Positions 1 through 64,000 of a stretch of DNA of 64,000 nucleotides are shown here, piece by piece. The notes under the pieces are model-generated. The model saw only the letters and a list, made by a program, of their open reading frames with translations. It was not told the origin of the DNA and ran no database searches. The position numbers and the translations under genes were made by a program. Position 1 is the first letter of the stretch, and every line of letters starts with the position of its first letter. Location: positions 18,430 through 82,429 of IMG/VR virus record IMGVR_UViG_3300048580_000994; one strand, given 5' to 3'. Source of the DNA: a virus.

Positions 1-26
1 GGGGTTCAATTCCCCGCAGTATCGCA
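1..26 (+). tRNA. 3' end of a tRNA truncated by the window edge
   Basis: T-arm GGGG-TTCAATT-CCCC followed by an acceptor-like 3' strand. Confidence 0.5.
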
Positions 27-93
27 TAAAGTAACTGTGGTACCCTGATGGGTTCCTTAATTAACCACCTTTAGTGTGGTAGCAGTTTTTAAT

Positions 94-162
94 GGGCTTT
101 CCGTATAGGACGGACCCTGCACTTGCAATGCGGGAGGGTCGGGGCAGTACCGACAAGGTCCA
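94..162 (+). tRNA. tRNA-Ala(TGC)
   Basis: Acceptor GGGCTTT/AAGGTCC with G3:U70; anticodon loop CT-TGC-AA. Confidence 0.75.
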
Positions 163-177
163 CAAAAATAAAATAAT

Positions 178-250
178 GGGTAGATGGTGAAGCTAGTGCT
201 CACATCGTTCTGAAAAAGCGAAGACCAAGGTGCGATCCCTTGTCTACCCA
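178..250 (+). tRNA. tRNA-Phe(GAA)
   Basis: Acceptor GGGTAGA/TCTACCC; anticodon arm TCGTT-CTGAAAA-AGCGA. Confidence 0.85.
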
Positions 251-255
251 CTTAT

Positions 256-326
256 GGTCTGTTAGTTCAAAGGAAGAACAAACGCTTGATAAGCGTTAGA
301 TGGGATATCGTAATTCTCACGGACCA
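256..326 (+). tRNA. tRNA-Ile(GAT)
   Basis: Cloverleaf; anticodon arm AACGC-TTGATAA-GCGTT. Confidence 0.85.
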
Positions 327-331
327 CTTAT

Positions 332-402
332 AGGAGCGACTCAGGGCTAGTAAGCACGGCCGATAACCGTGTGATGTTGGAGTTCAAATCTCCCCGTTCC
401 TA
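332..402 (+). tRNA. tRNA-Ile(GAT)
   Basis: Anticodon arm CACGG-CCGATAA-CCGTG; T loop TTCAAAT. Confidence 0.75.
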
Positions 403-407
403 CTTAT

Positions 408-478
408 GCCATCTTAGTACAACAGTAGTATTACCGGTTGAAGCCCGGTCGATCTTGGGGCGGGACCAAGGGGTGGCA
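408..478 (+). tRNA. tRNA-Phe(GAA)
   Basis: Anticodon arm ACCGG-TTGAAGC-CCGGT; acceptor GCCATCT/GGGTGGC. Confidence 0.8.
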
Positions 479-483
479 CTTAT

Positions 484-556
484 GGGCTTATAGGCTAATT
501 GGATAAACCTTTGGACTACGAATCCGAAATTCCAGATTCGAATTCTGGTAAGCCCG
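484..556 (+). tRNA. tRNA-Arg(ACG)
   Basis: Anticodon arm TTGGA-CTACGAA-TCCGA; canonical arms. Confidence 0.9.
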
Positions 557-687
557 CTACACACTGGACTATATTAGCAATAATATAAAATAACAGTGTT
601 TCTACCCATAATATTAGTATAATAGTAATGCAACCAGCCAAAAGGGTTGGGTGATATCAAGGCAGGATTGATATATTATGGTTAAAT

Positions 688-761
688 GCTTCCATAGTGA
701 TAATTGGTTAACACGATTCTTTGGTAAGGAATAAATCTCGGATCATTCCCGGGTGGAAGCT
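688..761 (+). tRNA. tRNA-Thr(GGT)
   Basis: Anticodon arm ATTCT-TTGGTAA-GGAAT; acceptor GCTTCCA/TGGAAGC. Confidence 0.85.
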
Positions 762-773
762 CTTAAACGATAT

Positions 774-856
774 GGAGAATGCCGGGGTTGGCTCCCCAAA
801 CAGTCTTGAAAACTGTGGTGACCGCAAGGTCAATAGTTCGATGCTATCATTCTCCG
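774..856 (+). tRNA. tRNA-Ser(TGA)
   Basis: Anticodon arm ACAGT-CTTGAAA-ACTGT; long variable arm; G73. Confidence 0.85.
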
Positions 857-871
857 CTTAACTTATTTTAT

Positions 872-952
872 GCCCGAGTGATGTAACAGCAGCCATGCAA
901 CGCTAAGAACGTTGTGCCGAAAGGCGTGCAGGTGCAATTCCTGTCTCGGGTA
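872..952 (+). tRNA. tRNA-Leu(AAG)
   Basis: Anticodon arm CAACG-CTAAGAA-CGTTG; long variable arm GCC-GAAA-GGC. Confidence 0.85.
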
Positions 953-1223
953 CTAAAAATTTTCAACGTAGGGACCAGTACCATGGCGAACACGAACAAA
1001 ATGGACAATATCAAGATAGTGATCATAGGCTTGATATTCGTTGAAAATTTTTTGATATGTCGGGTATGGCATGGTGCCTTCGAAGGGATTGGCCGTCTGG
1101 AGAAGAATGGGGTTCAAATCCACCGCCCGATACGAAAATTTTTTGATATTTTTGAAAAAAGTATTTGACAACATGGTTAAAAGTGGATATATTGTATAAA
1201 TAGAAAGTGATTAACGCACTTAT

Positions 1224-1302
1224 GCCCATGTGGTGGAATGGCAGACACGCCTGACTCAAAATCAGGTTCGAAAGAGTGGGGGTTCAAGTCCCTCCATGGG
1301 CA
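1224..1302 (+). tRNA. tRNA-Leu(CAA)
   Basis: Anticodon arm CCTGA-CTCAAAA-TCAGG; canonical Leu D arm. Confidence 0.9.
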
Positions 1303-1335
1303 CTAAAAGTTTATTGATTCTTTTTAAAAATCAAT

Positions 1336-1503
1336 TGGCGTCCCCGGTGAAAGGTCTGCTCATGGACCTCCAGTAATGGTGTCCGAATGGACATAAGATG
1401 TTGACCTTTGTGGCGATTGGTTAGTAACAAACATCGAAAAGGACAGAAGCCTCTGGTGCCCAACGTAAGTGTTGGGCTGGGCAGTCAAGAGCCAAGTAAT
1501 CTT
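1336..1503 (+). ncRNA. Unclassified structured RNA inside the tRNA array
   Basis: GC-rich island with hairpins TGTCC-GAAT-GGACA and GCCCAAC-GTAAGT-GTTGGGC; no credible ORF. Confidence 0.4.
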
Positions 1504-1508
1504 GATAT

Positions 1509-1581
1509 GCGGGCATAGCTCAGTTGGTAGAGTACAAGTTTTCCAAACTTGGTGTCGTCGGTTCAAGCCCGTCTGCCCGCT
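1509..1581 (+). tRNA. tRNA-Gly(TCC)
   Basis: Anticodon arm CAAGT-TTTCCAA-ACTTG; acceptor GCGGGCA/TGCCCGC. Confidence 0.9.
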
Positions 1582-1617
1582 CAAAACATTGAAATAGCAC
1601 AATTTTTAAAAATTGTG

Positions 1618-2337
1618 CTATTTGTTTATATAAATTGGCATTGATGAATTATACCAATTATTATTATATTCAGAGTATTTGGTATTCCATTCGTCAATTT
1701 CTAATAATAATTGTTCTAAAGTAACTGATGAATTTCCACACTTGGAACAATTGTCCTTTTTTAATAAATATTCACAGTTGGCAGGATGTGACAATATCAT
1801 TGGATTTATATTGTTTTTATAACCATTAACGACTGAATAACGATGGTCTTTATCATAGTTGTTTCCTTCAATAATATTATTAAAACCTAATAAACAATGC
1901 TTAATATTGTCGTGTATTTTTTTAAATCTGGATAATGTTCTGTAGTTTTTAAATGGCTCGACATCTGCAATAGTTAGTCCAAATTTTTTGAGTAATGTGT
2001 TTCTTTGTTGTTCCCTTGATTTTTCTGAACGATTTTTATTAGAGTTATCTCCAGAACAAGTTTGTGAACAAAAAGAATTTCGTCTTTGTTCATAAGGAAT
2101 ATTGTTGCCACATACCAAACATTTTTTGACAAATGAAGCTGTTGATATTGCCAATCGTTCTTTATTGGTTAAAAATCCTGCTTCTTTAATTGCGTTACTC
2201 CAACTACCAAATGTTCTTTCAAAGTGTCCATAATGAATGCTTGGTGAAAAAGTAAAATCGTTTCTTGATGGTATTTTATTATGTTGATTATAAAAATTTT
2301 TTAGTTCTGAAATTAAAAAGTCTTTAGTATATTTCAT
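1618..2337 (-). CDS. Free-standing HNH-type endonuclease with Zn-ribbon
   Basis: N-terminal FGSWSNAIKEAG homing-associated repeat, CxxC..FCSxxC, C-terminal DH-x-YS...HPANC...DN motif. Confidence 0.75.
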   Translation of the reverse strand: MKYTKDFLISELKNFYNQHNKIPSRNDFTFSPSIHYGHFERTFGSWSNAIKEAGFLTNKERLAISTASFVKKCLVCGNNIPYEQRRNSFCSQTCSGDNSNKNRSEKSREQQRNTLLKKFGLTIADVEPFKNYRTLSRFKKIHDNIKHCLLGFNNIIEGNNYDKDHRYSVVNGYKNNINPMILSHPANCEYLLKKDNCSKCGNSSVTLEQLLLEIDEWNTKYSEYNNNWYNSSMPIYINK

Positions 2338-2373
2338 TTGACATAATCTCCGGTTTCGGGTTATAAATAAAGG

Positions 2374-2432
2374 AGTGGGACAAGCCCTCCTCCGGTTGGG
2401 TTTCTATTGCCGCCACAGCAATGGATACCACT
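2374..2432 (+). ncRNA. Nuclease-divergent three-way-junction sRNA, copy 1
   Basis: AGTGG-GAC-AAGCCC-loop-GGGTTT-hairpin-GATA-CCACT downstream of TATAAATA; 7 copies in window. Confidence 0.75.
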
Positions 2433-2745
2433 AATTCTTTATATTATTTATCATTTTAGTTGTAAAAGTCAATATTATTTTTATCTTTCTATAGTTTAAT
2501 TAGAAAATCAAGTATATCATTCCAGTACAACGTAAGAAAATTTCAGGAAATCATCAGCTAACAAATCGCAAGGCTATAAAAACATTGAGCCAAGGGAAGT
2601 GCTTGGACAGGGCGAAATGATGAAATGAAATTAGTAAGACGTTTGAAAAAATGATTGAAAGATGAGTATTAGGTAAAACACCGGCATAGCATTGCGATTG
2701 GAGCCGGAGATTCTGTTCAAGTCAGACATGAAAGGCTAATTTAAT

Positions 2746-2826
2746 GGAAGGGCTGGGTACGAGTGAACCCAAGAGTCTGTAAAACTCCCCTTAACTGTGT
2801 GATGGTGCAAATTCCGTCCCCTTCCA
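2746..2826 (+). tRNA. tRNA-Tyr(GTA)
   Basis: Anticodon arm AGAGT-CTGTAAA-ACTCC; acceptor GGAAGGG/CCCTTCC. Confidence 0.8.
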
Positions 2827-2835
2827 CAAACAGAA

Positions 2836-2912
2836 CAACTTGATATGGTGTAATGGCTGCACGGACCACATGGAGTGGTCAGGTATTGGTTCAAATCCTT
2901 TCTCATTGTTGA
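2836..2912 (+). tRNA. Degenerate tRNA-Pro(TGG)
   Basis: D arm and anticodon arm GACCA-CATGGAG-TGGTC present; weak T and acceptor stems. Confidence 0.45.
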
Positions 2913-3034
2913 AGTTAAATCAAATCTGCAGGTTTGGTACTTCGTGTTCAGGGACGCTTGAACATTGTTCTGAAGATTTCCAGAGAGGTTTGTAAGTAGA
3001 CCCTGTAAGCGTTGACTGGGGAAACTTTCATTAT

Positions 3035-3120
3035 TCCGGGGTCGTCTAATTTGGTAGGACACCTGACTTTGAATCAGGGAGATTAACATCTCTGTGCAGG
3101 TTCGACTCCTGCTCCCGGAT
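3035..3120 (+). tRNA. tRNA-Gln(TTG) with long variable arm
   Basis: Anticodon arm CCTGA-CTTTGAA-TCAGG; extra arm GAGAT-TAAC-ATCTC. Confidence 0.9.
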
Positions 3121-3180
3121 CAAAAACAATAAGCGGTTGTAGGTGTAGACGTGTTAGATAGGAACCTTCATTTTTATTAT

Positions 3181-3256
3181 ATCGGTATAGTGTTAACGGT
3201 TAGCACGATGGTCTCCAAAACCACAAGTCAGGGTTCGAATCCTTGTACCGATGCCA
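3181..3256 (+). tRNA. tRNA-Trp(CCA)
   Basis: Anticodon arm ATGGT-CTCCAAA-ACCAC; encoded CCA. Confidence 0.9.
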
Positions 3257-3263
3257 AATTCAT

Positions 3264-3337
3264 ACTTCCGGATGGTGTGGGCACCTGTTATCCTTGACTC
3301 GGATGATGTTAGAGTTCAATTCTCTACGGAAGTACCA
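3264..3337 (+). tRNA. tRNA-Val(GAC), atypical
   Basis: Acceptor ACTTCCG/CGGAAGT-ACCA; anticodon loop TTGACTC. Confidence 0.65.
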
Positions 3338-3431
3338 AAATTGCATTCGTTAGGGTACCTTGATTATGTTGGTAAAAAATCTTGAGTATCTCAAAGCAAT
3401 ACCATCCAACAATGGTTAGTAAGGTTCGAAC

Positions 3432-4253
3432 TTACTTGATATATCTGGGTAATGTGTGGTTGCCAAATTCCCATAATACTATTCGAAGAAATAGTTCATT
3501 CAATGTTATAGTTGATGATATTCTTCTGTTAAAATTTTCTTTATATGGAACCATTTCTGCGTTTGCAGGATGTTTTATTAATTCAAATGATATATTATTT
3601 TTATATCCTTCTTGTATTTGGTATAAATGGTCCCAAGTAACTCCGGTGGGGTTTGGGTTCATTGCTGAATGTGGTCTATACCACCCATAGTTTTTGATCA
3701 TTTCAAAATCAAATAATTCACTATGTTTTTTGGAAGATAATGAAAACCTGCAACTTTTTCTGTAAAATGTTTTATTTTCATATCTACATTTTGTGCAATA
3801 ACAAGAACTTCTTGATGCTGGACTGATAAATATAATATTACATTTTTCACATTGTTTGTATTTAATATTTGTGGTTGGGTATTCTTTTGGTGCTTTATAT
3901 GTTGGTGATTTTGTTCTTGGATTTTGTTGGAAATATATTTTTAATTTTTTAGAAACAGTTAATCCAATTTGTTGTTTAGAAACATCTGATAGTGTCCAGC
4001 CATTTTCAATTCGTTTTTTATTAGTATAAGTAGCAGAACAAGAATGATTGCAGAAATCTTTTCTTTTATTATCATAATCAATAATTATACCGCAGCACAA
4101 ACATTTTTTAGGGTTTTGGTTGTATAGTTTGATGTTTTCGTTTTTAGTATGGTTGCCCAAACATTGTTTTGAGCAATAAGTCATTGATCTTTTATCTTTG
4201 ATTATAAATTCTTTTTTACATTCTTGGCATATAGCAGTTTTTTTAATTTTCAT
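3432..4253 (-). CDS. Free-standing HNH-type endonuclease with Zn-ribbon repeats
   Basis: Repeated CxxC..YCS/FCN..C motifs; C-terminal WDHLY...HPANA...EN motif. Confidence 0.75.
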   Translation of the reverse strand: MKIKKTAICQECKKEFIIKDKRSMTYCSKQCLGNHTKNENIKLYNQNPKKCLCCGIIIDYDNKRKDFCNHSCSATYTNKKRIENGWTLSDVSKQQIGLTVSKKLKIYFQQNPRTKSPTYKAPKEYPTTNIKYKQCEKCNIIFISPASRSSCYCTKCRYENKTFYRKSCRFSLSSKKHSELFDFEMIKNYGWYRPHSAMNPNPTGVTWDHLYQIQEGYKNNISFELIKHPANAEMVPYKENFNRRISSTITLNELFLRIVLWEFGNHTLPRYIK

Positions 4254-4289
4254 TTGACATAATCTCCGGTTTCGGGTTATAAATAAAGG

Positions 4290-4348
4290 AGTGGGACAAG
4301 CCCTCCTCCGGTTGGGTTTCCATTATCCGCTAAGTAATGGATACCACT
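4290..4348 (+). ncRNA. Nuclease-divergent sRNA, copy 2
   Basis: Near-identical to copy 1 except the second hairpin (CATTA-TCCGCTAAG-TAATG). Confidence 0.75.
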
Positions 4349-4400
4349 AATTCTTTATATTATTTATCATTTTGGTTGTAAAAGTCAATATTTAAATTAT

Positions 4401-4475
4401 GCTCGGTAGATCGCTGGGGCGACGATGATCCTTACAAGATTGTTGTGGTGGGTCCAATCCCCACACCGAGTACCA
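4401..4475 (+). tRNA. tRNA-Val(TAC)
   Basis: Anticodon arm TGATC-CTTACAA-GATTG; encoded CCA. Confidence 0.75.
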
Positions 4476-4564
4476 AATAAAAATTAAACTTCAATGGACA
4501 ATGGCGTATCCCGACATTGTGGGAAGTTTATACAGTTTTGTGGTATCTGTGTCAAACCACTTTT

Positions 4565-4644
4565 GGCCTGTGGGACTGCATGGTGTAGTCGCCCGCCTGT
4601 CACGCGGGAGGTTCAGAGGGGATCGTTACCCCTACAGGTCGCCA
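4565..4644 (+). tRNA. tRNA-Asp(GTC)
   Basis: Anticodon arm CCCGC-CTGTCAC-GCGGG; GCCA end. Confidence 0.85.
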
Positions 4645-4650
4645 AACCAT

Positions 4651-4790
4651 CGCAGAGCAAGTCCTTTCATTTGGGACGAAAGAGGGAGTAGGCACTTGAA
4701 GTCGAAACCGTGAGTGGTGCTGCAACCAATTTCCGAAAGGACTGGACAATAAAAGTCCAAGACTCGCAGCGATTCCCACCTCTGCAACCA
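4651..4790 (+). ncRNA. 140-nt initiator-tRNA-like RNA ending in ACCA
   Basis: Acceptor CGCAGAG/CTCTGCA-ACCA with C1:A72 mismatch; GTCCT-TTCATTT-GGGAC arm; expanded interior. Confidence 0.55.
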
Positions 4791-4793
4791 ATT

Positions 4794-4865
4794 CAGGGTG
4801 TAGCTTAAAAGAAAAGTGCTGGTCTCGGAAACCAGAGACTGGGTTTGCAAGATACCCCATCCTGA
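4794..4865 (+). tRNA. tRNA-Pro(CGG)
   Basis: Anticodon arm CTGGT-CTCGGAA-ACCAG. Confidence 0.85.
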
Positions 4866-4878
4866 CAAAATGTTTTAT

Positions 4879-4952
4879 GGGCTGTGTAATGGGGTTACGG
4901 GTGACTTTTGCAAAGTTGCTGATTCAGGAGGGTTCGATTCCCCCACGGTCCA
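4879..4952 (+). tRNA. tRNA-Ala(TGC)
   Basis: G3:U70; anticodon arm TGACT-TTTGCAA-AGTTG; T loop TTCGATT. Confidence 0.75.
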
Positions 4953-4958
4953 CTTAAT

Positions 4959-5030
4959 GGGGAATGGGCGAGGTACCCGGATAATCATGGCATGATTATA
5001 GCCTGATCGGAGCGTTACCGATATTCTCCA
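4959..5030 (+). tRNA. tRNA-Ala(GGC)
   Basis: Acceptor GGGGAAT/ATTCTCC with G3:U70; anticodon arm TAATC-ATGGCAT-GATTA. Confidence 0.7.
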
Positions 5031-5147
5031 CAAACAATTACCAAGATTGTATCGGTGAAAAAGTCTACGTAAAGTCGGGACGAATCGAACAAAAAGGTGT
5101 TAGAATATTGTTCATTTTGGTTAAAGACTGTGACCAAAAATATTAAT

Positions 5148-5221
5148 GCGGGTATGATGTAAAGGTTGCCTGAAGCGTTGCCAACGCTTACTTGGGATTT
5201 CGATTCCATCTAGGTACTCCA
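5148..5221 (+). pseudogene. Degenerate tRNA-Gly(GCC)
   Basis: Anticodon arm AAGCG-TTGCCAA-CGCTT intact but acceptor and T stems mispaired. Confidence 0.5.
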
Positions 5222-5260
5222 CTCATATAAATACTAAGTACAATTACGGAGGATAATTTT

Positions 5261-5785
5261 ATGAAAATACATGAAATCATATATGAGACACTTGGTGCTA
5301 CGTCATATCCATGGAAGTTAGTGGATCGATCAGCATCTAGCAATACCTATGAGTTTTTCAACGCACAACAGATAAAGTATATTGTAGACTTAATGCACAG
5401 TACTCAATTCTCAGAATTAGTTAAAGCTAAAATCGATATTGCTCGTGTTGTTTTTAGAAATCAAGTTTCAATTGATTCGAGTAAAGAAAATCTACACATC
5501 ACCAATACTGGTGATGCTTGGGGAGTATTCTCTACAGTAATAGATATTATAAAACACGCAATAAACGAGTCAAACTTTGATATTATTGTTTTTGAAGCCG
5601 ACAAGAAAGAGCCTAGTAGGGTTAGGTTGTATTCTACATTTATGTCACGTGTACAGCAAGTCCTGCCTAATTATATTGCAGCACCAGCAGTTGATGCAGA
5701 CTGGCTAATCAGATACAGGCTTGTGAAAAAAGATTCACCTTTGAATACTCCACTATTCATGTCCCCAAAGAAGAAAAAGAAGTAA
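5261..5785 (+). CDS. Hypothetical late protein (MKIHEI leader)
   Basis: GGAGG RBS and upstream TATAAATA. Confidence 0.7.
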   Translation: MKIHEIIYETLGATSYPWKLVDRSASSNTYEFFNAQQIKYIVDLMHSTQFSELVKAKIDIARVVFRNQVSIDSSKENLHITNTGDAWGVFSTVIDIIKHAINESNFDIIVFEADKKEPSRVRLYSTFMSRVQQVLPNYIAAPAVDADWLIRYRLVKKDSPLNTPLFMSPKKKKK

Positions 5786-5845
5786 TTTAAGCCGCTGGTG
5801 TTGGTTCGATTCCCTTCTGGTCCACGGAAAGATAAATAATATAAT

Positions 5846-5930
5846 GCGGGTGTCGCATAGCGGCTATTGCGCTTGCTTGCCAAGCAAGAGACCCTAAAGG
5901 TCATCACGGATTCGAGTTCCGTCACCCGCT
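5846..5930 (+). tRNA. tRNA-Gly(GCC) with long variable arm
   Basis: Anticodon arm CTTGC-TTGCCAA-GCAAG; extra arm GACC-CTAAA-GGTC. Confidence 0.85.
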
Positions 5931-5952
5931 CCTAATAATATTTAAAGTTTGA

Positions 5953-6023
5953 TTGGGTATCGTCTAGTGGTAAGACAAACGGCTGTTAACCGTTCAACCG
6001 AAGTTCGAATCTTCGTACCCGAA
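5953..6023 (+). tRNA. tRNA-Asn(GTT)
   Basis: Anticodon arm AACGG-CTGTTAA-CCGTT. Confidence 0.9.
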
Positions 6024-6045
6024 CTGAAAAGATAAATACAATAAT

Positions 6046-6117
6046 GGATCGTTAGCAAATCAACTAATGCGGCCGGCTGCAACCCGGCAGGACTCAGGGT
6101 AGCACTGAGACGGTCCT
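6046..6117 (+). tRNA. tRNA-Cys(GCA)
   Basis: Anticodon arm GCCGG-CTGCAAC-CCGGC; U73. Confidence 0.8.
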
Positions 6118-6153
6118 CTACAATTTTTAAATAAATAAATTGACATTTGATGA

Positions 6154-6792
6154 ATGAATATGATAAATAATAATATGACAAACTGTTATCAATATTATTA
6201 TTTATATCAAATCACTAATTTATTAGATGGTAAAATTTACATAGGAGTTCATAAAACAAATAATCTTGGTGATGGTTATTTGGGGTCTGGTACCCTTTTA
6301 TTGAGGGCATATAATAAGTATGGTGTTGAAAATTTTGAAAAACAAATTTTAGAATTTTTTGATAATGCTGATGATATGTTAATGAGAGAAAGTGTGGTTG
6401 TTAATTTGGATTTTATTAATAGGGATGATACTTATAATATTAAAACTGGTGGATTGCAGGGAATACTTGACCAACATACATTAAATAAAATAAAAGAAAC
6501 CTTTAAACTTAAAAAAATAAGTCATGGTGAGACAAATACACAGTTTGGTACAATGTGGATAACCAATGGGGTTGACAATAAAAAAATTAAAAAAGATGAT
6601 GAAATACCTTTTGGTTGGAAAAAGGGGAGGGTCATGCCATCTGATTGGGGTAAAAATATTGGGGATAAATTGAGGGGTAGAACTTTAGAGGATATTCAGG
6701 GTTATGAAAAAGCCCAACAAACTAAAAAACGTATTTCAAATTTTCAAAAAAATAAATATGCGTTGATTAAAAATAAAAATGATCTGGAGTGA
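6154..6792 (+). CDS. GIY-YIG homing endonuclease (T4 Seg-like)
   Basis: YLYQITNLLDGKIYIGVH...YLGSG...KYGVENF...YNIKTGG; located in a tRNA cluster like T4 segB. Confidence 0.9.
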   Translation: MNMINNNMTNCYQYYYLYQITNLLDGKIYIGVHKTNNLGDGYLGSGTLLLRAYNKYGVENFEKQILEFFDNADDMLMRESVVVNLDFINRDDTYNIKTGGLQGILDQHTLNKIKETFKLKKISHGETNTQFGTMWITNGVDNKKIKKDDEIPFGWKKGRVMPSDWGKNIGDKLRGRTLEDIQGYEKAQQTKKRISNFQKNKYALIKNKNDLE

Positions 6793-6922
6793 ATACCAGG
6801 GAGGACGATTACAAGATCGTAGATGAATGTCAGGATAATACAGAACCCCGGCTATAGGATGTTAAAAATATTTGTAAATACTATATAATCATATTATAAT
6901 AATGAATGATGGAGAATAAAAA

Positions 6923-7576
6923 ATGCGATTGCGAGAATTTTTACCGGGCAAATCATCTATTCAATTAATCTCTGAAGCCAGAGCGATGAAGGGTGATTAT
7001 GCTGCAGATGAACAATTCAAGGAAACGTTTTTATCACCATTGAGTAAAATAGTTTTTGAAAATAATTGGGAAGATTGTGATAATATTGATATTGATGGGC
7101 AAATAATGAAAATTATTGCCAGTAAATCGGATGACACTTATGCTGTTGGATATTGGAGAAATGATGAAAATCAGAAAACCATTTTTCAAAGAATTTGTGT
7201 TATACAACTTATTGATTGTTTGTATTTGGCGTCTAAGTTAAAAACTTATCCAGAAATGCGCCAAGTGACCATGATTTTTGTCACAGAAAGTTTTAGGAGT
7301 ACTAAAATTGCAAAAAAGATGTATCAATGGTTTGTTCAGCAAGGATTTTCATTAATAGGTGATGTTGAGCAATATTTTGGTGCAAGAAAATTGTGGTGTG
7401 CATTGTCAAAAATTTCCACTTTGCGTGTTGATGTTGTGAATAGGAACACAGGAACTATTATTCAACAAGGTAGAATTATAGAGCATGGTGAATTGGACCA
7501 TGAATTTGATAATGAGATATGGGCTTATGATAGTAGTAAAAATGATATTGGTTTGATATTGATTGATATTAGGTAA
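6923..7576 (+). CDS. Putative GNAT-fold protein (MRLREF leader)
   Basis: IFVTESFRSTKIAKKMY resembles acetyl-CoA motif A; GARKLW motif. Confidence 0.55.
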   Translation: MRLREFLPGKSSIQLISEARAMKGDYAADEQFKETFLSPLSKIVFENNWEDCDNIDIDGQIMKIIASKSDDTYAVGYWRNDENQKTIFQRICVIQLIDCLYLASKLKTYPEMRQVTMIFVTESFRSTKIAKKMYQWFVQQGFSLIGDVEQYFGARKLWCALSKISTLRVDVVNRNTGTIIQQGRIIEHGELDHEFDNEIWAYDSSKNDIGLILIDIR

Positions 7577-7583
7577 AAATTAT

Positions 7584-7658
7584 GGTGGTCGTGGCGGAAT
7601 TGGTAAACGCAACGGATTGTGATTCCGTAAACTGGGGGTTCGAGTCCCCTCGATCACC
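7584..7658 (+). tRNA. tRNA-His(GTG)
   Basis: G-1:C73; anticodon arm ACGGA-TTGTGAT-TCCGT. Confidence 0.92.
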
Positions 7659-7670
7659 CGGATAAAAAAT

Positions 7671-7759
7671 GGTGTAGTCCCATAATGGTATTGGAGCGGA
7701 TTGCTAATCCGTCGGACGTTAATAGCGTCTTCAGAGTTCGAGTCTCTGCTACACCGCCA
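7671..7759 (+). tRNA. tRNA-Ser(GCT)
   Basis: Anticodon arm GCGGA-TTGCTAA-TCCGT; long arm; GCCA end. Confidence 0.92.
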
Positions 7760-7767
7760 ATAATAAT

Positions 7768-7840
7768 GGCTCGTCTGTTGGTTTTTACAGCACAAGGTCT
7801 TCGAAACCATGATGGAAATGTTCGATTCATTTACGGGTCA
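7768..7840 (+). tRNA. tRNA-Arg(TCG)
   Basis: Anticodon arm GGT-CTTCGAA-ACC; acceptor GGCTCGT/ACGGGTC. Confidence 0.65.
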
Positions 7841-7893
7841 CTAAAAATTTTGGGCGATGGAAACGGGATTCGATTTCCCACAGGTCCACTTAT

Positions 7894-7983
7894 GGGTAGT
7901 AAAGTAGCTGGGAGCTACACAGGTTTGGAAAACCTGTTGGCGTTGAAAAACACGCTGGGGATCGAGACCTCTGCTACCCGCCA
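7894..7983 (+). tRNA. tRNA-Ser(GGA)
   Basis: Anticodon arm CAGGT-TTGGAAA-ACCTG; long arm; GCCA end. Confidence 0.85.
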
Positions 7984-8003
7984 ACAACAACTGAGGTACT
8001 ATC

Positions 8004-8201
8004 ATGATAGAAATAATTGGTGGTATATTAATAGTATTATTGATATTATTAAACATTCGTTTTAGAAATTTATTGAAAGATGCAAGAGATACCAGTCTTA
8101 AACTTTTAGAACAATTGGAAGAAAGTAAAAAACAAGTCATTGAATTACATAAACAAAATTCCCTATTAATGGGAGAAAACGTAAAGTTAAAATCAAAATA
8201 A
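8004..8201 (+). CDS. Small membrane-anchored coiled-coil protein
   Basis: N-terminal TM helix followed by heptad-rich tail; GAGG RBS. Confidence 0.6.
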   Translation: MIEIIGGILIVLLILLNIRFRNLLKDARDTSLKLLEQLEESKKQVIELHKQNSLLMGENVKLKSK

Positions 8202-8206
8202 ATTAT

Positions 8207-8288
8207 GCCGGTGTGATGTAATGGTAGCCTTGCCTCGCTTAAAACGAGGTGTCCTTGAGACGTGCAGGTTCAAATCCTGTCGCCGGTA
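8207..8288 (+). tRNA. tRNA-Leu(TAA)
   Basis: Anticodon arm CCTCG-CTTAAAA-CGAGG. Confidence 0.9.
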
Positions 8289-8361
8289 CTTAAAAAATAT
8301 TGACAATACCCAATCTATCATGCAAAGATGATAATCTAATTTAATAAAAGGAACCAATTGA

Positions 8362-9099
8362 ATGGAAGATATGATTAATCGTGTATATTTGGGTAGTTGT
8401 TTAGATTTAATGGCTAAAATTCCAGATGGTAGTATTGATTTGGTAGTCACCGACCCGCCTTATGGCATTTTATTTGTGAACAACCATTCGAAAGAACAAT
8501 TTGAAGAAATATCAAATGATGATTTCGCAAGCACAAAACCATTGTTAGAAGAATATTTTAAAGAGTGCTATCGTATTTTAAAAGAAGATTCTGCTATTTA
8601 TAGTTTTTGTTCTTGGCATAAGGTTGATTTTTTTAAACAAGAAATTGAAAAATATTTTACAATGAAAAATTTATTATTATGGTCTAAAAAGGATGGTGAT
8701 ACCCCAACATCGAAGCCAATTCATACTACAGGTGATTTGGCTGGTGCATATGGAGTAAGTACCGAGTTGATAGTTTATGCCCATAAAGGTAGGTGTTTGA
8801 ATCGTGGGAAGCGTTATATTGATTTATTGTCATTTCCAAGGGAAAACACTAAATTAATAGGACACCCGACACCAAAACCACCATTGTTGCTAAAATTATT
8901 GATTGAAAATTCAAGTGATAAAGATGCAATTATTTTTGATGGATTCGCTGGTTCTGGGTCGACAGGGGTTGCCTGTGCAATGTCTGGAAGAAGATTTATA
9001 GGTGCAGAATTAAATGATGGTTATCATAAAATTGCCACAAAAAGAATTAATGATGAATTTGAAAAAATGAGTAACCCGTTAATTCAATGGGGGGATTAA
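8362..9099 (+). CDS. DNA N6-adenine/N4-cytosine methyltransferase (beta class)
   Basis: TDPPY, HPTPKP and DGFAGSGST motifs. Confidence 0.92.
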   Translation: MEDMINRVYLGSCLDLMAKIPDGSIDLVVTDPPYGILFVNNHSKEQFEEISNDDFASTKPLLEEYFKECYRILKEDSAIYSFCSWHKVDFFKQEIEKYFTMKNLLLWSKKDGDTPTSKPIHTTGDLAGAYGVSTELIVYAHKGRCLNRGKRYIDLLSFPRENTKLIGHPTPKPPLLLKLLIENSSDKDAIIFDGFAGSGSTGVACAMSGRRFIGAELNDGYHKIATKRINDEFEKMSNPLIQWGD

Positions 9100-9119
9100 T
9101 CCCCCATTGCTGGTTAATT

Positions 9120-10193
9120 TTATGGTATAAAATCACATTCCCATATGGTAATTAAATTAAATCCATCAGATAATAATTTATTTTCTCTTATTAATGTTGA
9201 TGTATATAGTTCACCGAATGTTTTCTTATTATTTGAATTAATATCTGATGGATTAAATTTAGATGGATTGCCGTGCCAATAATCACCATAAAATTCATAT
9301 ATAGTATTTGTTTCTGGGTTAAAGCCATCAACTTTTATTATTGATTTATCTGATAAAACTAATTCGATCTGTCTCATATTTTTTGGGATACCAATTGTGT
9401 CAAGCCATAAATTTTCTTTTTTACTTTGCAAACAATTTGGGCAATTCGAACCTGTCAAATGTAAGTCAGCTCTTTGTTGAAAAACACCATGTTTTTTACA
9501 AATTATATTGATTTTTGTTCTGGTGTTTATATATTCAACTAATGTGTAGTCATATTTATCACCATGAATTTTCTTGGCTTGTTCGATATATTCTGTTGTA
9601 GTTTTTCTGTTATTACCATAACATTTACTGCAACCAATACCAAGTAAATGTGTCCCAGGTGGTTGTTCAAAGTCGCCATGAATTGGGCAAGTTATTATTA
9701 TTTTTGTGGCTGCATTTATATATATAGTTTTATCATAATTATAAAAATTGTTGTGAATTGTTGATGCCTCTTTAATAAATTGTTCTTTTGTTTTTGTTTT
9801 ATTATCTGATGAGCACTTTGGGCATCCATGTCCACTAATATGATTGTCTGGTGTTTGTTCAAAATCACCATGAGTTGGGCATGTTATTACAATTTTATTA
9901 TCTGTTGATGTATAATTTATTTTATCATAATTATAAAAATTGTTGTGAATTGATGATGCTTCTTTAATAAATTGTTCTTTTGTTTTTCTACAACGTTGTG
10001 AGTTTTTTGCTCCTTTACATTTAGGACAACCATAACCTCTAGAATGGTTATCTGGTGTTTGTAAAAATATACCATGAGTTTTACAAATAATTTTTACTTT
10101 TTCTCTGGCTTTTTCATAAATGACAGATGTATAATCATATTTATTATTATGAATTTTTGATGATTTTTCTATAAATTTTAATAATTTTGACAT
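9120..10193 (-). CDS. Homing-type nuclease with tandem Zn-binding repeats (DUF723-like) and C-terminal PD-(D/E)xK/Vsr-like domain
   Basis: Four IICxxHGxFxQxPxxH..GCPKC repeats; VDGF...IYEFYGDYWHG...IWE. Confidence 0.8.
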   Translation of the reverse strand: MSKLLKFIEKSSKIHNNKYDYTSVIYEKAREKVKIICKTHGIFLQTPDNHSRGYGCPKCKGAKNSQRCRKTKEQFIKEASSIHNNFYNYDKINYTSTDNKIVITCPTHGDFEQTPDNHISGHGCPKCSSDNKTKTKEQFIKEASTIHNNFYNYDKTIYINAATKIIITCPIHGDFEQPPGTHLLGIGCSKCYGNNRKTTTEYIEQAKKIHGDKYDYTLVEYINTRTKINIICKKHGVFQQRADLHLTGSNCPNCLQSKKENLWLDTIGIPKNMRQIELVLSDKSIIKVDGFNPETNTIYEFYGDYWHGNPSKFNPSDINSNNKKTFGELYTSTLIRENKLLSDGFNLITIWECDFIP

Positions 10194-10366
10194 AATTTGT
10201 ATCCTTTTTGTATTAATTATATATTATATAATAGTATTTATCTTTTTGTCAATTTTAATGGTGGTTATGGTGCTAAAAACGAACTTTTTTAATCTTTTTG
10301 AATTTTAGTCCTTGACATCTAAGAAAAATCCAGCTATACTATGTGGACAATTTAGGAGTAACGACG

Positions 10367-10594
10367 ATGAACATTCATGTTATTGCGAAGAGCGCCAAGC
10401 AGAACCCCATCACTGAATGGGACGTTAGGATTGTTGGAAGCAATGAAGGAGAGCCTCTTGCCACCATTCGCAAGACTGATGAGGGGATTTTCATTCTTGA
10501 AGGTTTCGCTGAAGTGAAGGTTGGCAATAGTCTCAATGAAGTTAGGGACGAAGCCCAGTTTATTCTTGATAAGATGAGTGTGTTGATTAATTAA
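10367..10594 (+). CDS. Hypothetical early protein
   Basis: TTGACA..TATACT promoter and AGGAG RBS; start moved to MNIHV. Confidence 0.6.
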   Translation: MNIHVIAKSAKQNPITEWDVRIVGSNEGEPLATIRKTDEGIFILEGFAEVKVGNSLNEVRDEAQFILDKMSVLIN

Positions 10595-10602
10595 AAGGTT
10601 AT

Positions 10603-10683
10603 GCCGGAGTGATGTAATGGTAGCCTTGACGGTTTTAGAAACCGTTGTCGAAAGACGTGCAGGTTCAAGTCCTGTCTCCGGTA
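10603..10683 (+). tRNA. tRNA-Leu(TAG)
   Basis: Anticodon arm ACGGT-TTTAGAA-ACCGT; long arm. Confidence 0.9.
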
Positions 10684-10684
10684 C

Positions 10685-11860
10685 TTATTTTTTGTGTCTT
10701 GTCATTCCTCGCCAGAAACCTTCTGGTATTGTATCGTTATGATTTAATCTTGTATTAATTATTCCATTGGTTATATAAATTTTTCCAGACATAGATGCAC
10801 TTATTTTTTCTTTGTGTTCTTGGGTTTTTGATAAATGTTTGGATGTTATTACTATTGGTTGGATATTATTTTTATCCCAAGTTTGAATTTTTTTTATTAA
10901 TTCTTCGATGGACATTCCGATTCCAGTACCTTTAGTGATATTATCTAAATTGGATAATAATTGACAATTCGCTGGGTGTGATATAATTTTTGGGTCAATA
11001 TTATTTCTCCAGCCATATTCGACTGATATTATATGGTCTCTACAAACACCTTGTTTGTTATTAGTTGAATTGTAGAACCCATATTTTAATAATAAATCAT
11101 AGCCTTGTATATTTGGGTATAAGAAAACATCGAATAAAAATTTACATTCTTTTTTATAGATTTTTTTCTTATCTGTCATTTTTGTACCAGATTGTATTCT
11201 GTAATTTTGGTTTGCTATGGTTAATGTTCTTAAATTAATTCCTATTATTTTTAAAAACATTCCAAAATCACTATATTGGATTTTTAGATAGTTTTTAATT
11301 TCTTTTGCAGACATTTTTTCATTTGTGTATAGTCTATCTAATTCTTTTATTGAATTATTAATGTTTATTTGTGTTTGTTGATTGCCTAATTGAAAATTAA
11401 ATATATTAGCTAATTTTTTTGCAATCGGGAGTTTTGTTGGGTTATCCCACCCTGTGGCTGGTTTTAATTTAGGATGGTATATATTGCCTGTGATTGGGGA
11501 ATATTTAATTTTGGTATGTTGGTATTTGTTTTTTATTTTAATTGGGTTTTGTTTATTAATTTTTAATTTTTCAGATATTTGTTTTTTTGCGGTTTCAGGC
11601 ATTGCCCACCCGGTTTCTTTTCGTTTTTTATTATTATATTTAGCAGAACAAGAACTACTACAAAAATTGTTTGATTTATTATCATATTTTATCAAAATTC
11701 CACAATATAGACATTTTTTTGGGTTTTGGTTATATGTTTTGATGTTTTCATTTTTGGTATGATCGCCATAACATTTTGGTGAACAAAAAGTTGATGTTGT
11801 TTTTGCTGGTATAAATTCTTTTTTACATTCTGGGCATATAGCAGTTTTTTTCATTTGCAT
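10685..11860 (-). CDS. HNH-type endonuclease (Zn ribbons, HTH-like region, HPANC domain, NUMOD-like tail)
   Basis: RDHIIS...HPANC...DN motif; start moved to MQMKK after the CGGAGA RBS. Confidence 0.78.
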   Translation of the reverse strand: MQMKKTAICPECKKEFIPAKTTSTFCSPKCYGDHTKNENIKTYNQNPKKCLYCGILIKYDNKSNNFCSSSCSAKYNNKKRKETGWAMPETAKKQISEKLKINKQNPIKIKNKYQHTKIKYSPITGNIYHPKLKPATGWDNPTKLPIAKKLANIFNFQLGNQQTQININNSIKELDRLYTNEKMSAKEIKNYLKIQYSDFGMFLKIIGINLRTLTIANQNYRIQSGTKMTDKKKIYKKECKFLFDVFLYPNIQGYDLLLKYGFYNSTNNKQGVCRDHIISVEYGWRNNIDPKIISHPANCQLLSNLDNITKGTGIGMSIEELIKKIQTWDKNNIQPIVITSKHLSKTQEHKEKISASMSGKIYITNGIINTRLNHNDTIPEGFWRGMTRHKK

Positions 11861-11890
11861 TTTCTCCGAATAAAGTATATAAATAAAAGG

Positions 11891-11949
11891 AGTGGGACAA
11901 GCCCTTCTCCGATGGGTTTCCAATACTTCCGACGGTGTTGGATACCACT
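11891..11949 (+). ncRNA. Nuclease-divergent sRNA, copy 3
   Basis: AGTGG..AAGCCC-TTCTCCGAT-GGGTTT..CAATAC/GTGTTG..CCACT. Confidence 0.75.
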
Positions 11950-12002
11950 ACTATTTATATTATTTATCATTTTAGTTGTAATTGTCAATATTTAATTTTT
12001 AT

Positions 12003-12078
12003 GGGTGTGTGAAGGGAATTTGGTATACCTTGTGTTCTTAGAAATCACAGTTTGCAGGTTCGATGCCTGTCGCACCCA
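12003..12078 (+). tRNA. tRNA-Leu(TAG) with short variable region
   Basis: Anticodon arm GTGTT-CTTAGAA-ATCAC; acceptor GGGTGTG/CGCACCC. Confidence 0.75.
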
Positions 12079-12093
12079 CTAAAATGTTTTTAT

Positions 12094-12167
12094 GGTCTTA
12101 TAGTGAAATTGGATATAACATCAGTCTACGAAACTGAAGATGGTGGGTTCAAATCCTCCTAAGACCG
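12094..12167 (+). tRNA. tRNA-Arg(ACG)
   Basis: Anticodon arm TCAGT-CTACGAA-ACTGA. Confidence 0.9.
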
Positions 12168-12176
12168 CTTATATTA

Positions 12177-12248
12177 TGGCTGGGCTGCAAGGTGCAGGGC
12201 TGTCTCTCATAAGGACGGATGCGTGGATTCGATTTCCATACCAGCCAC
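12177..12248 (+). tRNA. tRNA(CAT) Met or Ile2
   Basis: Anticodon arm TGTCT-CTCATAA-GGACG. Confidence 0.7.
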
Positions 12249-12259
12249 TACTAAAAAGT

Positions 12260-12368
12260 TTTTGAGCCGTTTATAAAACGTTATCTTTTTTTGTCAAAAA
12301 GACCTGTCAGTTCGACTCTGGCGATGGGCGGATTCCCGGTTTACATGTTTTATTACCATTTGTTCAAA
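12260..12368 (+). ncRNA. Permuted-tRNA scaffold element A
   Basis: TTTGAGC-CG..ATAAAACG-TTATC..[anticodon-like arm, T arm GTCAG-TTCGACT-CTGGC]..TGTTTTAT-TACC-ATTT-GTTCAAA. Confidence 0.7.
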
Positions 12369-12372
12369 AAAT

Positions 12373-12458
12373 GCGGGTAGCAGACATCTGGGGGTGTCAC
12401 CGGTCTTCCAAACCGGCTACTGTAAAAGGTATTTTGGATTCGATTTCCACTACCCGCT
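12373..12458 (+). tRNA. tRNA-Gly(TCC) with long variable arm
   Basis: Anticodon arm CCGGT-CTTCCAA-ACCGG; acceptor GCGGGTA/TACCCGC. Confidence 0.8.
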
Positions 12459-12460
12459 CT

Positions 12461-12593
12461 AAATTTGTGCCGAATAAGGAAGATTATCTCAAAACTGTGT
12501 GTTGTGATTTTCGAATGTCACCATCTTTTCGAAGATGTAGCTCAATGGTAGAGCAATAGTCAAAAACACTTCTTTAACACCTTGCATAAATTT
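12461..12593 (+). ncRNA. Permuted-tRNA scaffold element B (acceptor closed by TTCG)
   Basis: T arm, then CATCTT-TTCG-AAGATG, then D arm TAGCTCAATGGTAGAGCA inside the conserved scaffold. Confidence 0.8.
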
Positions 12594-12600
12594 AAAATTT

Positions 12601-12735
12601 AAGAGCCGTATGAAAAATGTTATCCTGTTAAGATCGAAGTCGTGAGTTCGATTCTCACTTACCCCGCTAAAAATATATTATGGGGTAATAACTCAGTGGT
12701 AGAGTGCGTAAAGTGTTTTTCAACCATTTGCTCTT
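12601..12735 (+). ncRNA. Permuted-tRNA scaffold element C: circularly permuted tRNA-Asn(GTT)
   Basis: 3' half 12622-12666 precedes 5' half 12682-12708; joined they give anticodon arm CGATC-CTGTTAA-GATCG and acceptor GGGGTAA/TTACCCC-G. Confidence 0.85.
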
Positions 12736-12739
12736 ATAT

Positions 12740-12812
12740 CACCCTATCGTATAATTGGATAGTACCACACACTCTCAATGTGTAAATACGGGATCATAGC
12801 CCGTTAGGGTGA
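12740..12812 (+). tRNA. tRNA-Glu(CTC)
   Basis: Anticodon arm ACACA-CTCTCAA-TGTGT. Confidence 0.8.
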
Positions 12813-12815
12813 CGA

Positions 12816-12945
12816 AATCGTTATAGGGAACAACAACCTTTCGCAAGAATGGGTTGCCCTATGACGTAATAGGTCAACGACGACCAAGTTCAAGTGTTTA
12901 TCGTGCTTTGGAAAATCCCACTATACCGGTTGTGTGGGAACGATT
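12816..12945 (+). ncRNA. Unclassified multi-hairpin RNA between tRNAs
   Basis: AATCGTT/AACGATT closure with internal hairpins; no ORF. Confidence 0.4.
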
Positions 12946-12950
12946 ATTTT

Positions 12951-13023
12951 TGCCCCTTGGCGCAACTGGTAGCGCAGCGCACTCTGAATGCGAAGGTTCC
13001 AATTTCGAATATTGGAGGGGCAG
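12951..13023 (+). tRNA. tRNA-Gln(CTG)
   Basis: Anticodon arm CGCA-CTCTGAA-TGCG; acceptor TGCCCCT/AGGGGCA. Confidence 0.85.
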
Positions 13024-13028
13024 CTAAA

Positions 13029-13099
13029 ATAAGCCGAAGGTAAATGGTTATCGCAAACATCAACTTTGAAAAAACATCATTCACCAACCCTTGCTTATT
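13029..13099 (+). ncRNA. Scaffold element D (minimal insert)
   Basis: ATAAGC-CG-AA-GGTAAATGG-TTATC...TCATTCACC-AACC-CTT-GCTTAT. Confidence 0.7.
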
Positions 13100-14135
13100 T
13101 TATTATTTTTTGTTTTGATAGAATTATATATCCTTTTATAGCTAATTTATCATAGCTTATCTTTGTAAAAATATTATGATTTTTTAGGAATTCTCTCATA
13201 TTATTTGTTGTTATAATTGATTTGTCAGGTAATTGAATTTTATACAGGAATTGTGGGTTAGGTTTTCTGGTTGTTGGTGATATATAATTTGGATTTTGTT
13301 GTTTAAGAAATTCTCTGGATTCTTTGGGTGTTCTTATTGATATATTTAATAATCTTAATAATTTATGCAAACCACCAGTGTTTTTATGATTAACTAACCT
13401 ACTAAGTTCTATAGAACTATATTTATTATATAAATTTTTGGCATAGTTTTTACATAATTCCCAATCAGTAATAAAGTTTGGTGTGCCTAAATTTGCCAGA
13501 TTCAAATTAAAATATTTGTTTAATCCTGGTAATGCTTGTTTACTCATATCTATTTTGCATATTTGGCATAGTGTTTTTGATTTATGTCTTGTGCCGCAAA
13601 ATGGACAGATCGTTAATTTTAATTTTTTTTCTTCTAATGATAATTTTGGTTGATAACCGTTTTTTGGCCCATACCATCCTTGTCCTATATATTCTTCTAT
13701 TAATGTTTTTGGGACTTGTTTTTGTAAGTTTATTATCCAAGAATGTGTGACCCAGCACATTCCATATCTTGGGTTTTTGCTACCTGTAAATTGTTGCATT
13801 GTTTTGCTCATGTTTTTTCTGGCATATTCATATAAATGGGAATTAAAATATCTATGATTATTTACAGTTGTTTTCATCATATTAAAAGCTCTGACCATAC
13901 TATACCAATTCTCTGTATTAATTGGTAACATTTTACAAAGAAGATAGTGGCATATAAAATGTTCTCTGGCAGTTAATAGAACTAAATTTTCTTTGGTGTT
14001 ATCCCCTTTCAATGATTTTGGTAATATATGGTGTTTTTCATAATATTGGGTTTTGGATTTAACCCTTGGTTGTGATTTGGCATTAGTAATAATATTATAA
14101 TACCAGTTGTAGTATTTATTTTTTATAAAAATCAT
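13095..14135 (-). CDS. HNH homing endonuclease (Mob-like, N-terminal HNH)
   Basis: YYEKHHILPKSLKGDNTKENLVLLTAREHFICHYLL. Confidence 0.88.
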   Translation of the reverse strand: MIFIKNKYYNWYYNIITNAKSQPRVKSKTQYYEKHHILPKSLKGDNTKENLVLLTAREHFICHYLLCKMLPINTENWYSMVRAFNMMKTTVNNHRYFNSHLYEYARKNMSKTMQQFTGSKNPRYGMCWVTHSWIINLQKQVPKTLIEEYIGQGWYGPKNGYQPKLSLEEKKLKLTICPFCGTRHKSKTLCQICKIDMSKQALPGLNKYFNLNLANLGTPNFITDWELCKNYAKNLYNKYSSIELSRLVNHKNTGGLHKLLRLLNISIRTPKESREFLKQQNPNYISPTTRKPNPQFLYKIQLPDKSIITTNNMREFLKNHNIFTKISYDKLAIKGYIILSKQKIIK

Positions 14136-14170
14136 TTTGACTTATCTCCAGTCTAAAGTTATAAATAGAT

Positions 14171-14230
14171 GAGCGGGACAAGCCCTACTCCAGTTGGGTT
14201 TCAATTATCGTCAAATAATTGATACCGCTC
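14171..14230 (+). ncRNA. Nuclease-divergent sRNA, copy 4
   Basis: Covariant P1 GAGCGG/CCGCTC; loop TACTCCAGTT. Confidence 0.75.
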
Positions 14231-14299
14231 CTAATCTTATTTATCTTTTTGTTTCAGAATTGCGTATTTTATTTTTTTACCAATAAAGGAGGGACTATC

Positions 14300-14524
14300 A
14301 TGACCAATACACATACACAATGCGAGCTAAGACGTGGAAATTTCACACAAGTTGCTTGGATACCAAGCGAATATGCTACAGTCGGGAAGTATCTCAAATT
14401 GAAATATAATGGTACTTGGAACGATGGATGGAAAGTGGAACAATTGGGTTCATCCCAAGACAGTGACTTTACCAGAGAACGTTCACAAGATTATAAAAAT
14501 ATGAGAAAGATGACCGATATCTAG
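14300..14524 (+). CDS. Hypothetical protein
   Basis: AAGGAGG RBS before MTNTHTQC. Confidence 0.6.
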   Translation: MTNTHTQCELRRGNFTQVAWIPSEYATVGKYLKLKYNGTWNDGWKVEQLGSSQDSDFTRERSQDYKNMRKMTDI

Positions 14525-14703
14525 GATATCGGTCTTTTTTTATGACCAAAATTACAATTTTTAATTGTGGTTTGATAGTGTTGGAAATTCTAAGAATTTC
14601 TGTAACCATTAAAAACTATCACAACATTGCACCAATGGTCCAGTTGACGGGCATTGTTAGGAAACGTGCGAATCGTTCTTGGTGTACAACATGGAGAAAT
14701 ATC

Positions 14704-14979
14704 ATGGTAGGAAGAATCGAAAACTATATCCATTCGGATTCACAAATCACCCATAAGGGTGGGGTAATAGTCAAAGTAACAGCCCAAACAGATTTCGCTG
14801 CGAGAACGTTAGAGTTTATCCAGTTCGTTCAATTTATTCCAAAATATTGCTATGCTTGTGGGGGCGAAACATGGAATGACGTGATCGAAATGTTCCCAGA
14901 GTTGGAAGACAAACGTATCGCAGTTGAAAAAATCTTGAAAGAAACCATTCAGGTATCCTTCAAGACACTTCAAGTATAA
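14704..14979 (+). CDS. Mini EF-Ts-like protein (single core subdomain)
   Basis: GRIENYIH...GGVIVKVTAQTDFAARTLEF matches the EF-Ts G-I-sYIH..G.lve..ETDFVAR segment; GGAG RBS. Confidence 0.7.
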   Translation: MVGRIENYIHSDSQITHKGGVIVKVTAQTDFAARTLEFIQFVQFIPKYCYACGGETWNDVIEMFPELEDKRIAVEKILKETIQVSFKTLQV

Positions 14980-15018
14980 AATAACCCGACACACAGTTAT
15001 CGCAACGATAATATCTGT

Positions 15019-15537
15019 TCAGTGTGTCGGGTCATTTTTAATGAAAAAATTCTTGATCCTTTCTTTCGTTGAAAGTATCATAATCTTAAAATTATATGCA
15101 ATTTTTTTAACAATATTCCACACTGAAAGTGATGTGATATAATTGTGAATTCGTTGCTTTATGTTTTTAATATGGGTATATAAAAATAAAAACCATTTGA
15201 TACTTAAAAGCTTTTCTTTGGTTTGTTGAAATATCCAAACAGTGGGTATAAAACCAAATAATTTTGAACATACCCATATTATAGAGCCATTTATAAAATC
15301 ACCACCAGCTATTAATAAATATGCCCAACCAGCAACAATCTCACTAATACCAAATGGTATGGCAAATAATGTTAAAATAACATATGCATGAAATGTTTGT
15401 AGAAATAATCCAAACGCTATCATGTATGGATGATTGGATATGAATTTTAAAATCTGTCTTGAAGTATACCAAACAAATTCATATACCAAAAACAAAATCG
15501 CTGAAATGTATTTTATTAATAACGTAATTTTCTTCAT
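15019..15537 (-). CDS. Multi-pass membrane protein
   Basis: Several hydrophobic helices. Confidence 0.65.
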   Translation of the reverse strand: MKKITLLIKYISAILFLVYEFVWYTSRQILKFISNHPYMIAFGLFLQTFHAYVILTLFAIPFGISEIVAGWAYLLIAGGDFINGSIIWVCSKLFGFIPTVWIFQQTKEKLLSIKWFLFLYTHIKNIKQRIHNYITSLSVWNIVKKIAYNFKIMILSTKERIKNFFIKNDPTH

Positions 15538-16243
15538 AATAAATTATTTAGCATTTATTAAATGGTGTTTTCAAATTAAAAATGATAATATGATAAATGG
15601 AAATAAATTGTGTTTCCATAATAAAGGAAACCCATATTATGAAAAAACCATTCGTGTCATGCTTCGCAGATATCGGGACTACCAGAGAACAATCACCAGA
15701 AATGAAAGCAGCCAAAGCCCATTATGCTAAAATGGTCAATGATCTAAGAATTAAAAATGAAAAGAAAGACCTTAAACCATTGGGTGAAGAAACTAAAAAA
15801 GAATGATGGATATGGGGACTAAAATCCCCCATATTTTTTTTAAAAACGTTGAAAATAATTTGACACAAGTTGGATTATAGGGTATAAATAAAAGAATGGA
15901 AAGCGACGTTGGAAGGATTTTTGGAGATTTTTTAATGATAAATAGTTTGGACCAAAAAATAAAATTACCAGATGGTGTATATACTTTAAAATTTTTATTT
16001 GATAATGGTAGAGCAGAATATTATCTTTGTCCATCTTTAGGTAGACCTTGGGGGATAACAACCCCAGCACACTTTATAGATTTTGATGGGTCAAAATTAT
16101 GTATCGAAATTAGTGAAAAATTAAAAAATAAATTAAAAATAATTTGACAAAAACGTTGGAGTAGAGTATAAATAAAGAATAGAAAGAAACGTTGAAGAAA
16201 AAAGTTAGACAGAAGTGTTAAATGGAATTTTAGAACACTTTAT

Positions 16244-16363
16244 GCCGGATTAGCAAAGCGGTCGAATGCACCGGTTTTGTTAAGCACAGAGGGCGTGGTA
16301 ATTCACGATGTGTGCTTTACAAACCGGTATCCCACAACGCAGGTTCGAATCCTGTGTCCGGCA
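16244..16363 (+). tRNA. tRNA-Thr(TGT) with 40-nt anticodon-loop intron (about 16281-16320)
   Basis: Removing the hairpin insert restores CCGGT-TTTGTAA-ACCGG; acceptor GCCGGAT/GTCCGGC. Confidence 0.8.
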
Positions 16364-16420
16364 CTACACCTTATTGAAAAATAAGGATAATTTTCATTCA
16401 TCAATGATGAATGAAACCTC

Positions 16421-16593
16421 GGGGCTAAAGTGTTGACGGGGGCACGATAGATTTTTCCGTGGCGGGTAACGCTTCGGGTGGATTATGAAAAATTATAATC
16501 CTACTGATGGACAAGGGTTGAAGCCCCTTTATGTGCAAGTCATATAGTCCAAGTGGCATTCTATAAGGCGGGTTTCGATTACCCGTAGCTCCA
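16421..16593 (+). tRNA. tRNA-Ala(GGC or TGC) with about 101-nt anticodon-loop intron
   Basis: Acceptor GGGGCTA/TAGCTCC with G3:U70; anticodon arm ATAGA-TT[insert]GGCAT-TCTAT. Confidence 0.78.
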
Positions 16594-16625
16594 CTAAGTA
16601 ATTTGTATTAAAGGACTCTATTAAT

Positions 16626-17492
16626 TTAGAGTCCTTTTTCTTTTTTAACATACTCCCAATTTAGATTTTCATATTTGTCTATGATAAGAAAATTCTTATT
16701 GTATATTTTTAACCATTTATCGATCCTAACCATTTGTTCTGGATTTTTCCAAGCCTTTGGGTCAAGATATAAATTAAAATCTGGTAAGAAAAAATCTGGT
16801 GTGTATGAACTGCCGCCACCAATCCAAAAATGATATGCTCGTTTCCATTTTATTCCTGCTTTATCAAGTTCATTTGCCATTTTCCATTCCCAAGTAGAAT
16901 CTAACTGGCATTCCCTTCCAAAAGAATCTATATATTGAATTTTTTTGGACCAACCACTGGCTGATCTCCATTCTGGGTGTAGTGCAATCCCGCTTGGGTT
17001 TGCCAAACAGCGTTGTCTGAGTTTTTCTTTTGTTTCGTCTGAGTGTGTGGTTTGTAATCCAGATGTAAATTGATTACCAAAAGATTCGTGGGTTGAACCT
17101 AATTTATATAAATGAGTATCTTGGTGTTGTATACCATTTTCAGTATGAGATAGCCAATAATGTGATAATAACGATGTTCTTGAATTAAAATTTTGTTGGC
17201 AATTCGGACATACCCATAAATTATTAATTAGACAATCATTTGTTATTATAGATGCAACATTAGTTTTTAATTTGTTTGGTCCAGTAAAATAAGTCCCGTC
17301 ACAGGAGTCATTGTGTTTTTTAAAATTGCTTTTAGATATTTCTCTGTTGCATTTTTCGCAGCATTTTGTTGCTTTTAATGCAGTTGATAAATTTTCGCTT
17401 CTGCATTTATCTGAACAATAATTTTTTCTTCTATTGGTTGTTGTGAATGCTGTTTTGCAGTGCTGGCATATTTTAGTTTTTTCTTTGCTCAT
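16626..17492 (-). CDS. Zn-finger PD-(D/E)xK homing-type nuclease
   Basis: STWE...YTPDFFLPDFNLYLDPK; N-terminal CxxC/C2H2 fingers; HSDETKEKL NUMOD3-like motif. Confidence 0.78.
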   Translation of the reverse strand: MSKEKTKICQHCKTAFTTTNRRKNYCSDKCRSENLSTALKATKCCEKCNREISKSNFKKHNDSCDGTYFTGPNKLKTNVASIITNDCLINNLWVCPNCQQNFNSRTSLLSHYWLSHTENGIQHQDTHLYKLGSTHESFGNQFTSGLQTTHSDETKEKLRQRCLANPSGIALHPEWRSASGWSKKIQYIDSFGRECQLDSTWEWKMANELDKAGIKWKRAYHFWIGGGSSYTPDFFLPDFNLYLDPKAWKNPEQMVRIDKWLKIYNKNFLIIDKYENLNWEYVKKEKGL

Positions 17493-17532
17493 TTTATTGA
17501 CCTCTCTAAAATTAAATGTTATAAATAAGAAT

Positions 17533-17596
17533 TAGCGGGACAAGCCCATTCACTCTTGGTGGGTTTTCCGAACCTCAGAAATTTGGAATACCGCTA
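17533..17596 (+). ncRNA. Nuclease-divergent sRNA, copy 5
   Basis: P1 TAGCGG/CCGCTA; P2 AAGCCCA..TGGGTTT; P3 TCCGAA/TTTGGA. Confidence 0.72.
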
Positions 17597-17662
17597 CTAT
17601 TATTATTTATCAATTATGAATTAAAAAGTGTAATAAAGTCAATATAATAAGGAGAAATATAT

Positions 17663-18049
17663 ATGGAATTAATATCATTAACGCAGTTATTTAAACCAAT
17701 TATTGGGTTGTTTGAAACATTTAATAAGCCTTCATTTGATATAAACAAGCCCTCTGTATTAAATGTTAGTATTAAGGAAATTGATGTGTATAAAAAATAT
17801 GAATTGAATATTAAAAATAATGGGAATGGTTTGGCTACTAAAATAAATATCAAAGTTGGTGTCCATAGTCCATTTGAACAATTTATTGAAAATATGAATC
17901 CACAAGACAATAGAAATTTTGAATTTGTGCTAAAAGAAAGTAGGGATATAAAACAAGAAAAACGCAAACGTTATTTTGAATTTGAGATGACGTATATTGA
18001 ACCAAAAGCAGGAAAAAAAGAAATTACAGAAAGAATTTTTATCGAATAA
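17663..18049 (+). CDS. Hypothetical protein flanked by a 22-bp direct repeat
   Basis: AATAAAGTCAATATAATAAGGA at 17632-17653 and 18045-18066. Confidence 0.65.
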   Translation: MELISLTQLFKPIIGLFETFNKPSFDINKPSVLNVSIKEIDVYKKYELNIKNNGNGLATKINIKVGVHSPFEQFIENMNPQDNRNFEFVLKESRDIKQEKRKRYFEFEMTYIEPKAGKKEITERIFIE

Positions 18050-18076
18050 AGTCAATATAATAAGGAAAACCCTCCA

Positions 18077-18316
18077 ATGAAAACTCATATTAGTATCCCT
18101 CGTTTAGAACTTTGGGAATTTTTGGAATGGATGACTGATAATAATGTTGTATATAATGTTACAGATGAAGATTTTTTAATGAATGTTGTTTCTGCGTCTG
18201 ATTCAAAATATGGTAGATTTTTTGGTTCAACATCCACTTTTAAGTTTCCCATTGAGATATTATCTAATGAGGTATTATTTAGATTGCGCTGGGGTGGGTA
18301 TGAATATTTGGAATAA
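18077..18316 (+). CDS. Small protein with C-terminal LFRLRWG motif
   Basis: ORF with RBS; C-terminal motif shared with other ORFs. Confidence 0.6.
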   Translation: MKTHISIPRLELWEFLEWMTDNNVVYNVTDEDFLMNVVSASDSKYGRFFGSTSTFKFPIEILSNEVLFRLRWGGYEYLE

Positions 18317-18583
18317 AATTGATAAATACTCTTATGATAATACTTTACCCTCTTGACCCATTTAAAACACAATTCATTAAAGATGAATATGAAAGGGGAG
18401 TGTCTTGTGTTGAATCTGCGAAAGAATGGGATAGAATATTAAACGAGAGCACTACTGATTATACAGAATTAATTAATGATTTAAAAGATATTATTAAAAA
18501 AGTTGATCTTTAACAAAACCTTCTTGACAAAAAATTAAAATCTGGTATAGTGGATAAAGTTAAACAATTGAGGAGTGCTGGTT

Positions 18584-19021
18584 ATGTATGCTATTGAGTC
18601 TTTTGATTTTAATGACACTTTTGAAAAATGCAAGAACATTGGTTGGGAGAGCTACGTTACAAAGGTGGAAAGTATTAAGGCTGCCAATAGTCGTCCTACT
18701 CGTGCGTTGACTTTTGGTGATATTACCAAGCGTTTGAAGAGGAATAATGTGGTTATTGTTTATTCTGCATCTCGTCATTTTCGGTCTGTTACTAAAGAGG
18801 TGATTATTGGTACTGGTGTTCATTATTTCAATAATGGCAGCAAGGATGCTTTTCTTAATAAGAAGGTTGTTTATTCTGGTGGTCTTGTGGACACTCTGCA
18901 TTTGTTTGTTGGTGATCGGAATCTTCGGGCTGGTATTGTTAATGGATATAATGATTGGTTTTTGTTTGCCAATCTGTATGATGCTGAACAGTGGTCCAAC
19001 AAGGAACATGTTGTTTGTTAA
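18584..19021 (+). CDS. Hypothetical early protein
   Basis: TTGACA..TATAGT promoter and GAGGAG RBS. Confidence 0.6.
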   Translation: MYAIESFDFNDTFEKCKNIGWESYVTKVESIKAANSRPTRALTFGDITKRLKRNNVVIVYSASRHFRSVTKEVIIGTGVHYFNNGSKDAFLNKKVVYSGGLVDTLHLFVGDRNLRAGIVNGYNDWFLFANLYDAEQWSNKEHVVC

Positions 19022-19090
19022 ATTGAGACTGATAATGGAAAATAGAATTCCTAAAGGAATTCTATTTTCAAGAAATTATTTTAGATAATC

Positions 19091-19663
19091 TCAATTAATG
19101 TTTGAGTACTCATTTTTGACTTGTTCAAATATTGTATTTGGCAATTCTACTTGTAATAAATTTTTTAAATGTTTGATACATTCTTTTACTACTGCTACTG
19201 TTTCTACCAAATGTCCATTATTGCCTCTAACATCTGTTGGTGTGTATTCTCTCCAATATTTAATTAAAGTTTCTCCGTGTGTTGTTTTCAATTTGTTATT
19301 TACTGCGAAACCGAGTATGGATGCTTTATTGTTGGAATTATAAATTTTCCCTGTTACGTAGAATTTAAATTTTGTTTTTCTTTGACGGTTTGGGTTATTG
19401 CGTAATACATCATTATTATCAAAGGTATCATATGAAGCATCATTTCTTACCATTTCCACTTGAAAGTTTGGTTTTATTAATTTATTAAGTTTGTTTGCGA
19501 CTATTTTTAATTTATTGATTGTGTATATATATTCTTTACCTTCTTCTTCGAATGGTTCATCGAACAATGTGTTTTTGGCTGCAATGACTGATTTTTTGAT
19601 TGCATTGAAATCTTCGTTTATTTTGGTAGCTTCCATTAATTTTCTCATATCTGTGGCTGACAT
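19091..19663 (-). CDS. Hypothetical late protein (DMRKLME leader)
   Basis: AAGGAGA RBS and upstream TAAATA. Confidence 0.7.
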   Translation of the reverse strand: MSATDMRKLMEATKINEDFNAIKKSVIAAKNTLFDEPFEEEGKEYIYTINKLKIVANKLNKLIKPNFQVEMVRNDASYDTFDNNDVLRNNPNRQRKTKFKFYVTGKIYNSNNKASILGFAVNNKLKTTHGETLIKYWREYTPTDVRGNNGHLVETVAVVKECIKHLKNLLQVELPNTIFEQVKNEYSNIN

Positions 19664-19776
19664 AATAATTTCTCCTTAAAATTTGTTATATAAATATATT
19701 TATTTTTTCCATAAAATCGCTTGACTAAAAATTAAAATCTGTTATACTGATTTAATCAAATGATGGAGTGACTATT

Positions 19777-20073
19777 ATGAACATCGCCCGAGAAATTTTT
19801 CGTCAGCTTGGTGGGAATCGTTTTTCTGTTATGACTGGTTCGAAGAATTATACCAGCATTGGGAATGGGCTGCAGTTTAGCCTCCCCAAGCGATATAATG
19901 GTATTAATAAGATTTCCATTACTCTTGAAGGGGATGACACTTACACTGTGCGGGGATATTATTTTAGTGTGTCCAAGTTGACCTGTGATATGGTTCAAGA
20001 AGTTTCTGGGGTATATTGTGAAAATCTGCAGGAGGTATTTACTTCCATGACTGGATTGTATACTAGGCTTTAA
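19777..20073 (+). CDS. Conserved-looking small phage protein
   Basis: IFRQLGGNRFSVMTG...DDTYTV...YCENLQEVFTSMTGL; own promoter. Confidence 0.65.
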   Translation: MNIAREIFRQLGGNRFSVMTGSKNYTSIGNGLQFSLPKRYNGINKISITLEGDDTYTVRGYYFSVSKLTCDMVQEVSGVYCENLQEVFTSMTGLYTRL

Positions 20074-20091
20074 AGAAAAATTTAAATATTG

Positions 20092-20117
20092 AAAAGCACC
20101 CTTGTGGTGCTTTTTTT
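20092..20117 (+). terminator. Repeated intrinsic terminator (also 20877-20902 and 22019-22044)
   Basis: AGCACC-CTTGT-GGTGCT followed by a T run, identical in three copies. Confidence 0.85.
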
Positions 20118-20255
20118 GTGAGTAATTTCTGAGTATAAAAATATATTATCTGAGTGTTGTGGAGATAATAAATTTGCATTGGTGTGCTCTGAGTGGTATA
20201 TTGGTGTTATAGAGTGAAGTTTTGCACTCACAACCATTATGGATAGGAGATTGCT

Positions 20256-20867
20256 ATGGGGAAAAATTTTATATTAAAAGTTGCTACTACATTATCTGAT
20301 GGTGGGGTTGATATTAAGAGTTTTAATTCTGAAGTAAATGAATTGATTTTGCGAGATTCAACTGGTGAAGAATACGTACTGATTAAAAAGTCTAATTTGC
20401 CTGTAACAATTATTCCAAGGATTCAGGCTCCTGTATTACAGCCAACACAGACCGCTGCACCAATTACTAGGAATACAAATGGTAGATTTGTTATTAATGG
20501 GCAGCTTGTTCGTTATACAAAGAAAAGGGTTATTAATGGTATTAATGTTGAACTTACTGCTAATGGTAGGACAACGTATAATTCAAATGGTAAACGTGGT
20601 GGGACTAACGGTATTACACTACTTGCGGGTTCGATGATTTTGGTTCATCATAGTAAAAATATGGGGGATAATATTATTGAAATAAAGAATGAATTATTAA
20701 ATGTTGGGTGGTTGAAACTTTGTCAGAATAATAATCTTGTTTATATTCTTGATAATGATGTTTATTTTGATAAAATATCATCAGCCACTACTCTTATCAA
20801 TGGGCAGCGAATGGATGGTTATCGGGCTAAAGTAATGTATAAACCAGATAATTGGCAATGTGTATAA
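20256..20867 (+). CDS. DUF4357-like domain protein, paralog 1
   Basis: LLAGS...DVYFDKISSATTLINGQRMDG. Confidence 0.55.
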   Translation: MGKNFILKVATTLSDGGVDIKSFNSEVNELILRDSTGEEYVLIKKSNLPVTIIPRIQAPVLQPTQTAAPITRNTNGRFVINGQLVRYTKKRVINGINVELTANGRTTYNSNGKRGGTNGITLLAGSMILVHHSKNMGDNIIEIKNELLNVGWLKLCQNNNLVYILDNDVYFDKISSATTLINGQRMDGYRAKVMYKPDNWQCV

Positions 20868-21027
20868 AATATTAAAAAAAGCACCCTTGTGGTGCTTTTT
20901 TTGTGAGCAATTTTTAATCCTGAAAAAAAGTTAAAAAGAGTCGAAAAAGGTCTTGCAATAATTTCTAAACCTGCTATTATGATAATAACAGATGGATAGT
21001 CCAAATGTTCCAAAAGGAGATTATATT

Positions 21028-21561
21028 ATGGGTAACGAAATGATGTTGACTGTTGCGAAGCTTTTCTCCAACAGTGGTATTTCTTGGAGCGTTAATGAGG
21101 AACGGGATAGGATGACTGTTTTTGGTTCTGATGGTTCTGAGTATGTTTTTCAGAAAATTTCCAGTGACCTTCGCAATGAACAAGGTCGGTTTGTCGTTAA
21201 TGGGCAGAATGTTGTGATGAACAGTAAGCGCAAGATTAACGGGAAGATGGTTTCCTTTACTGCGACTGGTATTACCATGTATAATGGGTCGAAGAATTCT
21301 GATAATGGTGGTGCCAACTCTATTATGCTTGAAGCTGGGACGTTGGTGTGTAATGTTGAGCATCATGCTCGTGGGCTTCATGGGATTGGTGCTGACGTTG
21401 AAGCTCAGAAGATGATGTTTATCAATAATGATATTTTGGGTGAGTTTGATGAATATCGGATGATTCTTCGGGAAGATATTCATTTTGTGTCGATTTCAGC
21501 TGCTACTACTTTCATCCTTGGGAGGTTTGCCAACGGGTATGAGCATTGGGATTTGGTTTGA
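21028..21561 (+). CDS. DUF4357-like domain protein, paralog 2
   Basis: EDIHFVSISAATTFILGRFANGYEHW; shares RNxxGRFV(I/V)NGQ with paralog 1. Confidence 0.6.
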   Translation: MGNEMMLTVAKLFSNSGISWSVNEERDRMTVFGSDGSEYVFQKISSDLRNEQGRFVVNGQNVVMNSKRKINGKMVSFTATGITMYNGSKNSDNGGANSIMLEAGTLVCNVEHHARGLHGIGADVEAQKMMFINNDILGEFDEYRMILREDIHFVSISAATTFILGRFANGYEHWDLV

Positions 21562-21658
21562 TGGTTTTTGAGAAAAAAACCAGGGATTTACAGGAATTCA
21601 GTTGACAAGTGGTTTGAGTGTGATATAGTAAATTATAAATCAACAATAGGAGGTATCA

Positions 21659-22009
21659 ATGACTACAAAAATTCAGAATGGTGATTTTGTGAAAACCAGC
21701 GCAAATCGCAAAATTGTTGGGGCACCAAATGGTGAAGTACATGTGTCGAGTGGTGGTAGGGCAACTATCATTGGTAAAAAATATTTGGTTGAAGTGTTTG
21801 AGAGTAGTACTGCGATTCATGAGAATCATCACACCAGTATTGACCCTAAAGAAGCAATTCTAAAGCAACGTCTTCTTGCTAATGGGGTTATTATCCCAGA
21901 TGGACCATTTAAATATGTTTTTGTCAAGCGATATGTTTTTGATAGCTTGAGTGCATACTCAAGGTTCATATCTGGTATTAGTTCCAATGGACATACCCAA
22001 GTAAAGTAA
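21659..22009 (+). CDS. DUF4357-like domain protein, paralog 3
   Basis: LLANGVI...YVFDSLSAYSRFISGISSNG. Confidence 0.55.
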   Translation: MTTKIQNGDFVKTSANRKIVGAPNGEVHVSSGGRATIIGKKYLVEVFESSTAIHENHHTSIDPKEAILKQRLLANGVIIPDGPFKYVFVKRYVFDSLSAYSRFISGISSNGHTQVK

Positions 22010-22080
22010 ATATTAAAAAAGAGCACCCTTGTGGTGCTTTTTTTCTTGATTAAAAGTATAAATATGATAGTATAAAGAAT

Positions 22081-22155
22081 GCTTTGATAGGTTAAGTGGC
22101 AAACCGCATTTCTCGTAAAAATGAGTCCCAGCTTCGACCGCTGGTCAAAGCACCA
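22081..22155 (+). tRNA. tRNA-Thr(CGT)
   Basis: Acceptor GCTTTGA/TCAAAGC-ACCA; anticodon arm CATTT-CTCGTAA-AAATG. Confidence 0.88.
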
Positions 22156-22171
22156 CTACAAGAAAGGTTTT

Positions 22172-22834
22172 ATGATGTTTACGTTTAATAACAAGACCAA
22201 CGAAGTTCCATGGGATGAATATTTTGACATGGCTCATCAGCTTGGTATTACTCCGAATATGTTTGAATTTGATTGGCAATTTGACAAAGAAAGTGTCAAG
22301 GAGCATTTGGAAAAATACTCCCGAGATTATTGGACTATTAATGGTTGTTATGTTGGGTTAGCATCCAATGCAGACGCTATGATGTTGGTGTTGAAATATT
22401 CTTGTAAGAAGATTGACGCCAAGGTATATTTTGGTGATATTAAGGATAGATTATCTTATAAAACCCATCCAAGAATTTTGGATAAATGCTCTGAAAAATA
22501 TTTGAAGGGGTTAATTTCTGCAATGATTCGGAAGAAGACCAAAAGCATTACTCCTAACATTTGTCCCAACTATAGCTTTACCCTTGGGGAGATCGAGGCT
22601 ATTTTGGAAGATAAGATTTACGAACGAAATCGAAAAGAAACCATTGCGAGGAAAGCCCCAGAAGAACTAAAGCGTATTTCCACTCGAAAGCTTTTGAGAG
22701 CATATAGGGATTGGGCTGCTTATGAATATTATGAGGGGATTTATATTGAAGGTGTTCTGTATGGTTCTTTGGTTGTCAAGGCTGTTTTGGACGTAAGGGA
22801 ACATTTGAAGAAGAAACCGAAAATTAGGAGATAA
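22172..22834 (+). CDS. Hypothetical protein
   Basis: Start moved past the tRNA; AAAGG RBS. Confidence 0.65.
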   Translation: MMFTFNNKTNEVPWDEYFDMAHQLGITPNMFEFDWQFDKESVKEHLEKYSRDYWTINGCYVGLASNADAMMLVLKYSCKKIDAKVYFGDIKDRLSYKTHPRILDKCSEKYLKGLISAMIRKKTKSITPNICPNYSFTLGEIEAILEDKIYERNRKETIARKAPEELKRISTRKLLRAYRDWAAYEYYEGIYIEGVLYGSLVVKAVLDVREHLKKKPKIRR

Positions 22835-22899
22835 ATATTGCTATATATGATGGGATTAAGGTAGTATATGGTGATATTGGGGTGAAAAACCCCAACAAT

Positions 22900-22981
22900 G
22901 GAGGGTAGCATCCGAGGTGGATAACTGGCTTCGAACCCCAGGCCAACCGCAAGGTTGAAGTTTCGACTACTTTACCTTCCG
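22900..22981 (+). tRNA. tRNA-Ser(CGA)
   Basis: Acceptor GGAGGGT/ACCTTCC-G; loop TTCGAAC; long arm AACC-GCAA-GGTT. Confidence 0.75.
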
Positions 22982-23026
22982 CTAAAAATTTGATAAATAC
23001 TTTTAACTCTAAAATGGATTCCAATT

Positions 23027-23521
23027 ATGCGTTTAAATGATTTATCGGAAATTAAAATTTATTCCTTACAACCTGTTGATTTTTCACCAGAACAATTGGA
23101 TGAAATTTGTGACCTTATCTGTACTGGTGGTGAAGTGACAAAAGTAGGATTGGAGAAAAGAATTCGCCAAGCCAAATTAATCGCAGTTGCTGAAAAAGAT
23201 GGTAGATTTGTTGCTTGTTCATCCATAAAAGTCCCAGACCCAATGTATAGAGCTAAAATTATACAAAGGGCAGGTATAATATTTAAACCTCAACTTGAAT
23301 TAGGATGGGGTTTTACCCTACCAGAATATCGCAACCAAAAACTTGGGACAAAACTGAAAGAAGAATTGTTTAAAAACGTCCCCCCAACAAATGTTTATGC
23401 CACTGTTAGATTGAAGAATAAACCAGCCATCAAGGGCATCGAAAAATTTGGGTTTAAGGCTGTTGGAACACCATATCAGGGAATGAGTGGGGATTTGATC
23501 TCCATATTTTTAGTCAGATAA
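23027..23521 (+). CDS. GNAT acetyltransferase (MRLNDL leader)
   Basis: ELGWGFTLPEYRNQKLG motif A; NKPAIKGIEKFGF motif B. Confidence 0.8.
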   Translation: MRLNDLSEIKIYSLQPVDFSPEQLDEICDLICTGGEVTKVGLEKRIRQAKLIAVAEKDGRFVACSSIKVPDPMYRAKIIQRAGIIFKPQLELGWGFTLPEYRNQKLGTKLKEELFKNVPPTNVYATVRLKNKPAIKGIEKFGFKAVGTPYQGMSGDLISIFLVR

Positions 23522-23635
23522 AGGGCCGAATAAAATTGATTATCGGATAATAGAATTGTTAATGCAGTTTTTAGATGGTTCAAGCCCATCAATCAATCGC
23601 AAGATTGAAAAATTCAATTTTAAAACCTTGCCCTT
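23521..23635 (+). ncRNA. Scaffold element E with T arm and GNRA-closed stem
   Basis: AAGGGC-CG-AA-TAAAATTGA-TTATC..GATGG-TTCAAGC-CCATC..TCAATTTTA-AAACC-TT-GCCCTT. Confidence 0.75.
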
Positions 23636-23674
23636 TTGATTTTTTGTGATATGATGAATAAAAGGAGAATAATA

Positions 23675-23908
23675 ATGGATGCAACATTAGACATACCACT
23701 TCAAGTTACAGTTCGTTTGGGTAAAACAAAAATGTCCATCAAACAACTTTTGAAAATGGGTAGGGGTGCTGTATTGGAATTGGATAATTTAGTCACAGAC
23801 CCAATTGAACTATTAGTCAATGGAAAGGTTGTTGCATTGGGTGAAGTTGAAATTGTTGGTGATAATTATGGGATTAAGATAACTGAAGTTTTTGGGAAAA
23901 CAGCTTGA
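23675..23908 (+). CDS. fliN: FliN-like flagellar switch (SpoA) domain protein
   Basis: LDIPLQVTVRLGKTKMSIKQLL...GAVLELD...LVNGKVVALGEVEIVGDNYGIKITE. Confidence 0.88.
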   Translation: MDATLDIPLQVTVRLGKTKMSIKQLLKMGRGAVLELDNLVTDPIELLVNGKVVALGEVEIVGDNYGIKITEVFGKTA

Positions 23909-24106
23909 AAACTATAATGTGATATGATATGTTAATTAGACAAGCAGAAATTTCATTTTCGTTGTTTAGGAGAAGAAAATGTTTGAACAATTTAAAGAAG
24001 AATGGGATGAATTAGATTTTTCAGATAAGTGTGGGTTCATACTTGAAATCGCCCCATCATTAGTTTCGATCAGTGTTGCGTTGATGTTGGTTGGATATCT
24101 TGCAAT

Positions 24107-24439
24107 ATGAGTATTCAAGAAGCATATCAGAAAGCAAAACCAATATATGAAAAATCTGAAAAAGTTCGCAATATTAAAATTAAAGATCAATTGGATGATT
24201 TGGTATTTCTAATCCCAATTTCTGGTACTGCAGTTTCATCATCATATTACAATTGTATTAATCATTGGTGTAAGAAAAATTGTCAAGATATTTGGACTAT
24301 TGATTCTGGTACGCCAATAACAAATGTCATATATAGGGAAAACAGAGAACTATATGACAAAGGATATGATAATAATCATATTATAATAATCTTTGAAAAT
24401 CCCAGTGATGCAATGTTATTCAAAATGAGATGGGGATAA
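24107..24439 (+). CDS. Small protein ending AMLFKMRWG
   Basis: C-terminal motif family. Confidence 0.6.
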   Translation: MSIQEAYQKAKPIYEKSEKVRNIKIKDQLDDLVFLIPISGTAVSSSYYNCINHWCKKNCQDIWTIDSGTPITNVIYRENRELYDKGYDNNHIIIIFENPSDAMLFKMRWG

Positions 24440-24775
24440 TGATGTTATTTGTTCTTCAAAAACCAAGACAAGAAATAAATGAAATAATATTATGGTTAGG
24501 GAAGAATCTTGGGGAAGATTGGAAAATTGCGAACACGTCAAACCTATTTTGGAATGGCGAACTATATCTTGGGTTCGTTCTTGCCCCCAATACCTGGTAA
24601 AGCCATACATGATAAACTTTGTCATTTACGAGAAATTAATCAACCAATATTAAATTCAAATGTTAAAACGCTTGTCACGTTTGAAATCCCCAACGACAAA
24701 GCTTTATTATTTAAATTAAAATTCTGTTGACAAATTCTTTATATCTGATATGATGGTTTTTTAGAAGGAGAAGCT

Positions 24776-25048
24776 ATGTTCTGTTATGATGAAAATCCAA
24801 TCAGAGGTAAGAATTTTTCGATGCCCGCTTGTGATCCCCATACCCAATGGGAGAAACATTATCGCAACATGATGTTTTTGGAATTTCTTGCGAAAAATCC
24901 GAAGGCGACTTTTGATGAAAAAAACCAAGCAGAGCGTGAATTGCTCATTGCCCATCGTAAATTGATTTGGTGGGAACGTTATCATGGGTTTTCGCATGAA
25001 ATTGCTAGTACCATCGCTGGAAAGGTTAAAAAGGAGTGGGGAAAATGA
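24776..25048 (+). CDS. Hypothetical protein
   Basis: Own promoter and AGGAG RBS. Confidence 0.6.
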   Translation: MFCYDENPIRGKNFSMPACDPHTQWEKHYRNMMFLEFLAKNPKATFDEKNQAERELLIAHRKLIWWERYHGFSHEIASTIAGKVKKEWGK

Positions 25049-25310
25049 CAGATTCATTGTATGACCAAATAGAAAAACAATTAAATAACAAATACCCGAA
25101 ACGTCTTTTTGGGATATTTGTCTTGATTTTGTGTGCCATTGGAATTTTCGCAATCGTTCAGCGCAACAACGTAATTAACATCAAAGAACGTTGTGTCCAA
25201 GAAAAATTGAATTATATTGAATGTAATACTGTTGTGAGACTTATGAAGCATGGCAATAGCTGGAACATTGATGCTATGTCCTTTGAAGAATCGTTGTTGG
25301 TGATTAAAAA

Positions 25311-25433
25311 ATGAAAATTAGAAATTCACTAAAATCAGCCAAGACGAGGGATAAAAATTGCAAAATCGTCAAACGTCGTGGTAAAGTATATGTCATAAAC
25401 AAACAAAACCCAAGGTTCAAGGCAAGACAATAG
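25311..25433 (+). CDS. rpmJ: Ribosomal protein bL36 (zinc-free type)
   Basis: Manual translation [40 protein letters not shown]; below the ORF-track size cutoff. Confidence 0.92.
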
Positions 25434-25439
25434 GAGTAT

Positions 25440-25820
25440 ATGATGAAAACGCCAAAAGTTAGGGGTACTGATTGTAGAAAACAAAAACGCTATGTGAATG
25501 GACTTTTTAAAAAACTCAAAGTTGGTGGTTATTATACCAATTGCAACTATCATCCAGTTAGGTTGACTGAAAAAGTTTGGGAATGGCGTTTTGGTGCTGA
25601 AATTTCAGGTATTGATTTGATTACCAATGGACCAACGTCATGTTCAATGGTTCACTGTGGACCAACACCAATTTCTGAAAAATATGCCAACGAATTGGTT
25701 GAAACTTGGAAAGAAGGTGGTGACAAAGCCCTTGCGATTAAAGTTGGTGGATGGACACCAGAGGCGTATGATGAGTTTGAAAAAACTTGGAGAACCCCTG
25801 TGGAGGAAGGACGATTTTAA
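25440..25820 (+). CDS. Hypothetical protein
   Basis: AGGAG RBS; operon-coupled. Confidence 0.6.
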   Translation: MMKTPKVRGTDCRKQKRYVNGLFKKLKVGGYYTNCNYHPVRLTEKVWEWRFGAEISGIDLITNGPTSCSMVHCGPTPISEKYANELVETWKEGGDKALAIKVGGWTPEAYDEFEKTWRTPVEEGRF

Positions 25821-26140
25821 TGATTCAAGAAGCCTTCAAAATCGTTGAACTGGAAAACGGGGAAATCAAAACCCTATTCCATGGCATCAACAACTCCCGA
25901 ACAATGCCGACGGGGGTTTGGTTAGAAGCAGACGAGAAAATTGTTCGTGACGGTTCTGGGGATCGCTATTATATTTCTGGTTGGCACACTTTACCAACGT
26001 ATGAGGATTGTGTAAAATATATGTCCAGATTTAAAAACAGGACAGACATCCTTACCATCGTCCCATGCGAAATTAAAGACATTAGACTAAAGGACCATTC
26101 CAAATCACCAGTGAATTTGTCCAAGTATATAAAATTTTAG
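25820..26140 (+). CDS. Hypothetical protein
   Basis: TAATG stop/start overlap with the previous gene. Confidence 0.6.
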   Translation: MIQEAFKIVELENGEIKTLFHGINNSRTMPTGVWLEADEKIVRDGSGDRYYISGWHTLPTYEDCVKYMSRFKNRTDILTIVPCEIKDIRLKDHSKSPVNLSKYIKF

Positions 26141-26646
26141 GAGATTGATATGCCAAGAATGTTAGACGAAGAAACATCAGCGAAAATGATTTGTCCCTAC
26201 CTTCAAGATAAATGCCACACCCGCACTTGTATGGCTTGGCGTTTTGAAGACAAACCAATTCCAGAAGACGAGAAGAACCCTAAATTTAGAGGGTATTGTG
26301 TTATAATGGAAAAATAAGAGTTGAATTCATTCTCATGTTGCCCAGCAGTGCAACATAAATGATAAAATCGCTAATTTAATATGCTCTATTGCGCTTTCAA
26401 GTATTAAATGTGCGTAAACCGGAATTCGTAAAATATTAAGGAAATTTTATCAACTGCACCATCTTATCCTTGACACCAACTAAATATCTTGCTAATATAT
26501 CCTGATGACGTTAGAAAGGATTGTATGATGATTATCACCAGTGGGGTCATTTTTTTGATTTGGCTTCTTAGCTTATTTTCCAGTAAAGCACCAAGTGGAT
26601 TCATTTTCGTCATTTGGTTCTTTAGTCTTTTTTGTCTGTGAATCAA

Positions 26647-27474
26647 ATGAAACAAAAAACATTAACCAAAACAATATCGTTCTCAGGTGTAGGACTTCAC
26701 AATGGTAAACAGGTTAATGTTTTACTCTTACCAGCCCCACTAAACACCGGAATTATTTTTCAGCGAACAGACGTTGGGGGAAATAATATCATCCCAGCCT
26801 TGTGGAACCTTGTCCACACAACCAACCTAAACACTTGTTTGAAAAATGACAACGACGTTACCATTTCCACAATTGAACACTTGATGGCAGCATTATCAGC
26901 CTCTAACGTCACCAATTGTCATATCCAAGTCAACGGACCAGAAATTCCAATTTTGGATGGCTCTGCAGATATTTTTTACCAGACAATCAAACCCGATACC
27001 ACAGAACAAAAACTGAACCAAAAATCCATCAAGATTTTGAAACCAATAACCACCCAAACAGTGTCTTTGATTCCGGCTGACGAATTTTCCATTGAACTTT
27101 TTATTGATTTCCCAGCCAAAATCATAGGGACACAATCATTCCACTATCGAGACAACTTCCCTGAAATCTCCCAAGCCAGAACCTTTGGGTTTGGGAACGA
27201 GATTGACTACCTTCGGAAAAATAACCTTGCCTTGGGTGGGAGTTTGGATAACGCTATCGTTGTGGCTAACGATGGGGAAACGATTTTGAACGATGGTGGG
27301 CTGAAATACAATGATGAATTCGTCCGTCATAAAGTCATCGATGCTATCGGGGATTTGTATCTCGCTGGTTACCCAATCATTGGTAAATTCATTGGGGTAG
27401 GTTCTGGACATTCAATGAATAACGCCCTATTGCGGGAACTTTTCAAAAACCAAGATTGTTGGGAGATGGTATGA
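26647..27474 (+). CDS. lpxC: UDP-3-O-acyl-GlcNAc deacetylase
   Basis: GVGLH, TIEHLMAAL, PILDGSA, ARTFGF, HKVIDAIGDL and GSGH motifs. Confidence 0.95.
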   Translation: MKQKTLTKTISFSGVGLHNGKQVNVLLLPAPLNTGIIFQRTDVGGNNIIPALWNLVHTTNLNTCLKNDNDVTISTIEHLMAALSASNVTNCHIQVNGPEIPILDGSADIFYQTIKPDTTEQKLNQKSIKILKPITTQTVSLIPADEFSIELFIDFPAKIIGTQSFHYRDNFPEISQARTFGFGNEIDYLRKNNLALGGSLDNAIVVANDGETILNDGGLKYNDEFVRHKVIDAIGDLYLAGYPIIGKFIGVGSGHSMNNALLRELFKNQDCWEMV

Positions 27475-27911
27475 AACCTGAAATAACATATTTTCCCAGT
27501 GGTCCAAAACATCAAGAAACTTGGTATTTGGATGATTATGACACTGTGCATCGTATTGGTGGACCTGCAAATCAACAATGGTACACAAATGGGTTATTAT
27601 TTAGCGAGGCATGGATGGAATATGGTTTGCTTCATCGTGTTGATGGACCTGCAATAAGATTTTGGTTTAGAAATGGGCAGTTGCGTTCGATTAGATGGGC
27701 TATCAATGGAAAAACACATCGTATTGGTGGTCCAGCATTTCAAACTTGGGATGAAAATTGGCAAAAACAAAAAGAACAATGGTGGGTGAATGACATTGAA
27801 AAAACCAATGAAATCCTTCAATGGATAGAAAAAGATAATATTGAGTTGGATGAAAATCACAGCATCGTCAAGAAGAACGATTTAATGATTTTTAAATTGA
27901 AATTTGGCTGA
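27471..27911 (+). CDS. HRxxGPA-repeat (MORN-like) protein
   Basis: Three HR(I/V)xGPA repeats; ends IFKLKFG. Confidence 0.75.
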   Translation: MKPEITYFPSGPKHQETWYLDDYDTVHRIGGPANQQWYTNGLLFSEAWMEYGLLHRVDGPAIRFWFRNGQLRSIRWAINGKTHRIGGPAFQTWDENWQKQKEQWWVNDIEKTNEILQWIEKDNIELDENHSIVKKNDLMIFKLKFG

Positions 27912-28497
27912 GTTATGTTATAATGAGAATTATCTATGTGTGTGCTGGGGAAGATTTTTCCCATTCGTATGTGACCCTGCTTTATTCTCAATCCGAGCAG
28001 GAGTGTACCCGAGACCAGCAGCAGTGTTCTTTAGTGAGCATCAGTCCCCAAATTTGAGACACTGGGAACGGTAGATAATAAACTAAATACCTTTATAACC
28101 CCTTTGAGAATTTTAATTATGGATAAAGATTTTGAAGATCATATAAAAAGTGTTAAAGAAAGTTCTGAAAAATTTAGAGAAGAACATGAGGAAGAACTGC
28201 TTGAACGATGCAGAAATGTATTAACAGATGATTTTGAAACAAGGGCTGCAGAATTGCAAATTCGTTCAAAAATTTTTAGAGAAGAAAATAAAGAAAAATT
28301 AAAATATATGCTTTTGAAAGCCAACGAAGGTCTTAAAAATATGGGAAAATAATAAAAATAATTATTGACTGTAATGACATTTTAGGATATATTGGGAAAA
28401 TAAGAAGTAGGAAATAATTTTTTGAGAATCGTTGAAAAAAATTAAACGGATTTTGAAATGGACGATAAATAAAAATATGAAGTAAAGGTTACAATTT

Positions 28498-28569
28498 GCG
28501 TCGTTAGTTCAGCGGTAGAACTCTGTCTTTACACGGCAGCTGTCGGTGGTTCGATCCCATCACGACGCA
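28498..28569 (+). tRNA. tRNA-Val(TAC)
   Basis: Anticodon arm CTGTC-TTTACAC-GGCAG. Confidence 0.92.
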
Positions 28570-28579
28570 CTTATAATTT

Positions 28580-28651
28580 TGGGGTATAGTTCAGCGGTAG
28601 AACACCGGTCTGTTAAACCGGGAGCCATTGGTTCGAATCCAATTTCCCCAG
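28580..28651 (+). tRNA. tRNA-Asn(GTT)
   Basis: Anticodon arm CCGGT-CTGTTAA-ACCGG. Confidence 0.9.
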
Positions 28652-28674
28652 CTGATATGATAAATAAAGAGATT

Positions 28675-28748
28675 CGGAGTGTGGGCCAAAGGCTGGCCGC
28701 CAGTTTTGGGAACTGGACATCGAGTGAGTTCGATTCTCACCACTCCGA
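28675..28748 (+). tRNA. tRNA-Pro(TGG)
   Basis: Anticodon arm CCAGT-TTTGGGA-ACTGG; acceptor CGGAGTG/CACTCCG. Confidence 0.85.
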
Positions 28749-28786
28749 CTTACTAATAAAATCAATAGGTTAGCAGAAATGTTAGC

Positions 28787-29389
28787 CTATTTTTTATATT
28801 TTTCTTCCCACAATCTTACTCTTTCAAATAACTCGTCTATCGTTATGGATGAATTATGGTTCTTGCGTGAATTATCAGATTGTGAAATTAATTTACAATT
28901 CGCTGGGTGACTTATAAAAAACGGGTCTATTTTATTTTTAAAACCATCAGCCATGCTATACATGTGATCCCTTGATATTCCCCCTTTATTTGTCAGAGAA
29001 TTAAACATCCCATGTTGTATTAATAATTTAAAATCAAATTCTTCTGGATAATCTTTGATGTTAAATAAAAACTTTGATTGTTCTTTGTATTGTTTTTTAT
29101 CGTTCATAAAATCAATTGGTTTAACACGTAATTCATTGTTGAATTTTGCAGCACAAGAACTTGAGCAGAACTTTCTTTGGTGCCATACTGTTAAATAATT
29201 ATCACAACAAATACATTTTCGTAGCTTTGATTGGTATTTTATTAATAAATCTGCAGCTATAATTCGTTTGGTTAAAATACAAGAACATTTTGGTCTTGTG
29301 ATTGTACCATTTGATAATCCATGCATTCTCATATGCCCAGATAGAGCATTTTGGTTTTTAAATTCTTTTTGGCATATATCACATTTCAT
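28787..29389 (-). CDS. C2H2/Zn-ribbon HNH-type endonuclease
   Basis: CDICQKEF...HMRMH finger; RDHMYS...HPANC...DN. Confidence 0.78.
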   Translation of the reverse strand: MKCDICQKEFKNQNALSGHMRMHGLSNGTITRPKCSCILTKRIIAADLLIKYQSKLRKCICCDNYLTVWHQRKFCSSSCAAKFNNELRVKPIDFMNDKKQYKEQSKFLFNIKDYPEEFDFKLLIQHGMFNSLTNKGGISRDHMYSMADGFKNKIDPFFISHPANCKLISQSDNSRKNHNSSITIDELFERVRLWEEKYKK

Positions 29390-29426
29390 CTTGCGTTTTC
29401 TCCGGTATAAGTGTATAAATAATGAA

Positions 29427-29485
29427 AGTGGGACACCCCATCCTCCGGTGGACTTCAGTTGTCAACAATACTCCTGATCACCACT
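29427..29485 (+). ncRNA. Nuclease-divergent sRNA, copy 6 (divergent)
   Basis: AGTGGGACA..CCA-TCCTCCGG-TGG..TCAG/CTGA..CCACT downstream of TATAAATA. Confidence 0.65.
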
Positions 29486-29575
29486 ATTAGTATTATTTAT
29501 CATTATGGTTATAAAAGTCAATAATTATGTTGACATGATTGCTAAATAAGTGTAGTATCTAAAAGTAAGATTAAT

Positions 29576-29650
29576 GGATCGGCCAGCGGTATTTACTGGA
29601 GGGTTTTCTTCTAAAAAACTCATATGCGGGTTCAACTCCCCAACGGTCCT
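29576..29650 (+). tRNA. tRNA-Arg(TCT), atypical
   Basis: Anticodon arm GTTTT-CTTCTAA-AAAAC. Confidence 0.6.
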
Positions 29651-29700
29651 CTGAAAATGTTTGACAAAGTATGGAGAAAAAGGTATATTAATAAAATCAA

Positions 29701-29772
29701 CTGCCCATAGTAAAAGGGATATTACAGGAGTCTTCTAAACTCTTAGTCCAGGTTCGAATCCTGGTGGGCAGG
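29701..29772 (+). tRNA. tRNA-Arg(TCT)
   Basis: Anticodon arm GGAGT-CTTCTAA-ACTCT. Confidence 0.9.
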
Positions 29773-29959
29773 CTAAATTCTCCAACAATATCAATGACTT
29801 ACAACTAAAATCCCCCATAAAATTCCAAGAATTATTTCTTGGAATTTTTTTTATTGACAAATCATCAAAAATGGGACAAGATGATAAATAATAGTATGGA
29901 AAGAAATTCCATTGGGATTTTTAGAAGTTCCATATTAATCCAAGAAGGAGGATACAATT

Positions 29960-30208
29960 ATGGTAAGTGCAATATCTGGTGTTAGTCATTCTGCTCAACG
30001 GGCATATGCTGTTCAAATGCAGAGTATTTTATCACAAAACCGTCAAGAAGAGCGTCAAGCTGTAGCGGCGATTTCTGGTGTTTCGTCTGTATTATCTGGA
30101 CAAGTTCAAGCTGAACAAAAGCCAAAGGAAGAAAAGAAAACTGAACAACCAACCACACAATATGCTTCGGCTGAAGGTCGGGGTAAGAGTGTTAATATAG
30201 TGGTGTAA
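29960..30208 (+). CDS. Small low-complexity protein, YjfB/motility-protein-like C terminus
   Basis: Ala/Gln-rich helix ending GRGKSVNIVV; AAGGAGG RBS. Confidence 0.5.
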   Translation: MVSAISGVSHSAQRAYAVQMQSILSQNRQEERQAVAAISGVSSVLSGQVQAEQKPKEEKKTEQPTTQYASAEGRGKSVNIVV

Positions 30209-30211
30209 GAA

Positions 30212-30451
30212 ATGGCAACAGAGAATGATTTTGTAAATTATCCGAGAATGGTTAGTGGATATTGGGTTCACAATGCTGCTGCAGATGCTGTAGCATCGAG
30301 GGGGCTTGATCCAAAGACTACACCACCAACACAAGATTATAGTTTACCTGTGACTGCATCATTTGCCAATACAGGATTAAACAATCGTTTATCTGGTGGG
30401 TTGAATAGTTTTATCAATGAACTATCGACTTCATATTCTAAAAAAGAGTAA
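30212..30451 (+). CDS. Hypothetical protein
   Basis: Coupled to the previous gene. Confidence 0.55.
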   Translation: MATENDFVNYPRMVSGYWVHNAAADAVASRGLDPKTTPPTQDYSLPVTASFANTGLNNRLSGGLNSFINELSTSYSKKE

Positions 30452-30599
30452 TTTATTCTTTTTTGATAAATAGTCATACTATGGATGAATTTGACAAAAG
30501 ATTAAGACAGAAGATTAAAGAATATATAAGAAAAAACAAGGAGCGTTTGAAGAAGCTTTTCAAGCGCAAGAAACCTGTGTCTGAATCTGGTGAAAAGAA

Positions 30600-31187
30600 A
30601 TGAGATTGTATGAAATAACACGAATAACAAAAAACTCCCAAGCCACCAGAATATTAAAAAGATCTGGGTGGGAAATTGCTGGTGAAGGCGCGAACGCTAC
30701 TGTGTATTTTCGTGAGGACAAACCATATGTTTTAAAAATATTTACTCCTTATGATAGTGCGTTTGTTGCTTATATAAAATTTTGTCAAAAAAATTCAAAC
30801 CCGCATTTCCCTAAATTTTATAAGGATATTGTTAAAATAACTAAAAATTTGTGTGCTATTAGAATGGAGAGGTTGTATCCATTGGATGAAACAGAAGAAA
30901 TTATAACAGGGTTAGAAATATTGGCTTCGTATATTTCAAAATATTCTATTGATCCATCGTTTCTTTCGCATTCACCAGAAAAATTAGAAAATTTTTTGAA
31001 AGAAGTGGTTGAAAAACGAAATGATGTTCTTAATTATTTTGATGAATCTGTGGTGGCAGCTGCAGAATTGGTACCTGATATTGCTAAAAATAGAGGACAT
31101 TTAGATATGCATCCACGTAATTTTATGCAACGATTGGATGGTACATTAGTTTTTTCTGACCCTATTACTACTTTTTTTGGGAGATAG
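30600..31187 (+). CDS. Ser/Thr protein kinase-like protein (MRLYEI leader)
   Basis: GEGANATVY Gly loop, VLK, MERL, DMHPRN catalytic loop, SDP. Confidence 0.8.
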   Translation: MRLYEITRITKNSQATRILKRSGWEIAGEGANATVYFREDKPYVLKIFTPYDSAFVAYIKFCQKNSNPHFPKFYKDIVKITKNLCAIRMERLYPLDETEEIITGLEILASYISKYSIDPSFLSHSPEKLENFLKEVVEKRNDVLNYFDESVVAAAELVPDIAKNRGHLDMHPRNFMQRLDGTLVFSDPITTFFGR

Positions 31188-31189
31188 AA

Positions 31190-31615
31190 ATGAGATTGTA
31201 TGAACTATCATTAGTTTCCAAAAAATGGTTAAATTCACCCACTGAAGGATTTTTGGAACCAACTGTGGAAAACATTTCGAAGGCGAAAGAGTTTGTATTT
31301 CGTAAATGGAAGGAGCGTGCTATTGAGCGAATGGAACGTGAACCATTAGATTTATCCACTGCTTGTAAATTCAGTTCATTATTTGTGAAGATGGTATTTG
31401 GCGGGACGATAAAGGGGACATGGGAGCATCAATACAATGACATTAATGGGGTAGTGGTTGACCTAAACAGCGATGCTGGGGACGTTTTAAGGCTACTGGA
31501 GCCACATAAGCATGATAGAAGGTTCATTGGTAACAGGGAGCATAATGAGTCGTTAGAGTCTTGCATTCCAAGGGTGAAACGTTGGGTAGAAGAATTTCAT
31601 AATAGTGTCAGTTAA
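31190..31615 (+). CDS. Hypothetical protein (MRLYEL leader), possible papain/transglutaminase-like fold
   Basis: ACKFSS...EHQYN...VVDL spacing suggests a Cys-His-Asp triad. Confidence 0.5.
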   Translation: MRLYELSLVSKKWLNSPTEGFLEPTVENISKAKEFVFRKWKERAIERMEREPLDLSTACKFSSLFVKMVFGGTIKGTWEHQYNDINGVVVDLNSDAGDVLRLLEPHKHDRRFIGNREHNESLESCIPRVKRWVEEFHNSVS

Positions 31616-31693
31616 TGGTCTGATTGTGGTGATAAATACTTTTGTGGAATAATCTTTCCACAAAAATCCCAACAATTTAGGAGTGATTTAATT

Positions 31694-31837
31694 ATGGTCA
31701 CCACAATAGCCAAGAACTACATTAATGAAATATTAAAAGGCGAGCGTCAACTTCAAAAGATTGAGAAGACTGAGCAGAAGGTTGAGCAGGAAAAATTCCG
31801 CAAAGACGAGTCAAAAAATATTGATATTTTGGTGTGA
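31694..31837 (+). CDS. Small protein ending KNIDILV
   Basis: Manual translation; AGGAG RBS and upstream GATAAATA. Confidence 0.5.
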   Translation: MVTTIAKNYINEILKGERQLQKIEKTEQKVEQEKFRKDESKNIDILV

Positions 31838-31845
31838 TTTAAGTT

Positions 31846-32646
31846 TTATTTTTTGATAGCACTAAACCCCAACCTATTTAATAGGGAGTATACAGTCCCT
31901 ATGTTATCGTGTTTTATGATTTTAGTTATTTCTGAAACAGTATAATTATCACAAAGATTTTTTATATGTTGTTTCATGGAGTTCCAATCATTAATAAATT
32001 CTTTTGTTTTTAGGTTATCCAAACGTAATCCAAAATATTTATTACAACCTTTCATTATTTGGATTGAATAGTTTATATTACAAGAACAATCCTTTTTATG
32101 TTCTCCGCAGCAGTGACAAATTTTTATTTTCTCCCAAGATAATTTTGGGGTCCATGGTCCTTTTGGTCCTATCCACCCTTGACCAATATATTCTTCGATT
32201 AAATGTTTTGGGATTTTGATTCGTAAATTATCTATCCAAGAATGAACCATCCAAGTGGTTCCGAATTGGGAATTTAATTTTCCGCCTTGTGAGTTATTCA
32301 TTGTGACAGGCATATTTTTTCTGGCATATTCATAAAGATGAGAATTAAAATATCTATTTTGGTTGTGAGATATAGATGAACTTTTCATCATATTAAGTGC
32401 TTTAACCATACTATACCATTCTATGGATTTTTCAGGTAACATTTTACAGAGTAGATAGTGACAAATAAAATGTTCTCTGGCTGTTAATAAGATTAAATTA
32501 TTTGTATTATCCAATCCACCTAATGACCTTGGTAGTATATGGTGTTTTTCATAATAAGTTTCTTTGGATTTAATTCTTTGTTGTGATTTGGCGTTTTGGA
32601 TAATTCCATAATACCAGTTATAATATTTGTTTTTTATAAAAATCAT
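31846..32646 (-). CDS. HNH homing endonuclease, paralog of 13095-14135
   Basis: YYEKHHILPRSLGG...LTAREHFICHYLL. Confidence 0.88.
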   Translation of the reverse strand: MIFIKNKYYNWYYGIIQNAKSQQRIKSKETYYEKHHILPRSLGGLDNTNNLILLTAREHFICHYLLCKMLPEKSIEWYSMVKALNMMKSSSISHNQNRYFNSHLYEYARKNMPVTMNNSQGGKLNSQFGTTWMVHSWIDNLRIKIPKHLIEEYIGQGWIGPKGPWTPKLSWEKIKICHCCGEHKKDCSCNINYSIQIMKGCNKYFGLRLDNLKTKEFINDWNSMKQHIKNLCDNYTVSEITKIIKHDNIGTVYSLLNRLGFSAIKK

Positions 32647-32682
32647 TTTGACTTATCTCCAGTCTAAAGTTATAAATAGATG

Positions 32683-32742
32683 AGCGGGACAAGCCCTACT
32701 CCAGTTGGGTTTTTCAGATGGTCGAATCTCTGAAATACCGCT
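32683..32742 (+). ncRNA. Nuclease-divergent sRNA, copy 7
   Basis: Identical to copy 4 up to P2, different P3 (TCAGA-TGGTCGAATC-TCTGA). Confidence 0.75.
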
Positions 32743-32824
32743 ACTATTATTTATCTTTTTCTTTCATTTTTGTGTAAAAATAATTTGACAAAATGATAAA
32801 TAAAGTTTACTATATAATTAATAT

Positions 32825-32998
32825 TCGGGGATCATCTAACGGTAGGATCGCAGACTTTGAGTGTGAATTTTTAATAAAATTCCAATATCCATTTATAAAT
32901 AAATGGATAATTGTGGGAGGAGGATTTAAGTCCTAAAGAGTGCAAATCTCAGCCCTCCACATTATCTGCTTGTCGGGGTTCGAATCCCTGTCCCCGAT
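32825..32998 (+). tRNA. tRNA-Gln(TTG) with 103-nt intron near position 37/38 (32861-32963)
   Basis: Anticodon arm GCAGA-CTTTGA[insert]A-TCTGC; acceptor TCGGGGA/TCCCCGA. Confidence 0.82.
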
Positions 32999-33017
32999 CT
33001 TATTTTTATCTAACCAT

Positions 33018-33091
33018 GGTCCTATGGTGAAATTGGATATCACGATAGCCTCCTAAGCTTTAATCCCAAGGTTCGAATCCTGGTAGGACCA
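33018..33091 (+). tRNA. tRNA-Arg(CCT)
   Basis: Anticodon arm AGC-CTCCTAA-GCT; acceptor GGTCCTA/TAGGACC. Confidence 0.85.
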
Positions 33092-33122
33092 CTCACAATC
33101 CCCATAAAATCATAAATACAAT

Positions 33123-33195
33123 TGATCTATAGGCTAATTGGACAAACCCTCTGAATCCGATTCAGATATTCCAGATTCGAGTTCTGGTAGGTCCG
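33123..33195 (+). tRNA. tRNA-Arg(CCG)
   Basis: Anticodon arm TCTGA-ATCCGAT-TCAGA. Confidence 0.8.
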
Positions 33196-33257
33196 CTTTA
33201 TTTTTGTTGTAATTATTATTCATTTATGTTACAATGAATAATGAAGAGAGGTGTATT

Positions 33258-33716
33258 ATGTTACCTGTAATAAAATGGGACGACCAATATAGTGTTGGTA
33301 TTGATGCCATCGACAATGATCATCGAATGTTTTTTGAGATCACTGAAATGTTGAGTTGTATGGAAACATATGAAGAGGTATTGGTGATTCGTTGTTTGTC
33401 TATGTTCAACGAATGTCTTCATGGACATTTTTTACGGGAAGAATTGGCGATGGAGAAAGCCAACCATGATAATTATGCTGAACATAAGAGACAACATGAC
33501 GCTTTTAAAGAAAAGATTGCAGATATAATGGATTCATATTATAGTGGAAATTTAAATGCTATTGTTGGTTTTCCACAATTGATTTGTGATTGGGCATTAA
33601 CCCACATACCAAATAATGATTTATTATTCAAGGGTGCCATTTTACCAGAGCATGTTGACAATCGTTCCATTGCCGCATTAGCGATGGAAAGTTTTAAAAA
33701 ATCGATAAAGGGATAG
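33258..33716 (+). CDS. Bacteriohemerythrin
   Basis: WDDQYSVGIDAIDNDH...HFLREE..M...HKRQH...HIPNND iron ligands. Confidence 0.92.
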   Translation: MLPVIKWDDQYSVGIDAIDNDHRMFFEITEMLSCMETYEEVLVIRCLSMFNECLHGHFLREELAMEKANHDNYAEHKRQHDAFKEKIADIMDSYYSGNLNAIVGFPQLICDWALTHIPNNDLLFKGAILPEHVDNRSIAALAMESFKKSIKG

Positions 33717-34674
33717 TTTCTATAAATTGTTTGACAATGCCACAAAATCTGCTATACTCTATATATGAATTTGTGAGGAGAGAAAGTGGAAATTTTTATG
33801 ATCATTGTCATATTTTTTGTTGCTGATACCATTTCCAAGGTTCGCAACAAGTAATCAGGAGAGATGCCATGGGAAAATTTGTAGTGTCGGTTGAATGGTC
33901 ACAGACTGATTCCACCAATTATTTAGTTTGTGCTGATAATAGGAAACAAGCTGAGATGAAGGTTAGGGAGCATCTTGTTGGGAAACGTTTTAGATATATT
34001 TGTGTTCGGGAAAAAATTGATATTGAACTTTTATAGGAGAATGAAATGGGTGCAGTAATGTTTATAGTATCTACTAAAATTGGGTTAATGATTGATTATA
34101 TTTTGGGGATGTTCATTGCAGGATTTGTTGCTGCAGATACTATTTCAAATGACACTCCGAATTACAAAATGAAGCGTCTTGGTATGATATTATTTTGGCC
34201 ATTTTATGTTGTTCGTTGGTTTTTTAGGACTGTGCTAAGATAACCATTTGATAAAATCTGTTATTATGATGGAAATTGGAGAGTTTGAAATGAATAATGA
34301 TGCACGAAAACAATGTGAAAAATTGGCGAATATTTTACTTGAACTTTTCGCAAATGCAGACCCTGATCCTGAAAGTGGTATGACATTCAAACAAGAATAT
34401 GAGCGTTGTGCTGGGGATGGCGAATTTGAAAAAATGGTTAGAAAGAATGTTGAGGGATATTTTGGGATTGAAGGAGAAAAAGAATGACTTGTAGGCATTG
34501 TGAAGCGAACAATGGGGTTAGGATTGTGGCATTGATTACCAATGGTGAATCTGTTGTTGCGCCTGTGGCTGTGACTTGTTCTCATATGTCTGATAAGGAT
34601 TGGCATAAGACGAGGCGAAAGCCCAAACCCAGACCAGTATTTACCCTTATTAAAAACCCAGATTAATCTGGGTT

Positions 34675-35976
34675 TTACTGTGAAATAGACCATCCTTTAT
34701 TTTTGCCACGAGTTGTGGGGGTGGTATTTTTTGTGTCTAACCTATCTAATAAACCACATGGAGTTAAATTATGGTCTATGCTAAATTGTTTTAATTGTTT
34801 TCTGGATAGTTCAAATTTATTATTGAATGGATCTGTAATAATAATTGGGGTCATTTTTCCATTGTTTCCTCTACCAATTTCCCATCCGTTATTTAAATAT
34901 TGGTCTAATTCTGTTGATTGAATCATTTTTGATTTTTGTGATGGGTGTTTGACCCATATAGTGTTCAATGCGTTGATGTTTGGTTTTCCTTTTGTTGGTG
35001 TTATTATTTCTCCTGTAATCCAACGAGGATCGTTTGTATTAATCCTTCCTAATTTTTCTCCTGTTTTAGTGTTAATTGCTGGACAGGTGTTTTTTAATTT
35101 TTTATTGGATGTCCCCTTGGATGAGTGAACTAATTCCCCACTTATATATCTTGGGTCTGTCGTATCAACCATCATATGTTTTCCTTCTTTGTCTTTCACT
35201 ACTACTTTTCCTGTAGTAGAGCCAATCAAGTTTGTGTTAGTCTCAAATTCTTCTTTTGATACAATTAAATGTTCACCTGTTGAATTTTTGGCTACAACCT
35301 TACCTTTGTTTGCCTTGCTTAAATTTTCACAATGTGTTTTTGATTTTCTTTTTCCTTTGGATGATGTAGATATTTTTTCTTTTATTTCAGGGCGAGATTG
35401 GTGGTGTTCAACATTATATAATGATAAACATTCAGTTTTTAGGTTTTCTTTGAAATCCTCTGATTTAAAATAATTATCAACTCCATAAATGGCTAAACAA
35501 CCTTTTTTATTGGCTTCTTTTCCTTCATCTGATTGTATGAAATAATCTGTTCCGTATAATTCTCTGTTGTTTTGTTTTATTTTTGGGTGTTCAAATCCTG
35601 TCGCAGATCCTTTAAAATTATTTGATATATTTATATAGGATAAATCGTTGACGCAATTATTTTCCATTATATATTTTGTTTCATAAACATATGCTAATGG
35701 TTGATTTTTGAACAAAGGATTTTCGTTGATGAAATTTTGTAAATCTCCAAAATCAGTTATTATTGATATTATTTCGAATGCAGAAATTCCTTTTTTCTGT
35801 ATAATTGATTTAATATATTTTGATGAAGTAAAATAACCATATTTGTGGTGTGAATTAAAAAATAAATCTGGGTGGGCATGGTTCCCCCATTTTGCTCCAA
35901 CATATAATCGTGAAGTGCTTTTTTCTTTTATTATATAAAAATATGGTGTATGTTGATAAATAATGTTGCTGGACAT
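34675..35976 (-). CDS. GIY-YIG-like homing endonuclease with NUMOD repeats
   Basis: PYFYII...LYVG...YFTSS; repeated DPRY/W..GE and KEKIS motifs. Confidence 0.8.
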   Translation of the reverse strand: MSSNIIYQHTPYFYIIKEKSTSRLYVGAKWGNHAHPDLFFNSHHKYGYFTSSKYIKSIIQKKGISAFEIISIITDFGDLQNFINENPLFKNQPLAYVYETKYIMENNCVNDLSYINISNNFKGSATGFEHPKIKQNNRELYGTDYFIQSDEGKEANKKGCLAIYGVDNYFKSEDFKENLKTECLSLYNVEHHQSRPEIKEKISTSSKGKRKSKTHCENLSKANKGKVVAKNSTGEHLIVSKEEFETNTNLIGSTTGKVVVKDKEGKHMMVDTTDPRYISGELVHSSKGTSNKKLKNTCPAINTKTGEKLGRINTNDPRWITGEIITPTKGKPNINALNTIWVKHPSQKSKMIQSTELDQYLNNGWEIGRGNNGKMTPIIITDPFNNKFELSRKQLKQFSIDHNLTPCGLLDRLDTKNTTPTTRGKNKGWSISQ

Positions 35977-36106
35977 TTTGCGTTTTCCTTTGTCTAGAGC
36001 AAGTGGAAATTGGCGTTTCGCGACTTGCGTTATTTTGTGCTTGACTTTTTTTAGTCATCTGCTATAATCTATTTATCATTTAAATTAAAAAAGAAGGATT
36101 TTAATT

Positions 36107-37123
36107 ATGGGCGGAAATATCTGGAAGAATCCACCGACTGTTAGATTGGAAAAAGTAGGATATGAGGTATTAACTAATAAGATTCTTTCTGTGTTGGGGA
36201 AGAAATTTGGGGAGGAAAAATTTTTTCTGTTACCTTCTTTTCGTTCCAAGGAAGACTTTGGCGATGCTGATATCCTTGTGAAGAACGAGGGATATGTTAA
36301 TTTCAGTCAATTTGTTGAATTTGTGAAGGAGTCCTTTGGATTAACCAAAGATGATGTGTCTCGCAATGGACATTTCATTTCTGTTCGTATTGAAAATTTT
36401 CAGGTGGATTTCATTTTTCATCTGCCTGAAAACTGGGAAACTGCGAAGAACTATTATCGTTATTCTGACTTGGGTAATTTTATTGGGAGAATTTCGCATA
36501 AATGTTCGTTCAAGTTTGGGCATGACGGATTGAGCTTTATCTTCCGTGATGGCAACTACCAGTATGGCGAAGTGAATGTTTCCAAGGACACCAGTAAAAT
36601 CTTGCGTTTTCTTGGTTTCAATCCTGTAACTTTTTTTGAAGGATTTGAGACTTTGGAAGATATTTATCGTTATGCAGCGAGTTCCAAATATTTCAACAAG
36701 AGCATCTTTGCATATGAGAATCGTAATCATATCGCTCGTGTTCGTGATGAGAAGCGGGCTGCATATCGTGGATTTTTGGAATGGCTTGAGACTGAACAGA
36801 ACTTGACTGCTTATCCATGGGAGGATACTTCTGAACTTGGTGGGCGGGTTGAGAAGCCTGAATTCGTCCAGAAGGCTTTTGAATTTTTCCCAGAATTTGT
36901 GGAAAAGTACAATGCCATGAAGGCAGAGCACGCAGTTTGGAAACGTTCCAAAGAAGTTTTCAATGGTGAGCTTGTGTCCAAGTTGACAGGTTTTGTTGGA
37001 ACTGAGCTTGGTGGTTTTATGCAGCACCTAAAGAGGAACGCTCCAGAAAATTTTGCAGCTTGGGTTGTTGAAAAACCTGATGTTGCAGAATGGGTATTAA
37101 GTGAATTGTCCACATTTAAATAA
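36107..37123 (+). CDS. Pol-beta-superfamily nucleotidyltransferase
   Basis: PSFRSKEDFGDADILV (DxD) and FQVDFI third Asp. Confidence 0.75.
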   Translation: MGGNIWKNPPTVRLEKVGYEVLTNKILSVLGKKFGEEKFFLLPSFRSKEDFGDADILVKNEGYVNFSQFVEFVKESFGLTKDDVSRNGHFISVRIENFQVDFIFHLPENWETAKNYYRYSDLGNFIGRISHKCSFKFGHDGLSFIFRDGNYQYGEVNVSKDTSKILRFLGFNPVTFFEGFETLEDIYRYAASSKYFNKSIFAYENRNHIARVRDEKRAAYRGFLEWLETEQNLTAYPWEDTSELGGRVEKPEFVQKAFEFFPEFVEKYNAMKAEHAVWKRSKEVFNGELVSKLTGFVGTELGGFMQHLKRNAPENFAAWVVEKPDVAEWVLSELSTFK

Positions 37124-37170
37124 GAGGTGTAATATACCTCTTATTTAAATAAAAAGATAAATATTCTATT

Positions 37171-38586
37171 ATGGATATTATTTTAAAAAAAGCCAGATTT
37201 ATATCATTTTTTATTATTGCCAGTATAACGTTGGTAATAGTTATTAGTTTTTATTTCATGACCATGAATAATATTGACCAAGATCGTTTGGTTAAGATGA
37301 CTAATATTTATGGTCGAGGGGAAAGTGTTATAAAAGTATTAGATAGACATGTTCATAACTCAATCGAAGATGTTTATTGGGCATTGCGAGTATATGAAAA
37401 TAAATGGGTTGACACACCAGATGATGAATTTGTTGTTTGGGTTAGTAAGAATACTGTGAACACTTTTTATGCATCTAAGATAATAATCAATAGTGTTAGT
37501 GGTGTCTCTTATAGATATGAAGACAATAAAATAACCAAACAAAAAAGTGATAATAATTTTAATCAAAGTAGTATTATTGTTGGAACTAATTTGGTTATGG
37601 AAAATTCAAATGATGGGTTGGAAATAATTTTTAAATATACTATTAAGGGGAAGGGTGTTATTAATATTCATGTACCACAAAATTATTTGGTTGATATTTT
37701 TTCAAATCTTAGGCATCATTGGGAAATTTTGATAATAGATGTTACAAATAATATATATTCTGATTTAGTTAATGAAATTGATAAATCAATTTCTTCGTTT
37801 GATAAAAATAAAATATTAAATGATTATAAATGTAATACCAAACTGCTAATAAAAAATGAAAATGATGATTTTTCGTTTCTTGGTAATTGTTATAAATCTG
37901 TTTATTATAATTTATATTATGTGGTATTATATGATTATACTTATGAAATGTCTGGCTTTGTTGATAGAAGTAAGAAAACATTATCATCATTTTCATTGTT
38001 TGTTTTTATGATATTATTAATTGGTATAGCGTTATTAATAGTTTCTGATAAACAAATTAGAGTATATGTTGAGTTAAAACAAATGAAAGACGAGTTTGAG
38101 GAATTGTCGAGTATTGATGAATTAACTTCTGTTACCAATCGCAGGGCTGTTATGAAAAGGTTGGTTCAAGAAATGACCAGAATGTCTCGTCATGGTCGCC
38201 CACTATCCATTATGTCATTTGATATAGATTTTTTCAAAAAAATCAATGATACTTATGGGCATAATGTTGGAGATATAGTTTTGAAGAATTTGGTGATTGA
38301 GGTACAAAAATGCCTTCGTCAAACAGATTTGCTTGGTAGAATGGGTGGTGAAGAATTTTTGATATTGTTGGGCGATACCAAATTAGATGGTGCTACTATA
38401 TTGGCTGAACGTATTCGTGAAACTATACAAAACATACAGATAGTTAAAGACATTAACATCACCATTAGTGTTGGTGTTGGTGAATTTAAAAAGGGAGAGA
38501 TTACCAGTCAATTATTAGCACGTGTTGATTTGGCATTATATAGAGCTAAAAATGAGGGAAGAAATAAGGTTTGTATATCCATTTAA
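37171..38586 (+). CDS. Membrane-anchored sensor diguanylate cyclase
   Basis: Two TM helices; DELT..NRR, DIDFFKKINDTYGH, RQTD I-site, RMGGEEF. Confidence 0.93.
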   Translation: MDIILKKARFISFFIIASITLVIVISFYFMTMNNIDQDRLVKMTNIYGRGESVIKVLDRHVHNSIEDVYWALRVYENKWVDTPDDEFVVWVSKNTVNTFYASKIIINSVSGVSYRYEDNKITKQKSDNNFNQSSIIVGTNLVMENSNDGLEIIFKYTIKGKGVINIHVPQNYLVDIFSNLRHHWEILIIDVTNNIYSDLVNEIDKSISSFDKNKILNDYKCNTKLLIKNENDDFSFLGNCYKSVYYNLYYVVLYDYTYEMSGFVDRSKKTLSSFSLFVFMILLIGIALLIVSDKQIRVYVELKQMKDEFEELSSIDELTSVTNRRAVMKRLVQEMTRMSRHGRPLSIMSFDIDFFKKINDTYGHNVGDIVLKNLVIEVQKCLRQTDLLGRMGGEEFLILLGDTKLDGATILAERIRETIQNIQIVKDINITISVGVGEFKKGEITSQLLARVDLALYRAKNEGRNKVCISI

Positions 38587-38790
38587 ATGTATGGTATTAT
38601 CATTTGATAATAAATAATGATTGCAAAGGAGAATTGGAATGACACACAAAAATTTGTTACATAAAATAATATCATGGGTTGCTGAAAAATTTATGTCAAG
38701 GGACCATATTTTTTATCTTATTGAAGAACTTCAAATAATATCCTTGTCCAAAAGAATTTCTTGATTGCAACGCACAATAAATATGTTACA

Positions 38791-38913
38791 ATGTGGCTTA
38801 TTTTTGGGGAATTTAAAAAGGGAGAGTCTACCAGTCAATTATTAGAACGTATTGATTTGGTATTATATAAAGCAAAGAATGATGGGCGTAATAGGGTGTG
38901 TAAATCTGTTTGA
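38791..38913 (+). repeat. Diverged duplicate of the GGDEF C-terminal ~35 codons
   Basis: GEFKKGESTSQLLERIDLVLYKAKNDGRNRVC versus GEFKKGEITSQLLARVDLALYRAKNEGRNKVC. Confidence 0.8.
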
Positions 38914-38966
38914 CAATTTTACTTGACTTTTGATTTGATGATGTTATTATACCTCTGTAACATTTA

Positions 38967-40082
38967 ATGGAGGTTTTCGTGGGGTATTTTTGGGTAATCG
39001 TATTGTTTCCGTTGGTTTGGCCATGGATTGCAAGGGCAATTTTTAATACAGAATTGACCTATGCAGAAATGTCGTTGAACATCGTGATCGCATTTTTGCT
39101 ATCTGCAGGTATTTATTATGGTGGGCGATATTCTTCCATGGCAGATTATGAGGTATTGAATGGTGAGGTGATTGGGAAGTCCAGGGAAATCACTTCTTGT
39201 GAACATTCCTATTCTTGTAACTGTAGGACTGTTCAGAGTTGTAGTGGTTCTGGCAAAAACCGTTCATGTTCAACTTCCACAGTTTGCGATACCTGTTATG
39301 AGCATTCCAATGATTATGACTATAGGGTTAAAAGTAATGTTGGAGATTTTTTGATTAATAGGGTTGATCGTCAGGGTGTTAGTTATCCAAAACGTTGGGT
39401 TAGCGTTAAAAATGGTGATACAGTTGCCATGCTTCATGAATATGTCAATTATGTGAAGGCAGCATCTGACAGTCTTTTTCATAATGAACTGTCGATTTTG
39501 TCCACCTTCAATGGGAAGCTACCTGCATATCCCTTGGATATCAAGGACTATCAGTATATTGACAGGGTTTTGGTTGATGGTATCACCATTCCAAATATTT
39601 CTGAATGGAACGCCAAGTTGGCTAATATTTTGAAAACATTGGGACCACAACGTCAAATGAACGTTGTTCTTGTGATTACCACTAACACCAACCCTGAGTA
39701 TGCTCAAGCATTGAAGGCATATTGGCAAGGTGGTAAGAAGAACGACGCCATTATTGTGGTAGGGGTATCTGACTATCCAACGATTGGTTGGGTTCGGGTT
39801 CTTAGTTGGTCATCTGATGATATGTTCAACGTATCCTTGCGTGACAAGATTTGGGATTTGAAGACCCTTGCTGTTGACGAAGTTATGCGGGTCATCGAGA
39901 ATGAGTCTATGACGTATTTCAAACGTCGTCCAATGGCAGAGTTTGAATACTTGAAAGACGCCATTGAGCCATCAACTTGGGTGATTGTTCTTGCTGGTGT
40001 GCTTGGTGTGGTTGTGAGTTTGGGATTAACTGTTTTATTTTGTAGGCGTGATATTGATATCAAATTTCCTTGGCAGAGATAA
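38967..40082 (+). CDS. Membrane protein with Cys-rich loop and TPM-like domain
   Basis: N- and C-terminal TM helices; CEHSYSCNC...CDTCYEH; WQGGKKND. Confidence 0.7.
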   Translation: MEVFVGYFWVIVLFPLVWPWIARAIFNTELTYAEMSLNIVIAFLLSAGIYYGGRYSSMADYEVLNGEVIGKSREITSCEHSYSCNCRTVQSCSGSGKNRSCSTSTVCDTCYEHSNDYDYRVKSNVGDFLINRVDRQGVSYPKRWVSVKNGDTVAMLHEYVNYVKAASDSLFHNELSILSTFNGKLPAYPLDIKDYQYIDRVLVDGITIPNISEWNAKLANILKTLGPQRQMNVVLVITTNTNPEYAQALKAYWQGGKKNDAIIVVGVSDYPTIGWVRVLSWSSDDMFNVSLRDKIWDLKTLAVDEVMRVIENESMTYFKRRPMAEFEYLKDAIEPSTWVIVLAGVLGVVVSLGLTVLFCRRDIDIKFPWQR

Positions 40083-40232
40083 TTTTGCCCTTGACAATTT
40101 GTAAAATATGTGCTATGGTTTGGTATAATAGTTTAGGGGATTTTATGGCTACGATTTTTGAGTTTGCTGCATAAAATTTCACCTAATGATGGGTGTGATT
40201 GATATTTTTGACATACAGAAAAGGAGAACTAA

Positions 40233-40790
40233 ATGAGTAAAGGTTTGATTGTTGCATTGAGTATTTTGGCTGTGGTATTACTTGGTGTTGGTGTTGTTGC
40301 GACGAGCTATATTGGTGCTTACAACGCTGGTAATCGTTATGAGAACCTTCTTGAAGGTTTCAATCGGAACAATGAGAATATTTTGGCTCAGTATGGGCAG
40401 AAAATTGCTGAAGCTGCTCAGGTTCCAAAGATGCAGTCTCAAGATTTGAAGGATTTGTTTTCTGGTGCAAATGCTGCAAGGTATGGGGCTGATGGTTCCA
40501 AGGCTGCGATGCAATGGTTAAAGGAGCAGAATCCAAATCTTGACCAGAGCACCTACGTTCAACTTCAGCGTATGATTGAGGCTGGGAGAAACGAGTTCAC
40601 TGTTTCCCAAACGAAGCTGGTGGATGTTCGTCGCCAATATGAGACAGAGTTGGGGAGTTTTTATCGAGGGTTTTGGCTTGGTGTTGCTGGATACCCGAAG
40701 AAAGACCTTTCAAAGTTTGATATTGTGTCGACCGACCGTGCATCTGAAGCTTTTAGGACGAAGAAAGAAGCACCATTGCAATTGCGATAG
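40233..40790 (+). CDS. LemA-like membrane-anchored helical protein
   Basis: N-terminal TM; QLQRMIEAGRNEF...RRQYE pattern; next to the TPM-like gene. Confidence 0.6.
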   Translation: MSKGLIVALSILAVVLLGVGVVATSYIGAYNAGNRYENLLEGFNRNNENILAQYGQKIAEAAQVPKMQSQDLKDLFSGANAARYGADGSKAAMQWLKEQNPNLDQSTYVQLQRMIEAGRNEFTVSQTKLVDVRRQYETELGSFYRGFWLGVAGYPKKDLSKFDIVSTDRASEAFRTKKEAPLQLR

Positions 40791-41442
40791 TGAATATTAA
40801 AAGAAAAGCCCCCAATGGGGGCTTTTTCGTATTATATGATAAATAAAATTGTGACTTATTTTTGGGGAATGAAATGCCGTATCGTTTTATTCTATTGGAT
40901 TCATTGGAATCATTATCGAAGGGTAATCTATTAGTTAGATTCTCCACCATATCTTGCACACAACATTTAGAAGGTGTCCCGTTAGTTAGTTTGGTATCGG
41001 ATAGGTTGGTTCGTGATGGATTAGTTGAGCCTTATCAACTGCCAATATATGATTTAATAAATCACAGCAGTACAATTTATTATAAATTATCCCACGATGG
41101 CGAACGAGTATATCGTGAAGGGATGTGGCGATATAGTAAAATGACGATGCGTGATAAAATATTGGGGAGACTTGGGATAATTTAAAAACTGCGATTTTTT
41201 AGTCATATCAGCCATGATTTTGGGAAAATGACTAAATATTAGTAACAATGAATGAATTCTTTGTTGGGGTCGTGCCCAACCATTGTTGCGTAGAAAATGT
41301 TGGTACATGTCCTGCCTATCCTGGCGACAAGAATTTTGCTACACAATCTCCTTGACCAACATTTAAGATTGTTTTCGGAACAATTCAAAACCGAGTAGCT
41401 GAAAAGCCCCTTCTTTATTCTTAGAAGGGGCTTTTTTAATTT

Positions 41443-41775
41443 TCAACCAAAGTCGTGACGATCTCGTTCTTCATCGTCCATCAGCCCATATTCTCCATCA
41501 TCCCGAATAAAGGCGTCTGAACCATACATGGGCTGGATTGCAGCCCAATCCTTGGTATTGGGGGAATATTCTGATAGGGTGTGTAGGAACCGTCCAGCTT
41601 CATCGTTAGTCTTGAATGATGGTTCTGACAAAACCTTACGTTCACCTCGATCATTTGTGGCACGAATATAGAATAGCGAGCCATAAATTTCCCCACGAGG
41701 ATTATCATAATCTGCGAATTCAGGATCGGTCCTGACGCAAACAATATCCTCCATGACTTCAAAATTCCACTTCAT
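41443..41775 (-). CDS. Hypothetical protein
   Basis: GGAGG RBS; coupled to the upstream gene. Confidence 0.6.
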   Translation of the reverse strand: MKWNFEVMEDIVCVRTDPEFADYDNPRGEIYGSLFYIRATNDRGERKVLSEPSFKTNDEAGRFLHTLSEYSPNTKDWAAIQPMYGSDAFIRDDGEYGLMDDEERDRHDFG

Positions 41776-41777
41776 GA

Positions 41778-42095
41778 TTAGTCCTCCATTTCGTCATTAA
41801 TGCGGTCATAATATCTCTGCTCATCAAGCCAATTCTCAAAATGCTCGTTCTCGGTCAACCCTTCACGATCAACCCCCTGCCCGATACCAATATAATCACC
41901 ATTTGCATTATAGGCAGAGTAACCATAACTATCAAAACCATCAGAGTCATAGTTGCCGAACATAGTCTCAGTATCATACTCGATACCAGCAGCCTTCATT
42001 TCTGGGTTCCACTCAGTGGGAATCTCACCCTTGGCGTTATAGATAAACTCACGCTCATGGCGGGGAAGGGTGGGGCTATATTTCCCATAAGACAT
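41778..42095 (-). CDS. Hypothetical protein with YDxxG repeats
   Basis: Own sigma70-like promoter at 42123-42150 (-). Confidence 0.65.
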   Translation of the reverse strand: MSYGKYSPTLPRHEREFIYNAKGEIPTEWNPEMKAAGIEYDTETMFGNYDSDGFDSYGYSAYNANGDYIGIGQGVDREGLTENEHFENWLDEQRYYDRINDEMED

Positions 42096-42259
42096 TTTGG
42101 TTACTCCCTAAATTGTCCTTACAGTATAACAGGATTTTTCATAAAGTCAACAGGTATTTTGTCTGCATACCATCTATCCATTTTTGATGATAGATTTCTC
42201 TTGCACTGCAACATAAATAGATATATAATAACCAAAGTTAAATAGAGAGGTTTTTTAAA

Positions 42260-42832
42260 ATGACAACTATTGTGTTTTTACATGGCGCGAATTCCAGTGA
42301 TAAATCGTTTAATTATATCAGGGCAAGATTGCCTAAACATACATCTGTACCATTAGAGTATGATACTAAGACTCCATTGGTGGAAAATATTGAACGAATA
42401 AAAGAGTCCATACTGGCTGTATCAAAGGATGATATTTCGATTGTTTCCCATAGCCTTGGGGGTGTTATAGCTGTGTCTGTGGCGAAAGAAATACCTGCCA
42501 TTAAAAAAATAGTTACAATGTCTACCCCATTTGGTGGGAGTCAATCTGCAGACATTTTAAAGTGGATGTTCCACAATAGCCAGTTATTAAAGGATATCTC
42601 TACCACAAATCCAGTCATATCCAATTTATCTAAGCGTGAAGATTTGGAAGTGTTGTCGTTTGTGTCTACCCTTGGTGCCAGTGATTTTATCAAGGGTGAG
42701 AACGATGGTGTGGTGACTTTGGAAAGTATGAAGTCATTATCTGGACCAACATATAAAGAAGTACCAACCAATCACTTTGAGATATTGTTAGACGATAGTG
42801 TTGTTGACGATATTAAAAAATTCTTATTTTGA
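42260..42832 (+). CDS. Alpha/beta hydrolase (lipase/esterase-like)
   Basis: FLHG, SHSLGG nucleophile elbow, NDGVV, NH. Confidence 0.88.
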   Translation: MTTIVFLHGANSSDKSFNYIRARLPKHTSVPLEYDTKTPLVENIERIKESILAVSKDDISIVSHSLGGVIAVSVAKEIPAIKKIVTMSTPFGGSQSADILKWMFHNSQLLKDISTTNPVISNLSKREDLEVLSFVSTLGASDFIKGENDGVVTLESMKSLSGPTYKEVPTNHFEILLDDSVVDDIKKFLF

Positions 42833-44067
42833 AAAGGAGACTATTATGAAAGAGAATAATACAGAAAGTTCATTTGACCTTGAGGTTAAGACTTTGTTTG
42901 ACAACATGTTAAAATATGCCCAATTGACATTGGATGAAAAGTATGACAAGATTCTTTATGAATTTGACAAGGAACAACCAACCTTGGAAAAATAACATTT
43001 GACATTTCCCCATTAACTTGGTATGTTGGGTTAGTATAACGAACGTGGAGTATCTGACATGAATATGTGGTCTGAACGAGAAGATGCAGAGAGAGAAGCC
43101 CTTTGGAAGAAAGTGGCTGAATTAGCTTCAATGCTTGGTGTGAAAATTCATCCAAATCTTGGGCTGAATGTTGAACCAAAATCCACTGATGAATTTGGGC
43201 ATTCAATGTCTGGGCGATATGACAATGGTGGTTGGCGATAATGGCAATGAAATATGGCTGGTATTCCCCAGCAGCATTCAAAAAATTTTCGTCAAAAAGG
43301 CAGCATGACTTGGATAAAGTTTTATATGACCTCATGGTAACGTTGACTTCTGATATGTCAGAAGTAGAACACACCATTATAGGACATGGGCATTATATCC
43401 AAATTGGACCAAACAACGAGCGAGTAACTTGTTGGACTGATGATGAAGAAGGTGCTGACTATAAATGGGAAGACAAGATTTTGGTTGGATATTTTGAACC
43501 AAATTCTTTCAAATCTGTAAAAATCCCTATTGACAAACGCAGCTAAACCAACTATAATCTTTTCATAAACATTGGAAGGGAAATCAAAATGTCTAACACA
43601 GTTTCTGTTCTTTGCCCAGATGGCAAGACCCGCCAAGCCACAATCACTTCTGTCGATTGTCTCCACACCAATATCTCGTTGCGTTTGGGGCACAACCAAA
43701 AGTCTTATAAGGGCATCCTTGTTGATGGCAAGTTCATGCCTCGTGCTGGTGGGACCAATGGTATGTTTTTCAAAAACATTCCTGTCGAGTTCAGGCACTG
43801 GATTTAGTTTTAAAATTGGTACAAACGATTTAGTAAAAATGGGATGGGGGTAATGGATTTTTCACCTGATTATGCAAGAAAATATTCATCGAGATATCTA
43901 ACTGAAAAACAATTTAATCAAAAATATGTTAGGGAAACCATCCCTATTAAAAAAGAAGATTTGGTTGTTTTGAAACCTGTCAATAAGATAGATATTCCGA
44001 CGAAAGATGAAATGGACCCAACTGCTTTACCGGGGACGTATGTGAACGTTCAGATTTGATATCTTGA

Positions 44068-44943
44068 TTATTTGTTAATCCACCCATCTGATAAGGTTCC
44101 ATCTTCGTACATGACTTTCTGTGGGGTAGCTTTGAAATATTTTTTAAAAACATGTCTAAATAATACTTTACAAAAATCAAAAAATCCAGCTTCACGTTGA
44201 CCTTCTGGTTGAACATTAAAACAAGAACGTTTTAATAACACTTTTGACTTTACATTCCAATGGTGGGAAATATCTGTTTGACAACCAAATGCGAAAGGTG
44301 ATTTCATTTTTATTCCCATTATTTTTTCATATGGTATAAATTCATCGCCGGGAACATTTTGGAGTTCGTTTAATTTAATTTCCCCTACACCAAAAGATGA
44401 CAATAACTCTATAGCTTTTCTCAATTCTTCTTTAGTGTCGAGTTCCCCTTTAACGATGTTGAGATTGATTCGTATTTTATGCCCATATTTTTCAGAAATT
44501 TCTTTTAATTGTTGGATTCGATTATGTTTGGACGATGCTTTTAGGATTTCGTTATTTCGTCCCCAATCATAATGTTGGATTGAAACGTTTATACCATCAA
44601 TCAATTCCAACACCCCTTGAACATCTGGATTCCAAATCATGGCTGCTTTTGGTAGGGAAGTTGTCATGAAAATTTCTTTCAAACGTGGACGAACACCTTG
44701 GACATAATGGAGTAATTTTTTTGGGTTGAGAAAAGGTTCACCACCAAGGATCAAAATGGTTTCACAGCCACTTTTCAAAGTGTTGTTGATCATATTTTCA
44801 ACATCTTGTCCTTGATTATCAATTCCATCTCGTTCAATACAAAATGAACAATCGTTATCACAAGATTTGATAAATCTTATGTCTAATGAATTATAGAATT
44901 TACCATCACAAGAATTAATCTTGAGGGGGTTTTTTAGTGGCAT
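44068..44943 (-). CDS. Radical SAM protein
   Basis: CDNDCSFC (CxxxCxxC), LGGEP, INVS. Confidence 0.9.
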   Translation of the reverse strand: MPLKNPLKINSCDGKFYNSLDIRFIKSCDNDCSFCIERDGIDNQGQDVENMINNTLKSGCETILILGGEPFLNPKKLLHYVQGVRPRLKEIFMTTSLPKAAMIWNPDVQGVLELIDGINVSIQHYDWGRNNEILKASSKHNRIQQLKEISEKYGHKIRINLNIVKGELDTKEELRKAIELLSSFGVGEIKLNELQNVPGDEFIPYEKIMGIKMKSPFAFGCQTDISHHWNVKSKVLLKRSCFNVQPEGQREAGFFDFCKVLFRHVFKKYFKATPQKVMYEDGTLSDGWINK

Positions 44944-45269
44944 CCACCACTCCAGCCCATTCTGCTACTTTTGGTTTGATGACAAGCTACAGCTTTTTTC
45001 TTTTTATCTATGGCTGGTTTTTTTGGTTTTGGACTATTTTCAAGTTCTTCATCATCTTCTTCGATTAGTTCGTCTTTGTCTAATCTACCATGACAACCAC
45101 CACCATGACAACCTGCAGATTCATTAATAAGGTCAATTAAATTGATCCACAATTTTTTATCTTTCTTGGTATAAGCTTCTGTTAAAGCATTGATGATTTT
45201 GTCTTTTAAAGATGGTTGTGTTTCAACGTCAACACTTTCCATTAATTTTCTCATATCTTGTGAACCCAT
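44934..45269 (-). CDS. Protein with repeated GCH/ACH motifs, candidate radical SAM substrate
   Basis: AGCHGGGCHG, VACHQ, C-terminal GWSGGCH; overlaps the rSAM start; AGGAG RBS. Confidence 0.65.
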   Translation of the reverse strand: MGSQDMRKLMESVDVETQPSLKDKIINALTEAYTKKDKKLWINLIDLINESAGCHGGGCHGRLDKDELIEEDDEELENSPKPKKPAIDKKKKAVACHQTKSSRMGWSGGCH

Positions 45270-45371
45270 AATTAATCTCCTAAATAGTTGGTATAATTTA
45301 TTTATCATTTTGTTGACATATTGTGATTCTTATTATAGGATAATATATTATAGATGATGGAGGCAATATTT

Positions 45372-45845
45372 ATGTGTATGCAATGTATAGTGAACCCGTT
45401 ATATTGGTATGATGTTTTGCCAGGTTGGACGTTGATTCGTGCCAGACGTAAAGATGATGGTGAAATGAATGTTGGTGATTGGGGATTAGTGACAATCAAC
45501 GACCCTGATTTTATTTGGAAATCAACACCAAAAATGGACCCGAAATTCGAAATGACTGAAGAGGAAGAAGATAAATTTTGGGACCAAAACCCCGACTACG
45601 ATTCTATGCTACCGGATGATTTTTTGGATGCATTTGATAATTCTAGTGTTATGACTTCTTGGGAGTTGGTCGATGCAGCTATAAAGGCTGGGTATAATCA
45701 AGAAAAACATGGATGTGATGTTAAAAATTGGTTATTTCATTATTTGGCTTGTTGGATTCGAGATCATGAGCCAACTGTTGAAGAAGACCCATTTCCAAAT
45801 TTGGATGGAATGGTTGAACATAATTATGATTTAGGAAAGGAATAA
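45372..45845 (+). CDS. Hypothetical protein
   Basis: GGAGG RBS before MCMQC. Confidence 0.6.
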   Translation: MCMQCIVNPLYWYDVLPGWTLIRARRKDDGEMNVGDWGLVTINDPDFIWKSTPKMDPKFEMTEEEEDKFWDQNPDYDSMLPDDFLDAFDNSSVMTSWELVDAAIKAGYNQEKHGCDVKNWLFHYLACWIRDHEPTVEEDPFPNLDGMVEHNYDLGKE

Positions 45846-45848
45846 CAA

Positions 45849-46286
45849 ATGGCTAATTATACAACAGCACATTTTAGAAAAAATAAAAAAATTACAGAAC
45901 AACAAATTGAACAAACTTTGTTGGATGCTATCAAATGGAAAGAAATAACTTTGAAGGATAGTGGTGTTGGTGTTTGGGAAATCCAATATAACGGAGAGTA
46001 TGCAGGAAGAATTTCATTTGGGAATAATGAATTGACTTGGCCACATCGAGGGGAAATGATAATTGAATGGTTGTTAGGGTATATTGGGGAATATACAGCT
46101 GAAAAAATGGGTGCTTATAAGATGACAGATGAGGGGGTTGATGATGTTTGGAAACCTAAATTTCATAATGAATATCCAGTATACTCTAAATATTATAACA
46201 TGATGCATTCTTTTATTATTAAAAAACGCCCATTTTTGAAATTTATGTTTATACCAGAAAAAGAATATGTGAAAATTTTTGGATAG
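45849..46286 (+). CDS. Hypothetical protein
   Basis: AAGGA RBS; operon-coupled. Confidence 0.6.
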   Translation: MANYTTAHFRKNKKITEQQIEQTLLDAIKWKEITLKDSGVGVWEIQYNGEYAGRISFGNNELTWPHRGEMIIEWLLGYIGEYTAEKMGAYKMTDEGVDDVWKPKFHNEYPVYSKYYNMMHSFIIKKRPFLKFMFIPEKEYVKIFG

Positions 46287-46928
46287 TGAGGTAATTAATA
46301 TGAAGATAACATTTCATCAATCTGTCGTATCATTGGTAAATTTTTGATGGGACGAAAAAGATTGGACATATTTTCAAATCAAATGATTTATACAATGCTC
46401 ATTTGTATGAAGATGGTTCTGTGATTTCTGGAAAACTTTTAAGAGATGTTAAATCACAAGTTAGAGATAAATATAAATATAAATATAAATATAAAGATAA
46501 ATAACGTTTTATAATGGAGATATGATTATGAGATATAATGAATTTGGTGGTGAAATAGCTAAAAAAGAAAAAAGGTCTTTCTTGATTAACCAATATAATA
46601 ATGAATTTGATGATATGGTTTCTTTTATAGGTTGCGTCGAAGATGTTGAAAGATTGTTCGGTATAGAGTTTGCTTGTGCTGTTGAAAATGGTGTTCCATT
46701 GTTTTTATCACAAAGCGACGAAATCATTGACAAATATGATGGGGAAGTTATTGACACGATTTTTAAATACAACGGGAAAGTGGTTGATACTTCTGTAAAC
46801 CCTTGTAGGTTTGAATTTTTATACAATGCAGACGCCCACAGGGATGGTAGTGAAGAGTTCACCAAGCCAAAAATTATTATTACAGGCAAAGGTTCTCGTT
46901 CTTAATACAGAAATGATTTTTATTTTCG

Positions 46929-46956
46929 TTGACATTTCCAAAAATCCTGTTATACT
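46929..46956 (+). promoter_or_regulatory. Repeated early promoter TTGACW-N16-TATACT (also 49414, 56501, 57096, 57325, 57611 on +; 42123-42150 on -)
   Basis: Shared spacer AAATCCTG(C/T) giving an extended -10. Confidence 0.8.
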
Positions 46957-46976
46957 TTACCTAACAATTAGGGAAG

Positions 46977-47510
46977 ATGGGAAAAATGTCGACTGGTGAT
47001 TTCAAAATTCGTGATGGAAAGATGCTCATGGTTCGCCTTGGACCAATGAATGGGCAGGTGCAGGTCCATCGTGAAGGGCATGTTGCCCCTTGCCGTCGTG
47101 GGATTTGGGCTTTTCCGTTCCCCTTCCATGATGCCTTTTTCTATCACCACATTTGGGAGCGTATGCTTCCGAAGGCTTTCACCTACCCCAAGTGCCCAGA
47201 ACGTGACGAAGAAAATTATGACCAAAAGTATCAGGAATGGACTGACAAGTGCAACGCCATTGATTATGAAGCTCGTGACAAGAAGCTTCGTGAAATCATG
47301 AAGTCCAACCCTGAAACCAAGTTTTGGTATGGTGGCGGTTTTTATTCATACATCAAGCCCCACAAGAACATGGCTGACGCTGAATGGTATTGGTACGATA
47401 GTCATCGTGAATTCATCGCTGTTGCGAAGAAGCATATCCTTTACCATTATGATGGAAAAATGCCAATCAAGTATTCTTCTGACCACCTTCAGCTTTTCAT
47501 CCCCTGCTAA
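46977..47510 (+). CDS. Hypothetical early protein
   Basis: Directly follows the repeated promoter. Confidence 0.65.
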   Translation: MGKMSTGDFKIRDGKMLMVRLGPMNGQVQVHREGHVAPCRRGIWAFPFPFHDAFFYHHIWERMLPKAFTYPKCPERDEENYDQKYQEWTDKCNAIDYEARDKKLREIMKSNPETKFWYGGGFYSYIKPHKNMADAEWYWYDSHREFIAVAKKHILYHYDGKMPIKYSSDHLQLFIPC

Positions 47511-47651
47511 AAATTTTATATAATGGTGGGGATTATTAGTTTTTCCCCACTCATTTTATTTTTTACAACCCACTCTTTTATTTTGACAAAATAATACTAT
47601 TTTGTTATTATTACTATTAATAGTAATTTTAACATTTAGGAGGATAATATT

Positions 47652-49367
47652 ATGACAAGAAGACAAGCAATACCAGATGCGAAAGGGTTGGTTCATAGTT
47701 TAACAGCATCAAATTTAAAACCATATGATGCGATGAAAGAATTTGTTGACAATAGCATTGATGCTGGAGCTGACAAAGTTTGTGTATTAGTTCCACAATA
47801 TGATAGTAAAAATAATCCAGATTTGTTTAATGTTATAGAAATATTGGATAATGGTGTTGGTATGACAGACATGGAATTAAATAATGCTTGGAGATTGGGT
47901 GCAACCAGAAAATATAATAATAGTGAGCATGGAAAGTTTGGTATGGGTATGACAACAGCTACTTATAAAATCGCAAATACTATTAAAATAATTTCAACAA
48001 AAGATGGATATAATTTTAATACGTTATTTTGGTCACATGATATTGATAATTGGGAATATGATGGGTATGAATCAACTACTGATGAAATTGATGATTATAA
48101 AACCAAATCCAAAAAATTTAATATATCTGCGTTAAATCATGGAACATTAATTTCATTAGGCATTAAGGTAGAACATTTAGAATCAAAATCATTGGATACT
48201 TTACGAGAAAACGTGAGAAAAATTTTTGGGCAAACATATAGTGCTTATTTAAAAGGTGAGCGGGTGCGGTCTGATTCTTTAATTAATGAGCAATTGAGAA
48301 AAGTTGATATATATTTTAATACAATATTGATTGAACCATTTGATCCTTTTGATACAGAACAAGATGAATTTTATGATAGTCTTGTAAATAATGATCCATT
48401 GGTTACTTTGCCAGGGGCAAGATTGCGGGTTATTTTAGTAAAGGATTATCCATTAGAACGTTCAGAAAAAAAGATAACGTCAGAATATAAAGGTTTTTAT
48501 TGTAATAGAAATGGTAGATATATTGTGTGGGCAGATGCAACAAGATTTTTATTGCGTTATCATCATATATTTTTGCGTTTTGAATTAATTTGGGAACCAT
48601 CTGCTGATTGTAATATAGGTCTTACTTATAATAAAAATGAAGTTCAATTTACCAAAGAACAAATAAATGAAATGTCAGATAGAATTGCTCCTGCCAAGGC
48701 TAAAGCTATGGAGTTATATTATAAAAATAATAAAGATGTTAAATTGGGTAATAATCAACAAAAATTGTTGGATGCTTCAAAAACTGCGATAAACACCATT
48801 GGTGTTTGTATTGCTACTGGTGTGATTGATCCTGTTGAGGGTGAAATTATTAAAGAAACTAGAAAAACTGGTAATGGGAGTTCTGCAGGTTCAAAGCCAT
48901 CAGATAGTTCAGAAAGTTCTGGCAAATCAAGAACACCAAAAAATGTTGCTATTAATAAATGTAAGAGTGAGGTTGAGTTTGAATACATCAATCTTGATCC
49001 AGACGCTGGGTTTTTTGAATCAAGGCACGAAAATGGTAAATTTATTATATCAATAAATAAGGGGACAAGATTTTTTAAGACAATGTATTCAAGTTTGATG
49101 GATGAACCAAAATTAGTTGATGTTTTGAATTTGATGTTTTATTCAATGGCAGATGCTCAATATCGCATGAGGGATACTGAGTCTATTGCATATAGACAAG
49201 GCGCTGATAGAATGCTATCAAAAATGAATGCTACATTGGAAACTTTAATTAGAAATGCTGAGACAGATATAAAAGATAATACCACTGAATCAGATATGGT
49301 TGTTAATGTTGGTGTTCCAAAAACAACATCAGGGCAAACCAACAGTGATTTGTTTTTGATTGATTGA
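47652..49367 (+). CDS. MORC-like GHKL ATPase
   Basis: AMKEFVDNSIDAGA, DNGVGM, GKFGMG, HGT, GFYCNRNGRYI. Confidence 0.88.
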   Translation: MTRRQAIPDAKGLVHSLTASNLKPYDAMKEFVDNSIDAGADKVCVLVPQYDSKNNPDLFNVIEILDNGVGMTDMELNNAWRLGATRKYNNSEHGKFGMGMTTATYKIANTIKIISTKDGYNFNTLFWSHDIDNWEYDGYESTTDEIDDYKTKSKKFNISALNHGTLISLGIKVEHLESKSLDTLRENVRKIFGQTYSAYLKGERVRSDSLINEQLRKVDIYFNTILIEPFDPFDTEQDEFYDSLVNNDPLVTLPGARLRVILVKDYPLERSEKKITSEYKGFYCNRNGRYIVWADATRFLLRYHHIFLRFELIWEPSADCNIGLTYNKNEVQFTKEQINEMSDRIAPAKAKAMELYYKNNKDVKLGNNQQKLLDASKTAINTIGVCIATGVIDPVEGEIIKETRKTGNGSSAGSKPSDSSESSGKSRTPKNVAINKCKSEVEFEYINLDPDAGFFESRHENGKFIISINKGTRFFKTMYSSLMDEPKLVDVLNLMFYSMADAQYRMRDTESIAYRQGADRMLSKMNATLETLIRNAETDIKDNTTESDMVVNVGVPKTTSGQTNSDLFLID

Positions 49368-49849
49368 CTTTGTTTATGTTAACGGAAAGACCATCGGTCT
49401 TTCCGTTTTCCCATTGACAATTCTAAAAATCCTGTTATACTAATCAGATAATCAAGGAGAAAATCAATGGCTACTGTTGCTGAACTGATTGCATTTCTGG
49501 GACAGTTCCCCCCTGACACACAGGTTGAGGTTCTGGCTGGGAGTACTGGGCGCAACTACTCCCCCGATAGTTTTGGTAGGGTTGATATGAGTCTGGAAGA
49601 AGGCTATCGTTCCCCTGAAGGTGCTTGGCGTCAGAATGTTTCTGGTACGTCGTTTGAATTTGGTGGTGCCTATGAACATAATGGTATCCATCATGGGGCG
49701 ACTCTGTTTCTTGGTGAAGAAGATTAAACAACAGAAGGAGAAACTATCATGTGTCTACGATCAAAAATTTCAGTTGAAGAATTGGTTTGTGGGTCTTTGA
49801 TTGATATTAAAAAGTATGATTGTGATATTTTACCAAACATCATTGATGC

Positions 49850-49892
49850 TGGTATTACCAACAATTATGTTGGTATTACCAACAATTATGTT
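49850..49892 (+). repeat. 21-bp in-frame tandem duplication
   Basis: TGGTATTACCAACAATTATGT twice, encoding GITNNYV twice in ORF 49749-50147. Confidence 0.85.
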
Positions 49893-50420
49893 GTCCTCGC
49901 CACAAAAAAAGTTGGTAATGTTTCCCTTTATGTGGTGAGGTTTGATGAAGGAACGTTTTGGTATTTTGGATATACAAAACTAACTGGTGTTCTTCTTATT
50001 GATGTTTCTCGTGATGTTAATAGAATTGTCAATAATTATATTGAAAATGTTCGTATTGGTTGGATCAATGAACAATTTGACTATAGAAATGAACGAGAAA
50101 AAGAAAAAGAAAAACTTGCCAATTCATATTGGTGGTGGTGTGTGTAAAGGAGAAATGGAATGTTTGGAAGGACTATGGGTGATTTGAACGAAAACGAACT
50201 TGAACTTTATCATCAAGCCCATGATGAAGGGTATCTTGCTGGTATGGAGTTTCATATGGGGAATGGTGAACGAGCCGATAACCCATTTGATTATGAGTCA
50301 TTCCTTTATGTCGCTTGGGAAGATGGTTTCTGTGATGCTGGAATGGATAGTTAAATTAATTTTTGACAACCATGAAATATATGGTATGGTTATATATGAT
50401 TTAAAAGAAAGGAAAAATAA

Positions 50421-51179
50421 ATGGGAGATTTAACAACTGCTGATTGTAAGGAAATGCTTGAAAATTTGGTTGATGGTGTTGAAGGCAAAGCTTGGAAACG
50501 AACCAGAAAATGGAATGAAGGTAAAACAGGCGTTGTTCGTTCGTTCAATAACATTCAAAATAATACCACAGCATTGATTGTGGACGAGGGTAATGGTAAT
50601 ACACATTGTCTTGCATATGAACCATCACGCCCATCATTTTGTATTGATTATGCAAGTATGAACCAAGCATATTCACACCTTGGATTTACCATTATTACCA
50701 ATAAAAAAGTATCATTTTCAGGATTTGAAGAAGAACGTAATTATAAAGATGATGGTTACAGTGATGGGGTTGGAATTGAGTACTCTGTTAAAGATTTAAA
50801 AACCGCCAAGGCGACATTATTGGCGAATGGTTTTATTGAAAGTCCAATGCTATTAGTTAATTATTGTGCATGGCCAAAATATTCAGCATTACAGGCGGCA
50901 AAATATTGGGAAGTAATGGATGGTAAAATTTCAATGCAATCGGTTGCTGGTCTTGGTTGGGTTTATGAAAAAATTGATGACGATGGTGATGTGATGTTCT
51001 TTGTTTTAGCAGCCAGAGATGTTGAATGTGATAATGACCAAGGTTTCCCATTTGATATTCAAGGGTTTGATGAATGTATGGAATGCACCTTGGAAGCAGA
51101 TTCTAATATTACAAATCCAGAAGCAGAATTAGAAAAAGTTGGTTTTGTAAAATCAAAGAAAAAAATGTCATTTTATTAA
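50421..51179 (+). CDS. Hypothetical protein
   Basis: Long ORF with RBS. Confidence 0.7.
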   Translation: MGDLTTADCKEMLENLVDGVEGKAWKRTRKWNEGKTGVVRSFNNIQNNTTALIVDEGNGNTHCLAYEPSRPSFCIDYASMNQAYSHLGFTIITNKKVSFSGFEEERNYKDDGYSDGVGIEYSVKDLKTAKATLLANGFIESPMLLVNYCAWPKYSALQAAKYWEVMDGKISMQSVAGLGWVYEKIDDDGDVMFFVLAARDVECDNDQGFPFDIQGFDECMECTLEADSNITNPEAELEKVGFVKSKKKMSFY

Positions 51180-51194
51180 GAAAGGATTTTAATA

Positions 51195-52220
51195 ATGGGT
51201 TCATTCAACACAACTTGTTTCGTTACCAACCAAACCATTGCCAGTGAAGATCGAGTTAGACTCTTCCCTATCGCCCAACAAACTTCATATAATCCAGTCA
51301 AATTATCTTATAAAGATAAAGAATGGGAACAATTCTCTTATTGTTCATCTACCTGTTATCCAACAAGATTTTGGGAATTTTGTGGACCATGTTTGACTGG
51401 TGAATATGATGATTATGGACAATTCATTTTGGATAACACCCCAAAAAATCAAGATAGCATTCGTCGTGTTTTTAATTATCTTTTAGGGAATGCTGCAATC
51501 ACTAAAAAGGGCAAAAATGAATGCCATGATATTGCATTTGATATGTCAAAAATTTATTCAAAAGATAAAAAATATACTTTCAAACAGCTTATTAACATTT
51601 GGGAGAAAATGTGGACTGCAGTGGTTCATGAATGTCGGGTTTTCGTTCGTGATTATCAAGGAGCTTTCCGCCCATTTGGGTTCTCGGTTATGCATGAAAG
51701 TACTGCCAAATATCTTATCGACTTTTCTGAAAATTCAAAAGATTGGAATGGATTGGTGGAAACACGCTATGATTTCATCAAAAACACCTACAATGAACAT
51801 CATGTTATTGATTTGGTTAAAGAATATCTTTCAGATAAAGAAGCCAATTTTATGTCTATGTTTAGGATTGAAGGCATTGTGAGGGATTATCTTCGTTGTG
51901 GTGAAGGAATGGATGTCGCTCGTCATTATAATATTGATTATGATGCTGTCATTGTAAAAATCGCCAATGGAATGCTTGCTGGGATGGCGTCGGAAATTAC
52001 AGATGGTATTGTCAAGGATATCATGCCTTTGTTTGATTCGTTGTTTGATGCCCACTATATTATGGGTGGATTGAACGAGTTAAATATTTCCATTTCTCCA
52101 ATCGTTTATGCCAGCCAAGACTATAGTAACGATGTTGGAAAACAATATACAGAATTAGTCACTAAAGTATGCCAAGAAGTATCAGCTTTTAGAAAACAAA
52201 AGTATGGCGACGATGAGTAA
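51195..52220 (+). CDS. Hypothetical protein
   Basis: MGSFNTTC...GEYDDYG; long ORF with RBS. Confidence 0.7.
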   Translation: MGSFNTTCFVTNQTIASEDRVRLFPIAQQTSYNPVKLSYKDKEWEQFSYCSSTCYPTRFWEFCGPCLTGEYDDYGQFILDNTPKNQDSIRRVFNYLLGNAAITKKGKNECHDIAFDMSKIYSKDKKYTFKQLINIWEKMWTAVVHECRVFVRDYQGAFRPFGFSVMHESTAKYLIDFSENSKDWNGLVETRYDFIKNTYNEHHVIDLVKEYLSDKEANFMSMFRIEGIVRDYLRCGEGMDVARHYNIDYDAVIVKIANGMLAGMASEITDGIVKDIMPLFDSLFDAHYIMGGLNELNISISPIVYASQDYSNDVGKQYTELVTKVCQEVSAFRKQKYGDDE

Positions 52221-52262
52221 AAATTTATTGACAGCGTTCCAAAATTTTTGATACCATAACGA

Positions 52263-53070
52263 ATGATGAATAATACAAAGGAGAATGGGGTAGGGCAACG
52301 ATTTCGTTTAATAAACGATGATTGTTTGGTCGCTTTGAGTCAGATCGAGGATAAATCCATCGATATGGTTCTTTGTGACTTGCCCTACGGTTAGCACCAC
52401 AGCATGTCAATGGGACTCTATAATCCCATTAGAACCACTTTGGGGGCACTATGATAGGGTTTGTAAGGATGATGGGGTGATAGTCCTCACAGCATCTCAA
52501 CCCTTCACAACCACCCTTATATCGTCCAACATTAAAAATTTCAGGTATGAATGGATATGGGAAAAGCCTCAAGGCACCAATCCATTACTGGTCAATCGTA
52601 TGCCACTAAAGAACCATGAGAGCATTTTGGTGTTCTATAAAAAAACCTCTCGCTATTATCCCCAGATGGAACAAGGGACTCCCTATGGAAGTTTTCATTC
52701 CAATGACGCAACGATTGGGGAAGCGTATGGGAGTTTGGCATCAACTCATCGTGACAATCCAGATGGTACCCGCTTCCCAAAGACAGTTCTGAAATTCCCC
52801 CAAGACAAGGGTTACCATCCCACCCAAAAACCAGTTTCCCTAATGGAGTACCTGATCAAAACTTATACCAAATTGGGCGAAATTGTTCTTGATAATACAA
52901 TGGGTTCTGGGACGACTGGTGTTGCTTGTATGAATGTTGGTAGGGAATTCATTGGGATAGAGAAGGACGAAAAATACTTCCAAATCGCCAAGGATAGGAT
53001 TGAAGAAGCCCAGCAGCTAACAGCCTTTTTGGAATTTGAAGAAGAGTCCTTGTTTGATTTTTCCACTTGA
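52263..53070 (+). pseudogene. DNA methyltransferase interrupted right after DLPYG by TAG and a +1 frameshift
   Basis: Frame 1 ..[14 protein letters not shown](52392-94)-C, then the +1 frame TTACQWD..HPTQKP..DNTMGSGTT. Confidence 0.8.
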
Positions 53071-53124
53071 CAAATTTTTGATTTCTGATATTATGGACAA
53101 AGTTAAACAAATGGAGTAACGATT

Positions 53125-53499
53125 ATGGGTGATAACGTTGTGACTTTTGAAAATGGGCTGGCTCGTCTTCTCCCCATTGATGAATCCAAGTTTGAAGATT
53201 TGGGTGTGAGTCCCTTGGGCTTTGACGATGAATACACTGAATTTATGGAAATGTGGGACGAAGAATTTATGGTTCGTCTAAACGAGCGTCGTGAAGCATA
53301 CGAGCATCTTCACCCAAGCCCTGAATGGGATGCTATGGACAAGATTGCCTACGATGAGGTTATTCTGCAGATGGACAAACTTCATGGTACCAACGTTTCT
53401 GGTAAAATGATAGAGCAGAAGATTGGGCGAGTTATGACCAATGGTGAATCACGAGATAATGTTATCCATGTTGATTTCACAAAGAAGAAGGGGAAATGA
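53125..53499 (+). CDS. Hypothetical protein
   Basis: Own promoter and GGAG RBS; ends NVIHVDF-K-rich. Confidence 0.65.
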   Translation: MGDNVVTFENGLARLLPIDESKFEDLGVSPLGFDDEYTEFMEMWDEEFMVRLNERREAYEHLHPSPEWDAMDKIAYDEVILQMDKLHGTNVSGKMIEQKIGRVMTNGESRDNVIHVDFTKKKGK

Positions 53500-53881
53500 A
53501 AATGAAAGTATCATCAATTATTTTTTTGCTTGGGTGTGTGTATATGGGGTTCATTCTTGGGGTAGCTGGTATCAACTATACCATGCCAATTTTTTATGCT
53601 ATCCTTGGACCAGTATGCGCGATTGGTGTAGTTGCGAAAGGATTTTTTGAACGAGAAATCCGTGCAGAATATGGGGATTAAAAATTCGCTTGACAACCTT
53701 TTGAAAAACCATTATAGTGTATGAATGAATTGGGAAGAAACCTTCCCTGCTTTTTGAAATGTGAATAAGATTGTCGTGTTAAATGGAAAGGAGGGTTCGA
53801 ATCCCTCGCCTACGAGCGTAACAGCCATGGAACGACCCCAGGTTGAGAGTGGGGCGCGGCAATTTTAATTTTTATTAGGGC

Positions 53882-54042
53882 TAATAGTTAAAACGGTGGG
53901 CTTAGAGGCAGCCATCCGATAATGAGTGAGACGAACCGCCCATCCCGCTTCAGGGGTGGGGATACAACGTGGATAGTAAAAGATCACCCCTTAACAGGTA
54001 AGGATCGATTTCTCTTTGGCGTAGCAGCACATTTAACTATTA
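53882..54042 (+). ncRNA. 23S rRNA L11-binding (H43/H44) mimic RNA
   Basis: GTGGGCTTAGAGGCAGCCATC..GGCGTAGCAGCAC enclosed by TAATAGTTAAA/TTTAACTATTA. Confidence 0.75.
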
Positions 54043-54153
54043 TAGATATTATAGTTTGAGAATATAGTTGGCGATAAGGCGGGGCATCCTGATAGTCTTA
54101 TCGTAAAAGCTGACAGGGATTGTTGGAACGGCAGTAGCAACTATTTTGAATAT

Positions 54154-54230
54154 GGGCCAAGTCTAGGGCGGCTTGGTAGGTTGGCCCGCAAGGGGCCTCC
54201 CAAGTTGGGTTTCGATTACCCATTGGTCCA
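54154..54230 (+). ncRNA. Ala-identity tRNA-like RNA without D stem or anticodon
   Basis: Acceptor GGGCCAA/TTGGTCC-A with G3:U70; T arm TGGGT-TTCGATT-ACCCA; central arm capped by GCAA. Confidence 0.6.
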
Positions 54231-54412
54231 CGAATTTTAGTTTGGGCATGGAAATGATTCGCCCACGATCTCTCTAACGTTTGCAGACTTGAAGGTCGCA
54301 GTAAATCGTTTGTCGTGGTCCCCGAAGAAGTGAAAATCTTCCCCAAAGCCAATGTAACGGGTTGATAGTGACTGAAGATAAGGAACTATTCAAAATATGA
54401 AAGGAAAATAAT

Positions 54413-54760
54413 ATGGCAAAAGCACCAAAACCAAAATTTCATTTAAAATTCAAACCATATAGTGATGATGAAATCCCAAACCCAGATAATTTTAACGCTT
54501 ATCGTCAACCATTAGCGAGACTTGGGGATTTGGTTTATTGTGGTTCGAATAGGGTAATGAGTGCAGGAACAGTTGGAAGATTGGTTGGGTTTAAATCACA
54601 ATTTAATGAAGTATGGGCAGAAATCGAATGCCTTGATGGTGAAACCCGCCAGTTTCGAACATACTATCCTGGTGTGATTGATGAAACCCAGCTTCAAGAA
54701 GTGAAAGATTATTATATCAACGTTGAACAACGACCAGAACGAATTAAAGTGTCTTGGTAA
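54413..54760 (+). CDS. Hypothetical protein
   Basis: AAAGGA RBS. Confidence 0.6.
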   Translation: MAKAPKPKFHLKFKPYSDDEIPNPDNFNAYRQPLARLGDLVYCGSNRVMSAGTVGRLVGFKSQFNEVWAEIECLDGETRQFRTYYPGVIDETQLQEVKDYYINVEQRPERIKVSW

Positions 54761-54762
54761 TT

Positions 54763-55107
54763 TCACCAAGAATGCCCATAAGTTTCAAATTGTGTTCTCG
54801 CCCAAATCATCGCAGGATGGTTTGGGTGCCATTCCATTCCATGTTCAAATGCAATACCAAGTCCAATTTCCCAAGCAAGCCCTTCCCTTGATAACATTGA
54901 GAAAAAATGGGCACGACCTTTAATAACAGTGTCGCTTAGAGCGTGCCCAAGTTCGTGGAAAAATGCCAAGGTTTCTTTATCTGGTTCATCAAAACTGCCC
55001 ATACGAATGGTTTTACCTTCACAAAATGCTTGGTTTAAAATTGAGCTATCATTGATTACAGTCACCCCATGATGGTTTGCGATGTCGAGCATAATTTGTG
55101 TTACCAT
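54763..55107 (-). CDS. HExxH metallopeptidase-like protein
   Basis: FFHELGHA...REGLAW. Confidence 0.65.
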   Translation of the reverse strand: MVTQIMLDIANHHGVTVINDSSILNQAFCEGKTIRMGSFDEPDKETLAFFHELGHALSDTVIKGRAHFFSMLSREGLAWEIGLGIAFEHGMEWHPNHPAMIWARTQFETYGHSW

Positions 55108-55355
55108 AATGATATTTATTCGTTTGATGTTGACTTTTTCAAATTTTTTATATACTATAATTAAATAGCAGTCACCCCCGACCGAACGAGCGGTGACATG
55201 GTGATGGGGCTTCGGAACCCACGATCATCGGGGTCAGGCTGCAAGGGCTTGACAAAGTGTGGAGGAACGCATACTCGGGCGATTGGTCTCCGGACGCAAC
55301 CTGAAAGATGTGTTCAAGGGTGGTGGCACCACACAATTTTTTGAAAGGGAACCTT

Positions 55356-55757
55356 ATGACGAGAATCAACTCTAACATCCCACCTATGGAACTAAAACGA
55401 GTCCATTTAGTGGCTGAACTTCGTGAAATCACAATGGTCCCTGCCGCCTTGCGTCGTTCACTAAAAACGAAACGCCCAACAGAAATATTGACAACGATTC
55501 CAAAAACCTTTACCCTAAATGCTGGGCATGTGAAATTTTTTTATAACAAACTGGAATTTTTACGCAAACGCTTCAGCGAATTATCCAACGAGATGGAACG
55601 CAGGGGATATATTCCAAACCGCTCAAGGATCATTGCCTTTGATGGCTTTGACAAAATTTGGTATGGCGATTGGGACTCGTCAAGGGCAGACGATGATTTG
55701 GTTCGTGAACGAATCGCCCTCAGAATTTCCCAAAAACCACACCTTTATAATGAATAA
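55356..55757 (+). CDS. denV: Pyrimidine-dimer DNA glycosylase (endonuclease V)
   Basis: MTRIN...HLVAELREI...FTLNAGHVKFFYNKL. Confidence 0.9.
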   Translation: MTRINSNIPPMELKRVHLVAELREITMVPAALRRSLKTKRPTEILTTIPKTFTLNAGHVKFFYNKLEFLRKRFSELSNEMERRGYIPNRSRIIAFDGFDKIWYGDWDSSRADDDLVRERIALRISQKPHLYNE

Positions 55758-55797
55758 ATTTGACACCAACAGTTAAATAGAGTATGTTTTAATAAAT

Positions 55798-55887
55798 GGG
55801 AGGGTGGGTGAGTGGTTATAAACCAGCTGTCTACTAAACAGCCATACGTCTTAAAGCGTATCAAGAGTTCGAATCTCTTTCCTCCCG
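55798..55887 (+). tRNA. tRNA-Ser(ACT)
   Basis: Anticodon arm GCTGT-CTACTAA-ACAGC; long arm ATACG/CGTAT; G73. Confidence 0.88.
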
Positions 55888-56058
55888 CTTATAGTATTTT
55901 TTGGTTAAAGAGAAAGACGACTAACCATCGACCCCACTGTGTAGGGGCAGACACTGCCAAGGATGTTATCTGTGGTGGATAATATCGCAAGGTGGGAAGC
56001 CAATATGGGAACCCTTAAAATTGAACACAGACCAAAAATTATTAAATAGCGAGGAATA

Positions 56059-56493
56059 ATGACTGAAACTTTGCATTGTGTTATATATATGAGTTCTTCT
56101 TGGAATAAAATGAACAACGCCGAACTTGTTTCCCTTACAGAAAAAGCATCTATGAAAAATAAAATATTGGATGTTAGTGGTGTGTTACTTTATCATGATA
56201 TGCATTTTTTACAAGTCCTTGAAGGAAGTGAACCTTTATTAAATAAATTATATGAATTGATACAGAATGATAAACGTCATTATGGATTTATTACTTTGTA
56301 TGATGGGAAAATTAAAACAAGAAATTTCCAAAATTGGGGCATGGCATTGGTTAATGTGGATAATCTCAAAACAGAAAATGTAGAATTGTTCAAAACAATT
56401 GAAAATGCTACCCCTTGGGAAACCCCACAAACCACAATGAATTTTCGTGTTGATAATCTTATTAATGCATTCAAACAAGCTGTTGGATATTAA
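56059..56493 (+). CDS. BLUF-domain blue-light sensor
   Basis: IYMS...N...VSGVLLY..FLQVLEG...IQNDKRH...RNFQNWGM. Confidence 0.92.
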   Translation: MTETLHCVIYMSSSWNKMNNAELVSLTEKASMKNKILDVSGVLLYHDMHFLQVLEGSEPLLNKLYELIQNDKRHYGFITLYDGKIKTRNFQNWGMALVNVDNLKTENVELFKTIENATPWETPQTTMNFRVDNLINAFKQAVGY

Positions 56494-58058
56494 TTTCTCC
56501 TTGACTTCCCCATAAATCCTGCTACAATGGTCAAAGTTAAACAATTGGAGAAAAATCATGGAAACTCTTATCACAGTTGTTCTGGTTGTCGCCACCCTTT
56601 ATGGTACCTTTATGACTTTTAGAATTGAATCTTATACTTTTTTTGGGTGGTGTATTTATAAACTCCCTGCCCTTACCCTTATGGTTGGTGGTGCCTTGGC
56701 TGTCCTGTATAAGTTCGGGTTCGTCCTTGTTGTCGCAATCTAAGGAGAATTATTATGGGAGTTTCCAAAACTGACTTGAACAATATTTGTGTCAAAGTGT
56801 ATGGAGAAAAGGTGGCTAATAATCTCTTTAATTCTCTTGCAGCCCCAAAAATTGTGGAAATGGTAATCGTTGAAGATTGGGATAAGAATATTCTCAATAC
56901 TGCAGAACGAACTGCCATTCGTTTGGTGTGGAAAGGATTGCAGGTTGCTGGTGCTTTTCATTTTGACCCAGATGATATTAAACGCAATTGTAATAATTGT
57001 GCCAATGTTACTAAAGATGGAAAGGATTGTTCTGTATTCAGTTCCCAAGGCACCTGTCATCTATCAATCCCAAATTTGTGGGTTGCTAAAACTTCTTGAC
57101 TTTTCAATAAATCCTGTTATACTGTAAGGACAATTTAGGGAGTTAACATTATGGCATATATTAATATTCGTTCAGCAGAAACTGTTGATGGTGATATGAT
57201 TATGTTGGGAGTAGATGATACTACCCAAGTGTATGTTGTGACAAAATATGTTGGTGGGCATATGTTGGATGACCGCTATGACACCACAGATTTGGAATTC
57301 GCTAATAATTATTTTGAATCGCTATTGACTTCTCAATAAATCCTGCTATAATGGTTGGGTAATTAGGGAGTAACCAAAATGTCTTATGATCCTACCAAGA
57401 TTGAAGAATGGGTTGTGAGCAGCTCTGGCTTCTGGCACAAGGGTACAGTCAATACTACCAAATTTATTGTTCAGTTCACAGGGACTTGGGAGCAGGTCAA
57501 CTCCCGTATGTTGCAGATGCGTGAGATGGAAAAGCGTCATGCTCAGGAACGTGCTGAACTCGAAGCGAAACATCTTGAAGAGCGAAAGATGTTCTGGTAG
57601 TAATATCCTATTGACTTTTCCATAAATCCTGCTATACTATAAGGACAATTTAGGGAGAATGAAAATGTTTTACCATTTTGTTTGTGACGCTGAAGCCAAG
57701 GTGGATGAATTTGTCAAAGAAGGCAAGATCACTGAAGAAGCAGCCAATGAAATCAAAAAGATGTTTGATAACCTTACCGAATCATCTTATGAAAATGGTA
57801 TGGGTGATGCCATCCAATATGAACGCAGATATCAAGACGAATAAAAAATTTGGTATTGGGATTTTTGTAGTAGTTCAAAGAACTCCAGTGGGATGTTTCT
57901 TACCGTGTGACCCAAAATATGAACATAATTGTTTTGGGCTAACTGTATACCTAATGATAAGGTGAATTGATCATTGGGCGAAAGTCGGGTCTACAAAAAC
58001 TTTTTAAAATAATTCTTGACTTTGATAAATATTAATATATTTTTGGGAGAAAATTATT

Positions 58059-58412
58059 ATGGCAGATGAAATTATCAATAATGCTAAAACTGCAATGGAA
58101 GAAATTGAACAAATTTTAATCAGTGAAGCCAAGGATATGTCTTCCCCAGCATCAAGAGAAGAAGTATATCGATCAATGGAGTTAATTGATGGGAAAATAG
58201 ATAAAATCAATAGTAAGTTAGATTCACAACAAAAACAACTTCTTAAAATTACCAGAACAGTTGAACAACATGATGAACAATTTAAAAAAATTGACCAACG
58301 CTTTGAACAAGTCGACCAGCGTTTTGAACAGATGATGGAACAATTTAGAATTCAAAATGAAAATATGACGTTGGTAAATTCTAAATTAAATACTTTGTTG
58401 GCTAAAAAATAA
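58059..58412 (+). CDS. Coiled-coil protein
   Basis: FKKIDQRFEQVDQRFEQ heptad repeats. Confidence 0.65.
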   Translation: MADEIINNAKTAMEEIEQILISEAKDMSSPASREEVYRSMELIDGKIDKINSKLDSQQKQLLKITRTVEQHDEQFKKIDQRFEQVDQRFEQMMEQFRIQNENMTLVNSKLNTLLAKK

Positions 58413-58729
58413 TTCTTGAAAAAATTTGAAAAAAACGTTTGACTTTGATAGCCAATCCTGATACACTAATAAAGTAAAGAGTGAATGAAAGGTAAAGTGA
58501 ATTTTTGATATGTGTCCTTAGCGGGAGAGCGACGACCAGAGCGGAATGCCTATCGGTGTCTGGCAGTAGTTCGTAACACGTCCCCAAGAGTAAGATGGCA
58601 TGAGGGGCGTCCATATCAAAAACAATTTTGACTCAAAGTGACTAAATAATTCTTGACTTTGATGCAAAATACCTGTATAGTCGTTAAATAGTGAGGGAAA
58701 AGTAAAGGTAAGATAGATAAATAGTTAAT

Positions 58730-58803
58730 GCTCCTGTGTCCCAACTGGCAGAGGAATGCGACTTAAAATCGCAGTGTTATCGGTTCGAATCCGATCAGGA
58801 GCA
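58730..58803 (+). tRNA. tRNA-Leu(TAA) with short variable region
   Basis: Anticodon arm TGCGA-CTTAAAA-TCGCA. Confidence 0.85.
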
Positions 58804-58830
58804 CGAAATAAAAAGTATAAATAGAGTATT

Positions 58831-58902
58831 GCCTCTCTATCATAAAGGAAATGAACTCGTCTCATAAACGAGGCTATGCAGTGTCAGGATCTGCGGGAGG
58901 CA
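58831..58902 (+). tRNA. tRNA(CAT) Met or Ile2
   Basis: Anticodon arm CTCGT-CTCATAA-ACGAG. Confidence 0.8.
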
Positions 58903-58976
58903 CTTAAATTAAATATTGACATAAAAGGAAAATAAAGGTATAGTTTTTATAGTGAAAAGATAAATAAATATAACAT

Positions 58977-59048
58977 GCTCTGGTAACTCAAAGGAAGAGT
59001 ACTCGTCTCATAAACGAGCTGTTGGGATGTCGGGATTCCCCCGGAGCA
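58977..59048 (+). tRNA. tRNA(CAT) Met or Ile2
   Basis: Anticodon arm CTCGT-CTCATAA-ACGAG. Confidence 0.82.
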
Positions 59049-59063
59049 CTGAAAAAAAGGAGG

Positions 59064-60104
59064 CTATATAGCCTCCTTTTTATTTTTAGTTTCGATGCCT
59101 ATGTTTATTAAAAACATATTAAAACCTTTATATTCAACCCCGAACATTTCTTGGATTTTTTTAGGTGTTAAATTTTCTTTATGATATAATCTTGACAATT
59201 CATTGATTGCAGAAATTATGTTATTTTCTGTTTCATAAGGATTTCCCAACTCAAAATTAAACATTTTCGCCAATACTCTTGCTGACACCATATTTGGATT
59301 ATCCCATCCTGTTGCTGGTTTTAGTTTGGTGTTATAAATTTTTCCAGTTATAGATGAATATTTAATTGGGGTATAATCATATTTATTATTATCTGGTTTT
59401 GGTAACATAACAGGATCGATTTTAATGTTAAATAAATTTATATCAAAGTTGTCATTATATTTTTCATTCCATTGTATAATTCTGTTTTTTAATTCATCTA
59501 ATGTTATGTGCGATTCTGCTTGTTTTCTGCTATTATCAACATTCATTAAAAACTGACAATTTGCTGGATGTCCAATAATTGATGGGTGTATAAAATTATC
59601 AAACCCATTTTTTACAGAAAAAATGTGGTCTAATGTTGCTCCTTGGATATCAGGTGTTTTTGTGTCCCAAAAACCATATTTTAAATATAGTTCATACCCA
59701 TCAATTAAATGATATATATCTTTCATAAAAACGAAACGACATAATATCCTATAACTTTCATAATTAACCCGATAATCATCTGTTAATCCATTTGTCTTTA
59801 ATAGCGTTTCTCGTTGTTTCATTCTTGATTCTTTTGTTCTGTTTTCATTTGATTTTTTTGCAGCACAAGTCATCGAACAATATTTTTGTTTAGTTTCTCT
59901 GTCCTCATATTTGATGATTGTGTTGCATGTTGGGCATATTATTGGATTTTCATAATATAATTTTCTTGTTTTAATTGATTTATGTGTTTTAACACATTGG
60001 TCACAACAGTAAGATGTGAACCTTTTGTCCTTTGGTATAAAATCTTTTCCACAATCTGGATTTTGGCATTTAAATGTTTCTTTAATTTTTGTAGCCATAA
60101 TCAT
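59064..60104 (-). CDS. HNH-type endonuclease (HPANC family)
   Basis: LDHIFS...HPANC...DN; shares the KLKPATGWDNP domain with 10685-11860. Confidence 0.78.
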   Translation of the reverse strand: MIMATKIKETFKCQNPDCGKDFIPKDKRFTSYCCDQCVKTHKSIKTRKLYYENPIICPTCNTIIKYEDRETKQKYCSMTCAAKKSNENRTKESRMKQRETLLKTNGLTDDYRVNYESYRILCRFVFMKDIYHLIDGYELYLKYGFWDTKTPDIQGATLDHIFSVKNGFDNFIHPSIIGHPANCQFLMNVDNSRKQAESHITLDELKNRIIQWNEKYNDNFDINLFNIKIDPVMLPKPDNNKYDYTPIKYSSITGKIYNTKLKPATGWDNPNMVSARVLAKMFNFELGNPYETENNIISAINELSRLYHKENLTPKKIQEMFGVEYKGFNMFLINIGIETKNKKEAI

Positions 60105-60433
60105 ATCCTCCCCATATCTTTTTCCAAAAGTTCTTCGATCATAAGTGACTCATACCAAATCGAGGCAATCCTATCATAATCATCTTTTCTTCTTCTCAAT
60201 TCCAACGTTACTTTTTTAGTTTCTGCCTTTTGTTCTTCCAATAGATTTTTAATCATATCCTTATTTAAATTTGACATAATACTGTCCTCCATAATATAAA
60301 TATTGTTGTATAAGAAAGAAAAAGTGGATACCTCCATTTTCACTGATTAATAATGTTAGAGCATTATTAATCTCTTTCTTATATATCTATTTATCACTTT
60401 ACCCAAAAAAGTGGCTCAAATAGATGAAAAAAT

Positions 60434-60670
60434 TCATTTTTTTGATTTATATTTTTCCTTATTTTTGATGCTGATTTCTTCTTTATGGGTTTCATAATAT
60501 TTTTTCTTATATTCTTTTAATTTATCAGTGACATAATTAGCATTGACAACTCTTTGACATTGCACACAATTTCCATTTCCGGTATATCGGTCTGATATAT
60601 GTCCTTTTGGGCAAGGCTTTCCTGTATTATACTGTGAAAGCCCCAACGCTTTAGCTTCTCTCCTTTTCAT
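60434..60670 (-). CDS. Small Zn-binding protein
   Basis: YNTGKPCPKGHISDRY...CVQC motif. Confidence 0.65.
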   Translation of the reverse strand: MKRREAKALGLSQYNTGKPCPKGHISDRYTGNGNCVQCQRVVNANYVTDKLKEYKKKYYETHKEEISIKNKEKYKSKK

Positions 60671-61365
60671 CCTCTTCCTCCAAATTTCAACATAAAAATC
60701 ATTTTATCGTTTGGTTTAACGATGCAACGATTTTCGTCTAACTGAATTTTATGTTTTTCGATCCAATTTTCTATTTCTTTAGTTTTATCTTCGTCATTTA
60801 TGAACCAACCTTCTCTTATTATATGACTATCTCTATCAAATTTGGTTATTGCTGGTTCGAATAATTTATGAACATCTCCATTTTTGGTCCATACAATGAC
60901 TTCTAAATCACCGTTTTCGTACCAAGATGCATATGCTGGTTCGTTTTCTCTGTGTATCTCACCATTTTTATACCATGTTGCAGTGTGTACATCGCCGTTA
61001 TCATAACAGTCAATTGATGCTGGTTCGTCATTTTCTCTGTGAAGTCTACCATTTATATACCATAATTCTTTTTTTAACTGTCCATCTTGGCAATACTCCA
61101 ACCTTGCTGGGCCATTTTCTCTATGTAGAACATCATTTAGATACCAACTTTCTGATGCTTTTTTGCCATCATCATTGTAGAATATCATTGCAGGACCATC
61201 TTCTCTGTGGCGGCGTCCATCAATAAACCATTGTTCATACTTCCCGTTGGTGTGTTGGTCCCAACATTGATGGGCTGGACCATCTTCCCTGTGTAGAACA
61301 TCATTTAGAAACCATTCTTCGGATGCTTTTTTGCCATTTGGAAAATATATTATTTCTGGGTTCAT
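60667..61365 (-). CDS. HRExGPA-repeat (MORN-like) protein, paralog of 27471-27911
   Basis: About six HRE(D/N)xPA repeats; ends IFMLKFGG. Confidence 0.75.
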   Translation of the reverse strand: MNPEIIYFPNGKKASEEWFLNDVLHREDGPAHQCWDQHTNGKYEQWFIDGRRHREDGPAMIFYNDDGKKASESWYLNDVLHRENGPARLEYCQDGQLKKELWYINGRLHRENDEPASIDCYDNGDVHTATWYKNGEIHRENEPAYASWYENGDLEVIVWTKNGDVHKLFEPAITKFDRDSHIIREGWFINDEDKTKEIENWIEKHKIQLDENRCIVKPNDKMIFMLKFGGRG

Positions 61366-61710
61366 AATTAATCCTTTTTATATAATTTATCCCATTTTGT
61401 GACTGACTTTAGGAATGTTGATGCTTCAATGGATGATGGTGGTAATCCTTTTCGTCTTTTGATACTATGTTGTATAATTGATTCTAAAGATAAATGTGGT
61501 GGTTCATACAATGGGTGGTTTATTGGAAGTTCGTCTTCTTTAGTTTTTCCAAATACCCCTTTTAACCATGTTATAATATTCATCTCATTCACCTCAAATT
61601 AAAACTCCATTAATAGTATATAGGATATTTACCCATTGATGCAATAAAAAATCTCTTGACAAAATTTGAAAACGTGGTATTATCTATATATCAACTTTGG
61701 GGAAAACATC

Positions 61711-62163
61711 ATGAAGATCGAACTCAAGGGTTTCAAGTATGCTGCTTTTGCCAGTGACGAAACTCATTGTTATGAAGCGACTGTTTATGTGAATGGTAAG
61801 AAGGCATTTTATGCTTCCAATGAGGGTCGTGGTGGTCCTGATTTTTATCGTCCTATTGACAAGGGCTTGTATGAACAGGCTGTTGCGTATGTGAAGAGTC
61901 TCCCTCCCCATTCAGATAAGTATGGTGACATGGAAATGGACATGGAACTGTTCATTGGTGATTTGGTTGATGAAAAGTTGGCTGAGAAGGAAGTGAAGAA
62001 GCTATTGCGAAAGACTGTTATGGTTGATGGTGGGAAGCTTTACACTTTGAAGGCACCTTATTCTGCGGCACTTGAGGCTCAGATTATGAAGAAGTATCCC
62101 ACTGCGACTGTTCTGAATGCGATTCCTTTTGATGAAGCTGTGAAGGTATTTCTTTCGCTTTAA
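61711..62163 (+). CDS. Hypothetical early protein
   Basis: Own promoter; SDETHCYEA...NEGRGG. Confidence 0.65.
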   Translation: MKIELKGFKYAAFASDETHCYEATVYVNGKKAFYASNEGRGGPDFYRPIDKGLYEQAVAYVKSLPPHSDKYGDMEMDMELFIGDLVDEKLAEKEVKKLLRKTVMVDGGKLYTLKAPYSAALEAQIMKKYPTATVLNAIPFDEAVKVFLSL

Positions 62164-62255
62164 AGAAAAAATTGTTCAATGAAAGCACCATGAGAAATCG
62201 TGGTGCTTTTTTGTTTTTGTGCTAAATAGTATTGCAACAATTTAGGAAATTTAGA

Positions 62256-62903
62256 ATGAGATTATATGAATTAGACAAGATGAAATTCAATCATGCCAAA
62301 GAATTTCTTCAAGACATTGATCAAGGGCGTGGACGAATAAAGGAATTTATATCTGAATATCCTTGGTTGGTTGAACATTGTCGCAAGAAGGCTATAGAAG
62401 AATTGGGGAATGAAATTTCTGTTTATCGTGGGGTAACGTTATACAAGCCATTGCGAAAAGAAGCCATTGTTAGTACCACTTTGGATTGGCAAGTTGCGTA
62501 TGGGATTATAGATAGCAGTCCTGGTGTAATTTTTAGTCACAATGAAACGATAGTGACGAAGAAGGCGTTGTTGCGTTATAAAATTAGTCCAAATGATATA
62601 ATGATATGGATTGATGCTGCGTTACCATTTGTCAAGGCTGCGATTGGGAAGCGTGAAAATTATAGGATTGAGAATCGTTATTCTGAATTGGTTCGTATTA
62701 GGAGTGTTTTAGAATTTTTGGATAAGAATCCTGAGCGTGAAATTATAGCGAATGTCGGGCAACTATCTCCAAGGGTTTTGGAATTTGAGTCTCATATGGA
62801 TGGAAGGACGAAGATGGCAATGTTCAGGGAATTCATGGATGGAAAGAAGTCCAAAGAATTGACACCTGAAATGGAGATAGAGTTTCGGAATTTTCTTGAA
62901 TGA
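62256..62903 (+). CDS. Late protein (MRLYEL leader), possible ADP-ribosyltransferase-like fold
   Basis: VYRG...STT...ERE spacing resembles R-S-E ARTs; upstream TAAATA. Confidence 0.5.
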   Translation: MRLYELDKMKFNHAKEFLQDIDQGRGRIKEFISEYPWLVEHCRKKAIEELGNEISVYRGVTLYKPLRKEAIVSTTLDWQVAYGIIDSSPGVIFSHNETIVTKKALLRYKISPNDIMIWIDAALPFVKAAIGKRENYRIENRYSELVRIRSVLEFLDKNPEREIIANVGQLSPRVLEFESHMDGRTKMAMFREFMDGKKSKELTPEMEIEFRNFLE

Positions 62904-62952
62904 AATTGAATTTGTGGTATTATGAATTATCAATTTTAGAAAGGAGATTATC

Positions 62953-63324
62953 ATGAAACTTTATAGCGTTAAAAAAGGCAAGGAAAGTGTTGTCAATCCA
63001 AAAAAAGTAGACGATTATAATTTTCACCAAGATCATGATTATGATTGTGATGATGAAGAAATCAAAGGACCATCAAGGGTTGGTCTTATGAACTGTAGTA
63101 ACGATATACCTGATTATATTGTTGAACTTGAAAAAGGTGATACAATGATTTTTAATGATAGTAAAGGCAAGATTATTTGTAAGAATGGTGATATTTTTGG
63201 ATTTGGGAATGAGCCATGTCAATATGAAGTTGAAGATTATATTGAAATGTTAGAAGAAAATGGTGAATATAGTGCTAAAACTTTTAAAAAATTTAATCTT
63301 GATGTTGTCATTGATAATAGTTAA
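62953..63324 (+). CDS. Hypothetical protein
   Basis: AAGGAG RBS. Confidence 0.6.
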   Translation: MKLYSVKKGKESVVNPKKVDDYNFHQDHDYDCDDEEIKGPSRVGLMNCSNDIPDYIVELEKGDTMIFNDSKGKIICKNGDIFGFGNEPCQYEVEDYIEMLEENGEYSAKTFKKFNLDVVIDNS

Positions 63325-63556
63325 CGTTTAAATGGGGAAATAAAAAATGAAAAAATTTGCAGTTGCTGTATATTGGGGTAAAATGAACGAAACTGGTGTG
63401 CCTGATTCAATAATGTCAGTTAAAGCTGTTGACAGAAATTCTGTTTTTGAAATTGTTGATAAGTATATTACTACTTTTAATAGTGGTGTTCCTGTTAGGT
63501 ACCAGATTGATATTATTGGTGAAATTGACGTTGAAATCTAAGAAAGGGTTTTCGGA

Positions 63557-64000
63557 TTGAAAATTATCAAATGTCCAACTGAATATTCAGAATCTCACAA
63601 GTCAGTATTTTTGGCTGGTGGTATTTCAGGGTGTTGGGATTGGCAATCAAGAATTACTGATTTGGTTGAAGAAAAAGGGCTTGATATTGTTCTTTTAAAT
63701 CCTCGTCGTGAAAATTTTGATATAACTGACCCAACAATGTCAAGGCAACAGATTATTTGGGAACGGGAACATTTGATTAAAGCTGATATTATTTTGTTTT
63801 GGTTCCCAAGTGAAACGATGTGTCCTATTACTTTGTATGAGTTAGGTTTTTGGACGAACAGTGACAAACCATTAATTATTGGCTGTGATGAAAACTATCA
63901 GCGAAGGTTTGACGTTGAAATTCAGACGAGTTTGAGTCGTGATACTGTTGTTCATGATTCGTTAGAAAAATTGGTTGAAGAATTGGGGAGGATGATATGA
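63557..64000 (+). CDS. Nucleoside 2-deoxyribosyltransferase-like protein
   Basis: VFLAGGI..DWQ..LNPRR..QIIWE..PITLYELG. Confidence 0.85.
   Translation: MKIIKCPTEYSESHKSVFLAGGISGCWDWQSRITDLVEEKGLDIVLLNPRRENFDITDPTMSRQQIIWEREHLIKADIILFWFPSETMCPITLYELGFWTNSDKPLIIGCDENYQRRFDVEIQTSLSRDTVVHDSLEKLVEELGRMI

What the first reader, a model, noticed from the sequence alone, without database searches (positions are those of the whole stretch)
12601..12735. Element C reconstitutes a complete tRNA-Asn(GTT) when its halves are joined at position 28/29
Seen: the 3' half (12622-12666, ATC-CTGTTAA-GATCG-AAGTC-GTGAG-TTCGATT-CTCAC-TTACCCC-G) lies upstream of the 5' half (12682-12708, GGGGTAA-TA-ACTC-AGTGGTA-GAGT-G-CG). 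A 15-nt AT-rich spacer like ordinary inter-tRNA spacers separates them. Joining ..CG to ATC.. gives a fully paired CGATC/GATCG anticodon stem, a 7-bp acceptor stem and G73. The ATC of the invariant TTATC is itself part of the tRNA, which predicts a cut at TT|ATC. Inference: this could be a functional permuted gene that standard tRNA scanners would miss.
Basis: seen in the sequence. Interest (0 to 1): 0.82.

Follow-up and report, generated by a model that had tools for sequence, protein, structure and literature searches.

The report
Phage Y RNA mimicking asparagine tRNA
This stretch is most likely not a scrambled tRNA gene awaiting splicing but a phage small RNA of the Y-RNA type, in which a complete imitation of an asparagine tRNA sits on the handle that docks to the Ro60 ring protein.

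Summary
The 3' half (12622-12666), the 15-nt spacer and the 5' half (12682-12708) are as described, and the script-joined halves are called tRNA-Asn(gtt) by ARAGORN.

Element C is one of five paralogous RNAs in this 82-kb jumbo-phage fragment. All five share a covarying two-helix handle with the Y-RNA hallmarks: GCCG with a bulged C, then UUAUC.

A search of viral contigs found 95 relatives. Of 72 pattern-carrying records, 47 encode a Ro60/TROVE protein, against about 0.7% of cultured-phage records. So do 24 of the 27 near-complete records. Of 48 elements, 28 lie within 4 kb of that gene, always on the same strand.

The anticodon-like hairpin completed across the junction is a family trait: 30 of 80 elements against 2% of shuffles. 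Long acceptor loops often encode CCA (9 of 19).

Best reading: a YrlA-type Y RNA carrying a whole tRNA mimic, probably opened by RNase P but not re-ligated into a tRNA.

The scan has noted similar phage RNAs on other DNA. No Ro60 gene lies in this fragment, and no RNA data exist.

The parts
12601..12606 (+). Handle helix P1, 5' strand (AAGAGC). It pairs with 12730-12735.
   Evidence: Pairs verified. Covariation across the five copies (helix 1: 95.5% of cells paired, 5 of 10 pairs changed on both sides).
12605..12608 (+). GCCG motif. C12607 is the unpaired bulge and G12608 pairs with U12729. This is the candidate Ro60 contact site; C reads GCCGUA where the published motif is GNCGAA.
   Evidence: CG 5 of 5, then an unpaired C, then G.U 5 of 5. 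The motif GNCGAAN0-1G is described in PMC4201824, section 6.
12612..12620 (+). Handle helix P2, 5' strand. It pairs with 12713-12721.
   Evidence: Helix 2: no pair is invariant, and 7 of 10 pairs change on both sides among the five copies.
12620..12624 (+). Invariant UUAUC. It corresponds to the YUAY motif of YrlA. Its last three bases (AUC) form the 5' strand of the anticodon-like hairpin.
   Evidence: GTTATC or ATTATC is present in 90 of 97 family members. YUAY and its kink are described in the literature.
12622..12634 (+). Anticodon-like hairpin: AUC, then the 7-nt loop CUGUUAA (GUU at 12627-12629), then GAU.
   Evidence: The same feature is in 30 of 80 relatives against 2% of shuffles.
12635..12636 (+). 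C42 and G43. They pair across the junction with C27 and G28 (12707-12708).
12637..12641 (+). Variable loop AAGUC.
   Evidence: Cloverleaf.
12642..12658 (+). T arm: GUGAG-UUCGAUU-CUCAC.
   Evidence: Aligned to the YrlA T arm.
12659..12666 (+). Acceptor 3' strand UUACCCC plus discriminator G73.
12667..12681 (+). 15-nt A/U-rich loop or spacer that closes the acceptor stem and ends in UAU. RNase P cleavage is predicted after 12681.
   Evidence: this is among the longest loops in the family. Nine of 19 loops of 9 nt or more end in TAT, and 9 of 19 start N73-CCA. The precedent is M. smegmatis YrlA.
12682..12708 (+). tRNA 5' half: acceptor 5' strand, U8 A9, D arm (ACUC-AGUGGUA-GAGU), G26, C27 G28.
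   Evidence: Aligned to the YrlA D arm.
12709..12712 (+). Linker UAAA between the tRNA part and the handle. It lies opposite U12621.
   Evidence: AAAA or TAAA follows the 5' half in 17 of 27 relatives.
12713..12721 (+). Handle helix P2, 3' strand.
12722..12735 (+). Internal-loop strand AACCAUU, U12729 (partner of G12608), and the P1 3' strand GCUCUU (12730-12735).
12260..12368 (+). Paralog A: the same handle with a hairpin, a T arm and a short stem, but no D arm.
   Evidence: R1 75.6 bits. Fold.
12463..12590 (+). Paralog B: the same handle. The tRNA mimic has its acceptor stem sealed by UUCG, and the handle takes the place of the anticodon loop (classical YrlA topology).
   Evidence: R1 91.9 bits. 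Rfam YrlA 32.8 bits.
13027..13099 (+). Paralog D: the handle only, with no tRNA-like part.
   Evidence: R1 65 bits. Fold.
23519..23636 (+). Paralog E: the same handle with three hairpins including a T arm, but no D arm.
   Evidence: R1 108.7 bits. Fold z-score -3.87.

Best explanation
Element C (12601-12735, + strand) is a gene for a phage Y RNA of the YrlA type.

Its two ends pair into a bipartite handle:
- helix P1;
- a bulged C within GCCG, followed by a G.U pair;
- an internal loop;
- helix P2;
- UUAUC.

This handle is the docking site for a Ro60/Rsr (TROVE) ring protein. That protein would be encoded in the missing two thirds of the phage genome or by the host.

Mounted on the handle is a circularly permuted but otherwise complete tRNA-Asn mimic. 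It has a T arm, a 7-bp acceptor stem, a D arm, a variable loop and, unlike published YrlA, an anticodon arm. The handle leaves the tRNA body through the 5' strand of the anticodon stem, between nt 28 and 29.

Inferred, not shown: the 16-nt acceptor loop is opened by RNase P at 12681|12682. The 3' side is trimmed to G73 and receives CCA, as happens to M. smegmatis YrlA. The result would be a two-piece RNA held together by the handle. I expect no excision and ligation into a free tRNA.

The tRNA-shaped module would recruit or distract a tRNA-binding factor at the Ro60 particle. Which factor that is remains unknown.
For: Shown in the window:
- Five copies share GCCG-N11-TTATC.
- Their flanks form two helices: 92.6% of cells are paired, against 38-53% when the partner is slid. 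Twelve of 20 pairs change on both sides, and 0 of 500 shuffles reach this.
- A model of the handle alone (R1) finds only these five in the 82-kb record, at 65-109 bits. The next best match scores 15 bits.
- Rfam YrlA aligns its T arm, acceptor hairpin and D arm to C (34.3 bits, E 1.7e-5) and to B (32.8 bits).

Shown in relatives:
- A pattern made of the 5' handle motif plus a T loop hit at least 119 viral stretches.
- R1 then found 62 elements in 80 of those loci and 33 in the other 39. R1 also requires the 3' strand, which was not in the pattern.
- TROVE is present in 27 of the 36 records with R1 hits, and in 13 of the 13 that are at least 90% complete. It is present in 20 of 36 further pattern-hit records.
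- By contrast, 354 of 50,697 cultured-phage records match a TROVE query.
- Of 48 elements in TROVE-bearing records, 28 lie within 4 kb of the gene. All 28 are on its strand and 21 are upstream. This holds for 19 of 27 records.
- In the largest phages the elements instead sit in tRNA arrays 86-332 kb from TROVE, as in this window.

Family traits:
- The anticodon hairpin is a family trait.
- Loops of 9 nt or more encode N73-CCA in 9 of 19 cases, against 0 of 16 short loops.

Literature:
- YrlA motifs, and RNase P cleavage plus CCA addition in M. smegmatis: PMC4201824, sections 5, 6 and 8.
- YrlA as a circularly permuted tRNA: 10.1101/312249, passages.
- Phage Ro60 binding phage Y-like RNAs: PMC12135203, passages.
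Against: - No TROVE or DUF2828 gene lies in the 82,429-bp record. The record is only 33% complete.
- The Rfam YrlA score is half the gathering score (34.3 against 69). Weak YrlA hits occur in 13 of 14 control genomes.
- None of 14 relative loci reaches YrlA gathering score either.
- C's motif reads GCCGUA, not GNCGAA. Only 46 of 97 family members have GNCGAA.
- The folding energy of C is not unusual: z = -0.72. The proposed structure scores -18.1 kcal/mol against an MFE of -31.2, and the 3-bp anticodon hairpin is marginal on its own.
- C has CUA, not CCA, after G73.
- The relatives were ascertained with a pattern taken from this window.
- No transcript, end-mapping or binding datum exists for this element.
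Confidence: 0.8

Rival explanations
1. True permuted tRNA-Asn gene. The handle brings the ends together, an endonuclease cuts at both junction sites, and a ligase joins nt 28 to nt 29. RNase P and a 3' nuclease then remove the spacer, giving a working tRNA-Asn(GUU).
For: - The joined sequence is a canonical cloverleaf with the Asn anticodon and G73. G73 is the Asn discriminator by recalled identity rules.
- Junction pairs covary in 27 relatives.
- Long loops with N73-CCA and a U-ending leader look like real tRNA ends.
Against: - The same handle carries cargo that cannot become a tRNA. D has none, B is sealed by UUCG, and A and E lack a D arm.
- 16 of 64 parsed relatives have acceptor loops of 5 nt or less.
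- The hairpin start shifts relative to TTATC: offsets 2, 3, 4 and 5.
- There is no bulge-helix-bulge at the junction.
- No tRNA_int_endo, RtcB or RNA_ligase was found in the record. The record is incomplete.
- Discriminators of other anticodon-bearing relatives do not follow recalled identity rules: GTT with C, GTC with C or T, GTG with A or T.
- Three ordinary Asn(gtt) genes are already present.
Confidence: 0.05
2. A tRNA-shaped decoy or sensor that works without Ro60. The handle is bound by another protein or merely stabilises the RNA. The intact anticodon loop serves as bait for an anticodon nuclease or another tRNA-targeting host defence.
For: - The record holds no Ro60 gene.
- In the largest phages the elements lie in tRNA arrays far from TROVE.
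- Anticodon loops are canonical and diverse. Asn, Asp and His types make up 12 of 37.
- Earlier scan notes describe similar mimics with other partners (unchecked).
Against: - The handle carries the Ro60-type motif.
- 24 of 27 near-complete carrier records encode TROVE.
- Adjacency is strand-specific.
- A decoy role is compatible with Ro60 binding, so this is a rival only in its 'without Ro60' part.
Confidence: 0.08
3. An inert remnant of two tandem tRNA-Asn genes that lost their outer halves.
For: - The 3' half, an inter-tRNA-like spacer and the 5' half in this order are what such a deletion would leave.
- The published origin model derives YrlA from dimeric tRNA transcripts.
- Chen et al. warn that dimeric tRNAs can score as false YrlA hits.
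Against: - The flanks form the conserved, covarying handle.
- All tertiary-contact positions are intact.
- A variant contig from another lake sample is identical across 12589-12756 but carries 19 differences in the next 50 nt (one contig, depth 3.5).
- 95 relatives share the same architecture.
Confidence: 0.03

Closest known systems
YrlA (Y RNA-like A; Rfam RF02553), especially the M. smegmatis form (Chen et al. 2014, PMC4201824; Wang et al. 2018, 10.1101/312249)
   Same: - The ends pair into a Ro60-binding stem with a GNCGAA-type motif and YUAY.
- The T arm lies 5' of the D arm, with an acceptor-like hairpin between them, so the arrangement is a circularly permuted tRNA.
- M. smegmatis YrlA has a 7-bp acceptor stem, is cut by RNase P and receives CCA.
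   Different: - Published YrlA 'lacks the anticodon loop', and the Rfam consensus has no hairpin there. C and about 37 of its 77 T-arm-bearing relatives keep a canonical 7-nt anticodon loop plus a separate variable loop.
- Scores are below Rfam gathering.
- Both handle strands are conserved.
- No Ro60 gene lies within the 82 kb held.
- Chen et al. mention a less conserved 'V' stem-loop upstream of T. Their supplementary figures, which I could not open, may already show such hairpins.
Yrl1/Yrl2 of Thermus phage phiLo with phage Ro60 (PMC12135203)
   Same: Phage-encoded Y-like RNAs with a CGAA motif in a stem-bulge-stem. They lie upstream of a phage Ro60 gene, and binding was shown in vitro.
   Different: In the passages I read, no tRNA-like module is described for Yrl1 or Yrl2. 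I made no sequence comparison.
Permuted tRNA genes of Cyanidioschyzon merolae and Thermofilum pendens (Soma 2007 and Chan 2011, as cited; otherwise recalled)
   Same: - The 3' half lies upstream of the 5' half.
- The acceptor stem is closed by a short intervening sequence that RNase P and RNase Z remove.
- The ends pair next to the junction.
   Different: - Those use a bulge-helix-bulge motif, a splicing endonuclease and a ligase, and they yield working tRNAs.
- Here there is no BHB and no such enzymes were found.
- The paired ends here form a Ro60-type handle that is shared with non-tRNA cargo.
Deinococcus radiodurans Yrn1
   Same: A Y RNA with both strands of the Ro-binding helix conserved and a potential 'anticodon arm'.
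   Different: In Yrn1 the arms are in a different order, the loop has 6 nt, and there is no full D arm.

Membership tests
YrlA-type Y RNA | 5'/3' ends pair into a stem carrying the Ro60 motif GNCGAAN0-1G | tested here: inconclusive
   The stem, the bulged C and the G.U pair are present and covary. C reads GCCGUAUG, that is GNCG followed by UA rather than AA. Paralogs B, D and E read GCCGAA. 46 of 97 family members have GNCGAA.
YrlA-type Y RNA | Conserved YUAY after the stem | tested here: met
   UUAUC is present in all five window copies. GTTATC or ATTATC is present in 90 of 97.
YrlA-type Y RNA | tRNA-like module with the T arm 5' of the D arm and an acceptor-like hairpin between them | tested here: met
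   cmscan alignment to RF02553. Cloverleaf.
YrlA-type Y RNA | Score at or above the Rfam gathering threshold (69 bits) | tested here: not met
   34.3 bits. None of 14 relative loci reaches it.
YrlA-type Y RNA | Encoded within about 4 kb of a Ro60/TROVE gene on the same strand (criterion of Chen et al.) | tested here: not met
   No TROVE gene lies in the 82-kb record, which is 33% complete. The criterion is met for relatives: 28 of 48 elements, all on the same strand, in 19 of 27 records.
YrlA-type Y RNA | Bound by Ro60/Rsr | not testable with these tools
   Needs pull-down or EMSA.
Permuted tRNA gene (algal/archaeal type) | Joined halves give a canonical tRNA | tested here: met
   ARAGORN calls tRNA-Asn(gtt), 72 nt.
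Permuted tRNA gene (algal/archaeal type) | Bulge-helix-bulge motif at the junction | tested here: not met
   The junction is an asymmetric loop, with U12621 opposite UAAA 12709-12712 between the anticodon stem and P2.
Permuted tRNA gene (algal/archaeal type) | Splicing endonuclease and RNA ligase available | tested here: inconclusive
   PF01974, PF01139 and PF09414 are absent from the record. The record is incomplete and the host is unknown.
Permuted tRNA gene (algal/archaeal type) | Circular intermediate and mature tRNA with the junction | not testable with these tools
   No RNA run is listed.

The most novel reading that the evidence does not exclude
Element C and its long-loop relatives are opened by RNase P and carry or receive CCA. 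The result is a two-piece, Ro60-tethered RNA that is a complete tRNA with a real anticodon arm. In C it would carry the Asn identity set, GUU plus G73.

This RNA would be recognised, and perhaps charged, by an aminoacyl-tRNA synthetase. It would serve the phage as a chargeable bait or sensor for tRNA-targeting host defences. In the boldest form, a free tRNA-Asn would be released from it by an unknown bacterial or phage cut-and-ligate activity.
Probability: 0.12. Interest if true: 0.8.

Novelty: new variant of a known kind. Interest (0 to 1): 0.45.

Why it matters
Phage and bacterial Y RNAs with tRNA-like modules have been known since 2014, but what the tRNA-shaped part does is still open.

This window shows a form in which the mimic is complete, down to a canonical anticodon loop and a tRNA-like acceptor end. 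The survey shows that such forms are common in large phages, interleaved with their tRNA arrays, and are missed by Rfam at its curated cut-off.

Anticodon arms with many different anticodons, together with encoded CCA ends, point to partners that read those parts of a tRNA. Candidates are synthetases, anticodon nucleases, and modification or repair enzymes. This gives testable hypotheses.

Practically, annotators should not call these loci split or permuted tRNA genes. Two cultured jumbo phages, Sinorhizobium phage Phosso and Agrobacterium phage Atu_ph07, carry matches and could serve as test systems.

Tried and rejected
- Exact 24-mer of C in viral contigs: no match.
- blastn of the array against cultured phages: only a tRNA-Gln match.
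- Protein-seeded searches for close relatives, using the 412-aa neighbour and the topoisomerase II medium subunit: none.
- R1 on five distantly related jumbo and huge phages: nothing convincing. The best match had E 0.956, or 0.013 with filters off, and lacked P1.
- Hunting by eye and by R1 for handle-like RNAs beside the TROVE genes of RsoM2USA and LR745206 gave only weak, inconclusive candidates.
- Rfam E-value scan of paralog E: no YrlA or Y_RNA match. No Y_RNA (RF00019) match was listed in 12150-13150 at E up to 10.
- Brute-force joining with free junctions scored by ARAGORN was too permissive. 32 of 67 elements gave some call, many of them 'tRNA-???'. I dropped it in favour of an explicit register-fixed parse with shuffles.
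- The intended negative control failed as a control. Pattern-hit records without an R1 hit also carry TROVE in 20 of 36 cases, so they are largely true family members. I used a tblastn base rate instead. That base rate is a lower bound, because RsoM2USA's TROVE was not among its hits.
- Nearest-neighbour energies neither support nor refute the anticodon hairpin of C.
- Promoter and terminator scan: counts do not differ from shuffles.
- Sequencing runs: no RNA holder is listed.
- The four DNA runs laid gave only short contigs, and most of the stretch is uncovered.
- I did not run complex prediction, structure prediction or the large protein searches, because no partner protein is at hand in this record.
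- tRNAscan-SE is not available. ARAGORN stood in for it.
- Supplementary files of Chen et al. 2014 (Fig. S1, Tables S1 and S2: the phage YrlA list and drawings) were closed. They may already show anticodon-like 'V' hairpins or CCA-bearing loops, which would lower the novelty.
Full report
WHAT IS IN THE SEQUENCE

- The 45-nt 3' half is at 12622-12666.
- A 15-nt A/T-rich spacer is at 12667-12681.
- The 27-nt 5' half is at 12682-12708.

A script that sliced the two halves out of window.fa and joined them gave a 72-nt sequence. ARAGORN calls it tRNA-Asn(gtt), with a 7-bp acceptor stem, a 4-bp D stem, a 5-bp anticodon stem (CGAUC/GAUCG), the loop CUGUUAA, the variable loop AAGUC, the T loop UUCGAUU and G73.

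On the native DNA neither ARAGORN (32 tRNAs in the window) nor Rfam at gathering scores (29 matches) reports anything in 12601-12735.

THE ELEMENT IS ONE OF FIVE WITH A COMMON HANDLE

Five places on the + strand carry GCCG-N11-TTATC, at 12266, 12469, 12605, 13033 and 23525. By count alone this is not significant: 6 were found, 2.28 expected, and 5 of 100 shuffles reach 6. The flanks, however, align in register (A1) and form two helices:
- P1 ends in G-C and C-G.
- An unpaired C follows.
- Then comes an invariant G.U pair.
- Then an internal loop whose 3' strand reads ACC(N)UU.
- Then P2, of about 9 bp.

Measured on A1:
- 92.6% of cells are paired, against 38-53% when the 3' partners are slid by 1-3 columns.
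- Twelve of 20 pairs change on both sides.
- No P2 pair is invariant.
- 0 of 500 shuffles reach any of the five measures.

A covariance model of the handle alone (R1) finds exactly these five in the whole 82,429-bp record, at 65-108.7 bits. The next match scores 15.4 bits with E 0.94.

The cargo between the handle strands differs:
- D (13027-13099) has none.
- B has a T arm, a D arm and an acceptor stem sealed by UUCG.
- A and E have a T arm but no D arm.
- Only C gives a whole tRNA.

A signal whose purpose was to splice permuted tRNAs would not be expected on such cargo.

THE HANDLE IS A Y-RNA HANDLE

An E-value scan of 12150-13150 against Rfam gives YrlA (RF02553) at 12610-12726 (34.3 bits, E 1.7e-5) and at 12474-12580 (32.8 bits). 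The T arm, the acceptor hairpin and the D arm are aligned arm for arm.

Both scores are below the gathering score of 69. Weak YrlA matches also occur in 13 of 14 control genomes. This alone is therefore only a lead.

Chen et al. 2014 (PMC4201824; sections 5, 6 and 8 read) define YrlA by:
- a 5' GNCGAAN0-1G motif that resembles the GGUCCGA contacted by Ro60;
- a conserved YUAY;
- T and D stem-loops with an acceptor-like stem-loop between them;
- in many members, a fourth 'V' stem-loop upstream of T.

They also show that M. smegmatis YrlA, the one with a 7-bp acceptor stem, is cut by RNase P and receives CCA in vivo.

Wang et al. (10.1101/312249, passages) make four relevant statements:
- They note that YrlA lacks the anticodon loop.
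- They trace the family to dimeric tRNA transcripts.
- They raise, without evidence, the possibility of processing towards canonical tRNAs.

The window's GCCG(A/U)(A/U) and UUAUC fit the first two motifs.

RELATIVES AND THEIR PARTNER

The record is a jumbo-phage fragment, which IMG/VR classes as 'provirus':
- It is 33% complete with 35% G+C.
- It carries 42 ARAGORN tRNAs.
- It encodes both topoisomerase II subunits, PRPP synthetase and dCMP deaminase.
- Homing endonucleases flank the array.

Close relatives were not found by DNA or by single proteins.

Tandem hits and contigs of 130-480 kb are common among them. R1 also demands the 3' strands, which were not in the pattern. It matched 62 elements in 80 loci and 33 in the remaining 39, at E up to 0.01.

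TROVE (PF05731) association:
- 27 of the 36 records with R1 hits have it, and 13 of the 13 that are at least 90% complete.
- 20 of 36 further records that matched only the pattern have it, and 11 of 14 near-complete ones. I had meant these as a negative control. They evidently are family members that the five-sequence model misses.
- For scale, a TROVE domain from one of these phages finds 354 of 50,697 cultured-phage records by tblastn (0.7%, a lower bound).

Position relative to TROVE:
- Of 48 elements in TROVE-bearing records, 28 lie within 4 kb of the domain match.
- All 28 are on the gene's strand, and 21 are upstream.
- This holds for 19 of 27 records.

This is the criterion by which Chen et al. 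assigned YrlA genes. In the other eight records, mostly phages of 300-480 kb, the elements lie 8-332 kb from TROVE. They sit inside tRNA arrays, with up to 43 tRNAs in 14 kb. This window looks the same.

Phage Ro60 binding phage Y-like RNAs has been shown for Thermus phage phiLo (PMC12135203, passages). TROVE with a 'tRNA-like partner' is noted in some jumbo phages (PMC7824862, passage).

Two cultured jumbo phages with annotated Ro-like proteins hold R1 matches: Phosso has 3 (best E 5.8e-4) and Atu_ph07 has 2 (best E 4.1e-4). Two of the Phosso matches lie in an unannotated 645-nt gap.

THE ANTICODON ARM IS A FAMILY TRAIT, NOT A QUIRK OF C

I parsed the 97 distinct elements (92 from viral contigs, 5 from the window) with the T arm as anchor and tRNA numbering fixed:
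- 27 have a local hairpin of 2-5 bp with a 7-nt loop (U33, R37). Its stem is completed to 5 of 5 pairs by the nucleotides that follow nt 26 of the downstream 5' half.
- 6 have a fully local 5-bp hairpin.
- 4 have a hairpin with unparsed junction pairs.
- 17 have the classical YrlA topology, with the handle in place of the anticodon loop, like B.
- 23 are 'other'.
- 13 are handle-only.
- 7 were not parsed.

A hairpin of 3 bp or more in that register occurs in 30 of 80 testable elements, against 2.0% of 200 shuffles each. All five stem pairs covary, with three to five pair types per position. The loops carry 20 different triplets.

What it shows is that the four-armed shape forms. It does not show that the RNA is cut and ligated.

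The hairpin begins at different offsets from the first T of TTATC: 3 in 13 elements, 5 in 10, 4 in 3, and 2 only in C. A conserved cut at TT|ATC is therefore not supported.

The junction in C is U12621 opposite UAAA 12709-12712, which is not a bulge-helix-bulge.

THE ACCEPTOR END

In 64 elements with a parsed acceptor stem, the 'loop' from nt 73 to the base before nt 1 ranges from 1 to 21 nt.
- Sixteen have loops of 5 nt or less, often UUCG or GAAA. These are sealed mimics.
- Of the 19 with loops of 9 nt or more, nine read N73-CCA and nine end in UAU just before nt 1.
- None of the 16 short loops has CCA.

C belongs to the long class. It has G73, then CUA rather than CCA, and it ends in UAU.

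An encoded CCA inside a loop makes sense only if the loop is opened, or if something reads it in place. Together with the M. smegmatis precedent, this is why I infer RNase P cleavage after 12681, followed by trimming and CCA addition. That step is inference. I put it at about even odds for C.

AGAINST A WORKING tRNA

- Three ordinary Asn(gtt) genes exist in the record.
- No tRNA splicing endonuclease, RtcB or RNA ligase family matches in the 82 kb (the record is incomplete).
- Discriminators of other anticodon-bearing relatives do not track the identity rules as I recall them. G73 in C may therefore be chance.
- A handle of about 17 bp projecting from the anticodon stem would not fit a ribosomal A site. 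This last point is reasoning and was not tested.

CONSERVATION AND EXPRESSION

No RNA run holds the stretch.

A 254-nt contig from another lake-water sample is identical over 12589-12756, which covers all of C. It carries 19 listed differences in 12757-12806, inside the neighbouring tRNA-Glu. This is a single contig at depth 3.5.

VERDICT

The finding is real. The 'permuted tRNA' is best read as the cargo of a phage YrlA-type Y RNA, not as a tRNA gene.

Compared with published YrlA, it is a variant in three respects:
- it keeps a canonical anticodon arm;
- it belongs to a large phage family that Rfam's cut-off misses;
- the long-looped members of that family carry tRNA-like ends.

Earlier notes of this scan describe similar phage RNAs on other DNA. 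I treated those as leads only. The partner protein for this particular phage, any processing, and the function of the mimic all remain untested.

Noticed in passing
window 12373-12457 (+): Rfam tRNA-Sec match just over gathering (49.1 against 47 bits), but the anticodon loop reads CUUCCAA (UCC, Gly), with a long variable arm. ARAGORN does not call it.
   Followed up: no
window 12005-12078 and 12178-12247 (+): Two further tRNA-like stretches that ARAGORN misses. They score Rfam tRNA 34.3 bits (over gathering) and 19 bits (under gathering).
   Followed up: no
window 12757-12806: A contig from a second lake-water sample differs at 19 positions inside tRNA-Glu(ctc), while the 168 nt upstream, including element C, are identical. 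This suggests replacement of a tRNA cassette next to a conserved Y RNA. It rests on one contig at depth 3.5.
   Followed up: partly
window 12652-12681 (+): A weak sigma-70-like match (9 of 12). Its -10 hexamer lies in the acceptor-loop spacer of C, just upstream of the tRNA 5' half. Scan counts do not differ from shuffles.
   Followed up: no
relatives, alignments A2 and A3: Among 37 anticodon-bearing relatives, 12 have Asn, Asp or His-type triplets (GTT, ATT, GTC, ATC, GTG, ATG). These are the queuosine/colicin E5 target class as I recall it. The elements are not independent, so the excess is only a lead.
   Followed up: partly
relatives: Acceptor loops of 9 nt or more encode N73-CCA in 9 of 19 elements and end in UAU before nt 1 in 9 of 19. 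Short loops never have CCA (0 of 16).
   Followed up: yes
L071 7254-7478 (-): A permuted tmRNA (Rfam RF04321, 71.4 bits against a gathering score of 47) sits in a 165-kb viral contig. It lies within its tRNA array and near its Y-RNA elements and TROVE gene.
   Followed up: no
L011 340-918 (LR745206, upstream of its TROVE ORF at 919-2370): A 575-nt non-coding stretch on the strand of the TROVE gene holds a GGCGAAG motif at 774 and repeated GAGATACTTCGA words. It may hold Y RNAs of another type that R1 does not detect.
   Followed up: partly
L166 1264-1398 and 1501-1637 (Sinorhizobium phage Phosso 24187-24321 and 24424-24560): Two family members lie in an unannotated gap between a helicase CDS and a hypothetical CDS of a cultured phage. 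The first has an anticodon-like loop and A73-CCA in its acceptor loop. A terminator-like hairpin lies between them.
   Followed up: partly
window 10685-11923 (-), 13095-14135 (-), 59064-60104 (-), 9120-10193 (-): Four HNH/homing-endonuclease-like ORFs. Two of them directly flank the tRNA/Y-RNA cluster.
   Followed up: partly
window 14542-14979, 23636-23908, 26632-27474, 37171-38586: Host-like genes in the phage fragment: a short EF-Ts-like ORF (weak), a FliN C-terminal domain protein, LpxC, and a GGDEF diguanylate cyclase.
   Followed up: no
window 3035-3121, 5846-5932, 16244-16363 and others: Several tRNAs are 80-120 nt long by ARAGORN or Rfam. They have long variable arms or insertions, as other first-stage notes on this genome also say.
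   Followed up: no

Follow-up and report, generated by a model that had tools for sequence, protein, structure and literature searches.

Two split tRNA genes of a large lake-water phage carry related structured inserts that resemble Lak megaphage tRNA introns in architecture

A tRNA-Ala gene (16421-16593) and a tRNA-Gln gene (32825-32999) of a large lake-water phage each contain an insert in the anticodon loop, 101 nt and 103 nt long respectively, and the comparison of the two inserts supports their being homologous structured RNAs. The nearest described thing is the set of tRNA introns of the Lak megaphages, and the kind of element thus has precedent. Coordinates refer to the window, the whole 64,000-nt stretch of DNA that was analysed, which is part of an 82-kb contig. 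The split genes consist of the following parts:

16421-16454, + strand: 5' exon of tRNA-Ala, positions 1-34, ending with the wobble base U34 (in silico joining)
16455-16555, + strand: Ala insert, a putative intron of 101 nt between U34 and G35, without an Rfam family
16556-16593, + strand: 3' exon of tRNA-Ala (in silico joining)
32825-32860, + strand: 5' exon of tRNA-Gln, ending with A37 (ARAGORN -i, in silico joining)
32861-32963, + strand: Gln insert, a putative intron of 103 nt at position 37/38 (ARAGORN -i), without an Rfam family
32964-32999, + strand: 3' exon of tRNA-Gln (ARAGORN -i, in silico joining)

In silico excision of the inserts yields perfect cloverleaves for both genes, with 7-nt anticodon loops, U33 and A37, and the anticodons of the joined exons agree with the identity elements, which are G3:U70 in the resulting canonical tRNA-Ala(TGC) and U1-A72 in tRNA-Gln. 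The Ala junction is ambiguous: removal of 16455-16555 gives the anticodon TGC and removal of 16454-16554 gives GGC, with a clean tRNA-Ala either way. An earlier note on this DNA had bounded the Gln insert as we do, and its approximate Ala bounds (16454-16554) correspond to the GGC alternative. ARAGORN with its intron option makes no call at the split tRNA-Ala gene. The region of the split tRNA-Gln (32630-33077) is matched without difference by a contig of another study. No target duplication or terminal repeats are visible at either insert, and neither ARAGORN nor the Rfam tRNA model calls a nested tRNA inside them. The same contig carries an intact tRNA-Ala(TGC) (4879-4953) and an intact tRNA-Gln(TTG) (3035-3121), so the split copies could be dispensable. 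There is, however, a third split tRNA in the window, Thr(TGT), and since it is the sole Thr(TGT) copy there, some route of removal is likely to exist.

Both inserts adopt a common fold, with two 5' hairpins (a and b) followed by a three-way junction in which a bulged helix (c) closes two small hairpins (1 and 2). The Ala insert folds at -32.5 kcal/mol (z -3.0), with equally good folding in 2 of 200 shuffles, and the Gln insert at -28.5 kcal/mol (z -4.25), with none of 200 shuffles folding as well. The elements of the fold are:

16456-16478, + strand: Ala hairpin a, 1 nt past the 5' junction (fold)
16480-16501, + strand: Ala hairpin b, AT-rich (fold)
16502-16512, + strand: Ala helix c, 5' strand, UACU, GA bulge, UGGAC (fold, alignment, pair counts)
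16513-16529, + strand: Ala hairpin 1, 5-bp stem and loop UUGAAGC, a perfect T-arm shape (T-arm scan, fold, alignment)
16530-16544, + strand: Ala hairpin 2, stem UAUG/CAUA and loop UGCAAGU with a G-C closing pair (fold, alignment, pair counts)
16547-16555, + strand: Ala helix c, 3' strand, reaching the 3' junction (fold, pair counts)
32862-32884, + strand: Gln hairpin a (fold)
32887-32908, + strand: Gln hairpin b, AT-rich (fold)
32912-32920, + strand: Gln helix c, 5' strand, UGU, G bulge, GGAGG (fold, alignment, pair counts)
32921-32934, + strand: Gln hairpin 1, AGGA-UUUAAG-UCCU (fold, alignment, pair counts)
32938-32950, + strand: Gln hairpin 2, GAG-UGCAAAU-CUC (fold, alignment, pair counts)
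32954-32961, + strand: Gln helix c, 3' strand, followed by 2 nt (UU) to the 3' junction (fold, pair counts)

Helix c consists of 3-4 bp, a purine bulge in the 5' strand, and 5 bp with a conserved GGA/UCC core; together with hairpin 2 it amounts to 11-13 bp, compared with 12 bp in the acceptor and T stack of tRNA, although 2-3 linker nucleotides lie between the T-like stem of hairpin 2 and helix c, unlike in a real tRNA. The loop of Ala hairpin 1, UUGAAGC, is also the T-loop of the tRNA-Phe of this phage (408-479). Hairpin a begins 1 nt past the 5' junction in both inserts, and the conserved 3' module ends 0-2 nt short of the 3' junction.

The loops of the small hairpins, UUKAAG and UGCAARU, are spaced identically in the two inserts. 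The degenerate motif TTKAAG-N10-TGCAART has exactly two matches in the 64-kb window, one per insert, against 0.02 expected in shuffles and at least two in 0 of 100 of them, a count that is partly circular as the motif was built from these same two sequences. The 3' domains align with identity in 30 of 55 columns, whereas no alignment could be made between the 5' halves. Each of the 10 modelled pairs forms in both inserts, and in four of them both partners have changed; in this two-sequence test slid controls pair in 32-60% of cells and 32 of 500 shuffles do as well. The shared fold, loops and spacing and the four compensatory pairs point to selection acting on RNA rather than on DNA. Much of what the earlier note had described holds: its hairpin and loop sequences sit where it placed them, and each insert has a junction with two T-loop-like hairpins. 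Its single AT-rich hairpin becomes two 5' hairpins by fold, its closing helices TGGAC/GTCCA and TGTGG/CCACA are present but are parts of the longer bulged helix, and its statement that little primary sequence is shared applies to the 5' halves and not to the 3' half.

Only these two copies were found, both in one phage, and no relatives appeared in IMG/VR, JGI metagenomes, GTDB genomes, INPHARED or eight related huge-phage records. No Rfam family fits either insert (E<=10, noise aside; searched over 16380-16640 and 32790-33020), and the Rfam tRNA model gives no score to the 3' module of either. Of the proposal of a distinct intron class, the homology of two structured inserts is supported; with two copies in a single phage the class itself would be no more than a candidate, and the Lak introns are a precedent in kind.

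The established intron types were each considered and rejected, as the same note had anticipated. Group I introns in the tRNA anticodon loops of bacteria and phages belong to subgroup IC3, with examples in cyanobacterial tRNA-Leu and Azoarcus tRNA-Ile, and the inserts resemble them in lying in the anticodon loop of a bacterial-type tRNA, in having no ORF, and in having nuclease genes nearby. The boundary rule of group I introns (U before the 5' junction, G as last intron base) is kept by the Ala insert under the TGC reading (U34 before it, a final G, then G35), but is broken by the Gln insert (A37 before it, a final U, then A38); the inserts also differ from group I introns in having no P3-P9 core, and at about 100 nt they are about half the size of the smallest of these. 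The conserved catalytic core of group I introns spans P3-P8, with the guanosine site in P7, and the Rfam model for it, Intron_gpI, has no match at E<=10 on either locus, and none in the window at the gathering score. Group II introns are marked by 5' GUGYG, 3' AY and a domain 5 hairpin; the Gln insert starts with GUGUG but ends in UU, the Ala insert starts with UUCCG, and the sole group II-type match, of Ala hairpin b to the plastid D5 model, scores 16.5 bits against a cut-off of 65.5. The archaeal and eukaryal bulge-helix-bulge is a 4-bp helix with a 3-nt bulge on each side, one per strand, and the bulges contain the cut sites. No such motif is seen in the sequences or folds: in Gln the CACA that precedes the final UU of the insert is not complementary to bases 32-35 of the loop (CUUU), and in Ala there is no pairing across the junctions.

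Devoto et al. 2019 (PMC6784885) describe 'enigmatic' tRNA introns in Lak megaphages, which lie in the anticodon loop, are 79-114 nt long, and have no Rfam family. We checked their layout by eye for the four introns printed in Table S6 (PMC6784885) and by fold for the tRNA-Gly intron (loci L371 and L379), in which a 5' hairpin and a linker lead to an 8-bp helix that encloses two hairpins (one a T arm), with 3 nt left before the anticodon stem. Common to the Lak introns and to our inserts are a 5' hairpin 0-1 nt past the junction and a 3' three-way junction with one T-arm-like arm, which stops 1-3 nt ahead of the exon in Lak and 0-2 nt ahead of it here. Both inserts therefore show the features of the Lak type, a family without formal definition: an insert of ~80-140 nt in the anticodon loop, no Rfam family, a 5' hairpin and a 3' tRNA-like junction. 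The Lak 3' module is a miniature tRNA-like structure comprising an acceptor-like helix, a D-like hairpin with GG in its loop, and a canonical T arm (TTCGAAT-type loop) directly beside the closing helix. The present inserts differ in having T-loop-like sequences in both loops (UUKAAG and UGCAARU), a purine bulge in the closing helix, and a second hairpin on the 5' side. The phages belong to different lineages and come from gut and lake water, respectively. Model R1 has no match in L371 or L379, and the likeness is one of architecture, not of demonstrable sequence homology.

Because the Lak layout matches, we interpret the junction with its twin T-loops as a tRNA-like module in miniature. A T-loop is a pentaloop whose first base, U, and fifth base, A, form a reverse Hoogsteen pair, U1-A5 (PMC4810234); UUGAA/UUUAA and UGCAA fit this rule by sequence, with closing pairs, as putative T-loops. 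The G-C closing pair is like G53-C61 of the tRNA elbow, and Ala hairpin 1 is indistinguishable from a T arm; the partner loop in the inserts differs from that of an elbow in not being a D-loop. In view of the Lak layout, the 3' junction is better read as a mimic of a tRNA or its elbow than as an elbow binder.

The explanation we tentatively favour is that a single structured RNA element is present in two diverged copies, which serve as tRNA introns (34/35 in Ala, 37/38 in Gln) and are removed by enzymes that read tRNA shape, together with a ligase. Each would be built of a variable 5' part (the two hairpins) and a conserved 3' module, in which a bulged 8-9-bp helix closes two hairpins, one T-arm-like (UUKAAG) and the other with a second T-loop (G-UGCAARU-C). 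This module may mimic a tRNA body on a small scale, the helix taking the place of the acceptor and the two loops forming the elbow, Lak-like in kind. Protein or ribonucleoprotein enzymes recognizing tRNA-like shapes would cut the pre-tRNA at the helix bases, the 3' cut being of RNase Z type, measured from the elbow and falling 1 nt beyond the acceptor-like helix. For the 5' cut there is no candidate enzyme, because the site at which RNase P would cleave the module lies between hairpin b and helix c and not at the 5' junction. The tRNA body would keep the exon halves together for resealing by an anticodon-loop RNA ligase of the T4 Rnl1 type, and as DNA the inserts probably also protect the tRNA genes against the free-standing homing endonucleases encoded nearby.

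This logic of cutting and rejoining, the canonical 37/38 site in Gln, and an intron structure that sets the cut sites are shared with archaeal and eukaryal tRNA introns, although here there are no two 3-nt bulges 4 bp apart and the genome is that of a bacterial virus. Searches for a splicing endonuclease (EndA; PF01974) and RtcB (PF01139), which had been suggested previously, gave no match in any of four records, the contig and three related phages, with positive controls; no RNA ligase, RtcB or splicing endonuclease was found in the 82-kb contig, which represents about 33% of the genome. T4 Rnl1-type ligase (PF09511) is present in two of the three related complete or near-complete huge phages (90.5 and 79.2 bits), one of which also has an intron in tRNA-Thr(TGT). 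In T4, anticodon-loop breaks are repaired by Pnkp and Rnl1, and the tRNA regions of T-even phages contain free-standing homing endonucleases (SegB). The present system is similar in the ligase family of its relatives and in the nuclease genes among its tRNA genes, and differs in that the 82 kb examined give no match to an Rnl1-type ligase; to our knowledge, Rnl1/Pnkp-type enzymes have been linked to intron removal nowhere. A broader proposal, which we regard as unlikely, is that these inserts and the Lak introns represent a third tRNA-splicing route, with a built-in miniature tRNA, excision by tRNA end-trimming enzymes of the cell (RNase Z or RNase P type), and resealing by a phage Rnl1-type enzyme. 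If true, resealing would proceed through 3'-OH and 5'-phosphate ends, in a pathway that is neither group I self-splicing nor the endonuclease-RtcB route of archaea and eukaryotes.

The tRNA region is crowded with free-standing nuclease genes, and both split genes have such neighbours:

16626-17492, - strand: nuclease-like gene, free-standing, adjoining the split tRNA-Ala, with a zinc finger and an endonuclease/resolvase-like C-terminus (phrog_9019, phrog_15137)
31846-32646, - strand: HNH homing-endonuclease gene, 180 nt upstream of the split tRNA-Gln (phrog_655, E 2.9e-33)

One homologue of the former has the NUMOD3 motif of homing endonucleases. Broken or permuted tRNA pieces also occur in the region, for example at 12526-12740.

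The nuclease genes beside both split genes are in keeping with the favoured explanation. The surroundings also accord with a reading that we consider possible but on balance doubtful, in which the inserts are never removed and are DNA-level insertions tied to homing-endonuclease traffic, which leave redundant tRNAs dead or exploit the tRNA body as a stable support for a small tRNA-like RNA, for instance a decoy. The packing with nuclease genes, the tRNA fragments, the intact isoacceptor copies and the lack of PF01974 or PF01139 matches in the contig and three related phages all favour it. Yet the exons are flawless, with exactly 7 loop nucleotides in both split genes, and the inserts are too diverged for recent copies while their pairs have been kept by compensatory changes; the missing target duplications and terminal repeats, the lack of an intact tRNA within the inserts, and the splitting of the sole Thr(TGT) gene likewise argue against this reading.

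That the inserts excise themselves, as a new small self-splicing or self-cleaving ribozyme with exon ligation by the insert or by host RtcB, is rather improbable. The fold is compact, stable and conserved, the splice junctions lie at helix bases in a four-way junction, and the Ala insert keeps the U/G rule of group I introns; but the Gln insert breaks it, the insertion sites differ (34/35 and 37/38), known ribozyme and intron families give no match at E<=10, the length is about half that of the smallest group I introns, and RtcB is missing from the contig and the three related phages. Moreover, the junction nucleotides differ between the two inserts, with none conserved around either junction and the conserved ones a helix away, a pattern more in keeping with a measuring enzyme than with the active site of a ribozyme.

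Still more improbable is an elbow-binding role, in which the two T-loops would intercalate head to tail, present a flat stacking face and contact the elbow of a tRNA, their own or another, in the manner of T-box stem I, RNase P and the L1 stalk. In topology the pair of hairpins on a three-way junction is similar to the L1 stalk, and the sequences of both loops agree with the U1...A5 pentaloop rule. Paired T-loops serve as the known RNA solution for elbow recognition (PMC4810234). Geometry suggests, however, that helix c, at 8-9 bp, could not span the distance between the anticodon loop and the elbow of its own tRNA, and the equivalent Lak module, a D-like hairpin and T arm, is itself an elbow and not a binder. 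Least credible by far are degenerate group I remnants that need a catalytic core from elsewhere, for which the position of the Ala insert after U34, its last base G and a 3' end resembling the group I 'S' consensus can be cited, but the Gln copy has none of these features, Intron_gpI fails to match even at E<=10, and the search of the whole window yielded no group I intron.

Two further features flank the split genes:

32785-32813, + strand: sigma-70-like promoter match TTGACA-17-TACTAT (10/12 to consensus), ending 12 nt before the tRNA-Gln 5' end, in a region whose count of such matches is not above that of shuffles
16610-16637, + strand: terminator-like hairpin and T run directly after tRNA-Ala

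Both split tRNA genes, for tRNA-Ala and tRNA-Gln, are missed by ARAGORN run without its intron option and by Rfam at gathering score. With introns allowed, ARAGORN calls tRNA-Gln(TTG), and also a split tRNA-Thr(TGT); tRNA-Ala is not called even then, and its exons are plain from reading the sequence.

Split tRNA genes (window coordinates)
16244-16364: tRNA-Thr(TGT), with a 40-nt intron at 16281-16320 (ARAGORN with introns); the sole Thr(TGT) gene
16455-16555: 101-nt insert in tRNA-Ala
32825-32999: tRNA-Gln(TTG), with a 103-nt intron at 32861-32963 (ARAGORN, introns allowed)

Joining the exons by script yields canonical tRNA-Ala, tRNA-Gln(TTG) and tRNA-Thr(TGT). The observation in an earlier note that tRNA-Ala and tRNA-Gln are split by structured inserts is borne out. 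The acceptor stem of tRNA-Ala carries G3:U70, and its D, anticodon and T stems are all fully paired. Its anticodon loop reads UUU before the insert and GCAU after it, which gives the anticodon TGC; shifting the boundaries one base to the left would give GGC instead. UUUGCAA is the loop of the intact tRNA-Ala at 4879-4953, which leads us to prefer the TGC reading; the Ala insert then spans 16455-16555 and falls between positions 34 and 35. The Gln insert occupies a different site, between positions 37 and 38. A promoter-like match ends 12 nt upstream of tRNA-Gln and a terminator-like hairpin follows tRNA-Ala, both being consensus matches only.

A contig from another study spans 32630-33077 with zero differences, so the split Gln allele is not a single-sample assembly artefact. 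No intron-less allele was found among contigs from four runs (short pieces only); in these contigs a single weak joint from 32816 to 32911 (side 31), together with loose ends at 16282, hints at diverged relatives. The 14 public runs listed as containing the window are all lake or freshwater DNA metagenomes—none is an RNA run—and point to a lake-water lineage.

The fold energies of the inserts lie far below those of shuffled controls (z = -3.0 for Ala, -4.25 for Gln), and the predicted folds follow a common plan. One unpaired base is followed by hairpin a, one or two bases, and an AT-rich hairpin b; helix c then encloses two small hairpins, with zero to two bases remaining before the exon. Helix c consists of an outer segment of 3-4 bp and an inner one of 5 bp, whose GGA/UCC core is common to both copies; purines bulging from the 5' strand (GA or G) separate the two segments. 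Hairpin 1 reads AGGR-UUKAAG-YCCU and, in Ala, is compatible with a 5-bp stem topped by the 7-nt loop UUGAAGC. This matches a T arm perfectly in shape, and tRNA-Phe of the phage has an identical T-loop. In hairpin 2 a G-C pair, comparable to G53-C61 of tRNA, closes the loop UGCAARU. Exactly 10 bases separate the two loop motifs in Ala and Gln alike. The joint motif occurs at two places in the 64-kb window, the two inserts, against 0.02 expected, a partly circular comparison in that the motif was derived from the same sequences.

The inserts had been described as sharing little primary sequence, which applies to the 5' halves, where there is no alignment, and not to the 3' domain, where 30 of 55 aligned columns are identical. 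All 10 modelled pairs form in both copies and four of them change on both sides; in control alignments with slid registers, pairing is seen in only 32-60% of cells. The junction bases differ between the copies. This is what one expects two old copies of a functional RNA to look like, two sequences being no statistical proof of structure. As a diverged pair in one genome they separate a conserved part (the tRNA-like junction and its two loops) from a variable one (5' hairpins, junction bases and insertion site).

No Rfam family matches either split gene with a meaningful score even at E = 10, so that group I introns, group II introns and the known small ribozymes are excluded as far as covariance models see, and there is no bulge-helix-bulge motif at either junction of the Ala or Gln insert; the earlier note had anticipated the absence of group I/II cores and of this motif. 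The group I boundary rule (U before the intron, G as its last base) is obeyed by the Ala copy and broken by the Gln copy, which starts with GUGUG as a group II intron does, but ends in UU. Hammerhead, HDV-like, twister and similar ribozymes give no Rfam match, and the CUGAUG present in the Ala copy is unaccompanied by the remainder of the hammerhead core. Neither insert contains a nested tRNA (Rfam, ARAGORN). An acceptor-like stem built from the intron's own ends would have 5 bp in Gln, at a cost of 4.4 kcal/mol, and is absent from Ala, where at most 3 bp form; this idea was set aside.

The prevailing view is that self-splicing (group I) is the sole means by which tRNA introns are removed in bacteria and their viruses; phage tRNA inserts of other than group I type have been published since 2019, without any mechanism. 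Our literature search for a described mechanism, over openly searchable text, found only the Lak megaphage paper of Devoto et al. (PMC6784885), where introns in Lak tRNAs are termed "enigmatic". Its Table S6 prints four intron sequences, of 93 (Tyr), 79 (Phe), 114 (Thr) and 87 nt (Gly), and the authors state that Rfam detects a tRNA within the Thr intron. Examined by eye, these four printed introns have a short hairpin at the extreme 5' end, an A-rich linker, and a 7-8-bp helix closing D-like and T-arm hairpins, after which 2-3 bases lead to the exon. The Gly intron was retrieved from two IMG/VR loci, L371 (a 553,716-bp contig) and L379. In its minimum-energy fold, 8 unpaired bases link a 5' hairpin to an 8-bp helix that encloses a pair of hairpins. 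AAGAG-TTCGAAT-CTCTT is the second of this pair, and between the helix and the anticodon stem come three unpaired bases.

The Lak introns and the Ala and Gln inserts have the same plan, with splice junctions hugging the first hairpin and the closing helix in both systems; they differ in that R1, a covariance model built on the 3' domain of the inserts, finds no match at the Lak loci. Given the shared plan, we read the twin T-loop junction as a putative miniature tRNA-like module, in which an acceptor-like helix would be joined to an elbow formed by the two loops. We do not read it as a binder of another tRNA's elbow; that paired T-loops bind tRNA elbows, as the earlier note states, is correct as published (PMC4810234). 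Lak phages provide a published architectural precedent for the insert type. The earlier interpretation holds insofar as these are real, conserved, unclassified structured inserts, and is narrowed by there being only two copies in one phage, by the putative status of splicing, and by the Lak architecture already in print. The scattered "enigmatic" tRNA introns of phages may be united by one signature, in which a 5' hairpin and a tRNA-like junction at the 3' side lie tight against the two splice sites.

A blastn search of INPHARED (50,697 phage records) gave no matches to the Ala insert and two short AT-rich matches to the Gln insert, outside the module. Pattern scans recovered 3, at least 118, and 38 stretches from IMG/VR, 14 from JGI metagenomes and 99 from GTDB genomes; these were inspected for hairpins, and the IMG/VR and JGI stretches also for flanking tRNAs with ARAGORN. 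R1 was scored on 298 loci (272 pattern stretches and 26 loci fetched with the Lak motif). The two inserts score 67.8 and 66.1 bits, and the best of the 298 loci reaches 23.8 bits, far from the 66-68 bits of the inserts. None of eight related huge-phage records matches R1, with the phage's own contig giving two matches as a control. The best-looking pattern stretch (L356) is by eye the start of an opposite-strand coding frame, and an R1 match at 72-125 is weak (16.3 bits) and lacks the loops. No further members of the insert family were found in INPHARED, among the IMG/VR matches listed, or in the JGI metagenomes, GTDB genomes and eight huge-phage records, collections from which sequences very close to the window may be missing.

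Because one helix separates the conserved part from each junction, and because the bases at the junctions are variable, removal by a measuring enzyme would fit better than a ribozyme. In the predicted folds, helix c stacked on hairpin 2 amounts to 11-13 bp, near the 12 bp that tRNA end-processing enzymes measure from the elbow, and the 3' junction is about 1 base past helix c, where RNase Z would cut a tRNA. Such an end-processing enzyme could measure from the elbow and cut the 3' junction in the manner of RNase Z. The 5' cut has no candidate enzyme; were RNase P to act on the module, its cut would fall between hairpin b and helix c. The neighbouring 288-aa nuclease was considered as an RNA-splicing enzyme and set aside, its matches being only of homing-endonuclease type. 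No RNA ligase, RtcB or splicing endonuclease is found on the phage's own contig (about one-third of the genome), nor RtcB or EndA in any of three related complete or near-complete phages. Two of these three have a T4 Rnl1-type ligase, and one of the two also has a tRNA-Thr(TGT) intron.

T4 Rnl1-type RNA ligases in related phages
G001:C1:36667-37251: in a related complete huge phage, about 1.5 kb from the topoisomerase gene
G008:C1:9261-9869: in a related complete huge phage

This ligase family is known for sealing anticodon-loop nicks, and one of its members would be the candidate sealer for rejoining the exons. The division of the inserts into conserved and variable parts yields a specific hypothesis open to testing by mutation.

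The main rival is that the split genes might be dead, or used for another purpose, as their nuclease-gene neighbourhood could suggest.

Nuclease genes beside the split tRNA genes (window coordinates)
16626-17492, minus strand: nuclease-like gene, abutting tRNA-Ala
31846-32646, minus strand: HNH homing-endonuclease gene, 180 nt upstream of tRNA-Gln

The products of these two genes are not related. Broken tRNA pieces in the region and intact second copies of both isoacceptors also favour this explanation, whereas the flawless exons of the split genes and the compensatory changes between the inserts argue against it. Were the inserts never removed, the tRNA body might act as a scaffold, or the genes might be undergoing nuclease-driven decay, either being of more modest interest. 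ORF-less introns beside free-standing endonucleases are known to cooperate in homing, and with nuclease genes adjacent, the inserts may also shield the tRNA genes from cleavage.

The 40-nt intron of tRNA-Thr(TGT) prolongs the anticodon stem into a rod (fold z = -5.9), with junctions that in the fold are staggered, about 2 bases overhanging at the 3' side. A stagger of this kind is the geometry of RNase III cuts. Introns in tRNA-Thr(TGT) also occur in Lak phages and, at L316:9724-9848 on the minus strand, in a related phage of 360 kb.

The source record, an 82,429-base virus contig (L004) of which the window covers bases 18430-82429, is classed as a provirus in IMG/VR, with a completeness of about 33% (CheckV). 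It encodes T4-type topoisomerase II subunits, many free-standing HNH and GIY-YIG homing-endonuclease genes, two DNA methylases, LpxC and a GGDEF protein. Among relatives of the topoisomerase, the nearest show just 46% identity, on contigs as long as 360 kb, which suggests that the window is a fragment of a large, isolated phage lineage. Public data also contain a 129-kb contig with the same topoisomerase protein. ARAGORN finds 44 tRNA genes, and Rfam tRNA models match at least five additional places. Free-standing homing-endonuclease-like genes (HNH, GIY-YIG, treble-clef) are unusually dense and interleaved with the tRNA genes, an uncharacterised family (phrog_23051) is common to three proteins, and there is a host-like set of signalling and envelope genes. 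Several tRNAs that normally have short variable loops (Gln, Gly, Glu, Lys and Asn) have an extra arm of 4-7 bp in the variable region in ARAGORN drawings.

Other features of the window and contig
Window 1618-2337, 6154-6792, 9120-10193, 10685-11923, 13095-14135, 34675-35976: homing-endonuclease-like genes
Window 3432-4253, 10685-11923, 28787-29389: phrog_23051 proteins
Window 23636-23908, 26632-27474, 37171-38586, 56059-56493; L004 13301-13666: FliN-like, LpxC, GGDEF diguanylate cyclase, BLUF blue-light sensor and response-regulator receiver genes
Window 3035-3121, 5846-5932; L004 16020-16100, 16798-16889, 18243-18332: extra-arm tRNAs
Window 256-326, 4794-4865, 12005-12078; L004 16113-16185, 18381-18452: tRNA-like genes matched by Rfam or a T-arm/acceptor scan, without an ARAGORN call

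At 12526-12740, tRNA pieces occur out of order: a T arm and 3' acceptor strand (12642-12666) lie upstream of the matching 5' half (from 12683), and a separate 5' piece with a D arm starts the region near 12526. The order reflects either a permuted gene or tRNA genes scrambled by nucleases. The Rfam tRNA-Sec model scores 49.1 bits at 12373-12457 (cut-off 47); the loop there is CUUCCAA, so the anticodon is not UCA, and a long-arm tRNA of another kind is more probable here than one for selenocysteine.
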